This document shows positions 1 through 64,000 of a DNA stretch of 64,000 nt, in pieces. Position numbers and translations under genes: made by a program. The stretch is from the NCBI GenBank assembly GCA_032718475.1, contig JAUCBJ010008603.1, positions 11,643 through 75,642 of the forward strand. Reading direction: 5' to 3'. Each line of letters begins with the position of its first letter. The stretch's first letter is position 1. The stretch comes from Nemertoderma westbladi. Lineage: Eukaryota; Animalia; Xenacoelomorpha. Under the pieces are notes generated by a model that made no database searches, was not told the origin of the DNA, and was given only the letters and a program-made list of their open reading frames with translations.

Positions 1-841
1 GTTATGGAATACCTGAAGTAATTGTTGCTGGCATTGGATTGTTATATTGTGACACAGAAGCTCAGGTACTCTCACCAGATGGTGAAACTGAGTTTTTCTC
101 AATCCTGGATGACATTGTTCTTCTTTCTAAAACGCTAGCAGGAGCACAGCTTCTACTGAATAAAATTCAGAGGGCTGGGAAACTTGACCACATTTAATAA
201 TAATCAATTGAGGAAAGTTGATTACTTGAGATATAGAGCAGCATAAAATAAAAGACATAGAAGTTAAGAAAGCAAAGGCTTGGGTAGCTCTATCAAAAAT
301 GGATACCATCTGGAAATCAGATCTCTCCAGGCACCTGAAGACTAAGTTCTTTCGAGCCACAGTGGAAAGTGTATTTTTATACGGGGGTGAGACCTGGACA
401 CTGACTAAATCACTTGAACAACGAATTGATGGTTGCTACACAAGACTACTAAGGGCAGCCCAAAACATCAGCTGGAGACAACACATGACAATCGCCGAGC
501 TTTATGGTACAATACCACATGTATCAACCACCCTCCGTGAACGCAGATTAAGATTCAGTGGGCACTGCTGGCGAAGTAAAGACGATGTCAAACCAGATCT
601 ACTTCTCTGGCAACCAACTCATGGAAAGCGTAGTCGTGGACGACCGGCCATAACATATATAGATCAACTTGAAAGGGATACTGAACTTGGGAGAAACGAA
701 ATTGCGACAACTATGGAGAATCGGGAAGCCTGGAAGGATCTCATTTGCAATGTATGTCCGAGCTCGCTCGATCTAGTAGTTTATCTGCAATTTATATCAT
801 TCTGCCTCACTAATGCGCAGGAAGTAAGAAAGTCTAAGTAG
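1..841 (+). mobile_element. 3' part of an RTE-clade non-LTR retrotransposon (degenerate RT and C-terminal region) in an OSBP intron
   Basis: ORF 299-841 has the RTE C-terminal motifs FRATVESVFLYGGETW, RRLRFSGHCWR, RSRGRP and MENREAW. The upstream part is broken by stops and frameshifts. Confidence 0.85.
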
Positions 842-922
842 TTTTTGTTCTCACTAAATGTCTCTGTGGAACAACAGACTTCCCACAGCCCCCACTAGAT
901 GGCGTTGTATTTAACTCCTCAG

Positions 923-1171
923 GTAAACTTCAGCGAACCGCTATCAATGCTACAACGACTCACGGAGGAGATGGAATACTCCCGGATACTGGACCAAGCG
1001 GCGGCTACATCCGACCAATGGGAGCAGCTGGCTCTGGTCGCTGGATTCACTGCATCCGCCTACTCCACGACCGCCTCCCAGCGGACCACCAAGCCGTTCA
1101 ACCCGTTGCTAGGGGAGACCTACGACTGCGATCGTGTAGACGACCTGGGGTGGCGATCCTTGGCGGAACAG
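923..1171 (+). CDS. OSBP: Oxysterol-binding protein, internal exon (VNFSEPLSMLQR...SLAEQ)
   Basis: ctcag|GTA acceptor and CAG|gttagc donor, 249 nt. ORD motifs EPLSMLQR and KPFNPLLGETY. Confidence 0.95.
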
Positions 1172-1315
1172 GTTAGCTCTATGTGTTGCTAGACCCGCCA
1201 CACACTAGATCAACGGGGATATTGATCTCACATCTCTAATTTACTTTGGGCCTTTAGTGGTGCTACAATTGTAGACTTTCCTACACTGTATGAGTTAGTA
1301 ATTCCTTATTTTTAG

Positions 1316-1432
1316 GTTTCACATCACCCTCCCGCCTGCGCTATACATGTTGAGGGTCGAGGCTGGACTAGTTGGCAAGAATTTACTATGACTTCCAAGT
1401 TTAGAGGGAAATATCTTCAGGTTATACCTCAG
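1316..1432 (+). CDS. OSBP: OSBP exon (VSHHPP...KFRGKYLQVIPQ)
   Basis: tttag|GTT acceptor and CAG|gttagt donor, 117 nt. Completes the EQVSHHPP fingerprint across the intron. Confidence 0.95.
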
Positions 1433-2871
1433 GTTAGTTGGCAAGGAAACACGTAAATAATATTAAATATTAAAGTTCGCATTAAATTTCGTAAATGGAA
1501 CTAGTCCACGCCAACAAGTTTATATATACAACAACACTCATTTTGTTTAATAATCAAATAAAATTGATATTTAATTATATTCATGTACCATATTGAGTAA
1601 AATGAAGAATGATTGTTAAGAAGTTAAAAATATATGTCCAGGGTTAAAAATAACCAACTATTAGCTCGTTATATTAGGGTCGGGCTATAGTTAATATTGG
1701 GTAACCAAGAGATTTAGTATATTATGCGTTCAGAACATTTACCAGAACAATTTTAATGGGCAGAAGCTAAAAAATACGTAAGTGAACGTTTTAGTATCGG
1801 ACCGCTATGTATTCCATAATGCGTTTTACTTTTAATTCTAACGAGATCGATCGTAATGGAAAGCAAGAGCTAATGAATTGATCTTCAACACCAGGATTTC
1901 CCATTTCGATATGAGCTGTAAGATTTGAGTCATTGGGTTCATTCGTATAAATGAGTAACGATTCGATTCCTGGCAAGGATAATGACTTCCATGCGCCGAC
2001 GTAACTACTGGTAAGACCTCTGTAGTTGTCCATTGGGTTACTGTGGTTCTTTATCAGGTTCACAGACTGAAACACAGAAAAGAACGGAAGACAATACTAA
2101 CGGAACACACTTTAATGGATAGAGGTTTATAGTGAGTCACAGTGAGCACAGTGCGGCTCTCCGTTTAGAAATGCTGAGTATAGCCTGCTGAATAGTGAGA
2201 GTTGAGACATTTGGATTAGTGCATTCATAGTCACTACATGCTGTTTCAATTTTATCGTATATATTTCTAGCTCTGGCATTTTTGGAGTAGTGTGTCACTG
2301 TGTCCTCCAGTTGGATTGTGTGGGTAATAGTATTGGATCTACCAGTGTTAGCTTCTCTACATTGTTCCAGAAGTACCCCGGGGAACCAGTGGAACCAATC
2401 TATAGTCGTAGTAAACCGGTATGAATATGTAGACCTCGTCCTGCGACCATCTATCTGTATCTCCAACTGCATTCAACTGAAAAAAAATCAATCAATACTC
2501 GTTATTGGCTCAAGGAACAACTTAACAACCTAACAACCCCCTAAATCTGTTGAAACCCCCCTAAAAGTCTTTCATATAAAAATAGCATATAGGCAAACAT
2601 TAGATCAGATCTACACTCGAGTATAGAAAAATATTTTAAGTACAGAAATGAACGAAATTAAACGCGCCTTATCGGAAAGGATTGAATCGCTGCACAGGTT
2701 GGCCAATATCATCCACTACTGCTGTGGTTGTATTCGGGTACAGAAACATTCCCTGTGATCGCGATGGTTCCTGTATTCCGCAATATAATTTAGTCCAAAT
2801 GTCACCTACACAAATTATTATCGTCGTTATTGCCTCAGTTTTGTTATTTTCCCTTCTCCATATTTGTTTAG

Positions 2872-3110
2872 GGAACTGCGCATCTCCGGTTCGAGAAGTC
2901 CGGCAACCACTACACGTGGAGAAAAGTCACGACAACCATCCACAATATTATAGTTGGTCGGTTGTGGATAGACCAGTCGGGAGAAATGGACATAATTAAT
3001 CATAAAACAGGCGATAAATGCCACTTAAAGTATTCGGCGTACAGTTACTTTACTAGGGAAACCCCTCGTAAGGTAACGGGTATGGTCATGGATAAAGATG
3101 GAGACGCCAG
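2872..3110 (+). CDS. OSBP: OSBP exon (GTAHLRFEKSGNHYTWRKVTTTIHNIIVGRLWIDQ...)
   Basis: tttag|GGA acceptor and AG|gtattt donor, phase 0 to phase 2. HNIIVGRLWID motif. Confidence 0.93.
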
Positions 3111-3237
3111 GTATTTATTATATTTTATAATACATAAGACGATTAAATTATTACTCAAAGTTATATGTAGTTTTGTAGAAACCCATCTCTCAATCCCGCA
3201 ATATGAATAAGCCTTATAAACTATTTTTGCTACCTAG

Positions 3238-3375
3238 GTATATTATTTCGGGTACATGGGATGATCACATAGAAGGTGCTAAAGTTGTCTACGGTAAACG
3301 CAAAGCGAATTCCGATGAGAAGCCAAAGTTACACACGACGCAACCACGGGTGCTGTGGCAACGAGTATACCCGCC
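3238..3375 (+). CDS. OSBP: OSBP exon (YIISGTWDD...VLWQRVYP)
   Basis: cctag|G acceptor and CC|gtaagt donor, phase 2-2, in frame with neighbouring exons. GTWD motif. Confidence 0.9.
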
Positions 3376-3590
3376 GTAAGTAGTTGCCATTTATTCGACT
3401 AAAAGATAACCAGTGAAAAATAAAGTTAAGTTTTATTTGACCGTTAGGGATTACGCACAAACTTATTTCCAGCGCGGTCCGCCCAGAACTTTACTCCCCA
3501 GAGGAAACTCCAGTACTCATTTAGCTACCATTTAAGGATGCAAGGCAGAGATGCGCCCTGGCTGGTCCCTTTAAAGCATTCGTGCCGAAA

Positions 3591-3673
3591 CGAAAACTGC
3601 CCTGGCCCATGTGAGGATCGAACCCACGACCTACGGGAGATGTGAATTCAATGCAACCACTACACCAAGGTGG
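3591..3673 (-). mobile_element. tRNA-derived SINE head (body probably continues toward ~3430)
   Basis: The minus strand has A box TGGTGTAGTGG and B box GGTTCGATCC. A similar copy lies at 62680-62762. Confidence 0.75.
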
Positions 3674-3750
3674 CTATTTGTGTTCCCTCCATTCTCCTCA
3701 GTTTCCGGGACTAACCAGTTGATGAATACCTGACCTGTTATTGTTTACAG

Positions 3751-3968
3751 GTCGACCTACGAGAAAATGTACCACTTTACCGAGTTCGCGTGCTCTCTCA
3801 ATGAGCCGGAGCCGGATTGCGCTCCGACCGACTCGAGATTGCGACCCGATCAACGGATGTTGGAGGACGGAAACTGGCAGAAATCCAACGAACAGAAGAT
3901 GAGGTTGGAAGAGAAGCAGCGATTGGCTAGACGGCTTAGGGAAGCCGAGATAGCGGGAGCTGATGGAG
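3751..3968 (+). CDS. OSBP: OSBP penultimate exon (MYHFTEFA...PTDSRLRPDQ...KMRLEEKQR...GADG)
   Basis: tacag|G acceptor and GAG|gtgagt donor, phase 2 to phase 1. PTDSRLRPD and LEEKQR motifs. Confidence 0.95.
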
Positions 3969-6900
3969 GTGAGTCAGTGAGGAGGCCGAGATAGCGGGAG
4001 CTGTTCGGGGTGAGTTAGTGAGGCCGAGATAGCGGGAGCTGATGGAGGTGAGTCAGTGAGGAGGCCGAGATAGCGGGAGCTGATGGAGGTGAGTTAGTGA
4101 GGCGGCCGAGATAGCGGGAGCTGATCGAGGTGAGTTAGTGAGGAGGCCGAGATAGCGGTGAGCTGTTCGGGGTGAGTCAGTGAGGAGGCCGAGATAGCGG
4201 GAGGTGATCGGGGTGAGTCAGTGAGGAGGCCGAGATAGCGGGAGCTGTTCGGGGTATGTTAGTGAGGCCGAGATAGCGCGAGCTGTTCGGGGTGAGTTAG
4301 TGAGGCCGAGATAGCGGGAGCTGTTCGGGGTGAGTTAGTGAGGAGGCCGAGATAGCGGGAGCTGATGGAGGTGAGTCAGTGAGGAGGCCGAGATAGCGGG
4401 AGCTGATGGAGGTGAGTTAGTGAGGAGGCCGAGATAGCGGGAGCTGATGGAGGTGAGTCAGTGAGGAGGCCGAGATAGCGGGAGCTGTTCGGGGTGAGTT
4501 AGTGAGGCCGAGATAGCGGGAGGTGATCGAGGTGAGTTAGTGAGGAGGCCGAGATAGCGAGAGCTGATGGAGGTGAGTTAGTGAGGAGGCCGAGATAGCG
4601 GGAGCTGATGGAGGTGAGTCAGTGAGGAGGCCGAGATAGCGGGAGCTGTTCGGGGTGAGTTAGTGAGGCCGAGATAGCGGGAGGTGTTCGGGGTGAATTA
4701 GTGAGGAGGCCGAGATAGCGGGAGCTGTTCGGGGTGAGTTAGCAAGGAGGCCGAGATAGCGGGAGGTGATCGAGGTGAATTAGTGAGGAGGCCGAGATAG
4801 CGGGAGCTGTTCGGGGTGAGTTAGTGAGGCCGAGATAGCGGGAGCTGATCGGGGTGAGTTAGTGAGGAGGCCGAGATAGCGGGAGCTGATGGAGGTGAGT
4901 TAGTGAGGAGGCCGAGATAGCGGGAGCTGTTCGGGGTGAGTTAGTGAGGCCGAGATAGCGGGAGCTGTTCGGGGTGAGTTAGTGAGGCCGAGATAGCGGG
5001 AGCTGATCGAGGTGAGTTAGTGAGGAGGCCGAGATAGCGGGAGCTGTTCGGGGTCAGTTAGTGAGGCCGAAATAGCGGGAGCTGATGGAGGTGAGTTAGT
5101 GAGGAGGCCGAGATAGCGGAAGGTGTTCGGGGTGAGTTAGTGAGGAGGCCGAGATAGCGGGAGCTGTTCGGGGTGAGTTAGTGAGGCCGAGATAGCGGGA
5201 GCTGATCGGGGTGAGTTAGTGAGGAGGCCGAGATAGCGGGAGCTGATGGAGGTGAGTTAGTGAGGAGGCCGAGATAGCGGAAGGTGTTCGGGGTGAGTTA
5301 GTGAGGAGGCCGAGATAGCGGGAGCTGATGGAGGTGAGTTAGTGAGGAGGCCGAGATAGCGGAAGGTGTTCGGGGTGAGTTAGTGAGGAGGCCGAGATAG
5401 CGGGAGCTGTTCGGGGTGAGTTAGTGAGGCCGAGATAGCGGGAGCTGATCGGGGTGAGTTAGTGAGGAGGCCGAGATAGCGGGAGCTGATGGAGGTGAGT
5501 TAGTGAGGAGGCCGAGATAGCGGGAGCTGATGGAGGTGAGTTAGTGAGGAGGCCGAGATAGCGGGAGCTGTTCGGGGTGAGTTAGTGAGGAGGCCGAGAT
5601 AGCGGGAGCTGTTCGGGGTGAGTTAGTGAGGAGGCCGAGATAGCGGGAGCTGATGGAGGTGAGTTAGTGAGGAGGCCGAGATAGCGGGAGCTGTTCGGGG
5701 TGAGTTAGTGAGGCCGAGAGAGCGGGAGCTGTTCGGGGTGAGTTAGTGAGGCCGAGATAGCGGGAGCTGATCGAGGTGAGTTAGTGAGGCCGAGATAGCG
5801 GGAGCTGTTCGGGGTGAGTTAGTGAGGAGGCTGAGATAGCGGGAGCTGATGGAGGTGAGTTAGTGAGGAGGCCGAGATAGCGGGAGCTGTTCGGGGTGAG
5901 TTAGTGAGGAGGCTGAGATAGCGGGAGCTGTTCGGGGTGAGTTAGTGAGGAGGCCGAGATAGCGGGAGCTGATGGAGGTGAGTTAGTGAGGAGGCCGAGA
6001 TAGCGGGAGCTGATGGAGGTGAGTTAGTGAGGAAGCCGAGATAGCCGGAGCTGATGGAGGTGAGTTAGTGAGGAGGCCGAGATAGCGGGAGGTGAGTCAG
6101 TGAGGAGGCCGAGATAGCGGGAGCTGTTCGGGGTGAGTTAGTGAGGCCGAGATAGCGGGAGCTGATGGAGGTGAGTCAGTGAGGAGGCCGAGATAGCGGG
6201 AGCTGTTCGGGGTGAGTTAGTGAGGAGGCCGAGATAGCGGGAGCTGTACGGGGTGAGTTAGTGAGGAGGCCGAGATAGCGGGAGCTGATGGAGGTGAGTT
6301 AGTGAGGAGGCCGAGATAGCGGGAGCTGATGGAGGTGAGTTAGTGAGGAAGCCGAGATAGCGGGAGCTGTTCGGGGTGAGTTAGTGAGGAGGCTGAGATA
6401 GCGGGAGCTGTTCGGGGTGAGTCAGTGAGGAGGCCGAGATAGCGGGAGGTGATCGGGGTGAGTCAGTGAGGAGGCCGGGATAGCGGGAGCTGATGGAGGT
6501 GAGTTAGTGAGGAAGCCGAGATAGCGGGAGGTGAGTCAGTGAGGAGGCCGAGATAGCGGGAGCTGTTCGGGGTGAGTTAGTGAGGTGGCCGGGATAGCGG
6601 GAGGTGAGTCAGTGAGGAGGCCGAGATAGCGGGAGCTGTTCGGGGTGAGTTAGTGAGGCCGAGATAGCGGGAGGTGATCGAGGTGAGTTAGTGAGGAGGC
6701 CGAGATAGCGGGAGCTGTTCGGGGTGAGTTAGTGAGGAGGCCGAGATAGCGGGAGGTGTTCGGGGTGAGTTAGTGAGGAGGCCGAGATAGCGGGAGCTGA
6801 TGGAGGTGAGTTAGTGAGGAGGCCGAGATAGCGGGAGCTGTTCGGGGTGAGTTAGTGAGGCCGAGATAGCGGGAGCTGTTCGGGGTGCGTTAGTGAGGAG

Positions 6901-7813
6901 GCCGAGATAGCGGGAGCTGATGGAGGTGAGTTAGTGAGGAGGCCGAGATAGCGGGAGCTGTTCGGGGTGAGTTAGTGAGGTGGCCGGGATAGCGGGAGGT
7001 GATCGAGGTGAGTTAGTGAGGTGGCCGAGATAGCGGGAGCTGTTCGGGGTGAGTTAGTGAGGAGGCCGAGATAGCGGGAGCTGTACGGGGTGAGTTAGTG
7101 AGGAGGCCGAGATAGCGGGAGCTGATGGAGGTGAGTTAGTGAGAAGGCCGAGATAGCGGGAGCTGATGGAGGTGAGTTAGTGAGGAGGCCGAGATAGCGG
7201 GAGCTGTTCGGGGTGAGTTAGCAAGGAGGCCGAGATAGCGGGAGGTGATCGAGGTGAGTTAGTGAGGAGGCCGAGATAGCGGGAGGTGATCGAGGTGAGT
7301 TAGTGAGGCCGAGATAGCGGGAGCTGATCGAGGTGAGTTAGTGAGGTGGCCGGGATAGCGGGAGCTGATGGAGGTGAGTCAGTGAGGAGGCCGAGATAGC
7401 GGGAGCTGTTCGGGGTGAGTTAGTGAGGCCGAGATAGCGGGAGCTGTTCGGGATGAGTTAGTGAGGCCGAGATAGCGGGAGCTGATCGGGATGAGTTAGT
7501 GAGGCCGAGATAGCGGGAGCTGATCGAGGTGAGTTAGTGAGGCCGAGATAGCGGGAGGTGATCGAGGTGAGTTAGTGAGGAGGCCGAGATAGCGGGAGCT
7601 GTTCGGGATGAGTTAGTGAGGCCGAGATAGCGGGAGCTGATCGAGGTGAGTTAGTGAGGCCGAGATAGCGGGAGCTGTTCCAGGTGAGTTAGTGAGGCCG
7701 AGATAGCGGGAGCTGTTCGGGGTGAGTTAGTGAGGAGGCCGAGATAGCGGGAGCTGATGGAGGTGAGTCAGTGAGGAGATAGCGGGAGCTGTTCGGGTTG
7801 AGTAAGTGAGGCC
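3944..7813 (+). repeat. 38/41-bp tandem array (~95 copies); unit = last 25 nt of the OSBP exon + GTGAGT donor + intron start
   Basis: Unit gccgagatagcgggagctgatggag|gtgagttagtgaggag. The first copy is the coding exon end. Confidence 0.97.
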
Positions 7814-9862
7814 TCTCAATCAATCACACAGCTTACGTCGCTCTCAACCAATCAATCACACAACTCACTTTGCTCTCAATCAATCACACAGCTCACTTTG
7901 CTTTCAACCAATCACACAACTCACTTCGCTCTCAACCAATCAATCACACAGCTCACTTTGCTCTCAATCAATCACACAACTCACTTTGATCTCAATCAAT
8001 CACACAGCTTACTTCGCTCTCAACCAATCAATCACACAGCTTACTTTGCTTTCATCCAATCACACAGCTCACTTTGCTCTCAACCAATCACACAACTCAC
8101 ATTGCTCTCAACCAATCAATCACACCGATTACTTTACTTTCAACCAATCACACAGCTCACTTTGCTCTCAATCAATCACACAGCTTACTTCGCTCTCAAC
8201 CAATCAATCACACAGCTTACTTTGCTTTCAACCAATCACACAGCTCACTTTGCTCTCAACCAATCACACAACTCACTTTGCTCTAAACCAATCAATCACA
8301 CAGCTTACTTTACTCTCAATCAATCACACAGCTTACTTCGTTCTCAACCAATCAATCACACAGCTTACTTTACTCTCAATCAATCACACAGCTTACTTCG
8401 CTCTCAACCAATCAATCACACAGCTCACTTTGCTTTCAACCAATCACACAGCTCACTTTGCTCTCAACCAATCACACAACTGACTTTCCTCTCAACCAAT
8501 CAATCACACAGCTTACTTTACTCTCAATCAATCACACAGCTTACTTCGTTCTCAACCAATCAATCACACAGCTTACTTTACTCTCAATCAATCACACAGC
8601 TTACTTCGCTCTCAACCAATCAATCACACAGCTCACTTTGCTTTCAACCAATCACACAGCTCACTTTGCTCTCAACCAATCACACAACTGACTTTCCTCT
8701 CAACCAATCAATCACACAGCTCACTTTACTCTCAATCAATCACACAGCTCACTTTGCTCTCAACCAATCAATCACACAGCTTACTTTGCTTTCAACCAAT
8801 CACACAGCTCACTTTGCTTTCAACCAATCACACAGCTCACTTTGCTCTCAACCAATCACACAGCTCACTTTACTCTCAATCAATCACACAGCTTACTACG
8901 CTCTCAACCAATCAATCACACAGCTTACTTTGCTTTCAACCAATCACACAGCTCACTTTGCTCTCAACCAATCACACAACTCACTTTGCTCTCAACCAAT
9001 CAATCACACAGCTTACTTTGCTTTCAACCAATCACACAGCTCACTTTGCTCTCAACCAATCACACAACTCACTTTGCTCTCAACCAATCAATCACACAGC
9101 TTACTTTACTCTCAATTAATCACACAGCTTACTTCGTTCTCAACCAATCAATCACACAGTTTACTTTACTCTCAATCAATCACACAGCTTACTTCGCTCT
9201 CAACCAATCAATCACACAGCTCACTTTGCTTTCAACCAATCACACAGCTCACTTTGCTCTCAACCAATCACACAACTCACTTTCCTCTCAACCAATCAAT
9301 CACACAGCTCACTTTACTCTCAATCAATCACACAGCTTACTTCGCTCTCAACCAATCAATCACACAGCTCACTTTGCTTTCAACCAATCACACAGCTCAC
9401 TTTGCTCTCAACCAATCACACAGCTTACTTTACTCTCAATCAATCACACAGCTCTCAACCAATCAATCACACAACTCACTTTGCTCTCAATCAATCACAC
9501 AACTCACTTTGCTCTCAATCAATCACACAGCTCACTTTGCTCTCAACCAATCACACAGCTAACTTTGCTCTCAACCAATCACACAGCTTACTTCGCTCTC
9601 AACCAATCAATCACACAACTCACTTTGCTCTCAACCAATCAATCACACAGTTCACTTTGCTTTCAACCAATCAATCACACAGCTAACTTTGCTCTCAACC
9701 AAACAATCACACAGCTCACTTTACTCTCAATCAATCACACAGCTCACTTTACTCTCAATCAATCACACAGCTTACTTTACTCTCAATCAATCACACAGCT
9801 TACTTTACTCTCAATCAATCACACAGCTTACTTTACTCTCAATCAATCACACAGCTTACTTT
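7813..9862 (+). repeat. 28/32-bp tandem array (~68 copies) at the 3' end of the same intron, with acceptor-like architecture
   Basis: Unit ctcac/cttac-tttgctctc-aac(caat)caatcacacag. It abuts the donor array and stops ~40 nt before the true acceptor. Confidence 0.95.
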
Positions 9863-9901
9863 CGAGACTTTCACAGACATTTGAACCAATTTTATATGCA
9901 G

Positions 9902-10044
9902 GGCGTATTTCTGGAGATTGGGAGCCGACTTGGTTTCAGAAACAACTTGACCCCCAAACTGGCAGCATTATACACAAGTTTAGCGGCGACTATTGGGATT
10001 GCAAGCAAAAGCAGCATTGGCAGAAATGCCCCAGTATATTCTAG
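9902..10044 (+). CDS. OSBP: OSBP terminal exon (...WEPTWF...GDYWDCKQKQHWQKCPSIF*)
   Basis: atgcag|GG phase-1 acceptor matches the donor at 3968. Typical OSBP C-terminus (P.WF ... YW ... W..CP.IF). Confidence 0.93.
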
Positions 10045-10417
10045 AGAATTCTATTAACGCAGTATTATTATATAGGATTTAATGATAATTTCACTCATTC
10101 TGTCTATCGTCTTATAATTAGTATTTTGAGTTTTGTCACATATTATTTTATTAGTTATAAATGTAGTGAAATTAAAACTATTGTGTAATGTTATTATATT
10201 ATTTGAATACAAATATATCACATTCTGTCAATGATACTTGCCGATCACTATATTAAACTATTTAATTTAATTTAATTTGTTTTTTTCCCTAACCCCCCCA
10301 CCCCCTCGAAAATTATATTTTCTAAAAGTACCTAAAATTTTCATTCATTTCAACCATGTAACCCGCCAATGTTCTAATGAACTGAGGAGCCGTTGGGCTC
10401 CCTCTAGTGATTCTGAG

Positions 10418-10662
10418 AGTACTCCTATAGTCATCAGCAAAGTCTAGATCAGTTAGGTACAATACTCCTAGTCATCAGCAAAGTCTAGATCAGTTAGGTA
10501 CAATACTCCTAGTCATCAGCAAAGTCTAGATCAGTTAGGTATAGTACTCCTAGTCATCAGCAAAGTCTAGATCAGTTAGGTACAATACTCCTAGTCATCA
10601 GCAAAGTCTAGATCAGTTAGGTATAGTACTCCTAGTCATCAGCAAAGTCTAGATCAGTTATG
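10418..10662. repeat. 41-bp minisatellite, ~6 copies
   Basis: Unit tagtcatcagcaaagtctagatcagttaggtacaatactcc. Confidence 0.9.
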
Positions 10663-11280
10663 TACTTGGCAGGATTTCCTTGACTTCTGGAGCCAGTAAG
10701 TGGAGTCTAAAGTAAGATGTCTCCATCATCATTATGGTGATCGCAGAACATACTGTAGTTTCCACGAAACAACTAGATTCCACGAAAAGGTGGTCATCAG
10801 CTTGAGTTTTCCTATAATTAGTACTGAACACTGAAACTGAAATTAAAATCCGAAAGTGAAATTCAAGTTAAAAAATTTCAGTCTATGATTATCATAATTC
10901 AGCAGTTATTTATATTCAACTGAATCAATCTAACTACTGTACAACAGTTGTTGTAAACGATTTGAAATGTAACTGAAATTCTTTGAATTAAATTTTAGTG
11001 TTCAGTACTACATAATATTGTAATCCAAACCATATTTACTCGTTACCTCACGTTTATTCTTAATAAATTTCCCGTCAAATTGTGACATTTGAAAACTGTG
11101 GCTGTGAAACATTAATTACATAATTTAGCTTTATAAGATTATAAGTAAGTTCAAATTAAAATAACACACCAATAATATACAATAATGCACCCAACATAAT
11201 TATATTTATTTCGCTAACTACATCCAAAGGCACAGTTATCGGTGTAGCTTAAAATGCACACAGGTAAAAAGTCTCTGTTG

Positions 11281-13386
11281 GTTGGTTCGACAAGTAAACA
11301 TTTATTTTTATCAAATTTTCTGGCAACCATACAAATATATTCAAAATTCGATGTAGATTCCAAAGGCGCAAATTTTTCAAAATTTGGCCCATTTTTTGTT
11401 CGTTTGAAATTTTTCTCCACCTCTTTGAAATTCCGAAAATCCCGCTGACATCACCTGACCCTAATCCCTAATCACCTGACCCTAATCACCTGACCCTAAT
11501 CCCTAATCACCTGACCCTAATCCCTAATCACCTGACCCTAATCCCTAATCACCTGACCCTAATCCCTAATCACCTGACCCTAATCCCTATTCACCTGACC
11601 CTAATCCCTAATCACCTGACCATAATCCCTAATCACCTGACCCTAATCCCTAATCACCTGACCCTAATCCCTAATCACCTGACCCTAATCCCTAATCACC
11701 TGACCCTAATCCCTAATCACCTGACCCTAATCCCTAATCACCTGACCCTAATCACCTGACCCTAATCCTTCAAAACTTAATTAATCATTAATGAATCACC
11801 TTTTATATTGGATCTTTGATTTCCAGATCAGTTTACACCTTTCGCGATATTGCGGAGGTCATTTTATTCATGTTACTTTTTCTCGAGATCTGTAAATCCA
11901 ATTGCCATGACATTTTAGACCCTTATACAGAATTTCGAGCTGTACAAGTCTCTTCGAGCAGTACAAGTGGAACCTCATCAAATATTGCAAGAGTGGCCTA
12001 TGGGAACATTTTTTGAAAAAAAAACTTTTTTTCATAAATGGGCAATTCCATGGTATCGGACGTTACGGACATTCTCGATTTTTGAATGTTTTTCTTTAAA
12101 TTTACGTTTAAATTATTTATTTATTTAATTTATTTATAAATCTTTCAGAATATCGCAAATACCCTGCATTGGGAAACATTAGGCCTATTCTTCTTAAACA
12201 GTTGACTTTTAAAAAGGTGTCGGACTTTACAAAAATAGGACACTTTTTATTGTACATATTTTACTTTTGATTGCAATTAATGCCGAAGACTGGGTATGTT
12301 ATTATTTTTGGGCTCAAAATGTAGCTCAACTATTCTATTTTTCGCAGATCTTTTGAAGCCAACATTTGCAATTCAAAGTTGTGCGGAATGGCGTCGGACG
12401 TTACGTGTTGGACGTTACATAAAACTGAGCAATATTTAGCCACCTCTGTCGGCTTTATTTTTCGTCTTGGGAATGTACTCTAGATATCATTAGAACCGCC
12501 TTCATCTGCAGATTCCGAATCTGAAAACCGTTTTAATTTTCACCAATAATTGCTAAGGTGTAAATTTTGAGTCGAAAATCGCAATTATTGAAACCTATGT
12601 TTATTTAGTTATGCATTTTACACTATACACTGCAATTTAGACTTTAAATACATTAAATAATAATAGTGTCGGACGTTACAATGTGTCGGACGTTACAATG
12701 TGTCGGACGTTACAAACTTCATTCACTGAAATCACAGCCTTTATGGTAGCCTGGAGTGCTGTAAATGGCACAAGAGACGCCATCTTATGTCGGCATTGAG
12801 TCATTTTAATTTCGATATGGTTTGCCAAACAATAGAGAAGTAATTGAGAAAAAATGTAAAAAAAAAGTGTCGGACGTTACAATTGGGTACAGGTAGCTTT
12901 TAATGCTTATTGTATGAGAAGCGTTCTATGTTTATGGCGTAGAACTACAGTACCTCATTGGAACGTGCATTTAAGGCTGAGCTGATTACAATGATACCAA
13001 GGATATATTGATAAACAGTAAAAAAATATTTCGCCTTGAATTTTGGTATTTTTTACGTGTTTTATGTTTTTTCTTGACGATGGTCGATATAATCGCAAAA
13101 TTTCCTATTTTATACCCTCAAATCAATGTAAATTTTGTCAAATTCGAAAAATTTATGAAATTTTACCCAATAAATCATGACATATTATTGTTTATTTTTT
13201 AAAGTTTCATTTTTTTCATTTCATTTCCCATTTTCTGTGGAAATGCCCAAATGCTTACTAATTTTTGAATGCTGTTTGGCAATCAGATCATGGGATTATG
13301 ACTTTTGGCATCTACATCGAATTTTGAATGTATTGGGATGGTCTCCAGAAAATGTTAAAAAATGTTTACTTGTCGAACCACCTTAA
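11281..13386. mobile_element. Non-autonomous DNA transposon with 21-bp terminal inverted repeats (right end flanked by TTAA)
   Basis: tggttcgacaagtaaacattt (11283-11303) is the reverse complement of aaatgtttacttgtcgaacca (13360-13380). Internal gtcggacgttac motifs are repeated and there is no transposase ORF. Confidence 0.6.
11449..11767. repeat. 21-bp telomere-like minisatellite (ccctaatccctaatcacctga), ~15 copies
   Basis: Direct tandem repeat. The minus strand contains TTAGGG twice per unit. Confidence 0.9.
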
Positions 13387-13401
13387 TTAGTCCATCATTT
13401 A

Positions 13402-14064
13402 TCAATCTCCTTGCCAACCAACATTCTGTCCGTGTTTTACATTATCCTCCTTCAGCCAGTCGTGTAGCGGCTTGAAGTATTTCAACATTCCGTCCGCCGA
13501 TATCTTCCGGTTACCGGTAAACTTCTCCAGAACGTCGGGCCATGGTTTACTGCTGCCCATCGCCAAGATCTCCTCGAACTTCTTTCCCGCCGGTTTGTTG
13601 TTGAAGAAGTCGCAGCGATGGAGTTCGTCAGTGTGGCCGGCTTTATCGCAGAGAGTCTCGTAGAACTGAAACTGAAGAACAAAGGAGAAGAAGTAGCGGA
13701 TGTAGGGGACACCGGCGGGAACGTGGTACTTAGATCCCGCGTCGAAATCCTTATCGGTTCGTTTCACAGGGGGTTTTATTCCCTGGTACTTGGTCCGGAG
13801 TTGCCACCACTTTGTGTTGTAGAGTTCAGGTGGCGTCGATCCGTCAAACACGGACCAACGCCACAGGTCTACGAGCATCCCAAAGGGGAGGAATGCCACT
13901 TTGTGTAGGGCTCTTTCCATAAGGTAGTTGATTGAGCTCTCTCGTGATTGGGTGTAGCTAGGCAACAGGCCGATGGTTTTCAGATGGTCCGGCGTTACCA
14001 CACTCAGGGCTATTGTGTCGCCTACTGCCTCATGGAAGCCCGGATTTGCGCCGCCACGAAAAAC
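13402..14064 (-). CDS. ACE: ACE exon 6 (terminal): VFRGGANPGFHEAVGD...VGWQGD*
   Basis: ttcag|GTT acceptor. Peptidase M2 motifs GANPGFHEAVGD, KYHVP, YIRYF and LQFQFY. No transmembrane tail. Confidence 0.96.
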   Translation of the reverse strand, partial: VFRGGANPGFHEAVGDTIALSVVTPDHLKTIGLLPSYTQSRESSINYLMERALHKVAFLPFGMLVDLWRWSVFDGSTPPELYNTKWWQLRTKYQGIKPPVKRTDKDFDAGSKYHVPAGVPYIRYFFSFVLQFQFYETLCDKAGHTDELHRCDFFNNKPAGKKFEEILAMGSSKPWPDVLEKFTGNRKISADGMLKYFKPLHDWLKEDNVKHGQNVGWQGD

Positions 14065-14249
14065 CTGAAAAAGATACGTAAACATTTAATGGACAAAAAT
14101 GCAGCCATCGAGATTGTGCTGTGTGAAAGATTCACCTAATTTGCTCAGACCTACCCAACCACCACTTGGGGTGTAAAGTACACCAATCACACTCATATTA
14201 TTGAGGTCTGTAGGCCAAATAATACCTACAATCATCACACTACTACAGT

Positions 14250-16265
14250 ACTATCGGTATGGTGCATTGCAGCTGCATTATATATATATAATGCAGCTGC
14301 AATGCTGCATTATCATGGTTAGATTAATTAATAACAATTTTTTAACTTTATCTCATACTATAAGCATAAATTTACCATCACTCCATCGGTAGACTGGTAG
14401 CTTATAATGTAGGATGGTTGAATTATCAAATGTAAACAGAGACTTGGTAATATATATGTGCATATTATAACCACCTATTGGACCTAACCTGCGCCAGGTT
14501 CGAACCCTACAATATATTTTTACCCAAGGTATCAATTTCAATACTTTGACACGGTCTATTAACCCTTCGGCTCTTTCGACCTTTTGACACGCCAATTCGA
14601 GGTTTCGACCCTTTTGACCAGCAGAAACGGATACTGTTTCTACTGCTGCCCTAAATAATCGGACCTTGAGATTCCGTTTTTTTCTATGGGACTTCAAAAT
14701 CCTGGAAAGTTTATCCAAGTTTATCCGTTCCCTTGCGTATTCCAAGGTCCTCACATGACCTCCGGATCTATGATCCCAAGCGAACAAGATGTCCACATGC
14801 TCAAGCATACCATGTTTTGAGATTATGCTCATACGATCAGACAATTCCTGGGGGCTGTCGAAGATCTCTGTAAAAATTGTGTTCTTCTTTGTTTACAAAA
14901 AGACAAACTCAATATGCAGCCTTTTCTATTGAGCTGGAGAACAGTTTGGCTCCTTGTAGTTATTCTGACAGGACTCGTAAATCTATCAGCCAAGTCTAGA
15001 TCGGTAAAAAGGTGCTTAGCTTGATTTCCTCTACCAGTAGGGGGCGTTACCATCACCCCACCTTTATTAACATGGTCTAAGGACATGCGTAGAACATAGT
15101 CAACCACAATTATGAATAAGAATGGTGCAAGAACACTCCCTTAAGACTTCGAATGGATCTGTTTCACCATCAGCAGTAGACACAAGTGGTGGAACCTTCC
15201 TACAGTGTGATCTGATAGCTACAATAATTTCCTAGGAATCCCATATATCTCAAAAATTCCATTTTACCCTTCTGGAGGACAGTGAGGGGGTATACGATCT
15301 GCAAACACTCAGGAACTTTAAAATCCGCAGGGGGGGGATACCATCTAACGATCTACTCCAGTGGCACAATTGGTCATAATGCCTTCGGCAAAGGAGATAT
15401 CAACGTGGGCCTTCCAACCTTTAGGCGTTCAGCTGGTTCCTCCCAGTCAGCATGGTGGTGATCGATCGACATTCCTGGGCTGATTGCCTGCTATCATCGG
15501 CATTGTTAATGACATCAACCTGCTTATTGATAAGCTGCTTCAGATTATCAGAGTATTCCTGAGGGACCTAGATGCTGCCTTAACTGCATTCTTGGCTGTC
15601 GTGTGCCCGAGTCGGCTGGACTAATTCTGCGCCTTAGAGAGAGAGGTCTTTTCGGCACTTCCGAATTTTGTGGTCAGTCCAGGGGGCCCTTTTCCTGTTT
15701 CGAGGGTATACAGGAACTGTTTCTGCAGCTGCTAACTTAACTGCTTCTGTGAAGGCAGTGCCCGAGACGGCTGGACTAATTCTGCGCCTTAGAGAGAGAG
15801 GTCTTTTCGGCACTTCCGAATTTTGTGGTCAGTCCAGGGGGCCCTTTTCCTGTTTCGAGGGTATACAGGAACTGTTTCTGCAGCTGCTAACTTAACTGCT
15901 TCTGTGAAGGCAGTATAGCTCTCGCAGTGTTTGCCGCATCATCGACGAGAGCCTCATACCTGTTGCTCAGATGTAGTGTAGAGCTGGATAACACTGGGCT
16001 GTTGCAACAGAGAGGACCAATCATGCTGTGGCAATCCAGGAAAGTTTAGAATGCATGCTGATCCACCCCATCAGTAGCTGCTTGTATATTGTGACAGAAA
16101 TGTTCTACCTCCTCTACTGGGGCAACACTAGTTGGAGAATAGCACACAATCAGAACCCACCTTAGGAAACTTCTTAGCCAGTCTTCCAGAACATGATGAG
16201 TGGCAACGGATGATGCTATTTTGTCCACTGCTGATGTATGTGCAGTTGGATTAATCAATAGTCCA
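14250..16265 (-). mobile_element. Degenerate RTE LINE in ACE intron 5, same family as 55553-56980, with an internal ~155-bp tandem duplication (15603-15914)
   Basis: Shares peptides VDYVLRMSLDH, SDRMSI and LKVRLFRAAV, and the 3' tail aatgcagctgcaatgca.cat.ccgat, with the 55.5-kb copy. Endonuclease remnant IVCYSPT near 16130. Confidence 0.85.
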
Positions 16266-16293
16266 CACCCACCCAATCTCCAATCACACTCAC

Positions 16294-16546
16294 CATAGGT
16301 TGGGGTCTGTAGGCCAAATAATACTGACAATGACCCATTTCGTGGTGGATTGTCTCTAAGTTCTTCTGATTAACGGATCCACACATCATTATCCTAACGT
16401 CTCCCTTTGCCGTTAGATCGAAGGCGGATGCATGGCAGACCATATCAACCCCTTCCGGTTTCTCCATTATCGTATAATTCCAGAACTCCGGGGTCATCTT
16501 AGGCATTCCTATAGACTGGTAGAACTCATCCGACAGTTCGAACATT
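16294..16546 (-). CDS. ACE: ACE exon 5 with the zinc-binding HEMGH motif
   Basis: aatag|A acceptor and ATG|gtgagt donor. Contains VCHASAFD and TIHHEMGHCQYY. Confidence 0.96.
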
Positions 16547-16573
16547 CTATTGGAGAAAATGTTTCAGATTTTT

Positions 16574-19500
16574 CAAACTTACTTGTGTATAGTTACCAAA
16601 CTTACTTGTGTTCCGTAATCAAATTTGTGTACCGTTGACAAACTTACATGTGTAACCGGTACCAAACTTAATTGTGTACAGTAAACCAAATTTGTGTATC
16701 ATTTGCAAACTTACTTGTGTACTGTATCTAAACTTGTGAACCGTTACCAAACTTACTTGTGTATAGTTACCAAACTTACTTGTGTATAGTTACCAAACTT
16801 ACTTGTGTATAGTTACCAAACTTACTTATGTATAGTTACCAAACATTTACTTGTGTACCGTAACCAAACTTACTTGTGTACCGTAACCAAACTTACTTGT
16901 GTACCGTTACCAAACTTACTTGTGTACCGTTACCAAACTTACTGTGTACCGTAACCAAACTTACTTGTGTACCGTTGCGTTACCAAACTTACTTGTGCAC
17001 CGTAACCAAACTTACTTGTGTACCGTAACCAAACTTACTTGTGTACCGTAACCAAACTTACTTGTGTACCGTAACCAAACTTACTTGTGAACCGTTACAA
17101 AACTTACTTGTGTATACCGTTACCAAACTTACTTGTGAACCGTTACCAAACTTACTTGTGTACCGTTACCAAACTTACTTGTGTACCGTTACCAAACTTA
17201 CTTGTGAACCGTTACCAAACTTACTTGTGTATAGTTACCAAACTTACTTGTGTATAGTTACCAAATTTACTTGTGTATAGTTACCAAACTGACTTGTGTA
17301 TAGTTACCAAACTTACTTGTGTATAGTTACCAAACTTACTTATGTATAGTTCCCAAACTTTTACTTGTGTACCGTAACCAAACTTACTTGTGTATAGTTG
17401 CCAAACTTGTTTGTGTTCCGTAATCAAATTTGTGTACCGTTACCAAACTTACTTGTGTACCGTAACCAAACTTACTTGTGTACCGTAACCAAACTTACTT
17501 GTGTACCGTTACCAAACTTACTTGTGTACCGTTACCAAACTTACTTGTGTACCGTTGCGTTACCAAACTTACTTGTGCACCGTTACCAAACTTACTTGTG
17601 TACCGTAACCAAACTTACTTGTGAACCGTTACCAAACTTACTTGTGCACCGTAACCAAACTTACTTGTGTACCATTACCAAACTTACTTGTGTACCGTTA
17701 CCAAACTTACTTGTGTACCGTTACCAAACTTACTTGTGTACCGTTACCAAACTTACTTGTGTACCGTTGCGTTACCAAACGTACTCGTGTACCATAACCA
17801 AACTTACTTGTGTACCGTAACCAAACTTACTTGTGCACCGTAACCAAACTTACTTGTGTACTGTAACCAAACTTACTTGTGTACCGTAACCAAACTTACT
17901 TGTGTACCGTAACCAAACTTACTTGTGTACCGTAACCAAACTTACTTGTGCACCGTAACCAAACTTACTTGTGAACCGTTACCAAACTTACTTGTATACC
18001 GTAACCAAACTTACTTGTGTACCATTACCAAACGTACTCGTGTACCATAACCAAACTTACTTGTGTACCGTAACCAAACTTACTTGTGTACCGTAACCAA
18101 ACTTACTTGTGTACTGTAACCAAACTTACTTGTGTACCGTAACCAAACTTACTTGTGCACCGTAACCAAACTTACTTGTGAACCGTTACCAAACTTACTT
18201 GTGTACCGTAACCAAACTTACTTGTGCACCGTAACCAAACTTACTTGTGAACCGTTACCAAACTTACTTGTGCACCGTAACCAAACTTACTTGTGTACCA
18301 TTACCAAACTTACTTGTGTACCGTAACCAAACTTACTTGTGTACTGTAACCAAACTTACTTGTGTACCGTAACCAAACTTACTTGTGCACCGTAACCAAA
18401 CTTACTTGTGAACCGTAACCAAACTTACTTGTGCACCGTAACCAAACTTACTTGTGAACCGTTACCAAACTTACTTGTGTACCGTAACCAAACTTACTTG
18501 TATACCGTAACCAAACTTACTTGTGTACCATTACCAAACGTACTCGTGTACCATAACCAAACTTACTTGTGTACCGTAACCAAACTTACTTGTGTACCGT
18601 AACCAAACTTACTTGTGTACTGTAACCAAACTTACTTGTGTACCGTAACCAAACTTACTTGTGCACCGTAACCAAACTTACTTGTGAACCGTTACCAAAC
18701 TTACTTGTGTACCGTAACCAAACTTACTTGTGCACCGTAACCAAACTTACTTGTGAACCGTTACCAAACTTACTTGTGTACCGTAACCAAACTTACTTGT
18801 GCACCGTAACCAAACTTACTTGTGAACCGTTACCAAACTTACTTGTGTACCGTAACCAAACTTAATTGTATACCGTAACCAAACTTACTTGTGTACCATT
18901 ACCAAACGTACTCGTGTACCATAACCAAACTTACTTGTGTACCGTAACCAAACTTACTTGTGTACCGTAACCAAACTTACTTGTGTACTGTAACCAAACT
19001 TACTTGTGTACCGTAACCAAACTTACTTGTGCACCGTAACCAAACTTACTTGTGAACCGTTACCAAACTTACTTGTGTACCGTAACCAAACTTACTTGTG
19101 CACCGTAACCAAACTTACTTGTGAACCGTTACCAAACTTACTTGTGCACCGTAACCAAACTTACTTGTGTACCATTACCAAACTTACTTGTGCACCGTTA
19201 CCAAACTTACTTGTGTACCGTTACCAAACTTACTTGTGTACCGTTACCAAACTTACTTGTGTACCGTTGCGTTACGAAACTTACTTGTGCACTGTAACCA
19301 AACTTACTTGTGCACCGTAACCAAACTTACTTGTGAACCGTTACCAAACTTACTTGTGCACCGTAACCAAACTTACTTGTGCACTGTAACCAAACTTACT
19401 TGTGCACCGTAACCAAACTTACTTGTGAACCGTTACCAAACTTACTTGTGCACCGTAACCAAACTTACTTGTGTACCATTACCAAACTTACTTGTGCACC

Positions 19501-22500
19501 GTTACCAAACTTACTTGTGTACCGTTACCAAACTTACTTGTGCACCGTTACCAAACTTACTTGTGCACCGTTACCAAACTTACTTGCGTACCGTTACCAA
19601 ACTTACTTGTGTACCAAAACCAAACTTACTTGTGTACCGTTGCGTTACCAAACGTACTTGTGTACCGTAACCAAACTTACTTGTGCACCGTAACCAAACT
19701 TACTTGTGAACCGTTACCAAACTTACTTGTATACCGTAACCAAACTTACTTGTGTACCATTACCAAACGTACTCGTGTACCATAACCAAACTTACTTGTG
19801 TACCGTAACCAAACTTACTTGTGTACCATTACCAAACGTACTCGTGTACCATAACCAAACTTACTTGTGTACCGTAACCAAACTTACTTGTGTACCGTAA
19901 CCAAACTTACTTGTGTACTGTAACCAAACTTACTTGTGTACCGTAACCAAACTTACTTGTGCACCGTAACCAAACTTACTTGTGAACCGTTACCAAACTT
20001 ACTTGTGAACCGTTACCAAACTTACTTGTGCACCGTAACCAAACTTACTTGTGTACCATTACCAAACTTACTTGTGTACCGTTACCAAACTTACTTGTGT
20101 ACCGTTACCAAACTTACTTGTGTACCGTTACCAAACTTACTTGTGTACCGTTGCGTTACCAAACGTACTCGTGTACCATAACCAAACTTACTTGTGTACC
20201 GTAACCAAACTTACTTGTGCACCGTAACCAAACTTACTTGTGTACTGTAACCAAACTTACTTGTGTACCGTAACCAAACTTACTTGTGTACCGTAACCAA
20301 ACTTACTTGTGTACCGTAACCAAACTTACTTGTGCACCGTAACCAAACTTACTTGTGAACCGTTACCAAACTTACTTGTATACCGTAACCAAACTTACTT
20401 GTGTACCATTACCAAACGTACTCGTGTACCATAACCAAACTTACTTGTGTACCGTAACCAAACTTACTTGTGTACCGTAACCAAACTTACTTGTGTACTG
20501 TAACCAAACTTACTTGTGTACCGTAACCAAACTTACTTGTGCACCGTAACCAAACTTACTTGTGAACCGTTACCAAACTTACTTGTGTACCGTAACCAAA
20601 CTTACTTGTGCACCGTAACCAAACTTACTTGTGAACCGTTACCAAACTTACTTGTGCACCGTAACCAAACTTACTTGTGTACCATTACCAAACTTACTTG
20701 TGTACCGTAACCAAACTTACTTGTGTACTGTAACCAAACTTACTTGTGTACCGTAACCAAACTTACTTGTGCACCGTAACCAAACTTACTTGTGAACCGT
20801 AACCAAACTTACTTGTGCACCGTAACCAAACTTACTTGTGAACCGTTACCAAACTTACTTGTGTACCGTAACCAAACTTACTTGTATACCGTAACCAAAC
20901 TTACTTGTGTACCATTACCAAACGTACTCGTGTACCATAACCAAACTTACTTGTGTACCGTAACCAAACTTACTTGTGTACCGTAACCAAACTTACTTGT
21001 GTACTGTAACCAAACTTACTTGTGTACCGTAACCAAACTTACTTGTGCACCGTAACCAAACTTACTTGTGAACCGTTACCAAACTTACTTGTGTACCGTA
21101 ACCAAACTTACTTGTGCACCGTAACCAAACTTACTTGTGAACCGTTACCAAACTTACTTGTGTACCGTAACCAAACTTACTTGTGCACCGTAACCAAACT
21201 TACTTGTGAACCGTTACCAAACTTACTTGTGTACCGTAACCAAACTTAATTGTATACCGTAACCAAACTTACTTGTGTACCATTACCAAACGTACTCGTG
21301 TACCATAACCAAACTTACTTGTGTACCGTAACCAAACTTACTTGTGTACCGTAACCAAACTTACTTGTGTACTGTAACCAAACTTACTTGTGTACCGTAA
21401 CCAAACTTACTTGTGCACCGTAACCAAACTTACTTGTGAACCGTTACCAAACTTACTTGTGTACCGTAACCAAACTTACTTGTGCACCGTAACCAAACTT
21501 ACTTGTGCACCGTAACCAAACTTACTTGTGTACCATTACCAAACTTACTTGTGCACCGTTACCAAACTTACTTGTGTACCGTTACCAAACTTACTTGTGT
21601 ACCGTTACCAAACTTACTTGTGTACCGTTGCGTTACGAAACTTACTTGTGCACTGTAACCAAACTTACTTGTGCACCGTAACCAAACTTACTTGTGAACC
21701 GTTACCAAACTTACTTGTGCACCGTAACCAAACTTACTTGTGCACTGTAACCAAACTTACTTGTGCACCGTAACCAAACTTACTTGTGAACCGTTACCAA
21801 ACTTACTTGTGCACCGTAACCAAACTTACTTGTGTACCATTACCAAACTTACTTGTGCACCGTTACCAAACTTACTTGTGTACCGTTACCAAACTTACTT
21901 GTGCACCGTTACCAAACTTACTTGTGCACCGTTACCAAACTTACTTGCGTACCGTTACCAAACTTACTTGTGTACCAAAACCAAACTTACTTGTGTACCG
22001 TTGCGTTACCAAACGTACTTGTGTACCGTAACCAAACTTACTTGTGCACCGTAACCAAACTTACTTGTGAACCGTTACCAAACTTACTTGTATACCGTAA
22101 CCAAACTTACTTGTGTACCATTACCAAACGTACTCGTGTACCATAACCAAACTTACTTGTGTACCGTAACCAAACTTACTTGTGTACCGTAACCAAACTT
22201 ACTTGTGTACTGTAACCAAACTTACTTGTGTACCGTAACCAAACTTACTTGTGTACCATTACCAAACGTACTCGTGTACCATAACCAAACTTACTTGTGT
22301 ACCGTAACCAAACTTACTTGTGTACCGTAACCAAACTTACTTGTGTACTGTAACCAAACTTACTTGTGTACCGTAACCAAACTTACTTGTGCACCGTAAC
22401 CAAACTTACTTGTGAACCGTTACCAAACTTACTTGTGAACCGTTACCAAACTTACTTGTGCACCGTAACCAAACTTACTTGTGTACCATTACCAAACTTA

Positions 22501-25500
22501 CTTGTGTACCGTTACCAAACTTACTTGTGTACCGTTACCAAACTTACTTGTGTACCGTTACCAAACTTACTTGTGTACCGTTGCGTTACCAAACGTACTC
22601 GTGTACCATAACCAAACTTACTTGTGTACCGTAACCAAACTTACTTGTGCACCGTAACCAAACTTACTTGTGTACTGTAACCAAACTTACTTGTGTACCG
22701 TAACCAAACTTACTTGTGTACCGTAACCAAACTTACTTGTGTACCGTAACCAAACTTACTTGTGCACCGTAACCAAACTTACTTGTGAACCGTTACCAAA
22801 CTTACTTGTATACCGTAACCAAACTTACTTGTGTACCATTACCAAACGTACTCGTGTACCATAACCAAACTTACTTGTGTACCGTAACCAAACTTACTTG
22901 TGTACCGTAACCAAACTTACTTGTGTACTGTAACCAAACTTACTTGTGTACCGTAACCAAACTTACTTGTGCACCGTAACCAAACTTACTTGTGAACCGT
23001 TACCAAACTTACTTGTGTACCGTAACCAAACTTACTTGTGCACCGTAACCAAACTTACTTGTGAACCGTTACCAAACTTACTTGTGCACCGTAACCAAAC
23101 TTACTTGTGTACCATTACCAAACTTACTTGTGTACCGTAACCAAACTTACTTGTGTACTGTAACCAAACTTACTTGTGTACCGTAACCAAACTTACTTGT
23201 GCACCGTAACCAAACTTACTTGTGAACCGTAACCAAACTTACTTGTGCACCGTAACCAAACTTACTTGTGAACCGTTACCAAACTTACTTGTGTACCGTA
23301 ACCAAACTTACTTGTATACCGTAACCAAACTTACTTGTGTACCATTACCAAACGTACTCGTGTACCATAACCAAACTTACTTGTGTACCGTAACCAAACT
23401 TACTTGTGTACCGTAACCAAACTTACTTGTGTACTGTAACCAAACTTACTTGTGTACCGTAACCAAACTTACTTGTGCACCGTAACCAAACTTACTTGTG
23501 AACCGTTACCAAACTTACTTGTGTACCGTAACCAAACTTACTTGTGCACCGTAACCAAACTTACTTGTGAACCGTTACCAAACTTACTTGTGTACCGTAA
23601 CCAAACTTACTTGTGCACCGTAACCAAACTTACTTGTGAACCGTTACCAAACTTACTTGTGTACCGTAACCAAACTTAATTGTATACCGTAACCAAACTT
23701 ACTTGTGTACCATTACCAAACGTACTCGTGTACCATAACCAAACTTACTTGTGTACCGTAACCAAACTTACTTGTGTACCGTAACCAAACTTACTTGTGT
23801 ACTGTAACCAAACTTACTTGTGTACCGTAACCAAACTTACTTGTGCACCGTAACCAAACTTACTTGTGAACCGTTACCAAACTTACTTGTGTACCGTAAC
23901 CAAACTTACTTGTGCACCGAAACCAAACTTACTTGTGCACCGTAACCAAACTTACTTGTGTACCATTACCAAACTTACTTGTGCACCGTTACCAAACTTA
24001 CTTGTGTACCGTTACCAAACTTACTTGTGTACCGTTACCAAACTTACTTGTGTACCGTTGCGTTACGAAACTTACTTGTGCACTGTAACCAAACTTACTT
24101 GTGCACCGTAACCAAACTTACTTGTGAACCGTTACCAAACTTACTTGTGCACCGTAACCAAACTTACTTGTGCACTGTAACCAAACTTACTTGTGCACCG
24201 TAACCAAACTTACTTGTGAACCGTTACCAAACTTACTTGTGCACCGTAACCAAACTTACTTGTGTACCATTACCAAACTTACTTGTGCACCGTTACCAAA
24301 CTTACTTGTGTACCGTTACCAAACTTACTTGTGCACCGTTACCAAACTTACTTGTGCACCGTTACCAAACTTACTTGCGTACCGTTACCAAACTTACTTG
24401 TGTACCAAAACCAAACTTACTTGTGTACCGTTGCGTTACCAAACGTACTTGTGTACCGTAACCAAACTTACTTGTGCACCGTAACCAAACTTACTTGTGA
24501 ACCGTTACCAAACTTACTTGTATACCGTAACCAAACTTACTTGTGTACCATTACCAAACGTACTCGTGTACCATAACCAAACTTACTTGTGTACCGTAAC
24601 CAAACTTACTTGTGTACCGTAACCAAACTTACTTGTGTACTGTAACCAAACTTACTTGTGTACCGTAACCAAACTTACTTGTGCACCGTAACCAAACTTA
24701 CTTGTGAACCGTTACCAAACTTACTTGTGTACCGTAACCAAACTTACTTGTGCACCGTAACCAAACTTACTTGTGAACCGTTACCAAACTTACTTGTGCA
24801 CCGTAACCAAACTTACTTGTGTACCATTACCAAACTTACTTGTGCACCGTTACCAAACTTACTTGTGTACCGTTACCAAACTTACTTGTGAACCGTTACC
24901 AAACTTACTTGTGTACCGTTGCGTTACGAAACTTACTTGTGCACTGTAACCAAACTTACTTGTGTACCGTTGCGTTACGAAACTTACTTGAGTACTGTAA
25001 CCAAACTTACTTGTGTACCGTAACCAAACTTACTTGTGCACCGTAACCAAACTTACTTGTGCACCGTAACCAAACTTACTTGTGTACCGTTACCAAACTT
25101 ACTTGTGTACCGTTACCAAACTTACTTGTGTACCGTAACCAAACTTACTTGTGCACCGTAACCAAACGTACTCGTGTACCATAACCAAACTTACTTGTGT
25201 ACCGTAACCAAACTTACTTGTGTACCGTAACCAAACTTACTTGTGTACTGTAACCAAACTTACTTGTGTACCGTAACCAAACTTACTTGTGCACCGTAAC
25301 CAAACTTACTTGTGAACCGTTACCAAACTTACTTGTGTACCGTAACCAAACTTACTTGTGCACCGTAACCAAACTTACTTGTGAACCGTTACCAAACTTA
25401 CTTGTGCACCGTAACCAAACTTACTTGTGTACCATTACCAAACTAACTTGTGCACCGTTACCAAACTTACTTGTGTACCGTTACCAAACTTACTTGTGAA

Positions 25501-27615
25501 CCGTTACCAAACTTACTTGTGTACCGTTGCGTTACGAAACTTACTTGTGCACTGTAACCAAACTTACTTGTGTACCGTTGCGTTACGAAACTTACTTGAG
25601 TACTGTAACCAAACTTACTTGTGTACCGTAACCAAACTTACTTGTGCACCGTAACCAAACTTACTTGTGCACTGTAACCAAACTTACTTGTGCACCGTAA
25701 CCAAACTTACTTGTGAACCGTTACCAAACTTACTTGTGCACCGTAACCAAACTTACTTGTGTACCATTACCAAACTTACTTGTGCACCGTTACCAAACTT
25801 ACTTGTGTACCGTTACCAAACTTACTTGTGCACCGTTACCAAACTTACTTGTGCACCGTTACCAAACTTACTTGCGTACCGTTACCAAACTTACTTGTGT
25901 ACCAAAACCAAACTTACTTGTGTACCGTTGCGTTACCAAACGTACTTGTGTACCGTAACCAAACTTACTTGTGCACCGTAACCAAACTTACTTGTGAACC
26001 GTTACCAAACTTACTTGTATACCGTAACCAAACTTACTTGTGTACCATTACCAAACGTACTCGTGTACCATAACCAAACTTACTTGTGTACCGTAACCAA
26101 ACTTACTTGTGTACCGTAACCAAACTTACTTGTGTACTGTAACCAAACTTACTTGTGTACCGTAACCAAACTTACTTGTGCACCGTAACCAAACTTACTT
26201 GTGAACCGTTACCAAACTTACTTGTGTACCGTAACCAAACTTACTTGTGCACCGTAACCAAACTTACTTGTGAACCGTTACCAAACTTACTTGTGCACCG
26301 TAACCAAACTTACTTGTGTACCATTACCAAACTTACTTGTGCACCGTTACCAAACTTACTTGTGTACCGTTACCAAACTTACTTGTGAACCGTTACCAAA
26401 CTTACTTGTGTACCGTTGCGTTACGAAACTTACTTGTGCACTGTAACCAAACTTACTTGTGTACCGTTGCGTTACGAAACTTACTTGAGTACTGTAACCA
26501 AACTTACTTGTGTACCGTAACCAAACTTACTTGTGCACCGTAACCAAACTTACTTGTGCACCGTAACCAAACTTACTTGTGTACCATTACCAAACTTACT
26601 TGTGCACCGTTACCAAACTTACTTGTGTACCGTTACCAAACTTACTTGTGTACCGTTACCAAACTTACTTGTGTACCGTAACCAAACTTACTTGTGCACC
26701 GTAACCAAACTTACTTGTGAACCGTTACCAAACTTACTTGTGCACCGTAACCAAACTTACTTGTGCACTGTAACCAAACTTACTTGTGCACCGTAACCAA
26801 ACTTACTTGTGAACCGTTACCAAACTTACTTGTGCACCGTAACCAAACTTACTTGTGTACCATTACCAAACTTACTTGTGCACCGTTACCAAACTTACTT
26901 GTGTACCGTTACCAAACTTACTTGTGCACCGTTACCAAACTTACTTGTGCACCGTTACCAAACTTACTTGCGTACCGTTACCAAACTTACTTGTGTACCA
27001 AAACCAAACTTACTTGTGTACCGTTGCGTTACCAAACGTACTTGTGTACCATAACCAAACTTACTTGTGTACCGTTGCGTTACCAAACTTACTTGTGCAC
27101 CGTTACCAAACTTACTTGTGTACCGTTACCAAACTTACTTGTGTACCAAAACCAAACTTACTTGTGTACCGTTGCGTTACCAAACGTACTTGTGTACCAT
27201 AACCAAACTTACTTGTGTACCGTTGCGTTACCAAACTTACTTGTGCACCGTTACCAAACTTACTTGCGTACCGTTACCAAACTTACTTGTGTACCAAAAC
27301 CAAACTTACTTGTGTACCGTTGCGTTACCAAACGTACTTGTGTACCATAACCAAACTTACTTGTGTACCGTTGCGTTACCAAACGTACTTGTGTACCATA
27401 ACCAAACTTACTTGTGTACCGTTGCGTTACCAAACTTACTTGTGCACCGTTACCAAACTTACTTGTGTACCGTTACCAAACTTACTTGTGTACCATAACC
27501 AAACTTACTTGTGTACCGTTGCGTTACCAAACTTACTTGTGCACCGTTACCAAACTTACTTGTGCACCGTAACCAAACTTACTTGTGCACTGTAACCAAA
27601 CTTACTTGTGTACCG
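16574..27615 (-). repeat. 23-bp tandem array (~470-480 copies, with 33-bp variants and higher-order blocks) filling ACE intron 4; unit = exon 4 end + GTAAGT donor
   Basis: Minus-strand unit ttacggtacacaa|gtaagtttgg. Exon 4 ends ...tacacggtacacaa|gtaagtttgg. Confidence 0.97.
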
Positions 27616-27826
27616 TGTAGCCTTGCTTTACTAGTTCGTCTGTAACATCTATTTCCGCGGCATCGGGATATGGTTTAACGATGTCCATTATCCCCCACTG
27701 TTGGGCCCACAAGTTGCCGAGTAGATGTGCCGGTATGAGGCCGTCATCCCCAATATTGGTGCAGCCGGAATCGTCACCAAAGTTGTTGTCCTCTTTGAGT
27801 TTACGTCGAACATACGCATGGAGTTG
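27606..27826 (-). CDS. ACE: ACE exon 4 (QLHAYVRRKL...IPAHLLGNLWAQQW...QGYTVH)
   Basis: tttag|CAA acceptor and AA|gtaagt donor, phase 0 to phase 2, matching exon 5. LHAYVR and PAHLLGN.WAQ.W motifs. Confidence 0.95.
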
Positions 27827-27856
27827 CTAAACGGTATGAAAAAGAAGAGATTTCGC

Positions 27857-29245
27857 TACAATGGTTTCACTTGTTCCCATAAACATACCTGGTACAATGG
27901 TTTCACTTGTTCCCATAAACATACCTGGTACAATGGTTTCACTTGTTCCCATAAACATACCTGGTACAATGGTTTCACTTGTTCCCATAAACATACCTGG
28001 TACAATGGTTTCACTTGTTCCCATAAACATACCTGGTACAATGGTTTCACTTGTACCCATAAACATACCTGGTATAATGGTTTCACTTGTTCCCATAAAC
28101 ATACCTGGTACAATGGTTTCACTTGTTCCCATAAACATACCTGGTACAATGGTTTCACTTGTTCCCAAACATACCTGGTACAATGGTTTCGCTTGTTCCC
28201 ATAAACATACCTGGTACAATGGTTTCACTTGTTCCCATAAACATACCTGGTACAATGGTTTCACTTGTACCCATAAACATACCTGGTACAATGGTTTCAC
28301 TTGTTCCCATAAACATACCTGGTACAATGGTTTTACTTGTTCCCATAAACATACCTGGTACAATGGTTTCACTTGTACCCATAAACATACCTGGTACAAT
28401 GGTTTCACTTGTTCCCAAACATACCTGGTACAATGGTTTCGCTTGTTCCCATAAACATACCTGGTACAATGGTTTCACTTGTTCCCATAAACATACCTGG
28501 TACAATGGTTTCACTTGTACCCATAAACATACCTGGTACAATGGTTTCACTTGTTCCCATAAACATACCTGGTACAATGGTTTCACTTGTTCCCATAAAC
28601 ATACCTGGTACAATGGTTTCACTTGTACCCATAAACATACCTGGTACAATGGTTTTTCACTTGTTCCCATAAACATACCTGGTACAATGGTTTCACTTGT
28701 TCCCATAAACATACCTGGTACAATGGTTTCACTTGTTCCCATAAACATACCTGGTACAATGGTTTCACTTGTTACCATAAACATACCTGGTACAATGGTT
28801 TCACTTGTTCCCAAACATACCTGGTACATTGGTTTCACTTGTTCCCATAAACATACCTGGTACAATGGTTTCACTTGTTACCAAACATACCTGGTACAAT
28901 GGTTTCACTTGTTCCCATAAACATACCTGGTACAATGGTTTCACTTGTTCCCATAAACATACCTGGTACAATGGTTTCACTTGTTCCCAAACATACCTGG
29001 TACAATGGTTTCGCTTGTTCCCATAAACATACCTGGTACAATGGTTTCACTTGTACCCATAAACATACCTGGTACAATGGTTTCACTTGTACCCATAAAC
29101 ATACCTGGTACAATGGTTTCACTTGTACCCATAAACATACCTACCTGGTACAATGGTTTCACTTGTACCCATAAACATACCTGGTACAATGGTTTCACTT
29201 GTTCCCATAAACATACCTGGTACAATGGTTTTACTTGTTTCCATA
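27857..29245 (-). repeat. 36-bp tandem array (~38 copies) filling ACE intron 3; unit = exon 3 end + GTATGT donor
   Basis: Minus-strand unit atgggaacaagtgaaaccattgtaccag|gtatgttt. Exon 3 ends atggaaacaagtaaaaccattgtaccag|gtatgttt. Confidence 0.97.
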
Positions 29246-29368
29246 TATCCTCCACCATTTCTTTCAGATTATCAACCTCGTAAACCCCTCGCCATACTTC
29301 CGACGCATCTGTGTAGTTTTGTGACGTAGCTCCTTTATTGCTTAGAGCTACCGACTCTACATATAAGT
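29217..29368 (-). CDS. ACE: ACE exon 3 (DLYVESVALSNKGA...WKQVKPLYQ)
   Basis: tttag|AC phase-1 acceptor and CAG|gtatgt donor. W.QVKPLY motif. Confidence 0.92.
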
Positions 29369-29913
29369 CTAAATGAATAGATTAATGTTAAATATAGTTA
29401 AGTTATAAAGTTACGGTCACATAGAATTCGCAATCATTGTTTTAGTCAAGTTTGGGGTAAATCCTGTAACCATTGTGTGTTTAAAACATAACAGCTGTAG
29501 ATAAACACCCCGGTAAACATGGTAACACGATTTACGATAAATGCTCAATCAAGGTTGTATTGGAGACGGCGACACCCTCCTAAATATTGTTTAGTAGGGT
29601 CTAATGCGTACAAAACCGATGAAACATTTTATGGGTATAAAAAATCCGGTTCACCAAATTCTATGGATTTTGCTGCCGGACTATAACTATGTGATCTTTC
29701 TTACCCTTCATAATATGATAATCTTCTAATGTACCAACAGCTGATTGTGCTTGGTGGTATACAAATAAATGGTCGTAGAAATTTGTTAACAACAGTGTTA
29801 GAAATTATACTAATTATGAAATTTGCACAATAGACAAAGTATGTACCCAAACATTAAGTACCCATACATACCAAAACCTAAATAGTTATATATTGCTCAA
29901 TAGCTTGATTTAC

Positions 29914-30049
29914 CTTTAAGCTTTGGTCCAGTGGCGTCCCTCCAACCTTGCCAATAGTATAATAGTTTCTTGCAGTCCTTATCTGTGTTAAACATTAGCT
30001 CAATGTCAGGCTCACCCGGGATGCATTTGTGGCCACTTTTATTGCAAAC
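29914..30049 (-). CDS. ACE: ACE exon 2 (VCNKSGHKCIPGEPDI...WQGWRDATGPKLK)
   Basis: ttcag|GTT acceptor and AAAG|gtaaat donor. W.GWRD motif. Confidence 0.92.
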
Positions 30050-30168
30050 CTGAACCAAAAAACATTTCTATTATTTATTGTCCTTTTTATTTTAGGACAA
30101 GGTAGAAAAAAATAAAAAGTTTTACGAAAATTATTTTATATGTGTTTAACATCCATAGATTGTATAAA

Positions 30169-30323
30169 TTAATAAGTAATTAAACAGGACTAAGGATGAT
30201 CCAACGCTATAGCAAATGGAGCGGAAAAAATCAATTCGCTACCACGCTGGTGGCGAATTGATTTTTTCCGCTTCATTTGCTATAGAGTTGGATCATCCTT
30301 AGTCCTGTTTAATTACTTATTAA
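30169..30323. mobile_element. ~155-bp near-perfect hairpin (MITE/foldback) in ACE intron 1
   Basis: The arm ttaataagtaattaaacaggactaaggatgatccaac... pairs with ...gttggatcatccttagtcctgtttaattacttattaa with few mismatches. Confidence 0.75.
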
Positions 30324-30679
30324 GTTTTACGAAAATATATAAGAAATAATAATATTTGCATATACACTTCGATCGAACACTCCGCTAGAAACTAGCTAAT
30401 ATTAATTTTCAACTACACACTATTTTATTGCACACTGCCTGAATTGCTCGTCCCAAACCAAAATTAGTAAAATTTTCGTAATTATTATTTTATTCACCTT
30501 CGGTCTATTCTTGCTGTTAATTAAATATATAATATTTAACTAAATAGGCCTAACTAAGGCGTACTAGAAATAAGGATAGAGTTAAAAGTTGAGAGTAAAA
30601 GTTTAGTTCTAGAACGCCTTGTATATAACTAATATAAATAACAATGTAACATAATCTATAAATAATTATATTTACTTAC

Positions 30680-31099
30680 CACAGCAGTACTAAACAATCT
30701 AGTCATATTGCTATCAATTTCTATTGCTCTCGCGATATCTTTGGGGTCGTTAAGTTTACCGCCGTAGGTAATATCGTCTAACATCCTCGCTAAACTCCGA
30801 TCCTTGTACCCATTCACGCCGGTAAACTTCTCCGCCTCATCGCGCAGTCTATTCTCCACGGCGACGTGAGTTCTGCTGATATTCGCTAGAATTTCTTTGT
30901 TTTCCGGTGTCATATTCGATTGGAAGTTGAAATTAGCGAGAGAAGCTTCTCGGCTCTGGAGAGCAGATATCGTGTTGTACGACTTCAACCACAAACATGC
31001 TCGATTCTCTTCGGATGTGTCGTGTTTTTTACACTTAAACGACTCACATATCGGCGATAGAAGTGTTAATACCACGATAATTCGCCTGATGTTGATCAT
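30680..31099 (-). CDS. ACE: ACE exon 1 with signal peptide (MINIRRIIVVLTLLSPICES...LFSTAV)
   Basis: ATG followed by a hydrophobic leader, and a GTG|gtaagt donor. The six exons splice in frame to 1845 nt (614 aa + stop). Confidence 0.85.
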
Positions 31100-32249
31100 T
31101 TTGGCGCAGTTGATGCCAGTTCTACTGACCTGGATAATATTTATTTGCGGGCCATCAACTTAGGCCCCCCACTGATATAATAACGAACAAACAAAATATA
31201 ACTATATATTATTTTAAACATAAATTATTAGCTAAATTGAGAGACAAACGAGGGATCTATTACAAGTAGATATTTACTCCATAGAAACAAATAGAATTGA
31301 GTTCGGTATTCCTCTGAATTTATTCAGGCCTGTTACTGAACTGATAAACTCAAAGCTAGCATAATAATATACCAAAAATGACCAGAAATGATTCTTAAAT
31401 TATTACTTTTTCGATCGAATATACCCAAAAATCGTGAGAAAAAGGGAGTATTTATTTTCTCTACGGAAAAGGACAGCATTGATTTTACTGTTTTCCCGGC
31501 GAAAAAGGTAAAATGAAATATTTTTGGTGGAATTTCTTAAATTATACAGTATTACATGTGTTGAAAGAGCATCGAAGTAGAAAAGGTTTGAACGTAATTT
31601 GGGCAAAATCCATTCACACACTCAAAAGTTATGGTAAATTTAGTGTCTGCGCGGCGAACACCAAAACGGAACTCAATATCCAATATTGGTTTATGTTGTT
31701 AAGCGGCTCTCTAGTTACGTAATAAATATTCGAGAACACTAAATTATTTAACATTGAGTAAGGCAGCATCAGGAGTTGAAGAGTACAATAATATGAATCG
31801 CCGTAACTATGGAAGCAATATAGTAAAATACTGCAGTTCAATTTATTTTGTACCACTATAATATCGCTCTATATCCTTTATAAAGAATTAAGCAGCAAAG
31901 TATTCTCTCGACCTATTCTCTTAACCTCGCTCGAGCTCGGTAAATAAAATGCCCCGAGAATAGTGAAAAAGTTTACCAAGTAATAAATAATTATATTATC
32001 TTTATAAAATGCAGATAAATACGCATCTCTTCCTAAAATGTTATGCTAATCCCCGTTTAGTATTTAATTATTATTTATACCTGACGTAATATTTTTTGAC
32101 AAATATTATTAATTATTGCAAGTTCTTCCTTCTACGAATGGTAAATATTTACACGTAAAAAGTACAGTTTATGTCTTCCGATATATAAAGTTTTATAACA
32201 ACCGAATGTTACGTTCTGGAAGACTATGGAAACTCATACGAAAACTAGT

Positions 32250-32381
32250 AAACTAGGCGGCTGATTCCAAAACTAAGGCGGCTGTTTCCAAAACTAAGGA
32301 GGTTGATTCCAAAACTAAGGCGGCTGATACCAAAACTAAGGCGGCTGTTTCCAAAACTAAGGCGGCTGATTCTAAAACTAG
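32250..32381. repeat. 21-bp minisatellite, ~6 copies
   Basis: Unit aaaactaaggcggctgattcc. Confidence 0.85.
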
Positions 32382-34244
32382 ACGCTGCCTTGGTCTCCCT
32401 TTCCCTAATATCACCTTCATCCATTCCATATGTGCAGTATTCTAAAATTATATTGAAAGGAAGAATAAAAAGCAAATAATTTGATTTGAAAAAACTATAA
32501 CAAAATTAAGGCGGCTGATATCAAAACAAAAGTGACTGATACGCCACATACGGTATTATTACTGGAACATCAGCAAAAAAGGGAAATAAAGCCTAGAAAT
32601 AAATCTATCCACCCAATATATCCGCCATCTTTATTACAAAAATACTAATTTGTTTCCCTTGTATTCAAGTATTTGTTATTTAATCCTGCTGAATCGACGG
32701 TTATTTGTGGAATAAAAATGTTTATAAAACAATAATAAATCATCGTTTTAATACACTATTAAACAAATTCCAATATAGGTCCCATTACTCTGTAGCTTTA
32801 ATAAGAAATAGTTTAGTAGAATGGATAAGAAAACAGCAACCTTCTACCACTACAGGCCTACGTTGTTACCCATATTAAAAGGTAAGCTGTCATTATAACA
32901 CAAAATGTGATTCAATTGCCAGCTGGCTCGCTCTTGGAGCGTAATATATAAGAGCACACGACCTATGGAACCGGTATCCAATGAGTCTATATTGCACCTA
33001 GCTGTAATAGGCTCCACCATATGGAGGGGAGAGAGAGGCTTCCATTCATAAATAGCCAGTAGTATAAAGGATTCCATTGGGACATTGTTGTAAGTTCTAT
33101 TGAATCTTACTTCTATTGAGTTCTATGGATTTCCCGACATCAACAGATGTCAATCCAAAATAATATCCCTCGGGTTCTCAATTATTTATTTACATAATTA
33201 ATATACAATACTTTGGTCAGATAGGGGGGGGGGGGGGGGGGGGGGGATCTGGACGCAATAAACATTCATCCCTCTCCAGGGGAAATTGGACGCAAATAAC
33301 AGCTGTTTACGAGCAAAAATAGAACTGCAACCAGTTCTATTGTGTTTAGTTTATTGTTTATGATACAGACGTGCTATCCTGTTTTTTGCGCAGCTCCGCT
33401 TTGCAAATATGAAACAATTGTTTAACGGGTGAAAGTGCCTTGTAAAGAAGGCATATATTTCAAAGGGTGAGGGTATATAGACCCAATGCATGCATAGTAA
33501 TCATATATCATGCACATGAATAGCATGTATAGAAATATATAAACTGCACATCAATATTTAGAGATCAATAACCGAACCGTTAAACATCATTAAATAATTT
33601 ACACTCAACCTTTATTACATTTTATGGAGGAAGAAAGGGGAGGTTGGTGGGTTAAAATATTCTGAATTCATCCGAAGGGTTGTAAGTTATCGGCTGTCAA
33701 GAAAGCCGAATAGATTGCTGCATAACCTTTGTTGTTTGATTTATACTGTATCCAGTATAAGCAGTGACGGATAAGACTTGCTTTCCATTACACCACCTTG
33801 CGGCTTCTTTATTAATTTATATTCTACCCCGAGCGGATGCTCACGTTGCATCATAAAGTACATTGGGCTCAATATTCTACAATATCACCCAATAAATATT
33901 TTGGTTAAAATAACGTGCCACTGTAACCTGCTCCTTTCCCTAAATTGAGAATTTAACATTGAGGCGGGACATTAATTCGCCAAGGCGGGTTTTGCGTCCA
34001 GCCCCCCTCCCCCCCCCCCCCCCCCCCCCTGTCTCACTTTGGTAATTAACACAATAAATGCACCTTAATAGTTTGTAAGAAGTGTGACTCAATGTGTAGC
34101 TGCTACAATATTATTGATGCTTAGCTCAGAAAGGGGGAGTTTAAAACAAGCAAAGTTAAACATTCCACTAAATTTATTGCCTTTACAACCAATTCATAAA
34201 CGACAATTCACCAGGAATAAATAAAGATTTGACTTTATTCAGCT

Positions 34245-36787
34245 ACAAATACATGGACTGTAGTGAAATAAAGGAACAAATACATGGACTGTAGTGAAAT
34301 AAAGGAACAAATACATGGACTGTAGTGAAATAAAGGAACAAATACATGGACTGTAGGGAAATAAAGGAACAAAGACATGGACTGTAGGGAAATAAAGGAA
34401 CAAATACATGGACTGTAGGGAAATAAAGGAACAAATACATGGACTGTAGTGAAATAAAGGAACAAATACATGGACTGTAGGGAAATAAAGGAACAAATAC
34501 ATGGACTGTAGTGAAATAAAGGAACAAATACATGGACTGTAGTGAAATAAAGGAACAAATACATGGACTGTAGTGAAATAAAGGAACAAATACATGGACT
34601 GTAGTGAAATAAAGGAACAAATACATGGACTGTAGTGAAATAAAGGAACAAATACATGGACTGTAGGGAAATAAAGGAACAAATACATGGACTGTAGGGA
34701 AATAAAGGAACAAATACATGGACTGTAGTGAAATAAAGGAACAAATACATGGACTGTAGTGAAATAAAGGAACAAATACATGGACTGTAGGGAAATAAAG
34801 GAACAAATACATGGACTGTAGTGAAATAAAGGAACAAATACATGGACTGTAGGGAAATAAAGGAACAAATACATGGACTGTAGGGAAATAAAGGAACAAA
34901 TACATGGACTGTAGTGAAATAAAGGAACAAATACATGGACTGTAGTGAAATAAAGGAACAAATACATGGACTGTAGTGAAATAAAGGAACAAATACATGG
35001 ACTGTAGGGAAATAAAGGAACAAATACATGGACTGTAGTGAAATAAAGGAACAAATACATGGACTGTAGGGAAATAAAGGAACAAATACATGGACTGTAG
35101 TGAAATAAAGGAACAAATACATGGACTGTAGTGGAAATAAAGGAACAAATACATGGACTGTAGTGAAATAAAGGAACAAATACATGGACTGTAGTGAAAT
35201 AAAGGAACAAATACATGGACTGTAGTGAAATAAAGGAACAAATACATGGACTGTAGTGAAATAAAGGAACAAATACATGGACTGTAGTGAAATAAAGGAA
35301 CAAATACATGGACTGTAGTGAAATAAAGGAACAAATACATGGACTGTAGTGAAATAAAGGAACAAATACATGGACTGTAGTGAAATAAAGGAACAAATAC
35401 ATGGACTGTAGTGAAATAAAGGAACAAATACATGGACTGTAGTGAAATAAAGGAACAAATACATGGACTGTAGGGAAATAAAGGAACAAATACATGGACT
35501 GTAGTGAAATAAAGGAACAAATACATGGACTGTAGGGAAATAAAGGAACAAATACATGGACTGTAGTGAAATAAAGGAACAAATACATGGACTGTAGTGA
35601 AATAAAGGAACAAATACATGGACTGTAGTGAAATAAAGGAACAAATACATGGACTGTAGTGAAATAAAGGAACAAATACATGGACTGTAGTGAAATAAAG
35701 GAACAAATACATGGACTGTAGTGAAATAAAGGAACAAATACATGGACTGTAGTGAAATAAAGGAACAAATACATGGACTGTAGTGAAATAAAGGAACAAA
35801 TACATGGACTGTAGTGAAATAAAGGAACAAATACATGGACTGTAGTGAAATAAAGGAACAAATACATGGACTGTAGTGAAATAAAGGAACAAATACATGG
35901 ACTGTAGTGAAATAAAGGAACAAATACATGGACTGTAGTGAAATAAAGGAACAAATACATGGACTGTAGTGAAATAAAGGAACAAATACATGGACTGTAG
36001 TGAAATAAAGGAACAAATACATGGACTGTAGTGAAATAAAGGAACAAATACATGGACTGTAGTGAAATAAAGGAACAAATACATGGACTGTAGTGAAATA
36101 AAGGAACAAATACATGGACTGTAGTGAAATAAAGGAACAAATACATGGACTGTAGGGAAATAAAGGAACAAATACATGGACTGTAGTGAAATAAAGGAAC
36201 AAATACATGGACTGTAGTGAAATAAAGGAACAAATACATGGACTGTAGTGAAATAAAGGAACAAATACATGGACTGTAGTGAAATAAAGGAACAAATACA
36301 TGGACTGTAGGGAAATAAAGGAACAAATACATGGACTGTAGTGAAATAAAGGAACAAATACATGGACTGTAGTGAAATAAAGGAACAAATACATGGACTG
36401 TAGTGAAATAAAGGAACAAATACATGGACTGTAGGGAAATAAAGGAACAAATACATGGACTGTAGGGAAATAAAGGAACAAATACATGGACTGTAGTGAA
36501 ATAAAGGAACAAATACATGGACTGTAGTGAAATAAAGGAACAAATACATGGACTGTAGTGAAATAAAGGAACAAATACATGGACTGTAGGGAAATAAAGG
36601 AACAAATACATGGACTGTAGTGAAATAAAGGAACAAATACATGGACTGTAGTGAAATAAAGGAACAAATACATGGACTGTAGGGAAATAAAGGAACAAAT
36701 ACATGGACTGTAGTGAAATAAAGGAACAAATACATGGACTGTAGTGAAATAAAGGAACAAATACATGGACTGTAGTGAAATAAAGGA
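34245..36787 (-). repeat. Highly homogeneous 31-bp tandem array (~82 copies) whose minus-strand unit is a textbook 3' splice site plus 13 nt
   Basis: Minus-strand unit tcctttatttca/cctacag|tccatgtatttgt. Confidence 0.96.
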
Positions 36788-37286
36788 AAATTATTTTCCT
36801 AAAACTGCAGAATATTTGACAATGATCGAAATCAACATTATACTAAGTGATCGCGAGTATATATGACCTACAGAACTATAGATACGACCCGCCATGCGCC
36901 CAGCTTTTGCAAAGCCCCTCAATTTAGTGGGCCAGTTATACTATAGTATCCGTGCTACAATAGGTCTAACGGGTTGAGTGTAATTGGACCTAACTAAAAT
37001 TATATCCTCTTTCAGTTGAGACAAATAAAAATTAAATTGGGTTTAATCCCGTAGTTTTAGAGATATGATGATTTCCTGTCACCCTTTTCAGCACGTTAGG
37101 AATTGAGAAATATTACTCAAAATACGCCACCCTTTAAAGACTTTGGTAACCAACCACATTATTTGTTGGTGTTGAATAATTAATTATTAGTAATAATTTT
37201 GTGTCTATTAAAAATCTGTGTTTTGACTTAATCTAATTTACGATGATTGTTAATAATGAATTCAACACCCCAACAAATAATAATAT

Positions 37287-37825
37287 TGTTAGCTTATTCA
37301 ATCCCGCCAACACCCCATAAAGTTGTAAGCCGATAAGCAATATTGGGAGCCACGAGATTGGGCAATTAACCAACTCGTGCCATCCCAATAAGAGTGGGAA
37401 GGAAGCACACAATAGAGGGTCAGGGGCCAAACCCCTAACCCAGAGAGAACAGGTGGAGTGAACGGGAATACTCCACGGGGCGCCAACAAGGGTATTAACC
37501 AATCAGAGGGGGGGAATGGCATCGATTGAGTAGCAGTAAGGCCACCGTGCAATATAACCAATAACCTATTAATCAGTGATTCAGTTATCTCAGTGCACCA
37601 GTGCTAGCGTAGGGTACAGCCAATTAGTTTAGTTAGGGGATCACGGGACTTTAGTTACCGTATCCCGCCTACCGTATAATTCACAATATATCTATATCCT
37701 ATAACCTATTATTATACACCGAACTTCAGAACTCAGTTATCTTTATTTCACTCTTATACACGGCGGGGACGCGTGGACTAAATACCACATCGGATAAATC
37801 GGGATCCCTCCTGGATCCCGTCACA
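37287..37825 (+). repeat. 5' LTR (539 bp)
   Basis: tgttagcttattc...cccgtcaca, matching 51223-51760. Confidence 0.95.
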
Positions 37826-37905
37826 GTAACTAAAGACGAGCTGCCGCCCCAGTTAAACACAAAGAACTCCACCCTAGCTAGCCGAACCATCAGCCACCAG
37901 ACGAG

Positions 37906-40900
37906 ATGAGTGAGTCGGGCGAGACACCACCGCGGACCCCGGACGAAGACCTAACGATCCGCGAGGCCGCGACCAAACGATACAGGCCCACGACGCCGGA
38001 GCCATCGATAACGGGCGAACCGGAAGCACAGGACGAGGAGGGCCTGGAACCCGAAGTCGAGCCAAGAGAGAAAGAGAGCGAGACGGAGGGAGAAGGAGAT
38101 GAGTCAACACGGGACGGAGGACGGCGCGCCGATGTCGCCGGCCAGCTACCGGCCGAGGGCGACGAGCGGCCCACCGAACCGGTGGGGCCGACGGTGCGAC
38201 GCCGGACGCGAAGAGATGGAGGAGAGATTGGTACCGATGTCGCCGGCCAGCTACAGGCCGAGGGCGACGGACGGCCCACCGGAACGGCGACGGTGGAGCC
38301 GCCGGTACGACGTCGGACCCAGAGGGACGGAGGAGAGGTCGGCGACGAGGACGTCGGGGTTTCTGAGCGACTTCGACGGGCCTACAACGCGACCCGGAAG
38401 CTGATAAACGACGCCAAGAAGGAAGGGGCGAAGGTAGACGAGGTGAGACTGAGAAAGCGACTAGGTGAGTCGGATAGACACTTAAATTACCTGATACGTT
38501 TTGGGCAGAGAGAACTAGCCGGGGAGAGAGCAAAGGGAATTGCAGGCGAACTGTTTGAACTATGGGAGTGTGGGTGTATGGGACCTAGCATAGCGTCAGT
38601 GTACATAGGGCCATACTTAATCGATGCCCGGGGAGTAAAACCGGTGGGTTGGAGGGGACTCGAAGGGGGCGAATCCGAGGTTAACACCGAGGATTCGGCC
38701 TCGTCGGTCGGAGAAAGCTCCGGGAAGCGGGGGAAAGTTAGTAGGTCGGGAAGGCGGGGGAAGTCCGTCGTAACCGATAAGTCTGTTACATCCTCCGCGA
38801 AAGAAAGAGCGGTGAGGAAAATAGGAGCCGCATACCGTCTCAGCATGGCAGAGCAAGGTCAGAGAGAAATGAAGGAACGGCTAGAGGAGGGAAGAGTGCG
38901 GTTAGAGAGGGAAACGGTATTGCTTAGAGAAACCGGAGAAAGGGCCGAAAGGGCTTTGAAAAGCCTAAGGGAGTATGATGAGATAGAGGAAAGGGAGTGT
39001 AGGGAGCGTGAAGCGAGAGAGGAAAGGGAACGCAGAGAGCGTGAGGCAAGGGAGGACGAGGAACGCAAGGAACGTGAGGCAAAAGGGGAAGAGGAACGCA
39101 AGGAACGTGAGGCAAAAAGGGAAAAGGAACGCAAGGAATATGAGACGAGAAAGGAAAAGGAACGCAAAGAGCGTGAGGCGAGACGAAGGGAGAGCATTAA
39201 GAGTGCCGCAGACTCGGCCATCAAGGACACCCAGGAGCGTGAGGGGAAAATGGCAGAGAGTGAAAAAGAGCGCAAGGAATTAGAGAAACGGCAGAGTGAG
39301 TTTGCGGGAAATATAATTAGAGGGGAGCACGAGTTGGAATACGTGCGAGCGACGCCGTCTGAAACCGGGGCCGGCTCGAGTATTTTTGAGGAGCCGAGGG
39401 CCGTAGATATATTTATTAATACTCCACTGACAGGGACCGCACGACAGACCCAAAACTGGTGCGACCGTACGGGCGGGGGGGGGTAATAATAATGGTACAG
39501 TAGACGTTGTTGATATTAATAGTACCGTATGGGATAACGCTAATCAAACCTTTATTACAGGAAATACTTTGCCTAGTGGTAGTAATTTAAATTTAAATCA
39601 GAACAATCCCAGTGTTAATGTAGAAAATAATCCTAATATTGATGTAGTTACGCAAAATAATTCAAATAATCAAAATAATAACTCGAATTCGGACCTACAA
39701 AATAACTTAAATAACGCAATTACACAGAATAATTCGAATAATTCAAATAATGATCTTAGCCCGAGTTTACAAAATAATTCAGATAACGTAGTCGCGCAGA
39801 ATAATACAAATGATTTTGTTTCAAATGAGCAAATTAATTCCGTTTCCAATATGGGTGCTATTAATGTAAACACGTCGGGCCTACGTAACCAGGGAGCAGA
39901 GGGCCTGGTAGGCCACGTAGTTAGTAGACAGGGAGCAGAGGGCCTGGTAGGCCACGTAGTTAGTAGACAGGGAGCAGAGGGCCTGGTAGGCCACGTAGTT
40001 AGTAGACAGGGAGCAGAGGGCCTGGTAGGCCGCGTGGTTGGTAGGCAGGGAGTAGAGGGCCTGGAAGGCCACGCAATAGCAGAGGGAGAGGCGGGGGTGA
40101 ACAGACCCGACTGTGGTAGGGTTGATCTGTCGACTAGAGAGATATATAGTGGCGGGGCGAGAGGTAGCGAAGTAGAATGTAGCGGGTGGGGGGGGGGCTA
40201 CAAGGGCCCCACAACAGAGAGTTAGCGGCGAGAGGGGGGGGGGCAGAGAGTGTCCCACAGCCGTCAGCGGACAATGCGAGGGCCGAACAAGGTAAACCGC
40301 AACAACCGGCGACGGAAAGTAATAGGGGGATTGCGAGTATCCCCAGCGACGTGCGATCGAGCAGAGAAAGGCAGGTTGACGTCGCGGGAGGGCAGACGGA
40401 GCGTCGAGCCCGATCAGAGGAGGAAAGAAGAACAGTGGGGTTTAACCGGGAGGTCGACGAGAGATCTCGTGAGCGGGAATACTCCACTGATAGGAGAAGA
40501 GAGGAAGACAGTAGTAGAAGTATCGCCGCAAACGATAGAAGAGCGAGGACGGACAGCGAGCCGTCGGTAGTCGAGATGAGAACGGAGAGTCAGTGGGGTC
40601 GGACTCCGGGAGATTGCCGTCGCCCCGGAGGGATGCGATCCGGTGAGACGCATTACACGCCGAGAGAGGGGTACGCGATGTACCGGTACGAAGATGAAAA
40701 CAGTGGAGAGGGGGGTCGAAGAGAAACTTTCCGACGGAATATACCTACCGATCGAGAATACGGTAGCCGCGGGGAGGATTATTCGAGAAGAATAAACTTC
40801 AATCCCGAGCAACACATGCAGACTGTAGGGCATACTGTAGGTCTTACTGCACATACCGTAGGCCATACTGAGAGAGGCAATGTAGGCGATAGGATAGCGC

Positions 40901-41110
40901 GGACAACGGGATTAAACCCGGAAGTCGCGGAATACATACCGGCGAGTAGGCCAGAAGCTGATAGGCCTATACCGGTACCAGCACAGCAGTATGACTACAG
41001 CATGCAGGGACATAACATATACCCAGGGGAGGGGGGAATTATTGCGGATAGGTGTATGGGCCCCAACATATTAACATCAACCCCAGTACCAGACATACCG
41101 GTGGGGGGGG
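37906..41110 (+). CDS. Long low-complexity N-terminal extension of gag (coiled-coil, Asn-rich, 13-aa repeats), split into three frames at poly-G runs
   Basis: ORFs 37906-39486, 39569-40225 and 40186-41184 switch frame at the G runs near 39480, 40190 and 41105 and lead into the gag-pol frame. Confidence 0.6.
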
Positions 41111-44100
41111 GGGACAGGGTGACATTCCCCCATCACAATATCAACAATATACCCCGACAGGAACAAGAACAACGAGACCCCTAGATGAAAACAGGTCGTG
41201 TGATACAGACATATGGAGGGGGCCGCTACCCCCGATGACATATCCGAGTCAGAGAAGATCAAGAAATAGGACGGACGAACCGCACCAGACAGGGGAAACT
41301 ATACAGCACCCGTCGAATCCATTAGAAGCGCAGGCAATGGGGATGGCCACGTTGATCGATGCGTTGAAAACGAGGATCGAATTACCACCCGTGGAACCGT
41401 TCAAATTCGATGGGAGCAGGCCGGAAGAATACTTACAGTTTCGGCGAATGTATAGTAACGAAATACTAACAAAAAACTTGACGCAGGCGGAGTGCCTAAA
41501 GTATCTACAAGTATACACGGGAGGCCCAGCATACGACATCGTGAGGCAATATCAGGGAATAGAGGGCGGCTTCACGACAGCATGGCGGGCACTGGATAGG
41601 GAATACGGGCACCCGGCCAAGATCATCAGGCAAACGCTGAGAGGCATAACATCGGGTGGCCTACAGGATAATCCCGTTAGCATTAAGACGTTTGCTAACA
41701 AAGTCGAGAAGGCGCTGATCGTGCTGAAGACGCTAGACGCGCCATACGAGCTCAACGCGTCCAATAACATCACCACGATAGCGCAGGCACTACCGAGCTG
41801 GCTGCGCAACAAATGGAGGAAGATCGCTTTCTCCACCCGAGACAAGAAGGGTGCGGAACCAGGTTTAGAAGAAATGTCAAACTTCTTAAATTACGAGGCT
41901 GAACTAATAACTGACCCAGTCTATAGCGAAGACAGCCTGGGAAAGGGACCAAAGACAGACTACCATAGACCAAAGCCAGAGCACAACACATCGAACGCAT
42001 TACCGAGACTCAGGCAATCATTGCCGTATGCAGCGACGCAGGGGACTGCAAGTCCACAGACAAACGAAGATAAGACAACATCAAGGGACGGACAGGGGAA
42101 CAATAACAACATGAATAAACATAACCCCAGTACGTCCAGTAGGCCAAACCCAGTCAATAAGAATAGTAGGGACTTTGGTACGAATATAACTGCGATACGC
42201 AATGCATTGTATAAAGAGGGCTACGACCCAAAGAGCAAATGCCAGTTACACGCAAATGCGCTTCATAAAACTATGAATTGCAGGTACTGGCAGGCGCTAC
42301 CGAGGCAAGACCAGATAGATTACGCGTCGAGCAATAAAATCTGCTCGCGATGTGTGAAGAGTGGACACAAGGCCAGGGAATGCCAAGAGAAGCCGGTCAA
42401 GTTTGGCCAAAGGAGAGGCCAGACGATGGCAACGAGCACAGTAGGGGCGAAGAAGAGAGGAACAGTGCTACTTGGAGTAGTACCAGTACGAGTGATCGGG
42501 GAAGGCAATCGATCAGTAACAACACTAATGCTGGTTGATAGTGGAGCTGCCTTCACATTAGTTGAGGAATGGGTAGCCGAAGAAATAGGGTTGAGAACGA
42601 GGCCAAGCAGGATGGCGGTGACAACCATCTCTAGCAAAGACGAGATCCTAGAGATGAGGACAGGACGGTGCGCAATTGCAGCAGTGGCACCAGGATGCGA
42701 TTATGGGGCAACCATCGACCCCATCCAAGTAATAGAGTCAATTAACATCAATGCCAGGCGGCCAACCAACATCGAGGTCGAGCAATACAAATTCCTGGAC
42801 AACATTGACTTCTCAATCCCAGACGTGGACGTTGGGAAGGTATCCATCATAGTAGGCATGGACTGCCCAACGGCCCACGAGAGAATGCAAACGGTCTTCG
42901 GCGAAGACAAGCAGAGCGACCCGGTGGCCATATTAACGCCATTCGGGTGGACGCTGAGTGGTCCAATTAAGAGCAAGATACCATTCAGGATGTCGGAGAC
43001 ATCAGGATGCATGTTCGCGGGAACAATGCAGGAAATGGGTGACGAGGGAGCAGAGGAGCAGCTTAAAAGACTGCTCAGACAAGACTTCGAGGGACTGAAA
43101 GAGACCGGGGTCGGGACCTCGGTAGAAGACAAGCAGGCTCTACAAAGTGTGGAGGAATCGATGACGTGTGATGAGGGGCGGTATACAATAGGAATGGTAT
43201 GGAAACTACCGAAGATACCGCTACCCGATAATAGAGGGATGGTACTCACGAGACTCCGCAAGCTGAAACAAACACTACAACGGAGCCCCGAGAAGAACGA
43301 GTACATTCACAAAACGATCAAGAAGTACGTCGAGAAGGGATGGGCCGTGGAGTTACCGGTCGACGAACCGAACACGGACAGGACATACTACCTGCCACTC
43401 CACGTAGCTTTAGACCCAAAGAAAGGTAAACTTAGGATGGTAGTCGATGCATCGGCAAAGACCGACGGAAAGTGCTTAAACGATTACCTACTAGAGGGCC
43501 CAAACATATACAATTCGGGCATAGAAGTACTACTTAGATTTAGGAATGGGAAACACGCCTTCACGTGTGACATAGAAGGCATGTTCAACCAAGTCCGAGT
43601 AACAGAGGAAGATAGCGATAGTCAACGCTTCTTATGGTATAACGGCGAAGAAGAACCGCCTATAATACCGGCATATAAGATGGTAGTACAAAACATGGGG
43701 GCCAAGTCGTCCTCATTTACGACGACTATGGCAGTGAGAGACACGGTAAAAGGGAAGGAAGATAGATATAGCAGTAGGGCCGTCGATATGATCAGACGCG
43801 GCTTCTACGTAGACGACGGTATGGAGTCTGGAAATACGGTTGAGGAGATACTGGAAACAGGGCGCGAGGTTCGCGACATCCTGAAAGGATCCGGCTTCAA
43901 CCTGACCAAATTCCAATCCAGTTCAGAAGAATTCATCAAGGAAATAGAAGACAAGAAACCAGAATCGACCATGGACAACCCTACAACAGCCAAAGGACAG
44001 GACATGGCGATTAAGAGAACGGAATCCCAGCAGAAGGCATTGGGAATCGTGTGGGATAGGAAAACAGACGAACTGAAGTATCAGCTGAGCCAGGAGGGCG

Positions 44101-46442
44101 CGGACACCCATACGAAGAGGGGTTATGTATCGTATATAGCAAGGATATACGATCCCCTAGGCCTAGCATCCCCACTACTAATCACGGGGAAACAGATACT
44201 CAAGAGAGTATATAAATTGAAGGATGAGTGGGATGTAGAGGTACCAGAGGACATCAAGAAACAGTGGAGCAAATGGACAGGGGACTTGGAGAGGATGGGA
44301 ACATACAACATGCCGCGAGTGTATTTTCCGGACGGGAACATGACGAGTCTGGACTTACATATGTTCTCCGACGCGTCGTTAGAGGCATACGGAGCGGCAC
44401 TCTATTTGGTACAGCGGGAGGGGCCTCACAAGCCCAGACTAGCCTTTAGCAAAGCTAAGTCAACGCCGCCAGATTCAGCATCTGTTCCCAAGCTAGAATT
44501 GACAGCTGCGAGACTAGGAGTTAGAGCCACAGCCTACCTAGTGGATACAATTCCCAACATAGTGGAGACACACTACTGGACGGACTCCATGGTAGTGCTT
44601 GGTTGGCTACACAACGAAAAGACGAGATACCCGATATTCGTCGCGAATAGAGTGGACGAAATAAGGGCGAGCACAGAACTGGAAAGGTGGCACTACTGCC
44701 CAACAGATGAGAACCCAGCGGACTTGCTGTCGAGGGGCGTGGAACGCCACACTTTCCTGAAGAAGGAAGTATTGTGGCAACATGGGCCACAATTTCTGAG
44801 CGATAGAGAGGCCTGGCCGCCGATGAAGAAGGTGGACCCGGGCTCGGAACCAGTATCAGAAGGAGAGGGAGATTCAGAGGGAGAAGAGATATACTCCCAG
44901 ATGGTGAGGGAGATTAGGGACGTGCAACCAGGAAGGGAACTGTGCGATAACCCGACGGATAAACTCCTCAGCTACAGTTCTAGTTGGTATAAGACCAAGA
45001 AACTAGTGGCGTACTGGAGAGCCTTTGGGAATTTCCTTGCGGGAGTCGGCAAGGACAAGAAGACCAGGACAACCATAGATCTGGAAGGAGCGGCCAAGGC
45101 AGTGATCCGCTATGAACAACGCAAGAACTACGGCGACGAGGTGGAACGTGTCGGTAACCAACAGCACCTCCGACGGGATAGCGAGTTGATCACGCTGTCG
45201 CCACAACTCAACAAGGATGGGATCCTAGTAATGAATTCTAGGGTGGGATATAACAACAGTATAGTCGTGCCACCGAAACCCATCATCATTCCCACAGGAT
45301 CGCCTATAGTCCACCAGATCATATGGGACTCCCACAAATCGATACTGCATGGGGGCACCAACCGAACCCTCACAGAGATAAGAAGGACCTATTGGGTCAA
45401 ACAATTAAGGAAAAAGGTGAAAGCGGTAGTGGGGCAGTGCCAGACCTGCCGACGAGCGAAGAAGGAGCGAGCCGTACAGGAGATGGCGCCACTACCGGCG
45501 AGTAGGGTAAGACAGCACGACCCGCCATTTACGCATTGCGGTGTGGACATGTTCGGGCCGATAAAGATCAAAGTGATGCGACACACGGAGAAACGTTACG
45601 GCATTATCTTCGTATGCAACAATACGCGGGCGGTGGGGATAGAACTCGCCCAAGATGCAACCGCATCAGCGTTCATTAACGCCTTAGAAAGGTTTAGGGA
45701 CCGCAAGGGTGGGACGATCGCAGTGATATACAGCGACAACGGCACCAACTTTGTGGGCGCAGAGAGTGAGATGGCAGAGGCCTTGGACATCTTAGAAGGA
45801 GAAGAAGTCAGGGCGGCCATGAGAAGACGACAAGTAAAGTGGGAGAGAAGGACGCCGTATGCACCACATACACTAGGATGCGTCGAGAGATTGGTGGGCA
45901 GTTCAAAGCGTCTAATGACGAAGTTAATGAACACCCACATGGTCACTGAGGACGTTTTACGAACAGTACTTGCGAAGTGCGAGGGGATCATTAATAGCAG
46001 ACCGCTATATCCGGAGAATGATGACCCTGAGTCATTAGACGTGTTGACGCCTAGCCATTTTCTAATGGAAAGGCCAGCGACCATCGATATGCGGGGTGTA
46101 GACCCAGATGACATACATTCCCGCCAGAGTTGGAAAGTCGCTAAAGCAATAAGCGCAGAGTATTGGAGGAGGTGGGTAGAAGAATACCTACCCACGCTCC
46201 ATAAGCGAAGCAAGTGGAGGAAGCCAAACAGGGAGTTAAGAGAGGGAGATCTCGTAATCGTCACGGATGATACTATCATCAACAACCAATGGCGGTTGGC
46301 GAGAGTTGTAGGCACCTACTCCAACGAGGACGGAAGAGTCCGATCGGTAGAAGTGCGGATAGGTGGAAAGATAGGTGCGAAGGACAGAAAAACCTACAGG
46401 AGAGCGGTAGGTAAATGCTGTCTCTTAGAAGGAGCACCTTAG
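41052..46442 (+). CDS. BEL/Pao gag-pol polyprotein
   Basis: Gag KFDG region, zinc knuckle CSRCVKSGHKAREC, protease LVDSGA, RT YYLPLH/RMVVDAS/DIEGMF/YVDD, RNase H FSDAS, integrase GVDMFGP/SDNGTNF/ERLVG. Confidence 0.95.
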   Translation: MYGPQHININPSTRHTGGGGGQGDIPPSQYQQYTPTGTRTTRPLDENRSCDTDIWRGPLPPMTYPSQRRSRNRTDEPHQTGETIQHPSNPLEAQAMGMATLIDALKTRIELPPVEPFKFDGSRPEEYLQFRRMYSNEILTKNLTQAECLKYLQVYTGGPAYDIVRQYQGIEGGFTTAWRALDREYGHPAKIIRQTLRGITSGGLQDNPVSIKTFANKVEKALIVLKTLDAPYELNASNNITTIAQALPSWLRNKWRKIAFSTRDKKGAEPGLEEMSNFLNYEAELITDPVYSEDSLGKGPKTDYHRPKPEHNTSNALPRLRQSLPYAATQGTASPQTNEDKTTSRDGQGNNNNMNKHNPSTSSRPNPVNKNSRDFGTNITAIRNALYKEGYDPKSKCQLHANALHKTMNCRYWQALPRQDQIDYASSNKICSRCVKSGHKARECQEKPVKFGQRRGQTMATSTVGAKKRGTVLLGVVPVRVIGEGNRSVTTLMLVDSGAAFTLVEEWVAEEIGLRTRPSRMAVTTISSKDEILEMRTGRCAIAAVAPGCDYGATIDPIQVIESININARRPTNIEVEQYKFLDNIDFSIPDVDVGKVSIIVGMDCPTAHERMQTVFGEDKQSDPVAILTPFGWTLSGPIKSKIPFRMSETSGCMFAGTMQEMGDEGAEEQLKRLLRQDFEGLKETGVGTSVEDKQALQSVEESMTCDEGRYTIGMVWKLPKIPLPDNRGMVLTRLRKLKQTLQRSPEKNEYIHKTIKKYVEKGWAVELPVDEPNTDRTYYLPLHVALDPKKGKLRMVVDASAKTDGKCLNDYLLEGPNIYNSGIEVLLRFRNGKHAFTCDIEGMFNQVRVTEEDSDSQRFLWYNGEEEPPIIPAYKMVVQNMGAKSSSFTTTMAVRDTVKGKEDRYSSRAVDMIRRGFYVDDGMESGNTVEEILETGREVRDILKGSGFNLTKFQSSSEEFIKEIEDKKPESTMDNPTTAKGQDMAIKRTESQQKALGIVWDRKTDELKYQLSQEGADTHTKRGYVSYIARIYDPLGLASPLLITGKQILKRVYKLKDEWDVEVPEDIKKQWSKWTGDLERMGTYNMPRVYFPDGNMTSLDLHMFSDASLEAYGAALYLVQREGPHKPRLAFSKAKSTPPDSASVPKLELTAARLGVRATAYLVDTIPNIVETHYWTDSMVVLGWLHNEKTRYPIFVANRVDEIRASTELERWHYCPTDENPADLLSRGVERHTFLKKEVLWQHGPQFLSDREAWPPMKKVDPGSEPVSEGEGDSEGEEIYSQMVREIRDVQPGRELCDNPTDKLLSYSSSWYKTKKLVAYWRAFGNFLAGVGKDKKTRTTIDLEGAAKAVIRYEQRKNYGDEVERVGNQQHLRRDSELITLSPQLNKDGILVMNSRVGYNNSIVVPPKPIIIPTGSPIVHQIIWDSHKSILHGGTNRTLTEIRRTYWVKQLRKKVKAVVGQCQTCRRAKKERAVQEMAPLPASRVRQHDPPFTHCGVDMFGPIKIKVMRHTEKRYGIIFVCNNTRAVGIELAQDATASAFINALERFRDRKGGTIAVIYSDNGTNFVGAESEMAEALDILEGEEVRAAMRRRQVKWERRTPYAPHTLGCVERLVGSSKRLMTKLMNTHMVTEDVLRTVLAKCEGIINSRPLYPENDDPESLDVLTPSHFLMERPATIDMRGVDPDDIHSRQSWKVAKAISAEYWRRWVEEYLPTLHKRSKWRKPNRELREGDLVIVTDDTIINNQWRLARVVGTYSNEDGRVRSVEVRIGGKIGAKDRKTYRRAVGKCCLLEGAP

Positions 46443-46554
46443 AGCGGAGTTAGAGTGGAGTTTAGTCGTCCAAGTTTTGGACTGAGGGGGGTGGGATTGA
46501 GGGCGAGACGCCCTTCCCACACAAATAAAAATAAAATAAAATAAAAAAAATAAT

Positions 46555-47470
46555 AGTTAATTAGTTAGTAGGTACGTAGTACCTAGAGTTAGTTAGTTAG
46601 TAGGTACGTAGTGCCTAGAGTTAGTTAGTTAGTAGGTACGTAGTGCCTAGAGTTAGTTAGTCAGTAGGTACGTAGTACCTAGAGTTAGTTAGTTAGTAGG
46701 TACGTAGTGCCTAGAGTTAGTTAGTTAGTAGGTACGTAGTACCTAGAGTTAGAGAGTTAGTAGGTACGTAGTACCTAGAGTTAGTTAGTTAGTAGGTACG
46801 TAGTACCTAGAGTTAGAGGGTTAGTAGGTACGTAGTACCTAGAGTTAGTTAGTTAGTAGGTACGTAGTACCTAGAGTTAGAGGGTTAGTAGGTACGTAGT
46901 ACCGATAGTTAGAGAGTTAGTAGGTACGTAGTACCTAGTTAGAGTTAGAGTTAGAGGGTACGTAGTACCGATAGTTAGAGAGTTAGTAGGTACGTAGTAC
47001 CAATAGTTAGTTAGTTAGAGGGTACGTAGTACCGATAGTTAGAGAGTTAGTAGGTACGTAGTACCTAGTTAGAGTTAGAGTCAGAGGGTACGTAGTACCG
47101 ATAGTTAGAGAGTTAGTAGGTGCGTAGTACCTAGTTAGAGTTAGAGTTAGAGGGTACGTAGTACCGATAGTTAGAGAGTTAGAGGGTACGTAGTACCAAT
47201 AGTTAGTTAGAGTTAGAGGGTACGTAGTACCGATAGTTAGAGAGTTAGTAGGTACGTAGTACCTAGTTAGAGTTAGAGTTAGAGGGTACGTAGTACCAAT
47301 AGTTAGTTAGTTAGAGGGTACGTAGTACCGATAGTTAGAGAGTTAGTAGGTACGTAGTACCTAGTTAGAGTTAGAGTTAGAGGGTACGTAGTACCAATAG
47401 TTAGTTAGAGTTAGTAGGTACGTAGTACCTAGTTAGAGTTAGAGTTAGTAGGTACGTAGTACCATTAGTT
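46555..47470. repeat. Hairpin-forming ~26-32-bp tandem array inside the LTR element, between pol and ORF3
   Basis: Core taggtac-gta-gtaccta inverted repeat separated by agtt/agag spacers. Confidence 0.9.
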
Positions 47471-47975
47471 AGAGAGAGAGAGTGAGAGATAAAAGGGGTA
47501 AATAGGATATAGATATTAGTTAGCAGTAAGCAGAGTTAGTAGCGAGAGGGGGGCATATGAGTACAGCTGGATAAATCGTGTGGCCACACGACGCATACTG
47601 CTGTACTGCATAGGCCCACTGAGTAGGCCAGAATATGGATCAGAGAGAGAATAGAATAAATCCATAGGCAGTAGTAAGTAGTAGGACAGTAGAATCAAAG
47701 CAAAATAAATAAATAAATAGAATAGGGCAAAAATCGGAAAATAGTGGTAACACAAGGAAAGTCGTTCTAGAACATAATAAAAGTAACGGACAGAAATTGT
47801 AAATTAGGCTGATTTACTAGCTCCGAAATTAATTAGATTAAATTAAGCTTGAAAGGCGCAGTTAAGTAGAAAAGTAGGCCATTATCGAACTGTACGAAAC
47901 ATCTTAATACATCACTCATCTGTATTGCGCCTTGGTAAGGCACCACTCTACAGGTGAGCGAGTGTAGTGTTCGGA

Positions 47976-50510
47976 ATGGCAAGTAAGCTGATCAGGAAGA
48001 GAAAGGCGGAGTCAGGAGGAAAAGAAATATTGGTGGATTTCACCGAAAGACACCCAGAGGAGAAGACGAGAGGATACTACGAGAGGTTGGAAAGGGGTCA
48101 CGCGGCACGAGCGCTGCAGGATCACTTCCGGGAGGCGCACGAACAGCGGTTGGTCGGGACCTACGGGACGCCGTCGCTGGACAACGCGATCTTCCAACAC
48201 TTCCACTACGTGGTGAAAGGAGACGAGGCGAAGTTCGGGATTCCGAAGTATCCGAGGGAATCGCCGAGGAAGGACTGGAAAAGATTCATAGAGTCCGTCA
48301 ACAGAGGAGGATATATGATCCTAGATGACGAGGGAACCGTGGAAGACGAAGCGGGTTCGAGACGAGGAACGGCAGGGTCGGCCAGGACCATACTCCTACA
48401 TTTGGCCGCGCCAAATGGGGACATCTTCTTATTCGATTTAGGGACGTATGGGAAGAAGGACGGGCCGAAATTAGACCGATTGCCGAAAGCGGTACAAGTC
48501 TTAGTAAGAGAGAAGTCGACGACGAAAGTGGGATCGGCGATTCGCGAGGACGCGGAGAGGATCATCGGTCCGGACGCCACCAACCTCCTGGATATGCAGA
48601 AAGTCTTTATGGCTATGACGGCACCGGATGGATTGGGGGTGGTCGAAAACACAGGCCAATGCGGGGCGGTGGCGATGGGCCAATTATTGGGGCTCGTATG
48701 CCACAAACCGATGGACTGGGGAAAGTTTAGGGAAGAATACGGAGCAGAACTGGCGAACTCGCTGAAGTGGGGAGCGAGACCGGGAAAGCAGGAGGTATAT
48801 CAGTTTCGCAGAGGAGCGATAAAGGTATATCAGAAGCGATATATCCTGCAGGAGGACTGGATGATGATAAGTTTGCTTAACTTATTCATGACCGTAGTCA
48901 TCGAGAGGGAACCAGGAGCATTTCTGTTATCGGGATCACCCCTAAGCTACAGGAGAGCCTTTAAAGTGGCCTTTGACGGTCTGGTAGACCACCCGGGGCT
49001 GAAGGGCGAGTCGGTGTACTACAACAGCCGACATCTGGTAGACGGGGAGACAGATACACCGTATCAGAGATGGGAGCAGCTAGAGGCGGACAGACGAGAA
49101 GCAAAGCGACTGGAAGAAGTCGCTAGACGGGAGAGGATAGAAGCAGAGGAGAGGGAAGAGGAGGCCAGGGCACAGAGTTACGGCTTCGAGGAACAGGCGG
49201 GCCTAGACGAACTTCATTGGACTTCGTCAGGGAGTTCGGGGGAGTCTCTAGGGCGAGAATTGGGATGGACGGTGGGATCGCCGAAACAGTCGACGTCGGG
49301 GTTGCAAACGATGCCCATACCAGTGGGCGCCGAGGGCGACCAACCGCCAAGGAAGTTAAGGGAGCTAGAGGGATGGAGAGCTACGGGCGAGAGTCAAGGC
49401 GGGAAGGGACATAGTGGATCCATCGGGATACCGGGATTGGAGACACTACCAGAAGAGGAGGACGGCGACGACGAGTTCGGAGAGATCCCGGCCATCGAGA
49501 GGATAGGCCACTCGGACACGGACTGGGTTGGCGGAAGGGTGGTGACAGCCAGTGGGGCGAGGGCCTTCTGGAACAGATCCGGCAAGCGGACCTGGGTGCA
49601 CGAGGAGCCGGCGATGGATTTCGCGGGGAGCACCATCAGGTTGGGCGAGCAACCGGGGACGGCACCACGGATAGTATTCGGGGAGACGATGCCCGAAAGG
49701 GGCGGAGAGATAGACGTAAACAGGGAGAGCAACGTAGAGAAGTTCACCTACCAGCGACTCCATAGACCGCGGAGATCGCTTGGGACGAAAGACGAGGTGG
49801 GACGGGAGACATTGGTACTCGGCTGCGACTACTGTGGGAGACAGACCCATCGGGAAAGCAGCTGCCTATACCGGTTCCAACGGGGAACCTTTTGTCTCTA
49901 TTGTAGAGAACCAAGTCACAGGATGGGGGCGTGTCCACGGTTGCATAACCGATGTCCAAAGTGCCACTTTCGGGGACACTACGGACGCGAGTGCGACTGG
50001 ATGAGCGACGAGGAGAAGTTCACGAGGTTCGAGGAGTGGGCCGACGTCGGGGCCATGACGCGCCAGCGCATGAAGGCCCAAGAGTTCAAGTGGGGTTTCT
50101 TCCTCATAAACCAGGAGACCCACATGGAAATCATAAAGCGAAGGTTACCGTTTACCTATCAAGAGGTAGCTACGGCGGCATCGTTCGCCGGAGTTATGAA
50201 CACGCAACGGTACCTGGACAGGTGGACACCAGAGAACCGGAGGGAGTTTAGGGATTTCTTGGCGGAACACGTACCAAAGGCAATGAAAATGATCCTATGG
50301 GACGCCACACGAGGGAGACAACCAGGCCATTCTGAGGGGCCACCGGCGAAGCGGTATCGGGCTTTAATAACACCAGCGCCCAAGGAGCCGACGACCGGGA
50401 TCAGCAAGGAAGTGGCAGCGAAGGTCCGGAAGCAGAAAGCGGATGATGCCAGAGGAGCGGTGATAACCAAGAAACGGGCCAGGGAAGAGGACGTGAGGAG
50501 GAACAGATAA
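47976..50510 (+). CDS. ORF3 of the BEL element: DnaQ/DEDDy-like 3'-5' exonuclease domain, acidic linker and three CCHC zinc knuckles
   Basis: ExoI-like MILDDEG, LLHLAAP..IFLFDL, LP.....LV......KVGSAIRED, ExoIII-like QKRYILQED. Knuckles CDYCGRQTHRESSC, CLYCREPSHRMGAC and CPKCHFRGHYGREC. Confidence 0.7.
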   Translation: MASKLIRKRKAESGGKEILVDFTERHPEEKTRGYYERLERGHAARALQDHFREAHEQRLVGTYGTPSLDNAIFQHFHYVVKGDEAKFGIPKYPRESPRKDWKRFIESVNRGGYMILDDEGTVEDEAGSRRGTAGSARTILLHLAAPNGDIFLFDLGTYGKKDGPKLDRLPKAVQVLVREKSTTKVGSAIREDAERIIGPDATNLLDMQKVFMAMTAPDGLGVVENTGQCGAVAMGQLLGLVCHKPMDWGKFREEYGAELANSLKWGARPGKQEVYQFRRGAIKVYQKRYILQEDWMMISLLNLFMTVVIEREPGAFLLSGSPLSYRRAFKVAFDGLVDHPGLKGESVYYNSRHLVDGETDTPYQRWEQLEADRREAKRLEEVARRERIEAEEREEEARAQSYGFEEQAGLDELHWTSSGSSGESLGRELGWTVGSPKQSTSGLQTMPIPVGAEGDQPPRKLRELEGWRATGESQGGKGHSGSIGIPGLETLPEEEDGDDEFGEIPAIERIGHSDTDWVGGRVVTASGARAFWNRSGKRTWVHEEPAMDFAGSTIRLGEQPGTAPRIVFGETMPERGGEIDVNRESNVEKFTYQRLHRPRRSLGTKDEVGRETLVLGCDYCGRQTHRESSCLYRFQRGTFCLYCREPSHRMGACPRLHNRCPKCHFRGHYGRECDWMSDEEKFTRFEEWADVGAMTRQRMKAQEFKWGFFLINQETHMEIIKRRLPFTYQEVATAASFAGVMNTQRYLDRWTPENRREFRDFLAEHVPKAMKMILWDATRGRQPGHSEGPPAKRYRALITPAPKEPTTGISKEVAAKVRKQKADDARGAVITKKRAREEDVRRNR

Positions 50511-51222
50511 GTTCCCGGAGACGAGGGAATGAGACTGAGACTGGGAAGTGGTGCGCCTGGAAGGCGCCGCATGTAACGTACGAACTATTAAGTATAAATT
50601 TAATTAATGCAAATAACTATATAAGTGCAATTTGTATGTACGTACGTAGTGATTAGCAGTAAAATACATACGTTTGGAGTAAGTACTATAGTCATACAAC
50701 CTTTCTCAATTAGCTACTGGGACTGGGGGACAACTGACTATGGCACTATGGACGAGACAACTGACAATTTCACGCTTCTTGAGTGCGACGGCACGAGAGG
50801 GGGGGGGGGAGGGGGTTCGTCAGGAGAGATAAAACAGTCAAAGTGGAGTTGAGAATCGGAATAAGAGTGCGAAGTGCGGAGAGAGTGCGAACGCAATTCT
50901 AGTGTGGGGGGGGAGAATAAGAGGCTGAGTGAGGGACGAGGAGGTCCGGGGGTATGAGAGAGTTAGGGTGAGAGTGAAGGTGAGATAGGGCGAAAATGTT
51001 GGGGAAACAAAAATCGCGTGAAGAGGTGAGCGCGATCGGCCCGACATGAGACGCCAGGCACACAGGGTAGCGTTATCATACCCAGAGGGAGCGGCCTGGA
51101 AAGCCGACTCCGAGAGAAAAGATTTCCACCCCACACCCGATGCTAGATCGGGATCCAGCGGGATTGTAACGCACTTTTTGGTTGATGCTATCTTCTTACC
51201 GGGAAGATAGCATGGGGGGGAG

Positions 51223-51760
51223 TGTTAGCTTATTCAATCCCGCCAACACCCCATAAAGTTATAAGCCGATAAGCAATATTGGGAGCCACGAGATTGGGCA
51301 ATTAACCAACTCGTGCCATCCCAATAAGAGTGGGAAGGAAGCACATAATAGAGGGTCAGGGGCCAAACCCCTAACCCAAGGAGAGCAGGTGGAGTGAACG
51401 GGAATACTCCACGGGGCGCCAACAAGGATATTAACCAATCAGAGGGGGGAATGGCATCGATTGAGTAGCAGTAAGGCCACCGTGCAATATAACCAATAAC
51501 CTATTAATCAGTGATTCAGTTATCTCAGTGCAGCAGTGCTAGCGTAGGGTACAGTCAATTAGTTTAGTTAGGGGATCACGGGACTTTAGTTACCGTATCC
51601 CGCCTACCGTATAATTCACAATATATCTATATCCTATAACCTATTATTATACACCGAACTTCAGAACTCAGTTATCTTTATTTCACTCTTATACACGGCG
51701 GGGACGCGTGGACTAAATCCCACATCGGATAAATCGGGATCCCTCCTGGATCCCGTCACA
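51223..51760 (+). repeat. 3' LTR (538 bp)
   Basis: Preceded by the polypurine tract gggggggag and matches the 5' LTR. Confidence 0.95.
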
Positions 51761-54314
51761 GGAGTGGACCAAAAAACGGGTTAGCTAGCAGTTGAAGCAG
51801 GACTTACCTATTAGTGAGTGGACCAACAAACGGGTTAGCTAGTAGTTGAATCAGGACTTACCTATTAGTGAGTGGGAGTGGACCAAAAACGGGTTAGCTA
51901 GCAGTTGAAGCAGGACTTACCTATTAGTGAGTGGACCAACAAACGGGTTAGCTAGCAGTTGAACCAGGACTTACCTATTAGTGAGTAGGAGTGGACCAAC
52001 AAACTGGTTAGCTAGTAGTTGAACCAGGACTTACCTGTTAGTGAGTGGACCAACAATCGGTTTAGCTAGCAGTTGAACCAGGACTTACCTATTAGTGAGT
52101 GGCCCAACAAACGGGTTAGCTAACAGTTGAACCAGGACTTACCTGTTAGTGAGTGGACCAACAAACGGGTTAGCTAGCAGTTGAATCTGGACTTACCTAT
52201 TAGTTAGTGGGAGTGGACCAACAAACGGGTTAGCTAGTAGTTGAACCAGGACTTACCTGTTAGTGAGTGAATCAGGAAACGGGTTAGCTAGCAGTTGAAC
52301 CAGGACTTACCTATTAGTGAGTGGACCAACAACCGGGTTACCTAGCAGTTGAACCAGGACTTACCTATTAGTGAGTGGACCAATAAACGGGTTAGCTAGC
52401 AGTTGAACCACGACTTACCTATTAGTGAGTGGGAGTGGACCAACAAACGGGTTAGCTAGTAGTTGAACCAGGACTTACCTGTTAGTGAGTGGACCAACAA
52501 TCGGTTTAGCTAGCAGTTGAACCAGGACTTACCTATTAGTGAGTGGCCCAACAAACGGGTTAGCTAACAGTTGAACCAGGACTTACCTGTTAGTGAGTGG
52601 ACCAACAAACGGGTTAGCTAGCAGTTGAATCTGGACTTACCTATTAGTGAGTGGACCAACAAACGGGTTAGCTAACAGTTGAACCAGGACTTACCTGTTA
52701 GTGAGTGGACCAACAAACGGGTTAGCTAGCAGTTGAATCTGGACTTACCTATTAGTGAGTGGACCAACAAACGGGTTAGCTAGCAGTTGAACCAGGACTT
52801 ACCTATTAGTGAGTGGACCAACAAACGGGTTAGCTAGCAGTTGAACCAGGACTTACCTGTTAGTGAGTGGACTAACAAACGGGTTAGCTAGCAGTTGAAT
52901 CAGGACTTACCTGTTAGTGAATAGTGATTGGACCAACAAACGGGTTAGCTAGCAGTTGAATCATGATTTACCTGTTAGTGAGTGGACCAACAAATGGGTT
53001 AGCTAGCAGTTGAATCAGGACTTACCTATTAGTGAGTGGACCAACAAACGGGTTAGCTATCAGTTGAATCATGACTTACTTGTTAGTGAGTGGACCAACA
53101 AACGGGTTAGCTAGCAGTTGAACCATGACTTACCTATTAGTGAGTGGACCAACAAACGGGTTAGCTAGCAGTTGAATCAGGACTTACCTATTAGTGAGTA
53201 GACCAACAAACGGATTAGCTAGCAGTTGAACCAAGACTTACCTGTTAGTGAGTGGACCAACAAACGGGTTAGCTAGCAGTTGAACCAGGACTTACCTATT
53301 AGTGAGTGGACCAACATACGGGTTAGCTAGCAGTTGAATCATGACTTACCTATTAGAGAGTGGACCAACATACGGGTTAGCTAGTAGTTGAACCAGGACT
53401 TACCTGTTAGTGAGTGAATCAGGAAACGGGTTAGCTAGTAATTGAACCAGGTCTTACTTATTAGTGAGTGGACCAACAAACGGGTTAGCTAGCAGTTGAA
53501 TCATGACTTACCTGTTAGTGAGTGGACCAACAAACGGGTTAGCTAGCAGTTGAACCAGGACTTACCTATTAGTGAGTGGACCAACAAACGGATTAGCTAG
53601 CAGTTGAACCAGGACTTACCTATTAGTGAGTGGAACAACAAACGGGTTAGCTAGCAGTTGAATCATGACTTACCTGTTAGTGAGTGGACCAACAAACGGG
53701 TTAGCTAGTAGTTGAACCAGAACTTACCTATTAGTGAGTTGACCAACAAACGGGTTAGCTAGCAGTTGAATCAGGACTTACCTATTAGTGAGTTGACCAA
53801 CAAACGGGTAAGCTAGCAGTTGAATCATGACTTACCTGTTAGTGAGTGGACCAACAAACGGGTTAGCTAGTAGTTGAACCAGAACTTACCTATTAGTGAG
53901 TTGACCAACAAACGGGTAAGCTAGCAGTTGAACCAAGACTTACCTGTTAGTGAGTGGACCAACGAACGGGTTAGCTAGCAGTTGAATCAGGACTTACCTG
54001 TTAATGAGTGGACCAACAAACGGGTTAGCTAGCAGTTGAATCAGGACTTACCTATTATTGAGTGGACCAACAAACGGGTTAGCTAGTAATTGAACCAGGT
54101 CTTACCTGTTAGTGAGTGGATCAACAAACGGGTTAGCTAGCAGTTGAACCAGGACTTACCTGTTAGTGAGTGGACCAACAAACGGGTTAGCTAGCAGTTG
54201 AACCAGGACTTACCTATTAGTGAGTGGACTAACAAACGCGTTAGCTAGCAGTTGAACCAGGACTTACCTGTTAGTGAGTGGACCAACAAACGGGTTAGCT
54301 AGCAGTTGAACCAG
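51761..54314 (-). repeat. 54-bp tandem array (~47 copies); unit = last ~47 nt of the VMAT exon + GTAAGT donor
   Basis: Minus-strand unit cctggttcaactgctagctaacccgtttgttggtccactcactaacag|gtaagt, encoding [16 protein letters not shown]. Confidence 0.97.
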
Positions 54315-54550
54315 GGCTTTAGAAGCGAACATGATACCAACTTGTCCGTTCTCCCGCGACAGATCAACTCGATTATAGTTGTTTGAGGAATTCCGTTTGA
54401 TGTTGTTACCATAATGGCCCGGTACAATCCCTTGGCCCCCCCATGGTGGAGTGTGGTTCGTCGGCGAAACACTAAGGGTGTCACCGGACAAGTCTGTGTG
54501 CGTTTCATTGGGGTATTGCAGTTTATAGAGATAGTCGGGAATTATTGGCA
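54268..54550 (-). CDS. VMAT: Vesicular monoamine transporter (SLC18A family) internal exon (VPIIPDYL...[29 protein letters not shown])
   Basis: tttag|TG acceptor and AG|gtaagt donor. VPIIP and [18 protein letters not shown] are SLC18A signatures. No other exons were recognised in the window. Confidence 0.88.
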
Positions 54551-55552
54551 CTAAAGGGGATGAAAAATGTCTGTTAGAACTAATGATATTAACCCGTCTC
54601 TGATCTAAACTGGCTCGTCTAACCCAAATATGTGTTTACACCTTAATGTCACGAGCTGGTCTAACTATTTTAGAAACTACGTTTCGAGTTGGTATGAACA
54701 CAAATTTGTGTTTTAGTAAGTATTGTCTGATTTGGTGAGATGTTTTTTATGAGTTTTATCCCACTTGGTCAGCGTTTTTCTTTGGATATTATAATTATTT
54801 AGATGTTCATGTACAAAAATCTTTCTATTAAAATAAGGAGAAAATTGTTTTTTTTAATTGTATCTGATGTATTTTACATTAAATACAAGATAAACATTTA
54901 AACAGTTAAGACAGACAGTTAGACAAACAGTTGTAATCAGATAGATAAACAGTTAATCAGAGTCTGAGTTAATGTGGCTATCATCTGTCCCATAACTTTT
55001 TTCGTATGATAGTTTTCAAAGCAGTCGAGGACACATTGTGGCACATTACATCTGAAGCACATGGTAGACACACACTGATATTTAAAAGTAACTATTTATT
55101 AACTTAGGCTTAGGAATAAAAGTAGGGGCCATTTTATTTAAACTCCATATTTCATGAGCAAGTTGCGAAAAATTAATAAACGAGACAGGAGTTAACGGCT
55201 ATTTTTCTTAATATAATAAATAAGAACTGTAAATAAATAATTATGAATAAATTAAAATAGTAAATAAATAATAATAAATTAAAATAATAAATTCATTAAT
55301 AAACAAGTTTCTCCAATTTGATAACATGAATCGAATGAATACCGGAGTAGAAAAGTTTTCAAAAAATCCCTCCAAATAAAGATGATAGTTAAAAGAGTAA
55401 AATATAGTTATTTACACAGTGGGTCTAGCAATCCGTTGATACTAAAACGAAGTAACGAAAAACCATTTATATAAGTTTATTGGGTTTTGGGATATTGCAG
55501 CCGAAGTCTTGAGATTCAGTTATTGTTATACTGTGAAGCATACCTGTGGGAA

Positions 55553-56980
55553 TGCAACTTAAATGAGGTGCAACTTAAGTTGGTGCCAGTTCCCAAGAAG
55601 GGCAACCTAACACTCTATGGTTCTTTTCGGGGAATCTCATTGATCTCGATTGCTGCAAAGCTATACAATAGGATTCTATTAAATCGCATCAGGGATCCCA
55701 TTGAGAGACTGCTCCGTGGAAATCAGAATGGGTTCCGTAAAGGTCGTGGGTCCATGGAACCCATTTTGGCACTTAGAAGGATAATTGAAGAATTATCAAA
55801 AAAGAAAGACAGGCATCTGGCTGTTATCTTTGTTGACTTCTTCAAGGCCTTTGATTCAGTCTCTCGGTCACGTATGTTCAGCATACTTTCATTATATGGG
55901 ATTCCTGATGAAATTATTGCAGCAATCAGATCAGTATACGATGGTTCGACAACATTTGTGTCTACTGTTGACGGTGACACAGAACCATTTGAAGTGTTAT
56001 GGGGCGTCCTCCAAGGAGACACACTTGCACCATTCTTGTTCATTATTGTGGTTGACTATGTTCTACGCATGTCCTTAGATCATCATAATGATGATGGGGT
56101 GATGATAACTCCACCTACTGGCTCCAGAAGTCGAGGAAATCCTGCCAAGTACCTAACTGATCTAGACTTTGCTGATGACTTAGGAGTACTCTCAGAATCA
56201 TTAGAGGGAGCCCAACGGCTCCTCAGCTCATTAGAACATGCTGCTTCTAGTGTTGGTCTTTTTATTAACTCCAGAAAGACCAAAATTCTGCCAGTTAACT
56301 TTGAAAGTCCTCAGCAAGTCTCTGATCGGATGAGCATAAGCTCAAAAGATGGTATGCTTGAGCATGTGGACGACTTCTGTTACCTGGAATCATGGATCCG
56401 GATGTCAGGTGAGGACCTTCGAATACGTAAGGGAAAGGCATGGGCAGCCTTGAATAGGCTTTCCAGGATTTGGAAGTCACCTAGAATTAATCGGAAACTT
56501 AAGGTCCGATTATTTAGAGCAGCAGTAGTTCCAGTACTCCTCTACGGGAGTCCATGCTGGGCTCTAACTGCTGAGGACACCAAATCTCTGGATGGCACAT
56601 TCACAAGAATGCTACGCCGGGTTCATTGTGTCAAGTACAATGCACACATCTCCAACCAGACACTATATAAAATTGGAGGTGTCTCATTGGTTCCCCCAAG
56701 CTTGACACTAGAACAAAATCGCCTCCGCTTTGCAGGACATTGCTTTCGCCGTGAGGACCAGCCAGTGCATAATCTTGTACTTTGGCAGCCTAATGGAGTG
56801 AATAAGCATGGCGGACAGCCCATGACTTTCTTGAGACGCATCTTAAAGGACACTGGCCTTAAAGAACCGGATGATCTAGCAAATGTCATGGGTGATAGGG
56901 AGTTGTGGCGGTGCAATTTTGTTGACAAGCCGGCACAGCATTCTTAAAAATGCAGCTGCAATGCAGCATGCCGATCCTAG
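55553..56980 (+). mobile_element. 5'-truncated RTE LINE with an open RT frame and a 12-bp target-site duplication
   Basis: RT motifs PVPKKG, QNGFRKGR, FVDFFKAFDSV, GVLQGDTLAPFLF and FADD. tacctgtgggaa occurs at 55541-55552 and 56981-56992. Confidence 0.9.
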
Positions 56981-57744
56981 TACCTGTGGGAAAACCTTAT
57001 GTGTGGGCGTTGGGGATGCCAAACTGGCAGATATGAGGTATCGGAAGAAAGCCCATAAGCAGGGCTATCTAGTAGTGGTAATCTTTTGTTCGTCCGACAT
57101 AATGTTATAAAACGGCCATTACTTAAACTTTTCTATATTTTAGAATCTTTCTCACACCACTGTGTCTGCCATAGTGGGCGATTTGAGATGATTCAACTAC
57201 CATTGTGTAGCTCTACATTCAAGCGATTGAATGGCGGTAATGATAAACCCATAGGGATTTATTAAGTAGTAGTATTATAGGAATACGTAAAATATGTCTA
57301 AAACACAAAAAAGCGCCAGAACCAAGTGGATAGCCGCTCAGGCAAACACATATTTGTGTTCTTACCAACTCGGAGAACGTCAATCGATTTTTTCCCACCA
57401 GTTTGCGTAGATTCACATAAAACACAAATTTGTGTTTCTACCAAGTCAGATGACTTTACAAATTTATACCTGACCAAATGCGATAGAAATTGATAAAACA
57501 CAAATTTGTGTTCCTACCAAGTCGAAACAAAAGTAAATTAAGACGCTGACCAGTTTACGTGTAAACGATTAAAAATATGTGTGGGGGGGGGGGGGGGGGG
57601 GGTGCATAAGAAATGAAATCTTGCAATCAGAAAAATGGCTATATTATGAGTCATGGTATACAAGTGTGGAATTGTAGGAGAAGAGGTAGGATCACCTGTA
57701 ATTCCAACCCAAATTCACAATTGATTAAATTACACCATGCCCCA

Positions 57745-58612
57745 GAATATAGTTTCGTAATTCAATGATATGACCCCCAAAAAAAAAAAAATTTCTACAA
57801 ATCTTAATGATGAGATTGCATGAAATTTGAAACAGAGAACTTTCACCCCCCCCCCCCCCCCCCCCCCCGCCTTAGTAGGTGAGCCATAATTTTATTTTCG
57901 TTTTCAATCTTTAGCTACAAGCGTTTAAAAAAAGGATGTTATACCAGTTACATTGCAGTTATTCTTCTACCTGATTGCTGTTTGTTGGTACTATTAGAAA
58001 GCTGGCAGTGCAAGGATTCAAAATATGTAACACAATTGGAATTTCGTTGAAAAATAGCTGAGATATGAGTGTTCAAAAGTTGCATGGTTATGCAACTGAG
58101 CTTGTCTATTTTATTCTATTCAATAAACACACCATGTTCTAGAATTACATACATTTTGTTAATGCATGAATAGCTTCCGCAGCAGGGCTTTATTCTATTT
58201 AATAAATGCATCATATTCTGGAACAATTGTTTATCCCAAACGTAGCTGGGCAACAATGCATTACATCTTTAATCATACCATTACGTAGCTATTCATACAT
58301 TAACGAAATGTTCCAGAATATGGTGTATTTATGTTACTTTTGAACCCTCATATCGCTATATACGCTTTCCATTGGTACAAAGAAACAACCATAAGGTAGA
58401 ATAATAACTGCGGTGTAACTGGTGCAATATCGTCGGAGACACCTTTTTTAAACGCTTGTAGCTAAAGAATGAAAGCGAAAATAAAAATTCTGCTCACCCA
58501 GTAAGGAGAAGGGAGGTGAAACTATAACTGTTTCAAGTTTCATGCAATATCATTAAGATTTGTGGAAAATGTGGGATGGGGGTCATGTCATTGAATTACG
58601 GCACTATTTTCG
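57745..58612. mobile_element. Foldback/MITE-like element with long imperfect inverted arms
   Basis: cgtaattcaatgatatgacccc pairs with ggggtcatgtcattgaattacg, and tctttagctacaagcgtttaaaaaa pairs with ttttttaaacgcttgtagctaaaga. Confidence 0.7.
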
Positions 58613-58622
58613 GAATCATTTT

Positions 58623-59179
58623 CACGTTGCTTATCAATTGAAAGCGGAGAGTCTTGCGCGTCTTTTGACACTATAACTAATTAAATTCATGGCAGGGCTG
58701 ACTTATTCCGGTCCAGTCGACAAGTAATGTACGATGCTGCCATAAGTGGCCGATTAATTACGACTGTCGGCATTTGTTTATTCCGTTAGCGGTAAGGCCA
58801 TAGTTCGGAGTTCCAACCTGTATTGAGTCCGGAAAGGCCTACAGATTATATTCATAATAACACTAAACTTGTAGTACAGGTCAACCGGTACTATAATACT
58901 AAATTGGTAGTAGGCTACTCAGCTCCTCGGAATATTAAAAGTGTCTACCACTTGTGGTACCGGTAGCGTAAGAGCGGTAGGTTTACCCAACTTAATGAAG
59001 TGAACTGCAATACTCTGATATCTCATGCAATAGGCTGAGTGCTTACATACCGGTCAGGCAATCTGCCGAGTTTACAATTGTGAACAGCATTTTATCAATG
59101 TTCCTCATCATGAATTTAATTAATTGTAGTGTCAAAAGACGCGCAAGACTCTCCGCTTTCAATTGATATAAGCCACGTG
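58623..59179. mobile_element. MITE with ~65-bp terminal inverted repeats
   Basis: tatcaattgaaagcggagagtcttgcgcgtcttttgacacta pairs with tagtgtcaaaagacgcgcaagactctccgctttcaattgata. Confidence 0.75.
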
Positions 59180-59848
59180 TGAAATGATTGAGATTTAATG
59201 TGTATTTGAATCGATCGAAAATCTCTCTCCATAGAAACCAAGATAAAAAATTATCAGATCACTGCGTAATGACGTCAAATATGTAGCAGCCAATCACAGC
59301 CGATTTTCAAAATTGGCTTCCCGCGCTTACTTAAACCCGCCATTTCGACCGTTTCCTCGTGTTTTTACAAAAAACACACCCCGCCACTCGATTCAGGGCA
59401 CCTTCTTACCCCTTATTCGATTGTTTCTAGCCCAACAACTTTTAAATCTGCAGCATTCTTTTAAATCTGCAGTTAAATCTCATCTCCGTGTGCAATGTAA
59501 AAATAGGTACAATAGTCCTACAGTAAGTTATTAGTTTATTAATTATTTACTATTTATACTGTAATTACGTTTTATAATAAATTGTTCTGTACATTACATC
59601 TTTATCGTTGAGTCGGGCATTGTCACGCTCTCGGTAAAGTTGTACATGTACATAGTGTAATTACGTTTTATATTGGTTTTAGGTTAGCGTAGTGTAATAT
59701 TGTATTTGTAACCAAGTAACATAAAGGACCCCCTTGGAAATAAGCTGCAAAGCTTTAGGGGTAATCCTATATGTTATGTTGGACAATACCTTTATACCGG
59801 TACATTGTTTGGTGTATTTGTTATTGTTTTTACATAATGTATAAATAA

Positions 59849-60061
<213 letters not shown>

Positions 60062-60832
60062 ACAACGTTTTCGCGCACCATCCCTATTGGCATCGAACAG
60101 AAGTTAGTGATGTTCCAGAATAATTGAATCAACTGGACAATAAACTGCTGTTCAATGGGAAAGTAATAACATTTACTCGGACTTGTAGCACATTGATTGC
60201 TATACATATCGACTAGGTCGCTAAATCAAAATTTTAAATATAAAAATTGCTCGATATATTAAGAGATGCAAAAAAGAATACTTACATTTCAAGGAAATTC
60301 AAAAATTTCCACTAAAAAGAAAAATTGACTTCTTTAGGGTATTAGCAAGAAAATATGGGCTAAAGCTTTGCCGAGACAGACTGGAATATGAGAATACGGG
60401 AGAATAACACAAATATTACCCGCGAAAAAGTAAATAAAAATAATAAGATTATTGAATGAATTTATTGACAAACATAAAGGGACAGAACACATCATTACTA
60501 AATTAAACAACATCGATTGGGATATTCAATGTGTAAGCAGACAAATTGTATTGCATTTCACACGATTTTAAAGAAAAAAACCTTTTTAAAGAAATTGCTA
60601 GGTCCAATCAATGCCTCCTCACTTTATCACATAATCTTAAGGGATAAAGAACTCTAGTGAAATGCATCCTATCAAACACTATAATATTTTAGACAAAGAC
60701 GTGGTGCAATCTTATAAAGCTTTTAGAGCCGATCGCCAGAAACACTTTATTAATGAAGGTTCCATCCGAGGCCCAGCATCTACCGAGGCATCTACCACCT
60801 GGAGATCGGCCGGCCAAAGGAACCGCCACGTG

Positions 60833-61317
60833 CTCTGTCGGACGACAGCGAACGGGTTCCACCATAAACTCTGTCGGACGACAGCGCACGGGTTCCACCA
60901 TAAACTCTGTCGGACGACAGCGCACGGGTTCCACCATAAACTCTGTCGGACGACAGCGCACGGGTTCCATAAATAAACTCTGTCGGACGACAGCGAACGG
61001 GTTCCACCATAAACTCTGTCGTACGACAGCGCACGGGTTCCACCATAAACTCTGTCGTACGACAGCGCACGGGTTCCACCATAAACTCTGTCGTACGACA
61101 GCGAACGGGTTCCACCATAAACTCTGTCGTACGACAGCGCACGGGTTCCACCATAAACTCTGTCGTACGACAGCGCACGGGTTCCACCATAAACTCTGTC
61201 GGACGACAGCGCACGGGTTCCACCATAAACTCTGTCGTACGACAGCGCACGGGTTCCACCATAAACTCTGTCGGAGGACAGCGCAAGGGTTCCACCATAA
61301 ACTCTGTCGGACGACAG
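60833..61317. repeat. 36-bp minisatellite with an internal palindrome, ~13 copies
   Basis: Unit ctctgtcg(g/t)acgacagcgcacgggttccaccataaa. Confidence 0.92.
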
Positions 61318-61333
61318 TAGTAGGGTCTTGGGC

Positions 61334-61599
61334 GGCTCTGTGACACTTGGACCGCACTGACACCCATTCGGTGTCATATGACACCCAATTATCACCCTAT
61401 GGGTGTCATTGGCGCCAGACTCTCTGAGTGACACCTCCCAATTAGACTAATTAGACCCTAATTGACAGGTGTCATCAATTAATTAGTACAATTAAACCCT
61501 AATAGGTGTCTTACGACTCCTAATTAGGGTTTAATTGATTATCCTAATTAATCAATCCGATACGCAATGGTGTCAGTGTGGTCCAACTGTCACAGAGCC
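61334..61599. mobile_element. Short MITE-like element with ~31-bp inverted repeats and repeated tgacac/gtgtca motifs
   Basis: ggctctgtgacacttggaccgcactgacacc pairs with ggtgtcagtgtggtccaactgtcacagagcc. Confidence 0.65.
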
Positions 61600-62679
61600 G
61601 GCGCAAGAGGGTGTCATAAGTGACACCGCAGCTCTTTTATTTATTAATTCTTATTTATTTGTATTTAATTTTAATTAATTATTTGTATTTAATTTTACTT
61701 TATTTATTTATATTTAATTTTAAATTAATTATTTATTTGTACTTTATTTTAAATTAATTAATTGTATTACTTTTACTTTATACATTGATTTCTATTTTTA
61801 GTTTAATTAGTTTTTATATTACTTACCGCTACTAAATGAGATCATTATTGGAAGCATCTAACCATAGACTTGCAGCCTTATTTAGCCCTAGGGTATACAG
61901 CTCCCCTACTGGTAACTATTTTGGAGTTAATGTTAGCGAAGGGCCTAAACTTAAGACAAGCTATCGCCTAGGTTACCAGTTACGCATGAATGAGCAATTT
62001 ATCGGGGCCCCTCTTAAAATTCTTTGTGCTGCGTCAGGATTGCCTCATTTAAGGAAGCCGCATCCCTATCGATAATCTAATTATGGTATCGCTAACCATT
62101 TTCAGTATACTGTATAATTAAATAGGGCCCTCTTTTAATACATAAGTTTATATATATACAGTTTATCTTCAATTTAATTTGTTTTTATTTACAACCCTAA
62201 TTGTTCTACTGTATTATAATTTATGTTTTATAATAACAAGCTATATCCGGTTAATCTGTATTAATTTTCTTTGTACTGAGGTTATCGAGGGCGCTGTTTC
62301 CAATGGTCCTATTCTCAAAACGATCTAACCTACTGTATAATTAATTACTTAAGACTGCGAGGTATGCGTAATTAACAAATCTTGTTTACCAGTTTTCCTT
62401 AAAAACTTTGAAGCCATATTGCTTAAGAGTTCTGAGGGGCGAGCCACGAGGCAAGATGTTTGAGACTTATTTAGATATATTATTACTTAATTTTGACCCC
62501 CCAGTCGGTATCTATTACAATATGGGCTATATCTTTTGCAGAGTCACAGAGTAGTCTGAAGTTCCCCAGTCTGCCGCTAGAGGGCGAAATGTCTCAAAGT
62601 GAAAACCATATAGTAGCCATGAATTGGTTACTAGGCAATAATACTGCATTTTGCAAAGTTAGGCCTATTGCTGACCGAA

Positions 62680-62762
62680 CGAAAACTGCCCTGGTTCATG
62701 CAGGGATCGAACCCATGACATACGGGAGATGTGAATTCAATGCAACCACTACACCAAGGTGG
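62680..62762 (-). mobile_element. tRNA-derived SINE head, second copy
   Basis: Similar to 3591-3673, with A and B boxes on the minus strand. Confidence 0.75.
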
Positions 62763-62828
62763 AACAGTAACCTTCGAATTTGTTCGTTGCCGTTCGAATT
62801 TGTAAGACTCTCATTTAAGATCTGACAC

Positions 62829-64000
62829 AGACTATGCCTCACTGAGGCATAGACTATGCCCACTCACTGAGGCATAGACTATGCCTCACTGAGGCACTGA
62901 GGCATAGACTATGCCTCACTGAGGCATAGACTATGCCTCACTGAGGCATAGACTATGCCTCACTGAGGCATAGACTATGCTCCTCACTGAGGCATAGACT
63001 ATGACTCACTGAGGCATAGACTATGCCTCACTGAGGCACTTAGGCATAACTATGCCTCACTGAGGCATAGACTATGCCTCACTGAGGCACTGAGGCATAG
63101 ACTATGCCTCACTGAGGCACTGAGGCATAGACTATGCCTCACTGAGGCATAGTCTATGCCTCACTGAGTCATAGCACTATGCCTCATGGGCATAGCTATG
63201 CCTCATGCTGGGCATGAGGCATAGCTATGCCTCACTGAGGCAGTCAGCCTAGTGCTATGAAAGACTATGCCTCTAGAGGCATTGAATCTCACTAGCTCTA
63301 TAGACATGACTCATGAGCATAGACTATGCCTCACTGAGGCATAGACTATGCCTCACTGAGGCACTGAGGCATAGACTATGCCTCACTGAGGCATAGACTA
63401 TGACTCACTGAGGCATATACTATGCCTCAATGAGGCATAGTCTATGCCTCACTGAGGCACTGAGGCATAGTCTATGCCTCAGTGCCTCAGTGAGGCATAG
63501 ACTATGCCTCACTGAGGCATAGTACTATGCCTCACTGAGGCATAGTACTATGCCTCACTGAGGCATAGTACTATGCCTCACGAGGCATAGACTATGCCTC
63601 ACTGAGGCATAGACTATGCCTCACTGAGGCATAGTCTATGCCTCACTGAGGCACTGAGGCATAGACTATGCCTCACTGAGGCATAGACTATGCCTCACTG
63701 AGGCACAGTGAGGCATAGACTATGCCTCACTGAGGCATAGTCTATGCCTCAGTGAGGCATAGTCTAGCTTGCCTCAGTGAGGCATAGTCTATGCCTCAGT
63801 GAGGCATAGTCTATGCCTCAGTGCCTCATTGAGGCATAGTCTATGCCTCAGTGAGGCATAGTCTATGCCTCATCAGTGAGGCATAGTCTATGCCTCATGC
63901 CTCAGTGAGGCATAGTACTATGCCTCAGCTGAGGCATAGACTATGCACTCACTGAGGCATAGACTATGCCTCATCTGAGGCATAGACTATGCCTCATGAG
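62829..64000. repeat. 22-bp palindromic satellite running off the window end
   Basis: Unit gactatgcctcactgaggcata, with the inverted repeat tatgcctca-c-tgaggcata. Orientation switches after ~63700. Confidence 0.92.

What the first reader, a model, noticed from the sequence alone, without database searches (positions are those of the whole stretch)
3944..54314. Splice-junction-anchored satellites: exon end + 5' splice site amplified tens to hundreds of times in three unrelated genes
Seen: four large arrays with unrelated sequences and unit sizes (41, 23, 36 and 54 bp) each have a unit that straddles a real exon/intron boundary. They are OSBP 3968|gtgagt, ACE 27606|gtaagt, ACE 29217|gtatgt and VMAT 54268|gtaagt. 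In each case copy 1 is the coding exon end and the array extends into the intron in the sense direction. That is 4 of the 11 donor sites mapped here. Two further arrays look like amplified acceptors. Established: tandem duplication of AG|GT sites is a proposed route of intron gain, and U1 snRNP binding affects pausing and suppresses premature polyadenylation. Inference: this genome has a process that nucleates or retains tandem amplification at splice junctions, for example splicing-coupled pausing or R-loop repair slippage, or RT template jumping on pre-mRNA. It would also need a rule for choosing the first donor among hundreds of near-identical ones. I do not know of a named system with this pattern.
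Basis: partly seen in the sequence, partly recalled or inferred. Interest (0 to 1): 0.92.

Follow-up and report, generated by a model that had tools for sequence, protein, structure and literature searches.

The report
Dense splice-donor "mirage" minisatellites
In this animal's DNA, four of eleven exon ends have been copied with their splice signal 39 to about 475 times into the next intron, yet the assembled RNA, where checked, uses the first signal; this repeat type is already known from lancelets and humans, and whether this genome really favours splice signals as repeat seeds is untested.

Summary
Four arrays (41, 36, 23, 54 bp; about 97, 39, 475, 47 copies) start in a coding exon end of OSBP, ACE (twice) and VMAT and reiterate the donor: 4 of 11 mapped donors, 0 of 11 acceptors. 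Spliced contigs of run X4 use the first donor in 3 of 3 cases laid. The two 'amplified acceptors' are not supported. The pattern is not unnamed: amphioxus 'mirage' minisatellites (PMC3087553) and human F7, CBS, LMNB2 repeats have it, and upstream-donor choice was tested on F7 (PMC1557585). It is not intron gain: the acceptors are single-copy DNA outside the arrays. Within the window the donor overlap beats uniform placement (p about 5e-6 to 4e-4) but not a 60-100-nt ancestral-intron null (p 0.08-0.77), and the three complete array introns collapse to 36-84 nt. No genome was held, so the genome-wide test is open. The scan noted the same class before in other genomes, three times window-wide. 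What stands out: density, an 11-kb array, and young arrays sitting in the tiniest introns. The VMAT locus may be misjoined here.

The parts
3751..3968 (+). OSBP penultimate exon; its last ~27 nt are copy 1 of the 41-bp array; donor 3968|gtgagt
   Evidence: Pfam Oxysterol_BP; open frame; homologues abut across the intron
3940..7811 (+). 41/38-bp donor-reiterating minisatellite, about 97 copies; 14-16 nt of intron per unit
   Evidence: 22 copies carry the last 25 exon nt + GT verbatim
7813..9862 (+). 28-32-bp purely intronic minisatellite, about 70 copies, abutting the donor array; not an amplified acceptor
   Evidence: 0 sense and 62 antisense GTRAG; acceptor 9902 not duplicated
9902..10044 (+). 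OSBP last coding exon; single-copy acceptor
16294..16546 (-). ACE exon 5; single-copy acceptor 36 nt from the last repeated donor
16574..27616 (-). 23-bp donor-reiterating minisatellite, about 475 copies, 99.8% of an 11,059-nt intron; 430 of 445 donor 9-mers identical to the used one; higher-order blocks
27606..27826 (-). ACE exon 4, flanked by both ACE arrays; donor 27606|gtaagt used in cDNA
   Evidence: X4 contig, 0 other letters, loose end equals 16517-16546
27857..29245 (-). 36-bp donor-reiterating minisatellite, about 39 copies; donors 2 and 3 are in frame and stop-free
29217..29368 (-). ACE exon 3; donor 29217|gtatgt used in cDNA
34245..36788 (.). 31-bp minisatellite, 82 copies, acceptor-like on the minus strand but next to no exon found
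37287..51760 (+). BEL/Pao LTR retrotransposon without target-site duplication; cuts the VMAT array in mid-unit; possible misjoin or rearrangement point
   Evidence: LTRs 37287-37825 and 51223-51760, 529 identities, 9 mismatches, 1 gap, flanks unlike; Pao peptidase, DUF1759, DUF5641, integrase
51762..54319 (-). 54-bp donor-reiterating minisatellite, at least 47 copies (truncated by the LTR); only 6-7 nt of intron per unit
54268..54550 (-). VMAT (SLC18A1/2-type) internal exon; donor 54268|gtaagt used in cDNA; neighbouring exons are not in the window

Best explanation
These are four 'mirage'-type minisatellites whose unit is an exon end plus its splice donor; the mRNA contigs use the first donor, and the arrays likely began as ordinary small tandem duplications in very short introns that were tolerated and then grew by unequal exchange. 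Shown: anatomy, first-donor use in 3 of 3 laid, single-copy acceptors, in-frame stops behind donors 2-8 in three arrays, higher-order blocks. Inferred step 1 (birth): slippage or repair between 3-6-nt look-alike words in the exon end and the first 5-16 intron bases. Inferred step 2 (filter): a duplication inside an exon, or across the branch point and acceptor of a 36-84-nt intron, is purged, while one across the donor leaves the exon intact and turns extra copies into intron; in so short an intron most tolerated duplications of 23-54 bp must cross the donor. Inferred step 3 (silence): the most upstream donor is preferred as in F7, and rare use of later donors would mostly hit a stop and be removed by nonsense-mediated decay. 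Inferred step 4 (growth): the genome expands minisatellites freely (27 kb of this 64-kb window), with or without a donor.
For: Arrays fill 97.8-99.8% of their introns, which collapse to about 36, 42 and 84 nt, the three shortest of ten (tails printed). With 60-100-nt ancestral introns, 4 of 5 intronic arrays at donors has p 0.08-0.77. 10 of 14 arrays in the window touch no mapped junction, among them a 70-copy array in the same OSBP intron and arrays inside the LTR element and a LINE piece. Donor 4 of 11 versus acceptor 0 of 11 (one-sided Fisher p 0.045) is the asymmetry the filter predicts. First donor in cDNA contigs; only 1 X4 record was laid on a stretch holding copies of both ACE units. 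Stops at codon 2-9 behind donors 2-8 for OSBP, ACE 23-mer and VMAT. Same anatomy and same splicing outcome reported for amphioxus Adh3, globins, TnC, PGBD5 and human F7, LMNB2, PDGF.
Against: The short-intron null is conditional on an array being intronic. It does not explain why 4 of 10 non-TE arrays fall in three introns that collapse to about 160 nt out of about 16 kb of other non-coding DNA (p 1.5e-5 for the donor overlap under uniform birth), while the arrays are young: each still holds copies with 11-48 nt of the exon end verbatim. No array-free intron here is under 127 nt, and the collapsed lengths are lower bounds (the last ACE 36-mer copy is cut, so sequence was lost). All four downstream breakpoints lie within 16 nt of the donor (post hoc p 0.017). 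The seed microhomologies cannot be told apart from the duplication itself without an array-free allele. In human 6-16 and CBS, later donors are partly used, and contigs drop rare isoforms.
Confidence: 0.58

Rival explanations
1. A transcription- or splicing-coupled mutational process would seed or drive tandem duplication at donors (U1-bound or paused complexes, R-loops, breaks near the 5' splice site), so this genome makes mirages far more often than neutral placement allows.
For: p 5e-6 to 4e-4 under the three nulls that use present-day DNA; 4 of the 8 arrays with 25 or more copies are at donors; breakpoints within 16 nt of the donor; young arrays; G-rich sense strand in 3 of 4 (skew 0.60, 0.27, 0.34); Ebner et al. 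call mirages possibly general in cephalochordates with an unclear mechanism.
Against: One selected window, three genes. VMAT array is C-skewed in sense (-0.16) and the second OSBP array strongly so (-0.74). Short introns force the same breakpoints. An earlier scan note on an annelid reports no excess over chance in a wider sample (e1-9992352, unchecked, other genome).
Confidence: 0.27
2. Selection would keep or enlarge donor-bearing arrays because they help splicing or transcription: lengthening introns near the minimum spliceable size, or loading U1 to protect the long intron from premature cleavage.
For: The ACE intron at 27606 collapses to a clean 36 nt. Variable positions are rarer in the donor hexamer than elsewhere in the units (1 of 24 versus 25 of 130, Fisher p 0.08).
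Against: That test is not significant and variants are not independent. The donor arrays hold no AATAAA to suppress, and a 2-kb array with no sense GTRAG persists in the same OSBP intron. A few copies would do for length; 475 are not needed.
Confidence: 0.1
3. The introns themselves arose by tandem duplication of an AG|GT-bearing exonic segment (Rogers model).
For: Units contain AG|GT or AA|GT; the model is established elsewhere (PMC2812944 passages; PMC3087553).
Against: All three mapped acceptors lie in single-copy sequence beyond the array and the next exons do not begin with the unit's intron part; the VMAT next exon does not either. The units carry in-frame stops right after the donor, so they are not former coding sequence.
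Confidence: 0.02
4. The arrays, or their great length, are assembly artefacts.
For: Near-identical higher-order blocks in the 23-mer array; depth ratios disagree with the assembled copy numbers; the window probably has a join problem at the LTR element.
Against: Units of three arrays, with many variants, are in short-read contigs of two samples from two studies at 10 times single-copy depth or more; 10-37 distinct unit variants per array. Only the lengths remain uncertain.
Confidence: 0.03

Closest known systems
Amphioxus 'mirage' minisatellites: Adh3, globins BflGb6 and BflGb9, troponin C, PGBD5 (PMC3087553, abstract and section 16 passages read; PMC3902484, passages read; the naming paper PMC117041 was not held)
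   Same: Tandem units spanning an exon-intron boundary, several unrelated genes in one genome, unit sizes in the reported 10-160 bp range, normal mRNA splicing, mechanism stated as unclear.
   Different: Copy numbers 39-475 against 2-7 in the globin and PGBD5 passages read; donors only here, whereas amphioxus has both boundaries; apparently not an amphioxus (no Branchiostoma among the listed hits, best identities 63% ACE, 73% OSBP among well-covered top rows).
Human donor-reiterating VNTRs: F7 IVS7 (37 bp, 5-9 copies), 6-16 intron 2, CBS IVS13, LMNB2, PDGF intron 4 (PMC1557585, abstract, Introduction passages and Discussion read)
   Same: First monomer holds the exon end and authentic donor; identical pseudo-donors follow; the most upstream donor is used.
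   Different: F7's unit is mostly intron (4 exon + 33 intron nt); here mostly exon (11-48 exon nt, 5-16 intron nt). Up to about 475 copies against at most about 26. Five scattered human genes against 4 of 11 donors in 64 kb.
Internal tandem repeats at exon-intron boundaries and intron gain by tandem duplication (PMC2812944, passages read; PMC4974935, search listing only)
   Same: Tandem units holding splice signals at an exon-intron boundary.
   Different: There the repeats supply both splice sites and create the intron or alternative forms; here the acceptor is outside the array and the intron predates it.

Membership tests
Mirage minisatellites | Tandem unit spans a real exon-intron boundary, copy 1 being the functional exon edge | tested here: met
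Mirage minisatellites | Minisatellite-size unit (10-160 bp in the cases reported) | tested here: met
   23, 36, 41, 54 bp; range
Mirage minisatellites | Regular mRNA splicing is kept | tested here: met
   first donor in cDNA-type contigs for 3 of 3 arrays laid, of 4 arrays; presence only, rare isoforms would be dropped
Mirage minisatellites | Length instability between haplotypes or in soma | tested here: inconclusive
   depth ratios differ between runs but also within one sample; no spanning reads
Mirage minisatellites | Turnover by unequal exchange with concerted evolution | tested here: inconclusive
   higher-order blocks and shared variants in the 23-mer array; an assembly effect is not excluded
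F7-type donor-reiterating VNTR | Downstream pseudo-donors identical in sequence to the used donor | tested here: met
   9-mers: ACE 23-mer 430 of 445, ACE 36-mer 37 of 38, OSBP 44 of 92, VMAT 17 of 47, each count including copy 1
F7-type donor-reiterating VNTR | Pseudo-donors are functional once the upstream donor is mutated (oriented scanning) | not testable with these tools
   needs minigene mutants; shown for F7 in PMC1557585
Intron gain by tandem duplication (Rogers model) | Donor and acceptor both supplied by copies of one AG|GT unit, restoring the original coding sequence | tested here: not met
   acceptors single-copy and outside the arrays; next exons unrelated to the unit
   0 of 11 mapped acceptors duplicated; no exon found beside 34245-36788; a non-coding exon there is not excluded

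The most novel reading that the evidence does not exclude
This genome has a genuine donor-directed amplification process: young, unrelated minisatellites are born with one breakpoint inside the U1 footprint of transcribed genes, at a third of the donors here, and turn 36-84-nt introns into 1-11-kb ones. It would be a route of intron and genome expansion independent of transposons, and the first genome dense enough in mirages to test how they arise and how one donor is picked among hundreds.
Probability: 0.25. Interest if true: 0.7.

Novelty: new member of a known kind. Interest (0 to 1): 0.35.

Why it matters
As a class it is known and probably near-neutral. Its use is as test material: how mirages arise is stated as unclear in the literature read, and my 10 paper searches found no genome-wide enrichment test. 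A genome with 4 of 11 donors amplified could settle whether donors attract duplication or merely tolerate it. The ACE 36-bp array separates scanning from decay, because its donors 2 and 3 would add 12 or 24 residues without a stop. The 23-bp array shows first-donor choice against about 430 identical rivals. In practice such arrays mislead gene prediction and assembly.

Tried and rejected
No whole genome is held, so no genome-wide test. A 39-nt interspersed repeat of the window found 0 matches in metagenome contigs, so no further DNA of this organism was obtained. The OSBP exon fetched 16 loci from metagenomes; the 14 translated read through the position or are distant relatives, and none has an array there: uninformative on intron conservation. 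The run search listed no RNA holder; X4 was recognised as spliced only by laying it. Depth as copy number: rejected (36-mer unit 1733/10.1 in X1, 274/25-27 in X2, 479/12.6 in X3, about 20 expected from the window). X2's 295-nt contig joins ACE exon 4 to the 36-mer array end without differences but has only 14 intron letters on the 23-mer side, below the tool's 31-letter rule. An extra OSBP exon near 2271 was considered and dropped: 1432 to 2872 keeps the frame. The 7813-9862 array as donor array of an antisense gene: 62 antisense GTRAG, but no exon-end homology and no transcript evidence. Donor conservation inside units: p 0.08, inconclusive. Organism not identified; a literature check on xenacoelomorph genomes, prompted by an acoel VMAT among the hits, found nothing on this pattern. 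PMC10078293 passages did not bear on it. Paper searches; two searches returned nothing; subscription papers are mostly missing and no supplements were read. Earlier-finding look-ups for this genome and for look-alike stretches were empty. For the nulls I kept 14 arrays, one row per locus with period 21 or more and 4.7 or more copies, from 46 TRF rows; duplicates, the ATCT microsatellite, low-copy and AT-rich rows were dropped; TE extents were rough.
Full report
What the window is. The organism was not identified; listed protein hits are distant.

The observation. TRF finds the four arrays at the stated places and unit sizes. Exon models with GT-AG ends give one open frame each: OSBP 368 aa and ACE 614 aa, one terminal stop. 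Homologues abut across the array-filled introns with no room for extra copies. The VMAT exon matches solved VMAT2. In all four the first donor-like site of the array is the exon end. Of 11 donors mapped, 4 are duplicated and 7 are not; of 11 acceptors none is. The two arrays offered as amplified acceptors are not: 7813-9862 is intronic and stops about 39 nt short of the acceptor, and no exon was found beside 34245-36788, though a non-coding exon there cannot be excluded.

Reads. Six runs were listed, none on record as RNA; four were laid. X4 behaves as spliced cDNA (inference). Its 1839-nt contig covers 27606-27826 without differences, continues on one side into 16517-16546 and on the other through 29 letters into 29246-29275, so both ACE introns are cut at donor 1. 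Its 1846-nt contig covers the VMAT exon and leaves at donor 1 into sequence that reads as the next VMAT exon when compared with the homologues printed. Contigs drop rare forms, so low use of later donors is not excluded. DNA runs X1, X2, X3 hold the 23-, 36- and 54-bp units in many variants at high depth, which rules out invention by the assembler, but depth does not fix copy number.

Anatomy. Units are mostly exon: 11-48 nt of exon end recur verbatim before GT, with 5-16 nt of intron. Most repeated donors equal the used one (430 of 445 in the 23-mer array). Arrays make up 97.8-99.8% of their introns; collapsed, the three complete introns are about 36, 42 and 84 nt, the three shortest of ten, the next being 127 and 144. 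The 84-nt OSBP intron had two adjacent pieces amplified, one with the donor and one without. Acceptors are single-copy and the next exons are unrelated to the units, which excludes intron gain by AG|GT duplication. Donors 2-8 would bring an in-frame stop in OSBP, the ACE 23-mer and VMAT; ACE 36-mer donors 2 and 3 are in frame and open. Short look-alike words flank the seeds, as slippage would need, but without an array-free allele they cannot be told from the duplication itself. The 23-mer array has higher-order blocks.

Is it more than chance? Against uniform placement, yes: p 4.9e-6 for 4 of 14 arrays, 3.8e-7 for 4 of 8 large ones, 1.5e-5 for 4 of 10 outside TEs, 4.2e-4 for 3 of 4 in complete introns. 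Against short ancestral introns, no: p 0.025 at 130 nt, 0.08 at 100, 0.25 at 80, 0.77 at 60. The collapsed lengths make that null realistic for the donor-versus-interior question. It leaves one thing open, which counts against my best reading: why young arrays sit in these tiny introns and not in the far larger rest of the non-coding DNA. The window was chosen for the pattern among very many, so the small p-values overstate the case. Donor versus acceptor asymmetry is borderline (p 0.045). Tests for selection on the repeated donors (p 0.08) and for R-loop-type skew (3 of 4 G-rich in sense) are inconclusive, and a 2-kb array without sense U1 sites persists in the same gene.

How it most likely works. 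Small tandem duplications arise readily in this genome; those across a donor in a short intron leave the protein intact because the upstream donor is used and stray products mostly meet a stop; they then grow by unequal exchange like the genome's other minisatellites (0.58). A real donor-directed birth process coupled to transcription or splicing is the main rival (0.27); selection for intron length or U1 loading is weaker (0.10); intron gain (0.02) and artefact (0.03) are nearly excluded.

What is known. Ebner et al. (PMC3087553; abstract and section passages) describe 'mirages', minisatellite-like tandem duplications of exon-intron boundaries in amphioxus Adh3 and globins that do not disturb splicing, call them possibly general in cephalochordates and their mechanism unclear. 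PMC3902484 (passages) adds troponin C and two 5'-site cases in PGBD5. Borensztajn et al. (PMC1557585; abstract, Introduction passages, Discussion) list five human genes with donor-reiterating minisatellites and show with F7 mutants that the most upstream functional donor is chosen; in 6-16 and CBS two pseudo-sites are also used. The naming paper was not available. Ten searches found no genome-wide enrichment test; the library lacks most subscription papers. The scan's earlier, unchecked notes report the class in ray, shark, abalone, urchin (about 377 copies) and annelid genomes, and window-wide in three invertebrates, one with no excess over chance in a wider sample.

A caveat on the window. 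Neither neighbouring VMAT exon is in it, the VMAT array is cut in mid-unit by an LTR and does not resume beyond the element, and the element has no target-site duplication. Two loci are probably joined there by misassembly or recombination; nesting of ACE and OSBP in a VMAT intron over 54 kb long is the less likely alternative. The count 4 of 11 stands either way.

Verdict. Real, confirmed at the RNA level, a new and unusually dense member of a known kind. Interest 0.35; a 25% chance of a genuine donor-directed process, which would deserve 0.7.

Noticed in passing
window 37287-51760: BEL/Pao element of 14.5 kb with 98% identical LTRs and no target-site duplication; VMAT's flanking exons are absent from the window, so this may be a misjoin or a recombination point between two element copies.
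   Followed up: partly
window 47958-50510 (+): Extra 850-aa ORF between pol and the 3' LTR of the BEL/Pao element; no Pfam family and no PDB match; has Cys/His clusters near its C-terminal third.
   Followed up: partly
window 7813-9862: Second array in the OSBP intron carries GTRAG in nearly every unit on the antisense strand (62 sites, 0 in sense); chance or an antisense donor.
   Followed up: partly
window 34245-36788: 98%-homogeneous 31-bp array with AATAAA in each of 82 units on the plus strand and an acceptor-like pyrimidine tract + CAG on the minus strand, 3 kb upstream of the ACE start; no exon found.
   Followed up: partly
window 16547-16582 (-): The ACE intron collapses to a clean 36-nt GT-AG intron, shorter than any array-free intron here (127 nt or more).
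   Followed up: partly
window 3632-3670 and 62721-62759: Identical 39-nt core of an interspersed, SINE-like repeat; ARAGORN finds no tRNA.
   Followed up: no
window 62840-64000: Array of 22-52-bp palindromic units with mixed orientation, running off the window end.
   Followed up: no
window 10428-10665 and 15603-15914: Tandem arrays born inside LINE fragments (41 bp x 5.8; 155 bp x 2), showing that arrays also arise away from splice sites.
   Followed up: no
run X4: Labelled 'DNA?' by the tool but its contigs are spliced; the kind label is probably wrong.
   Followed up: yes
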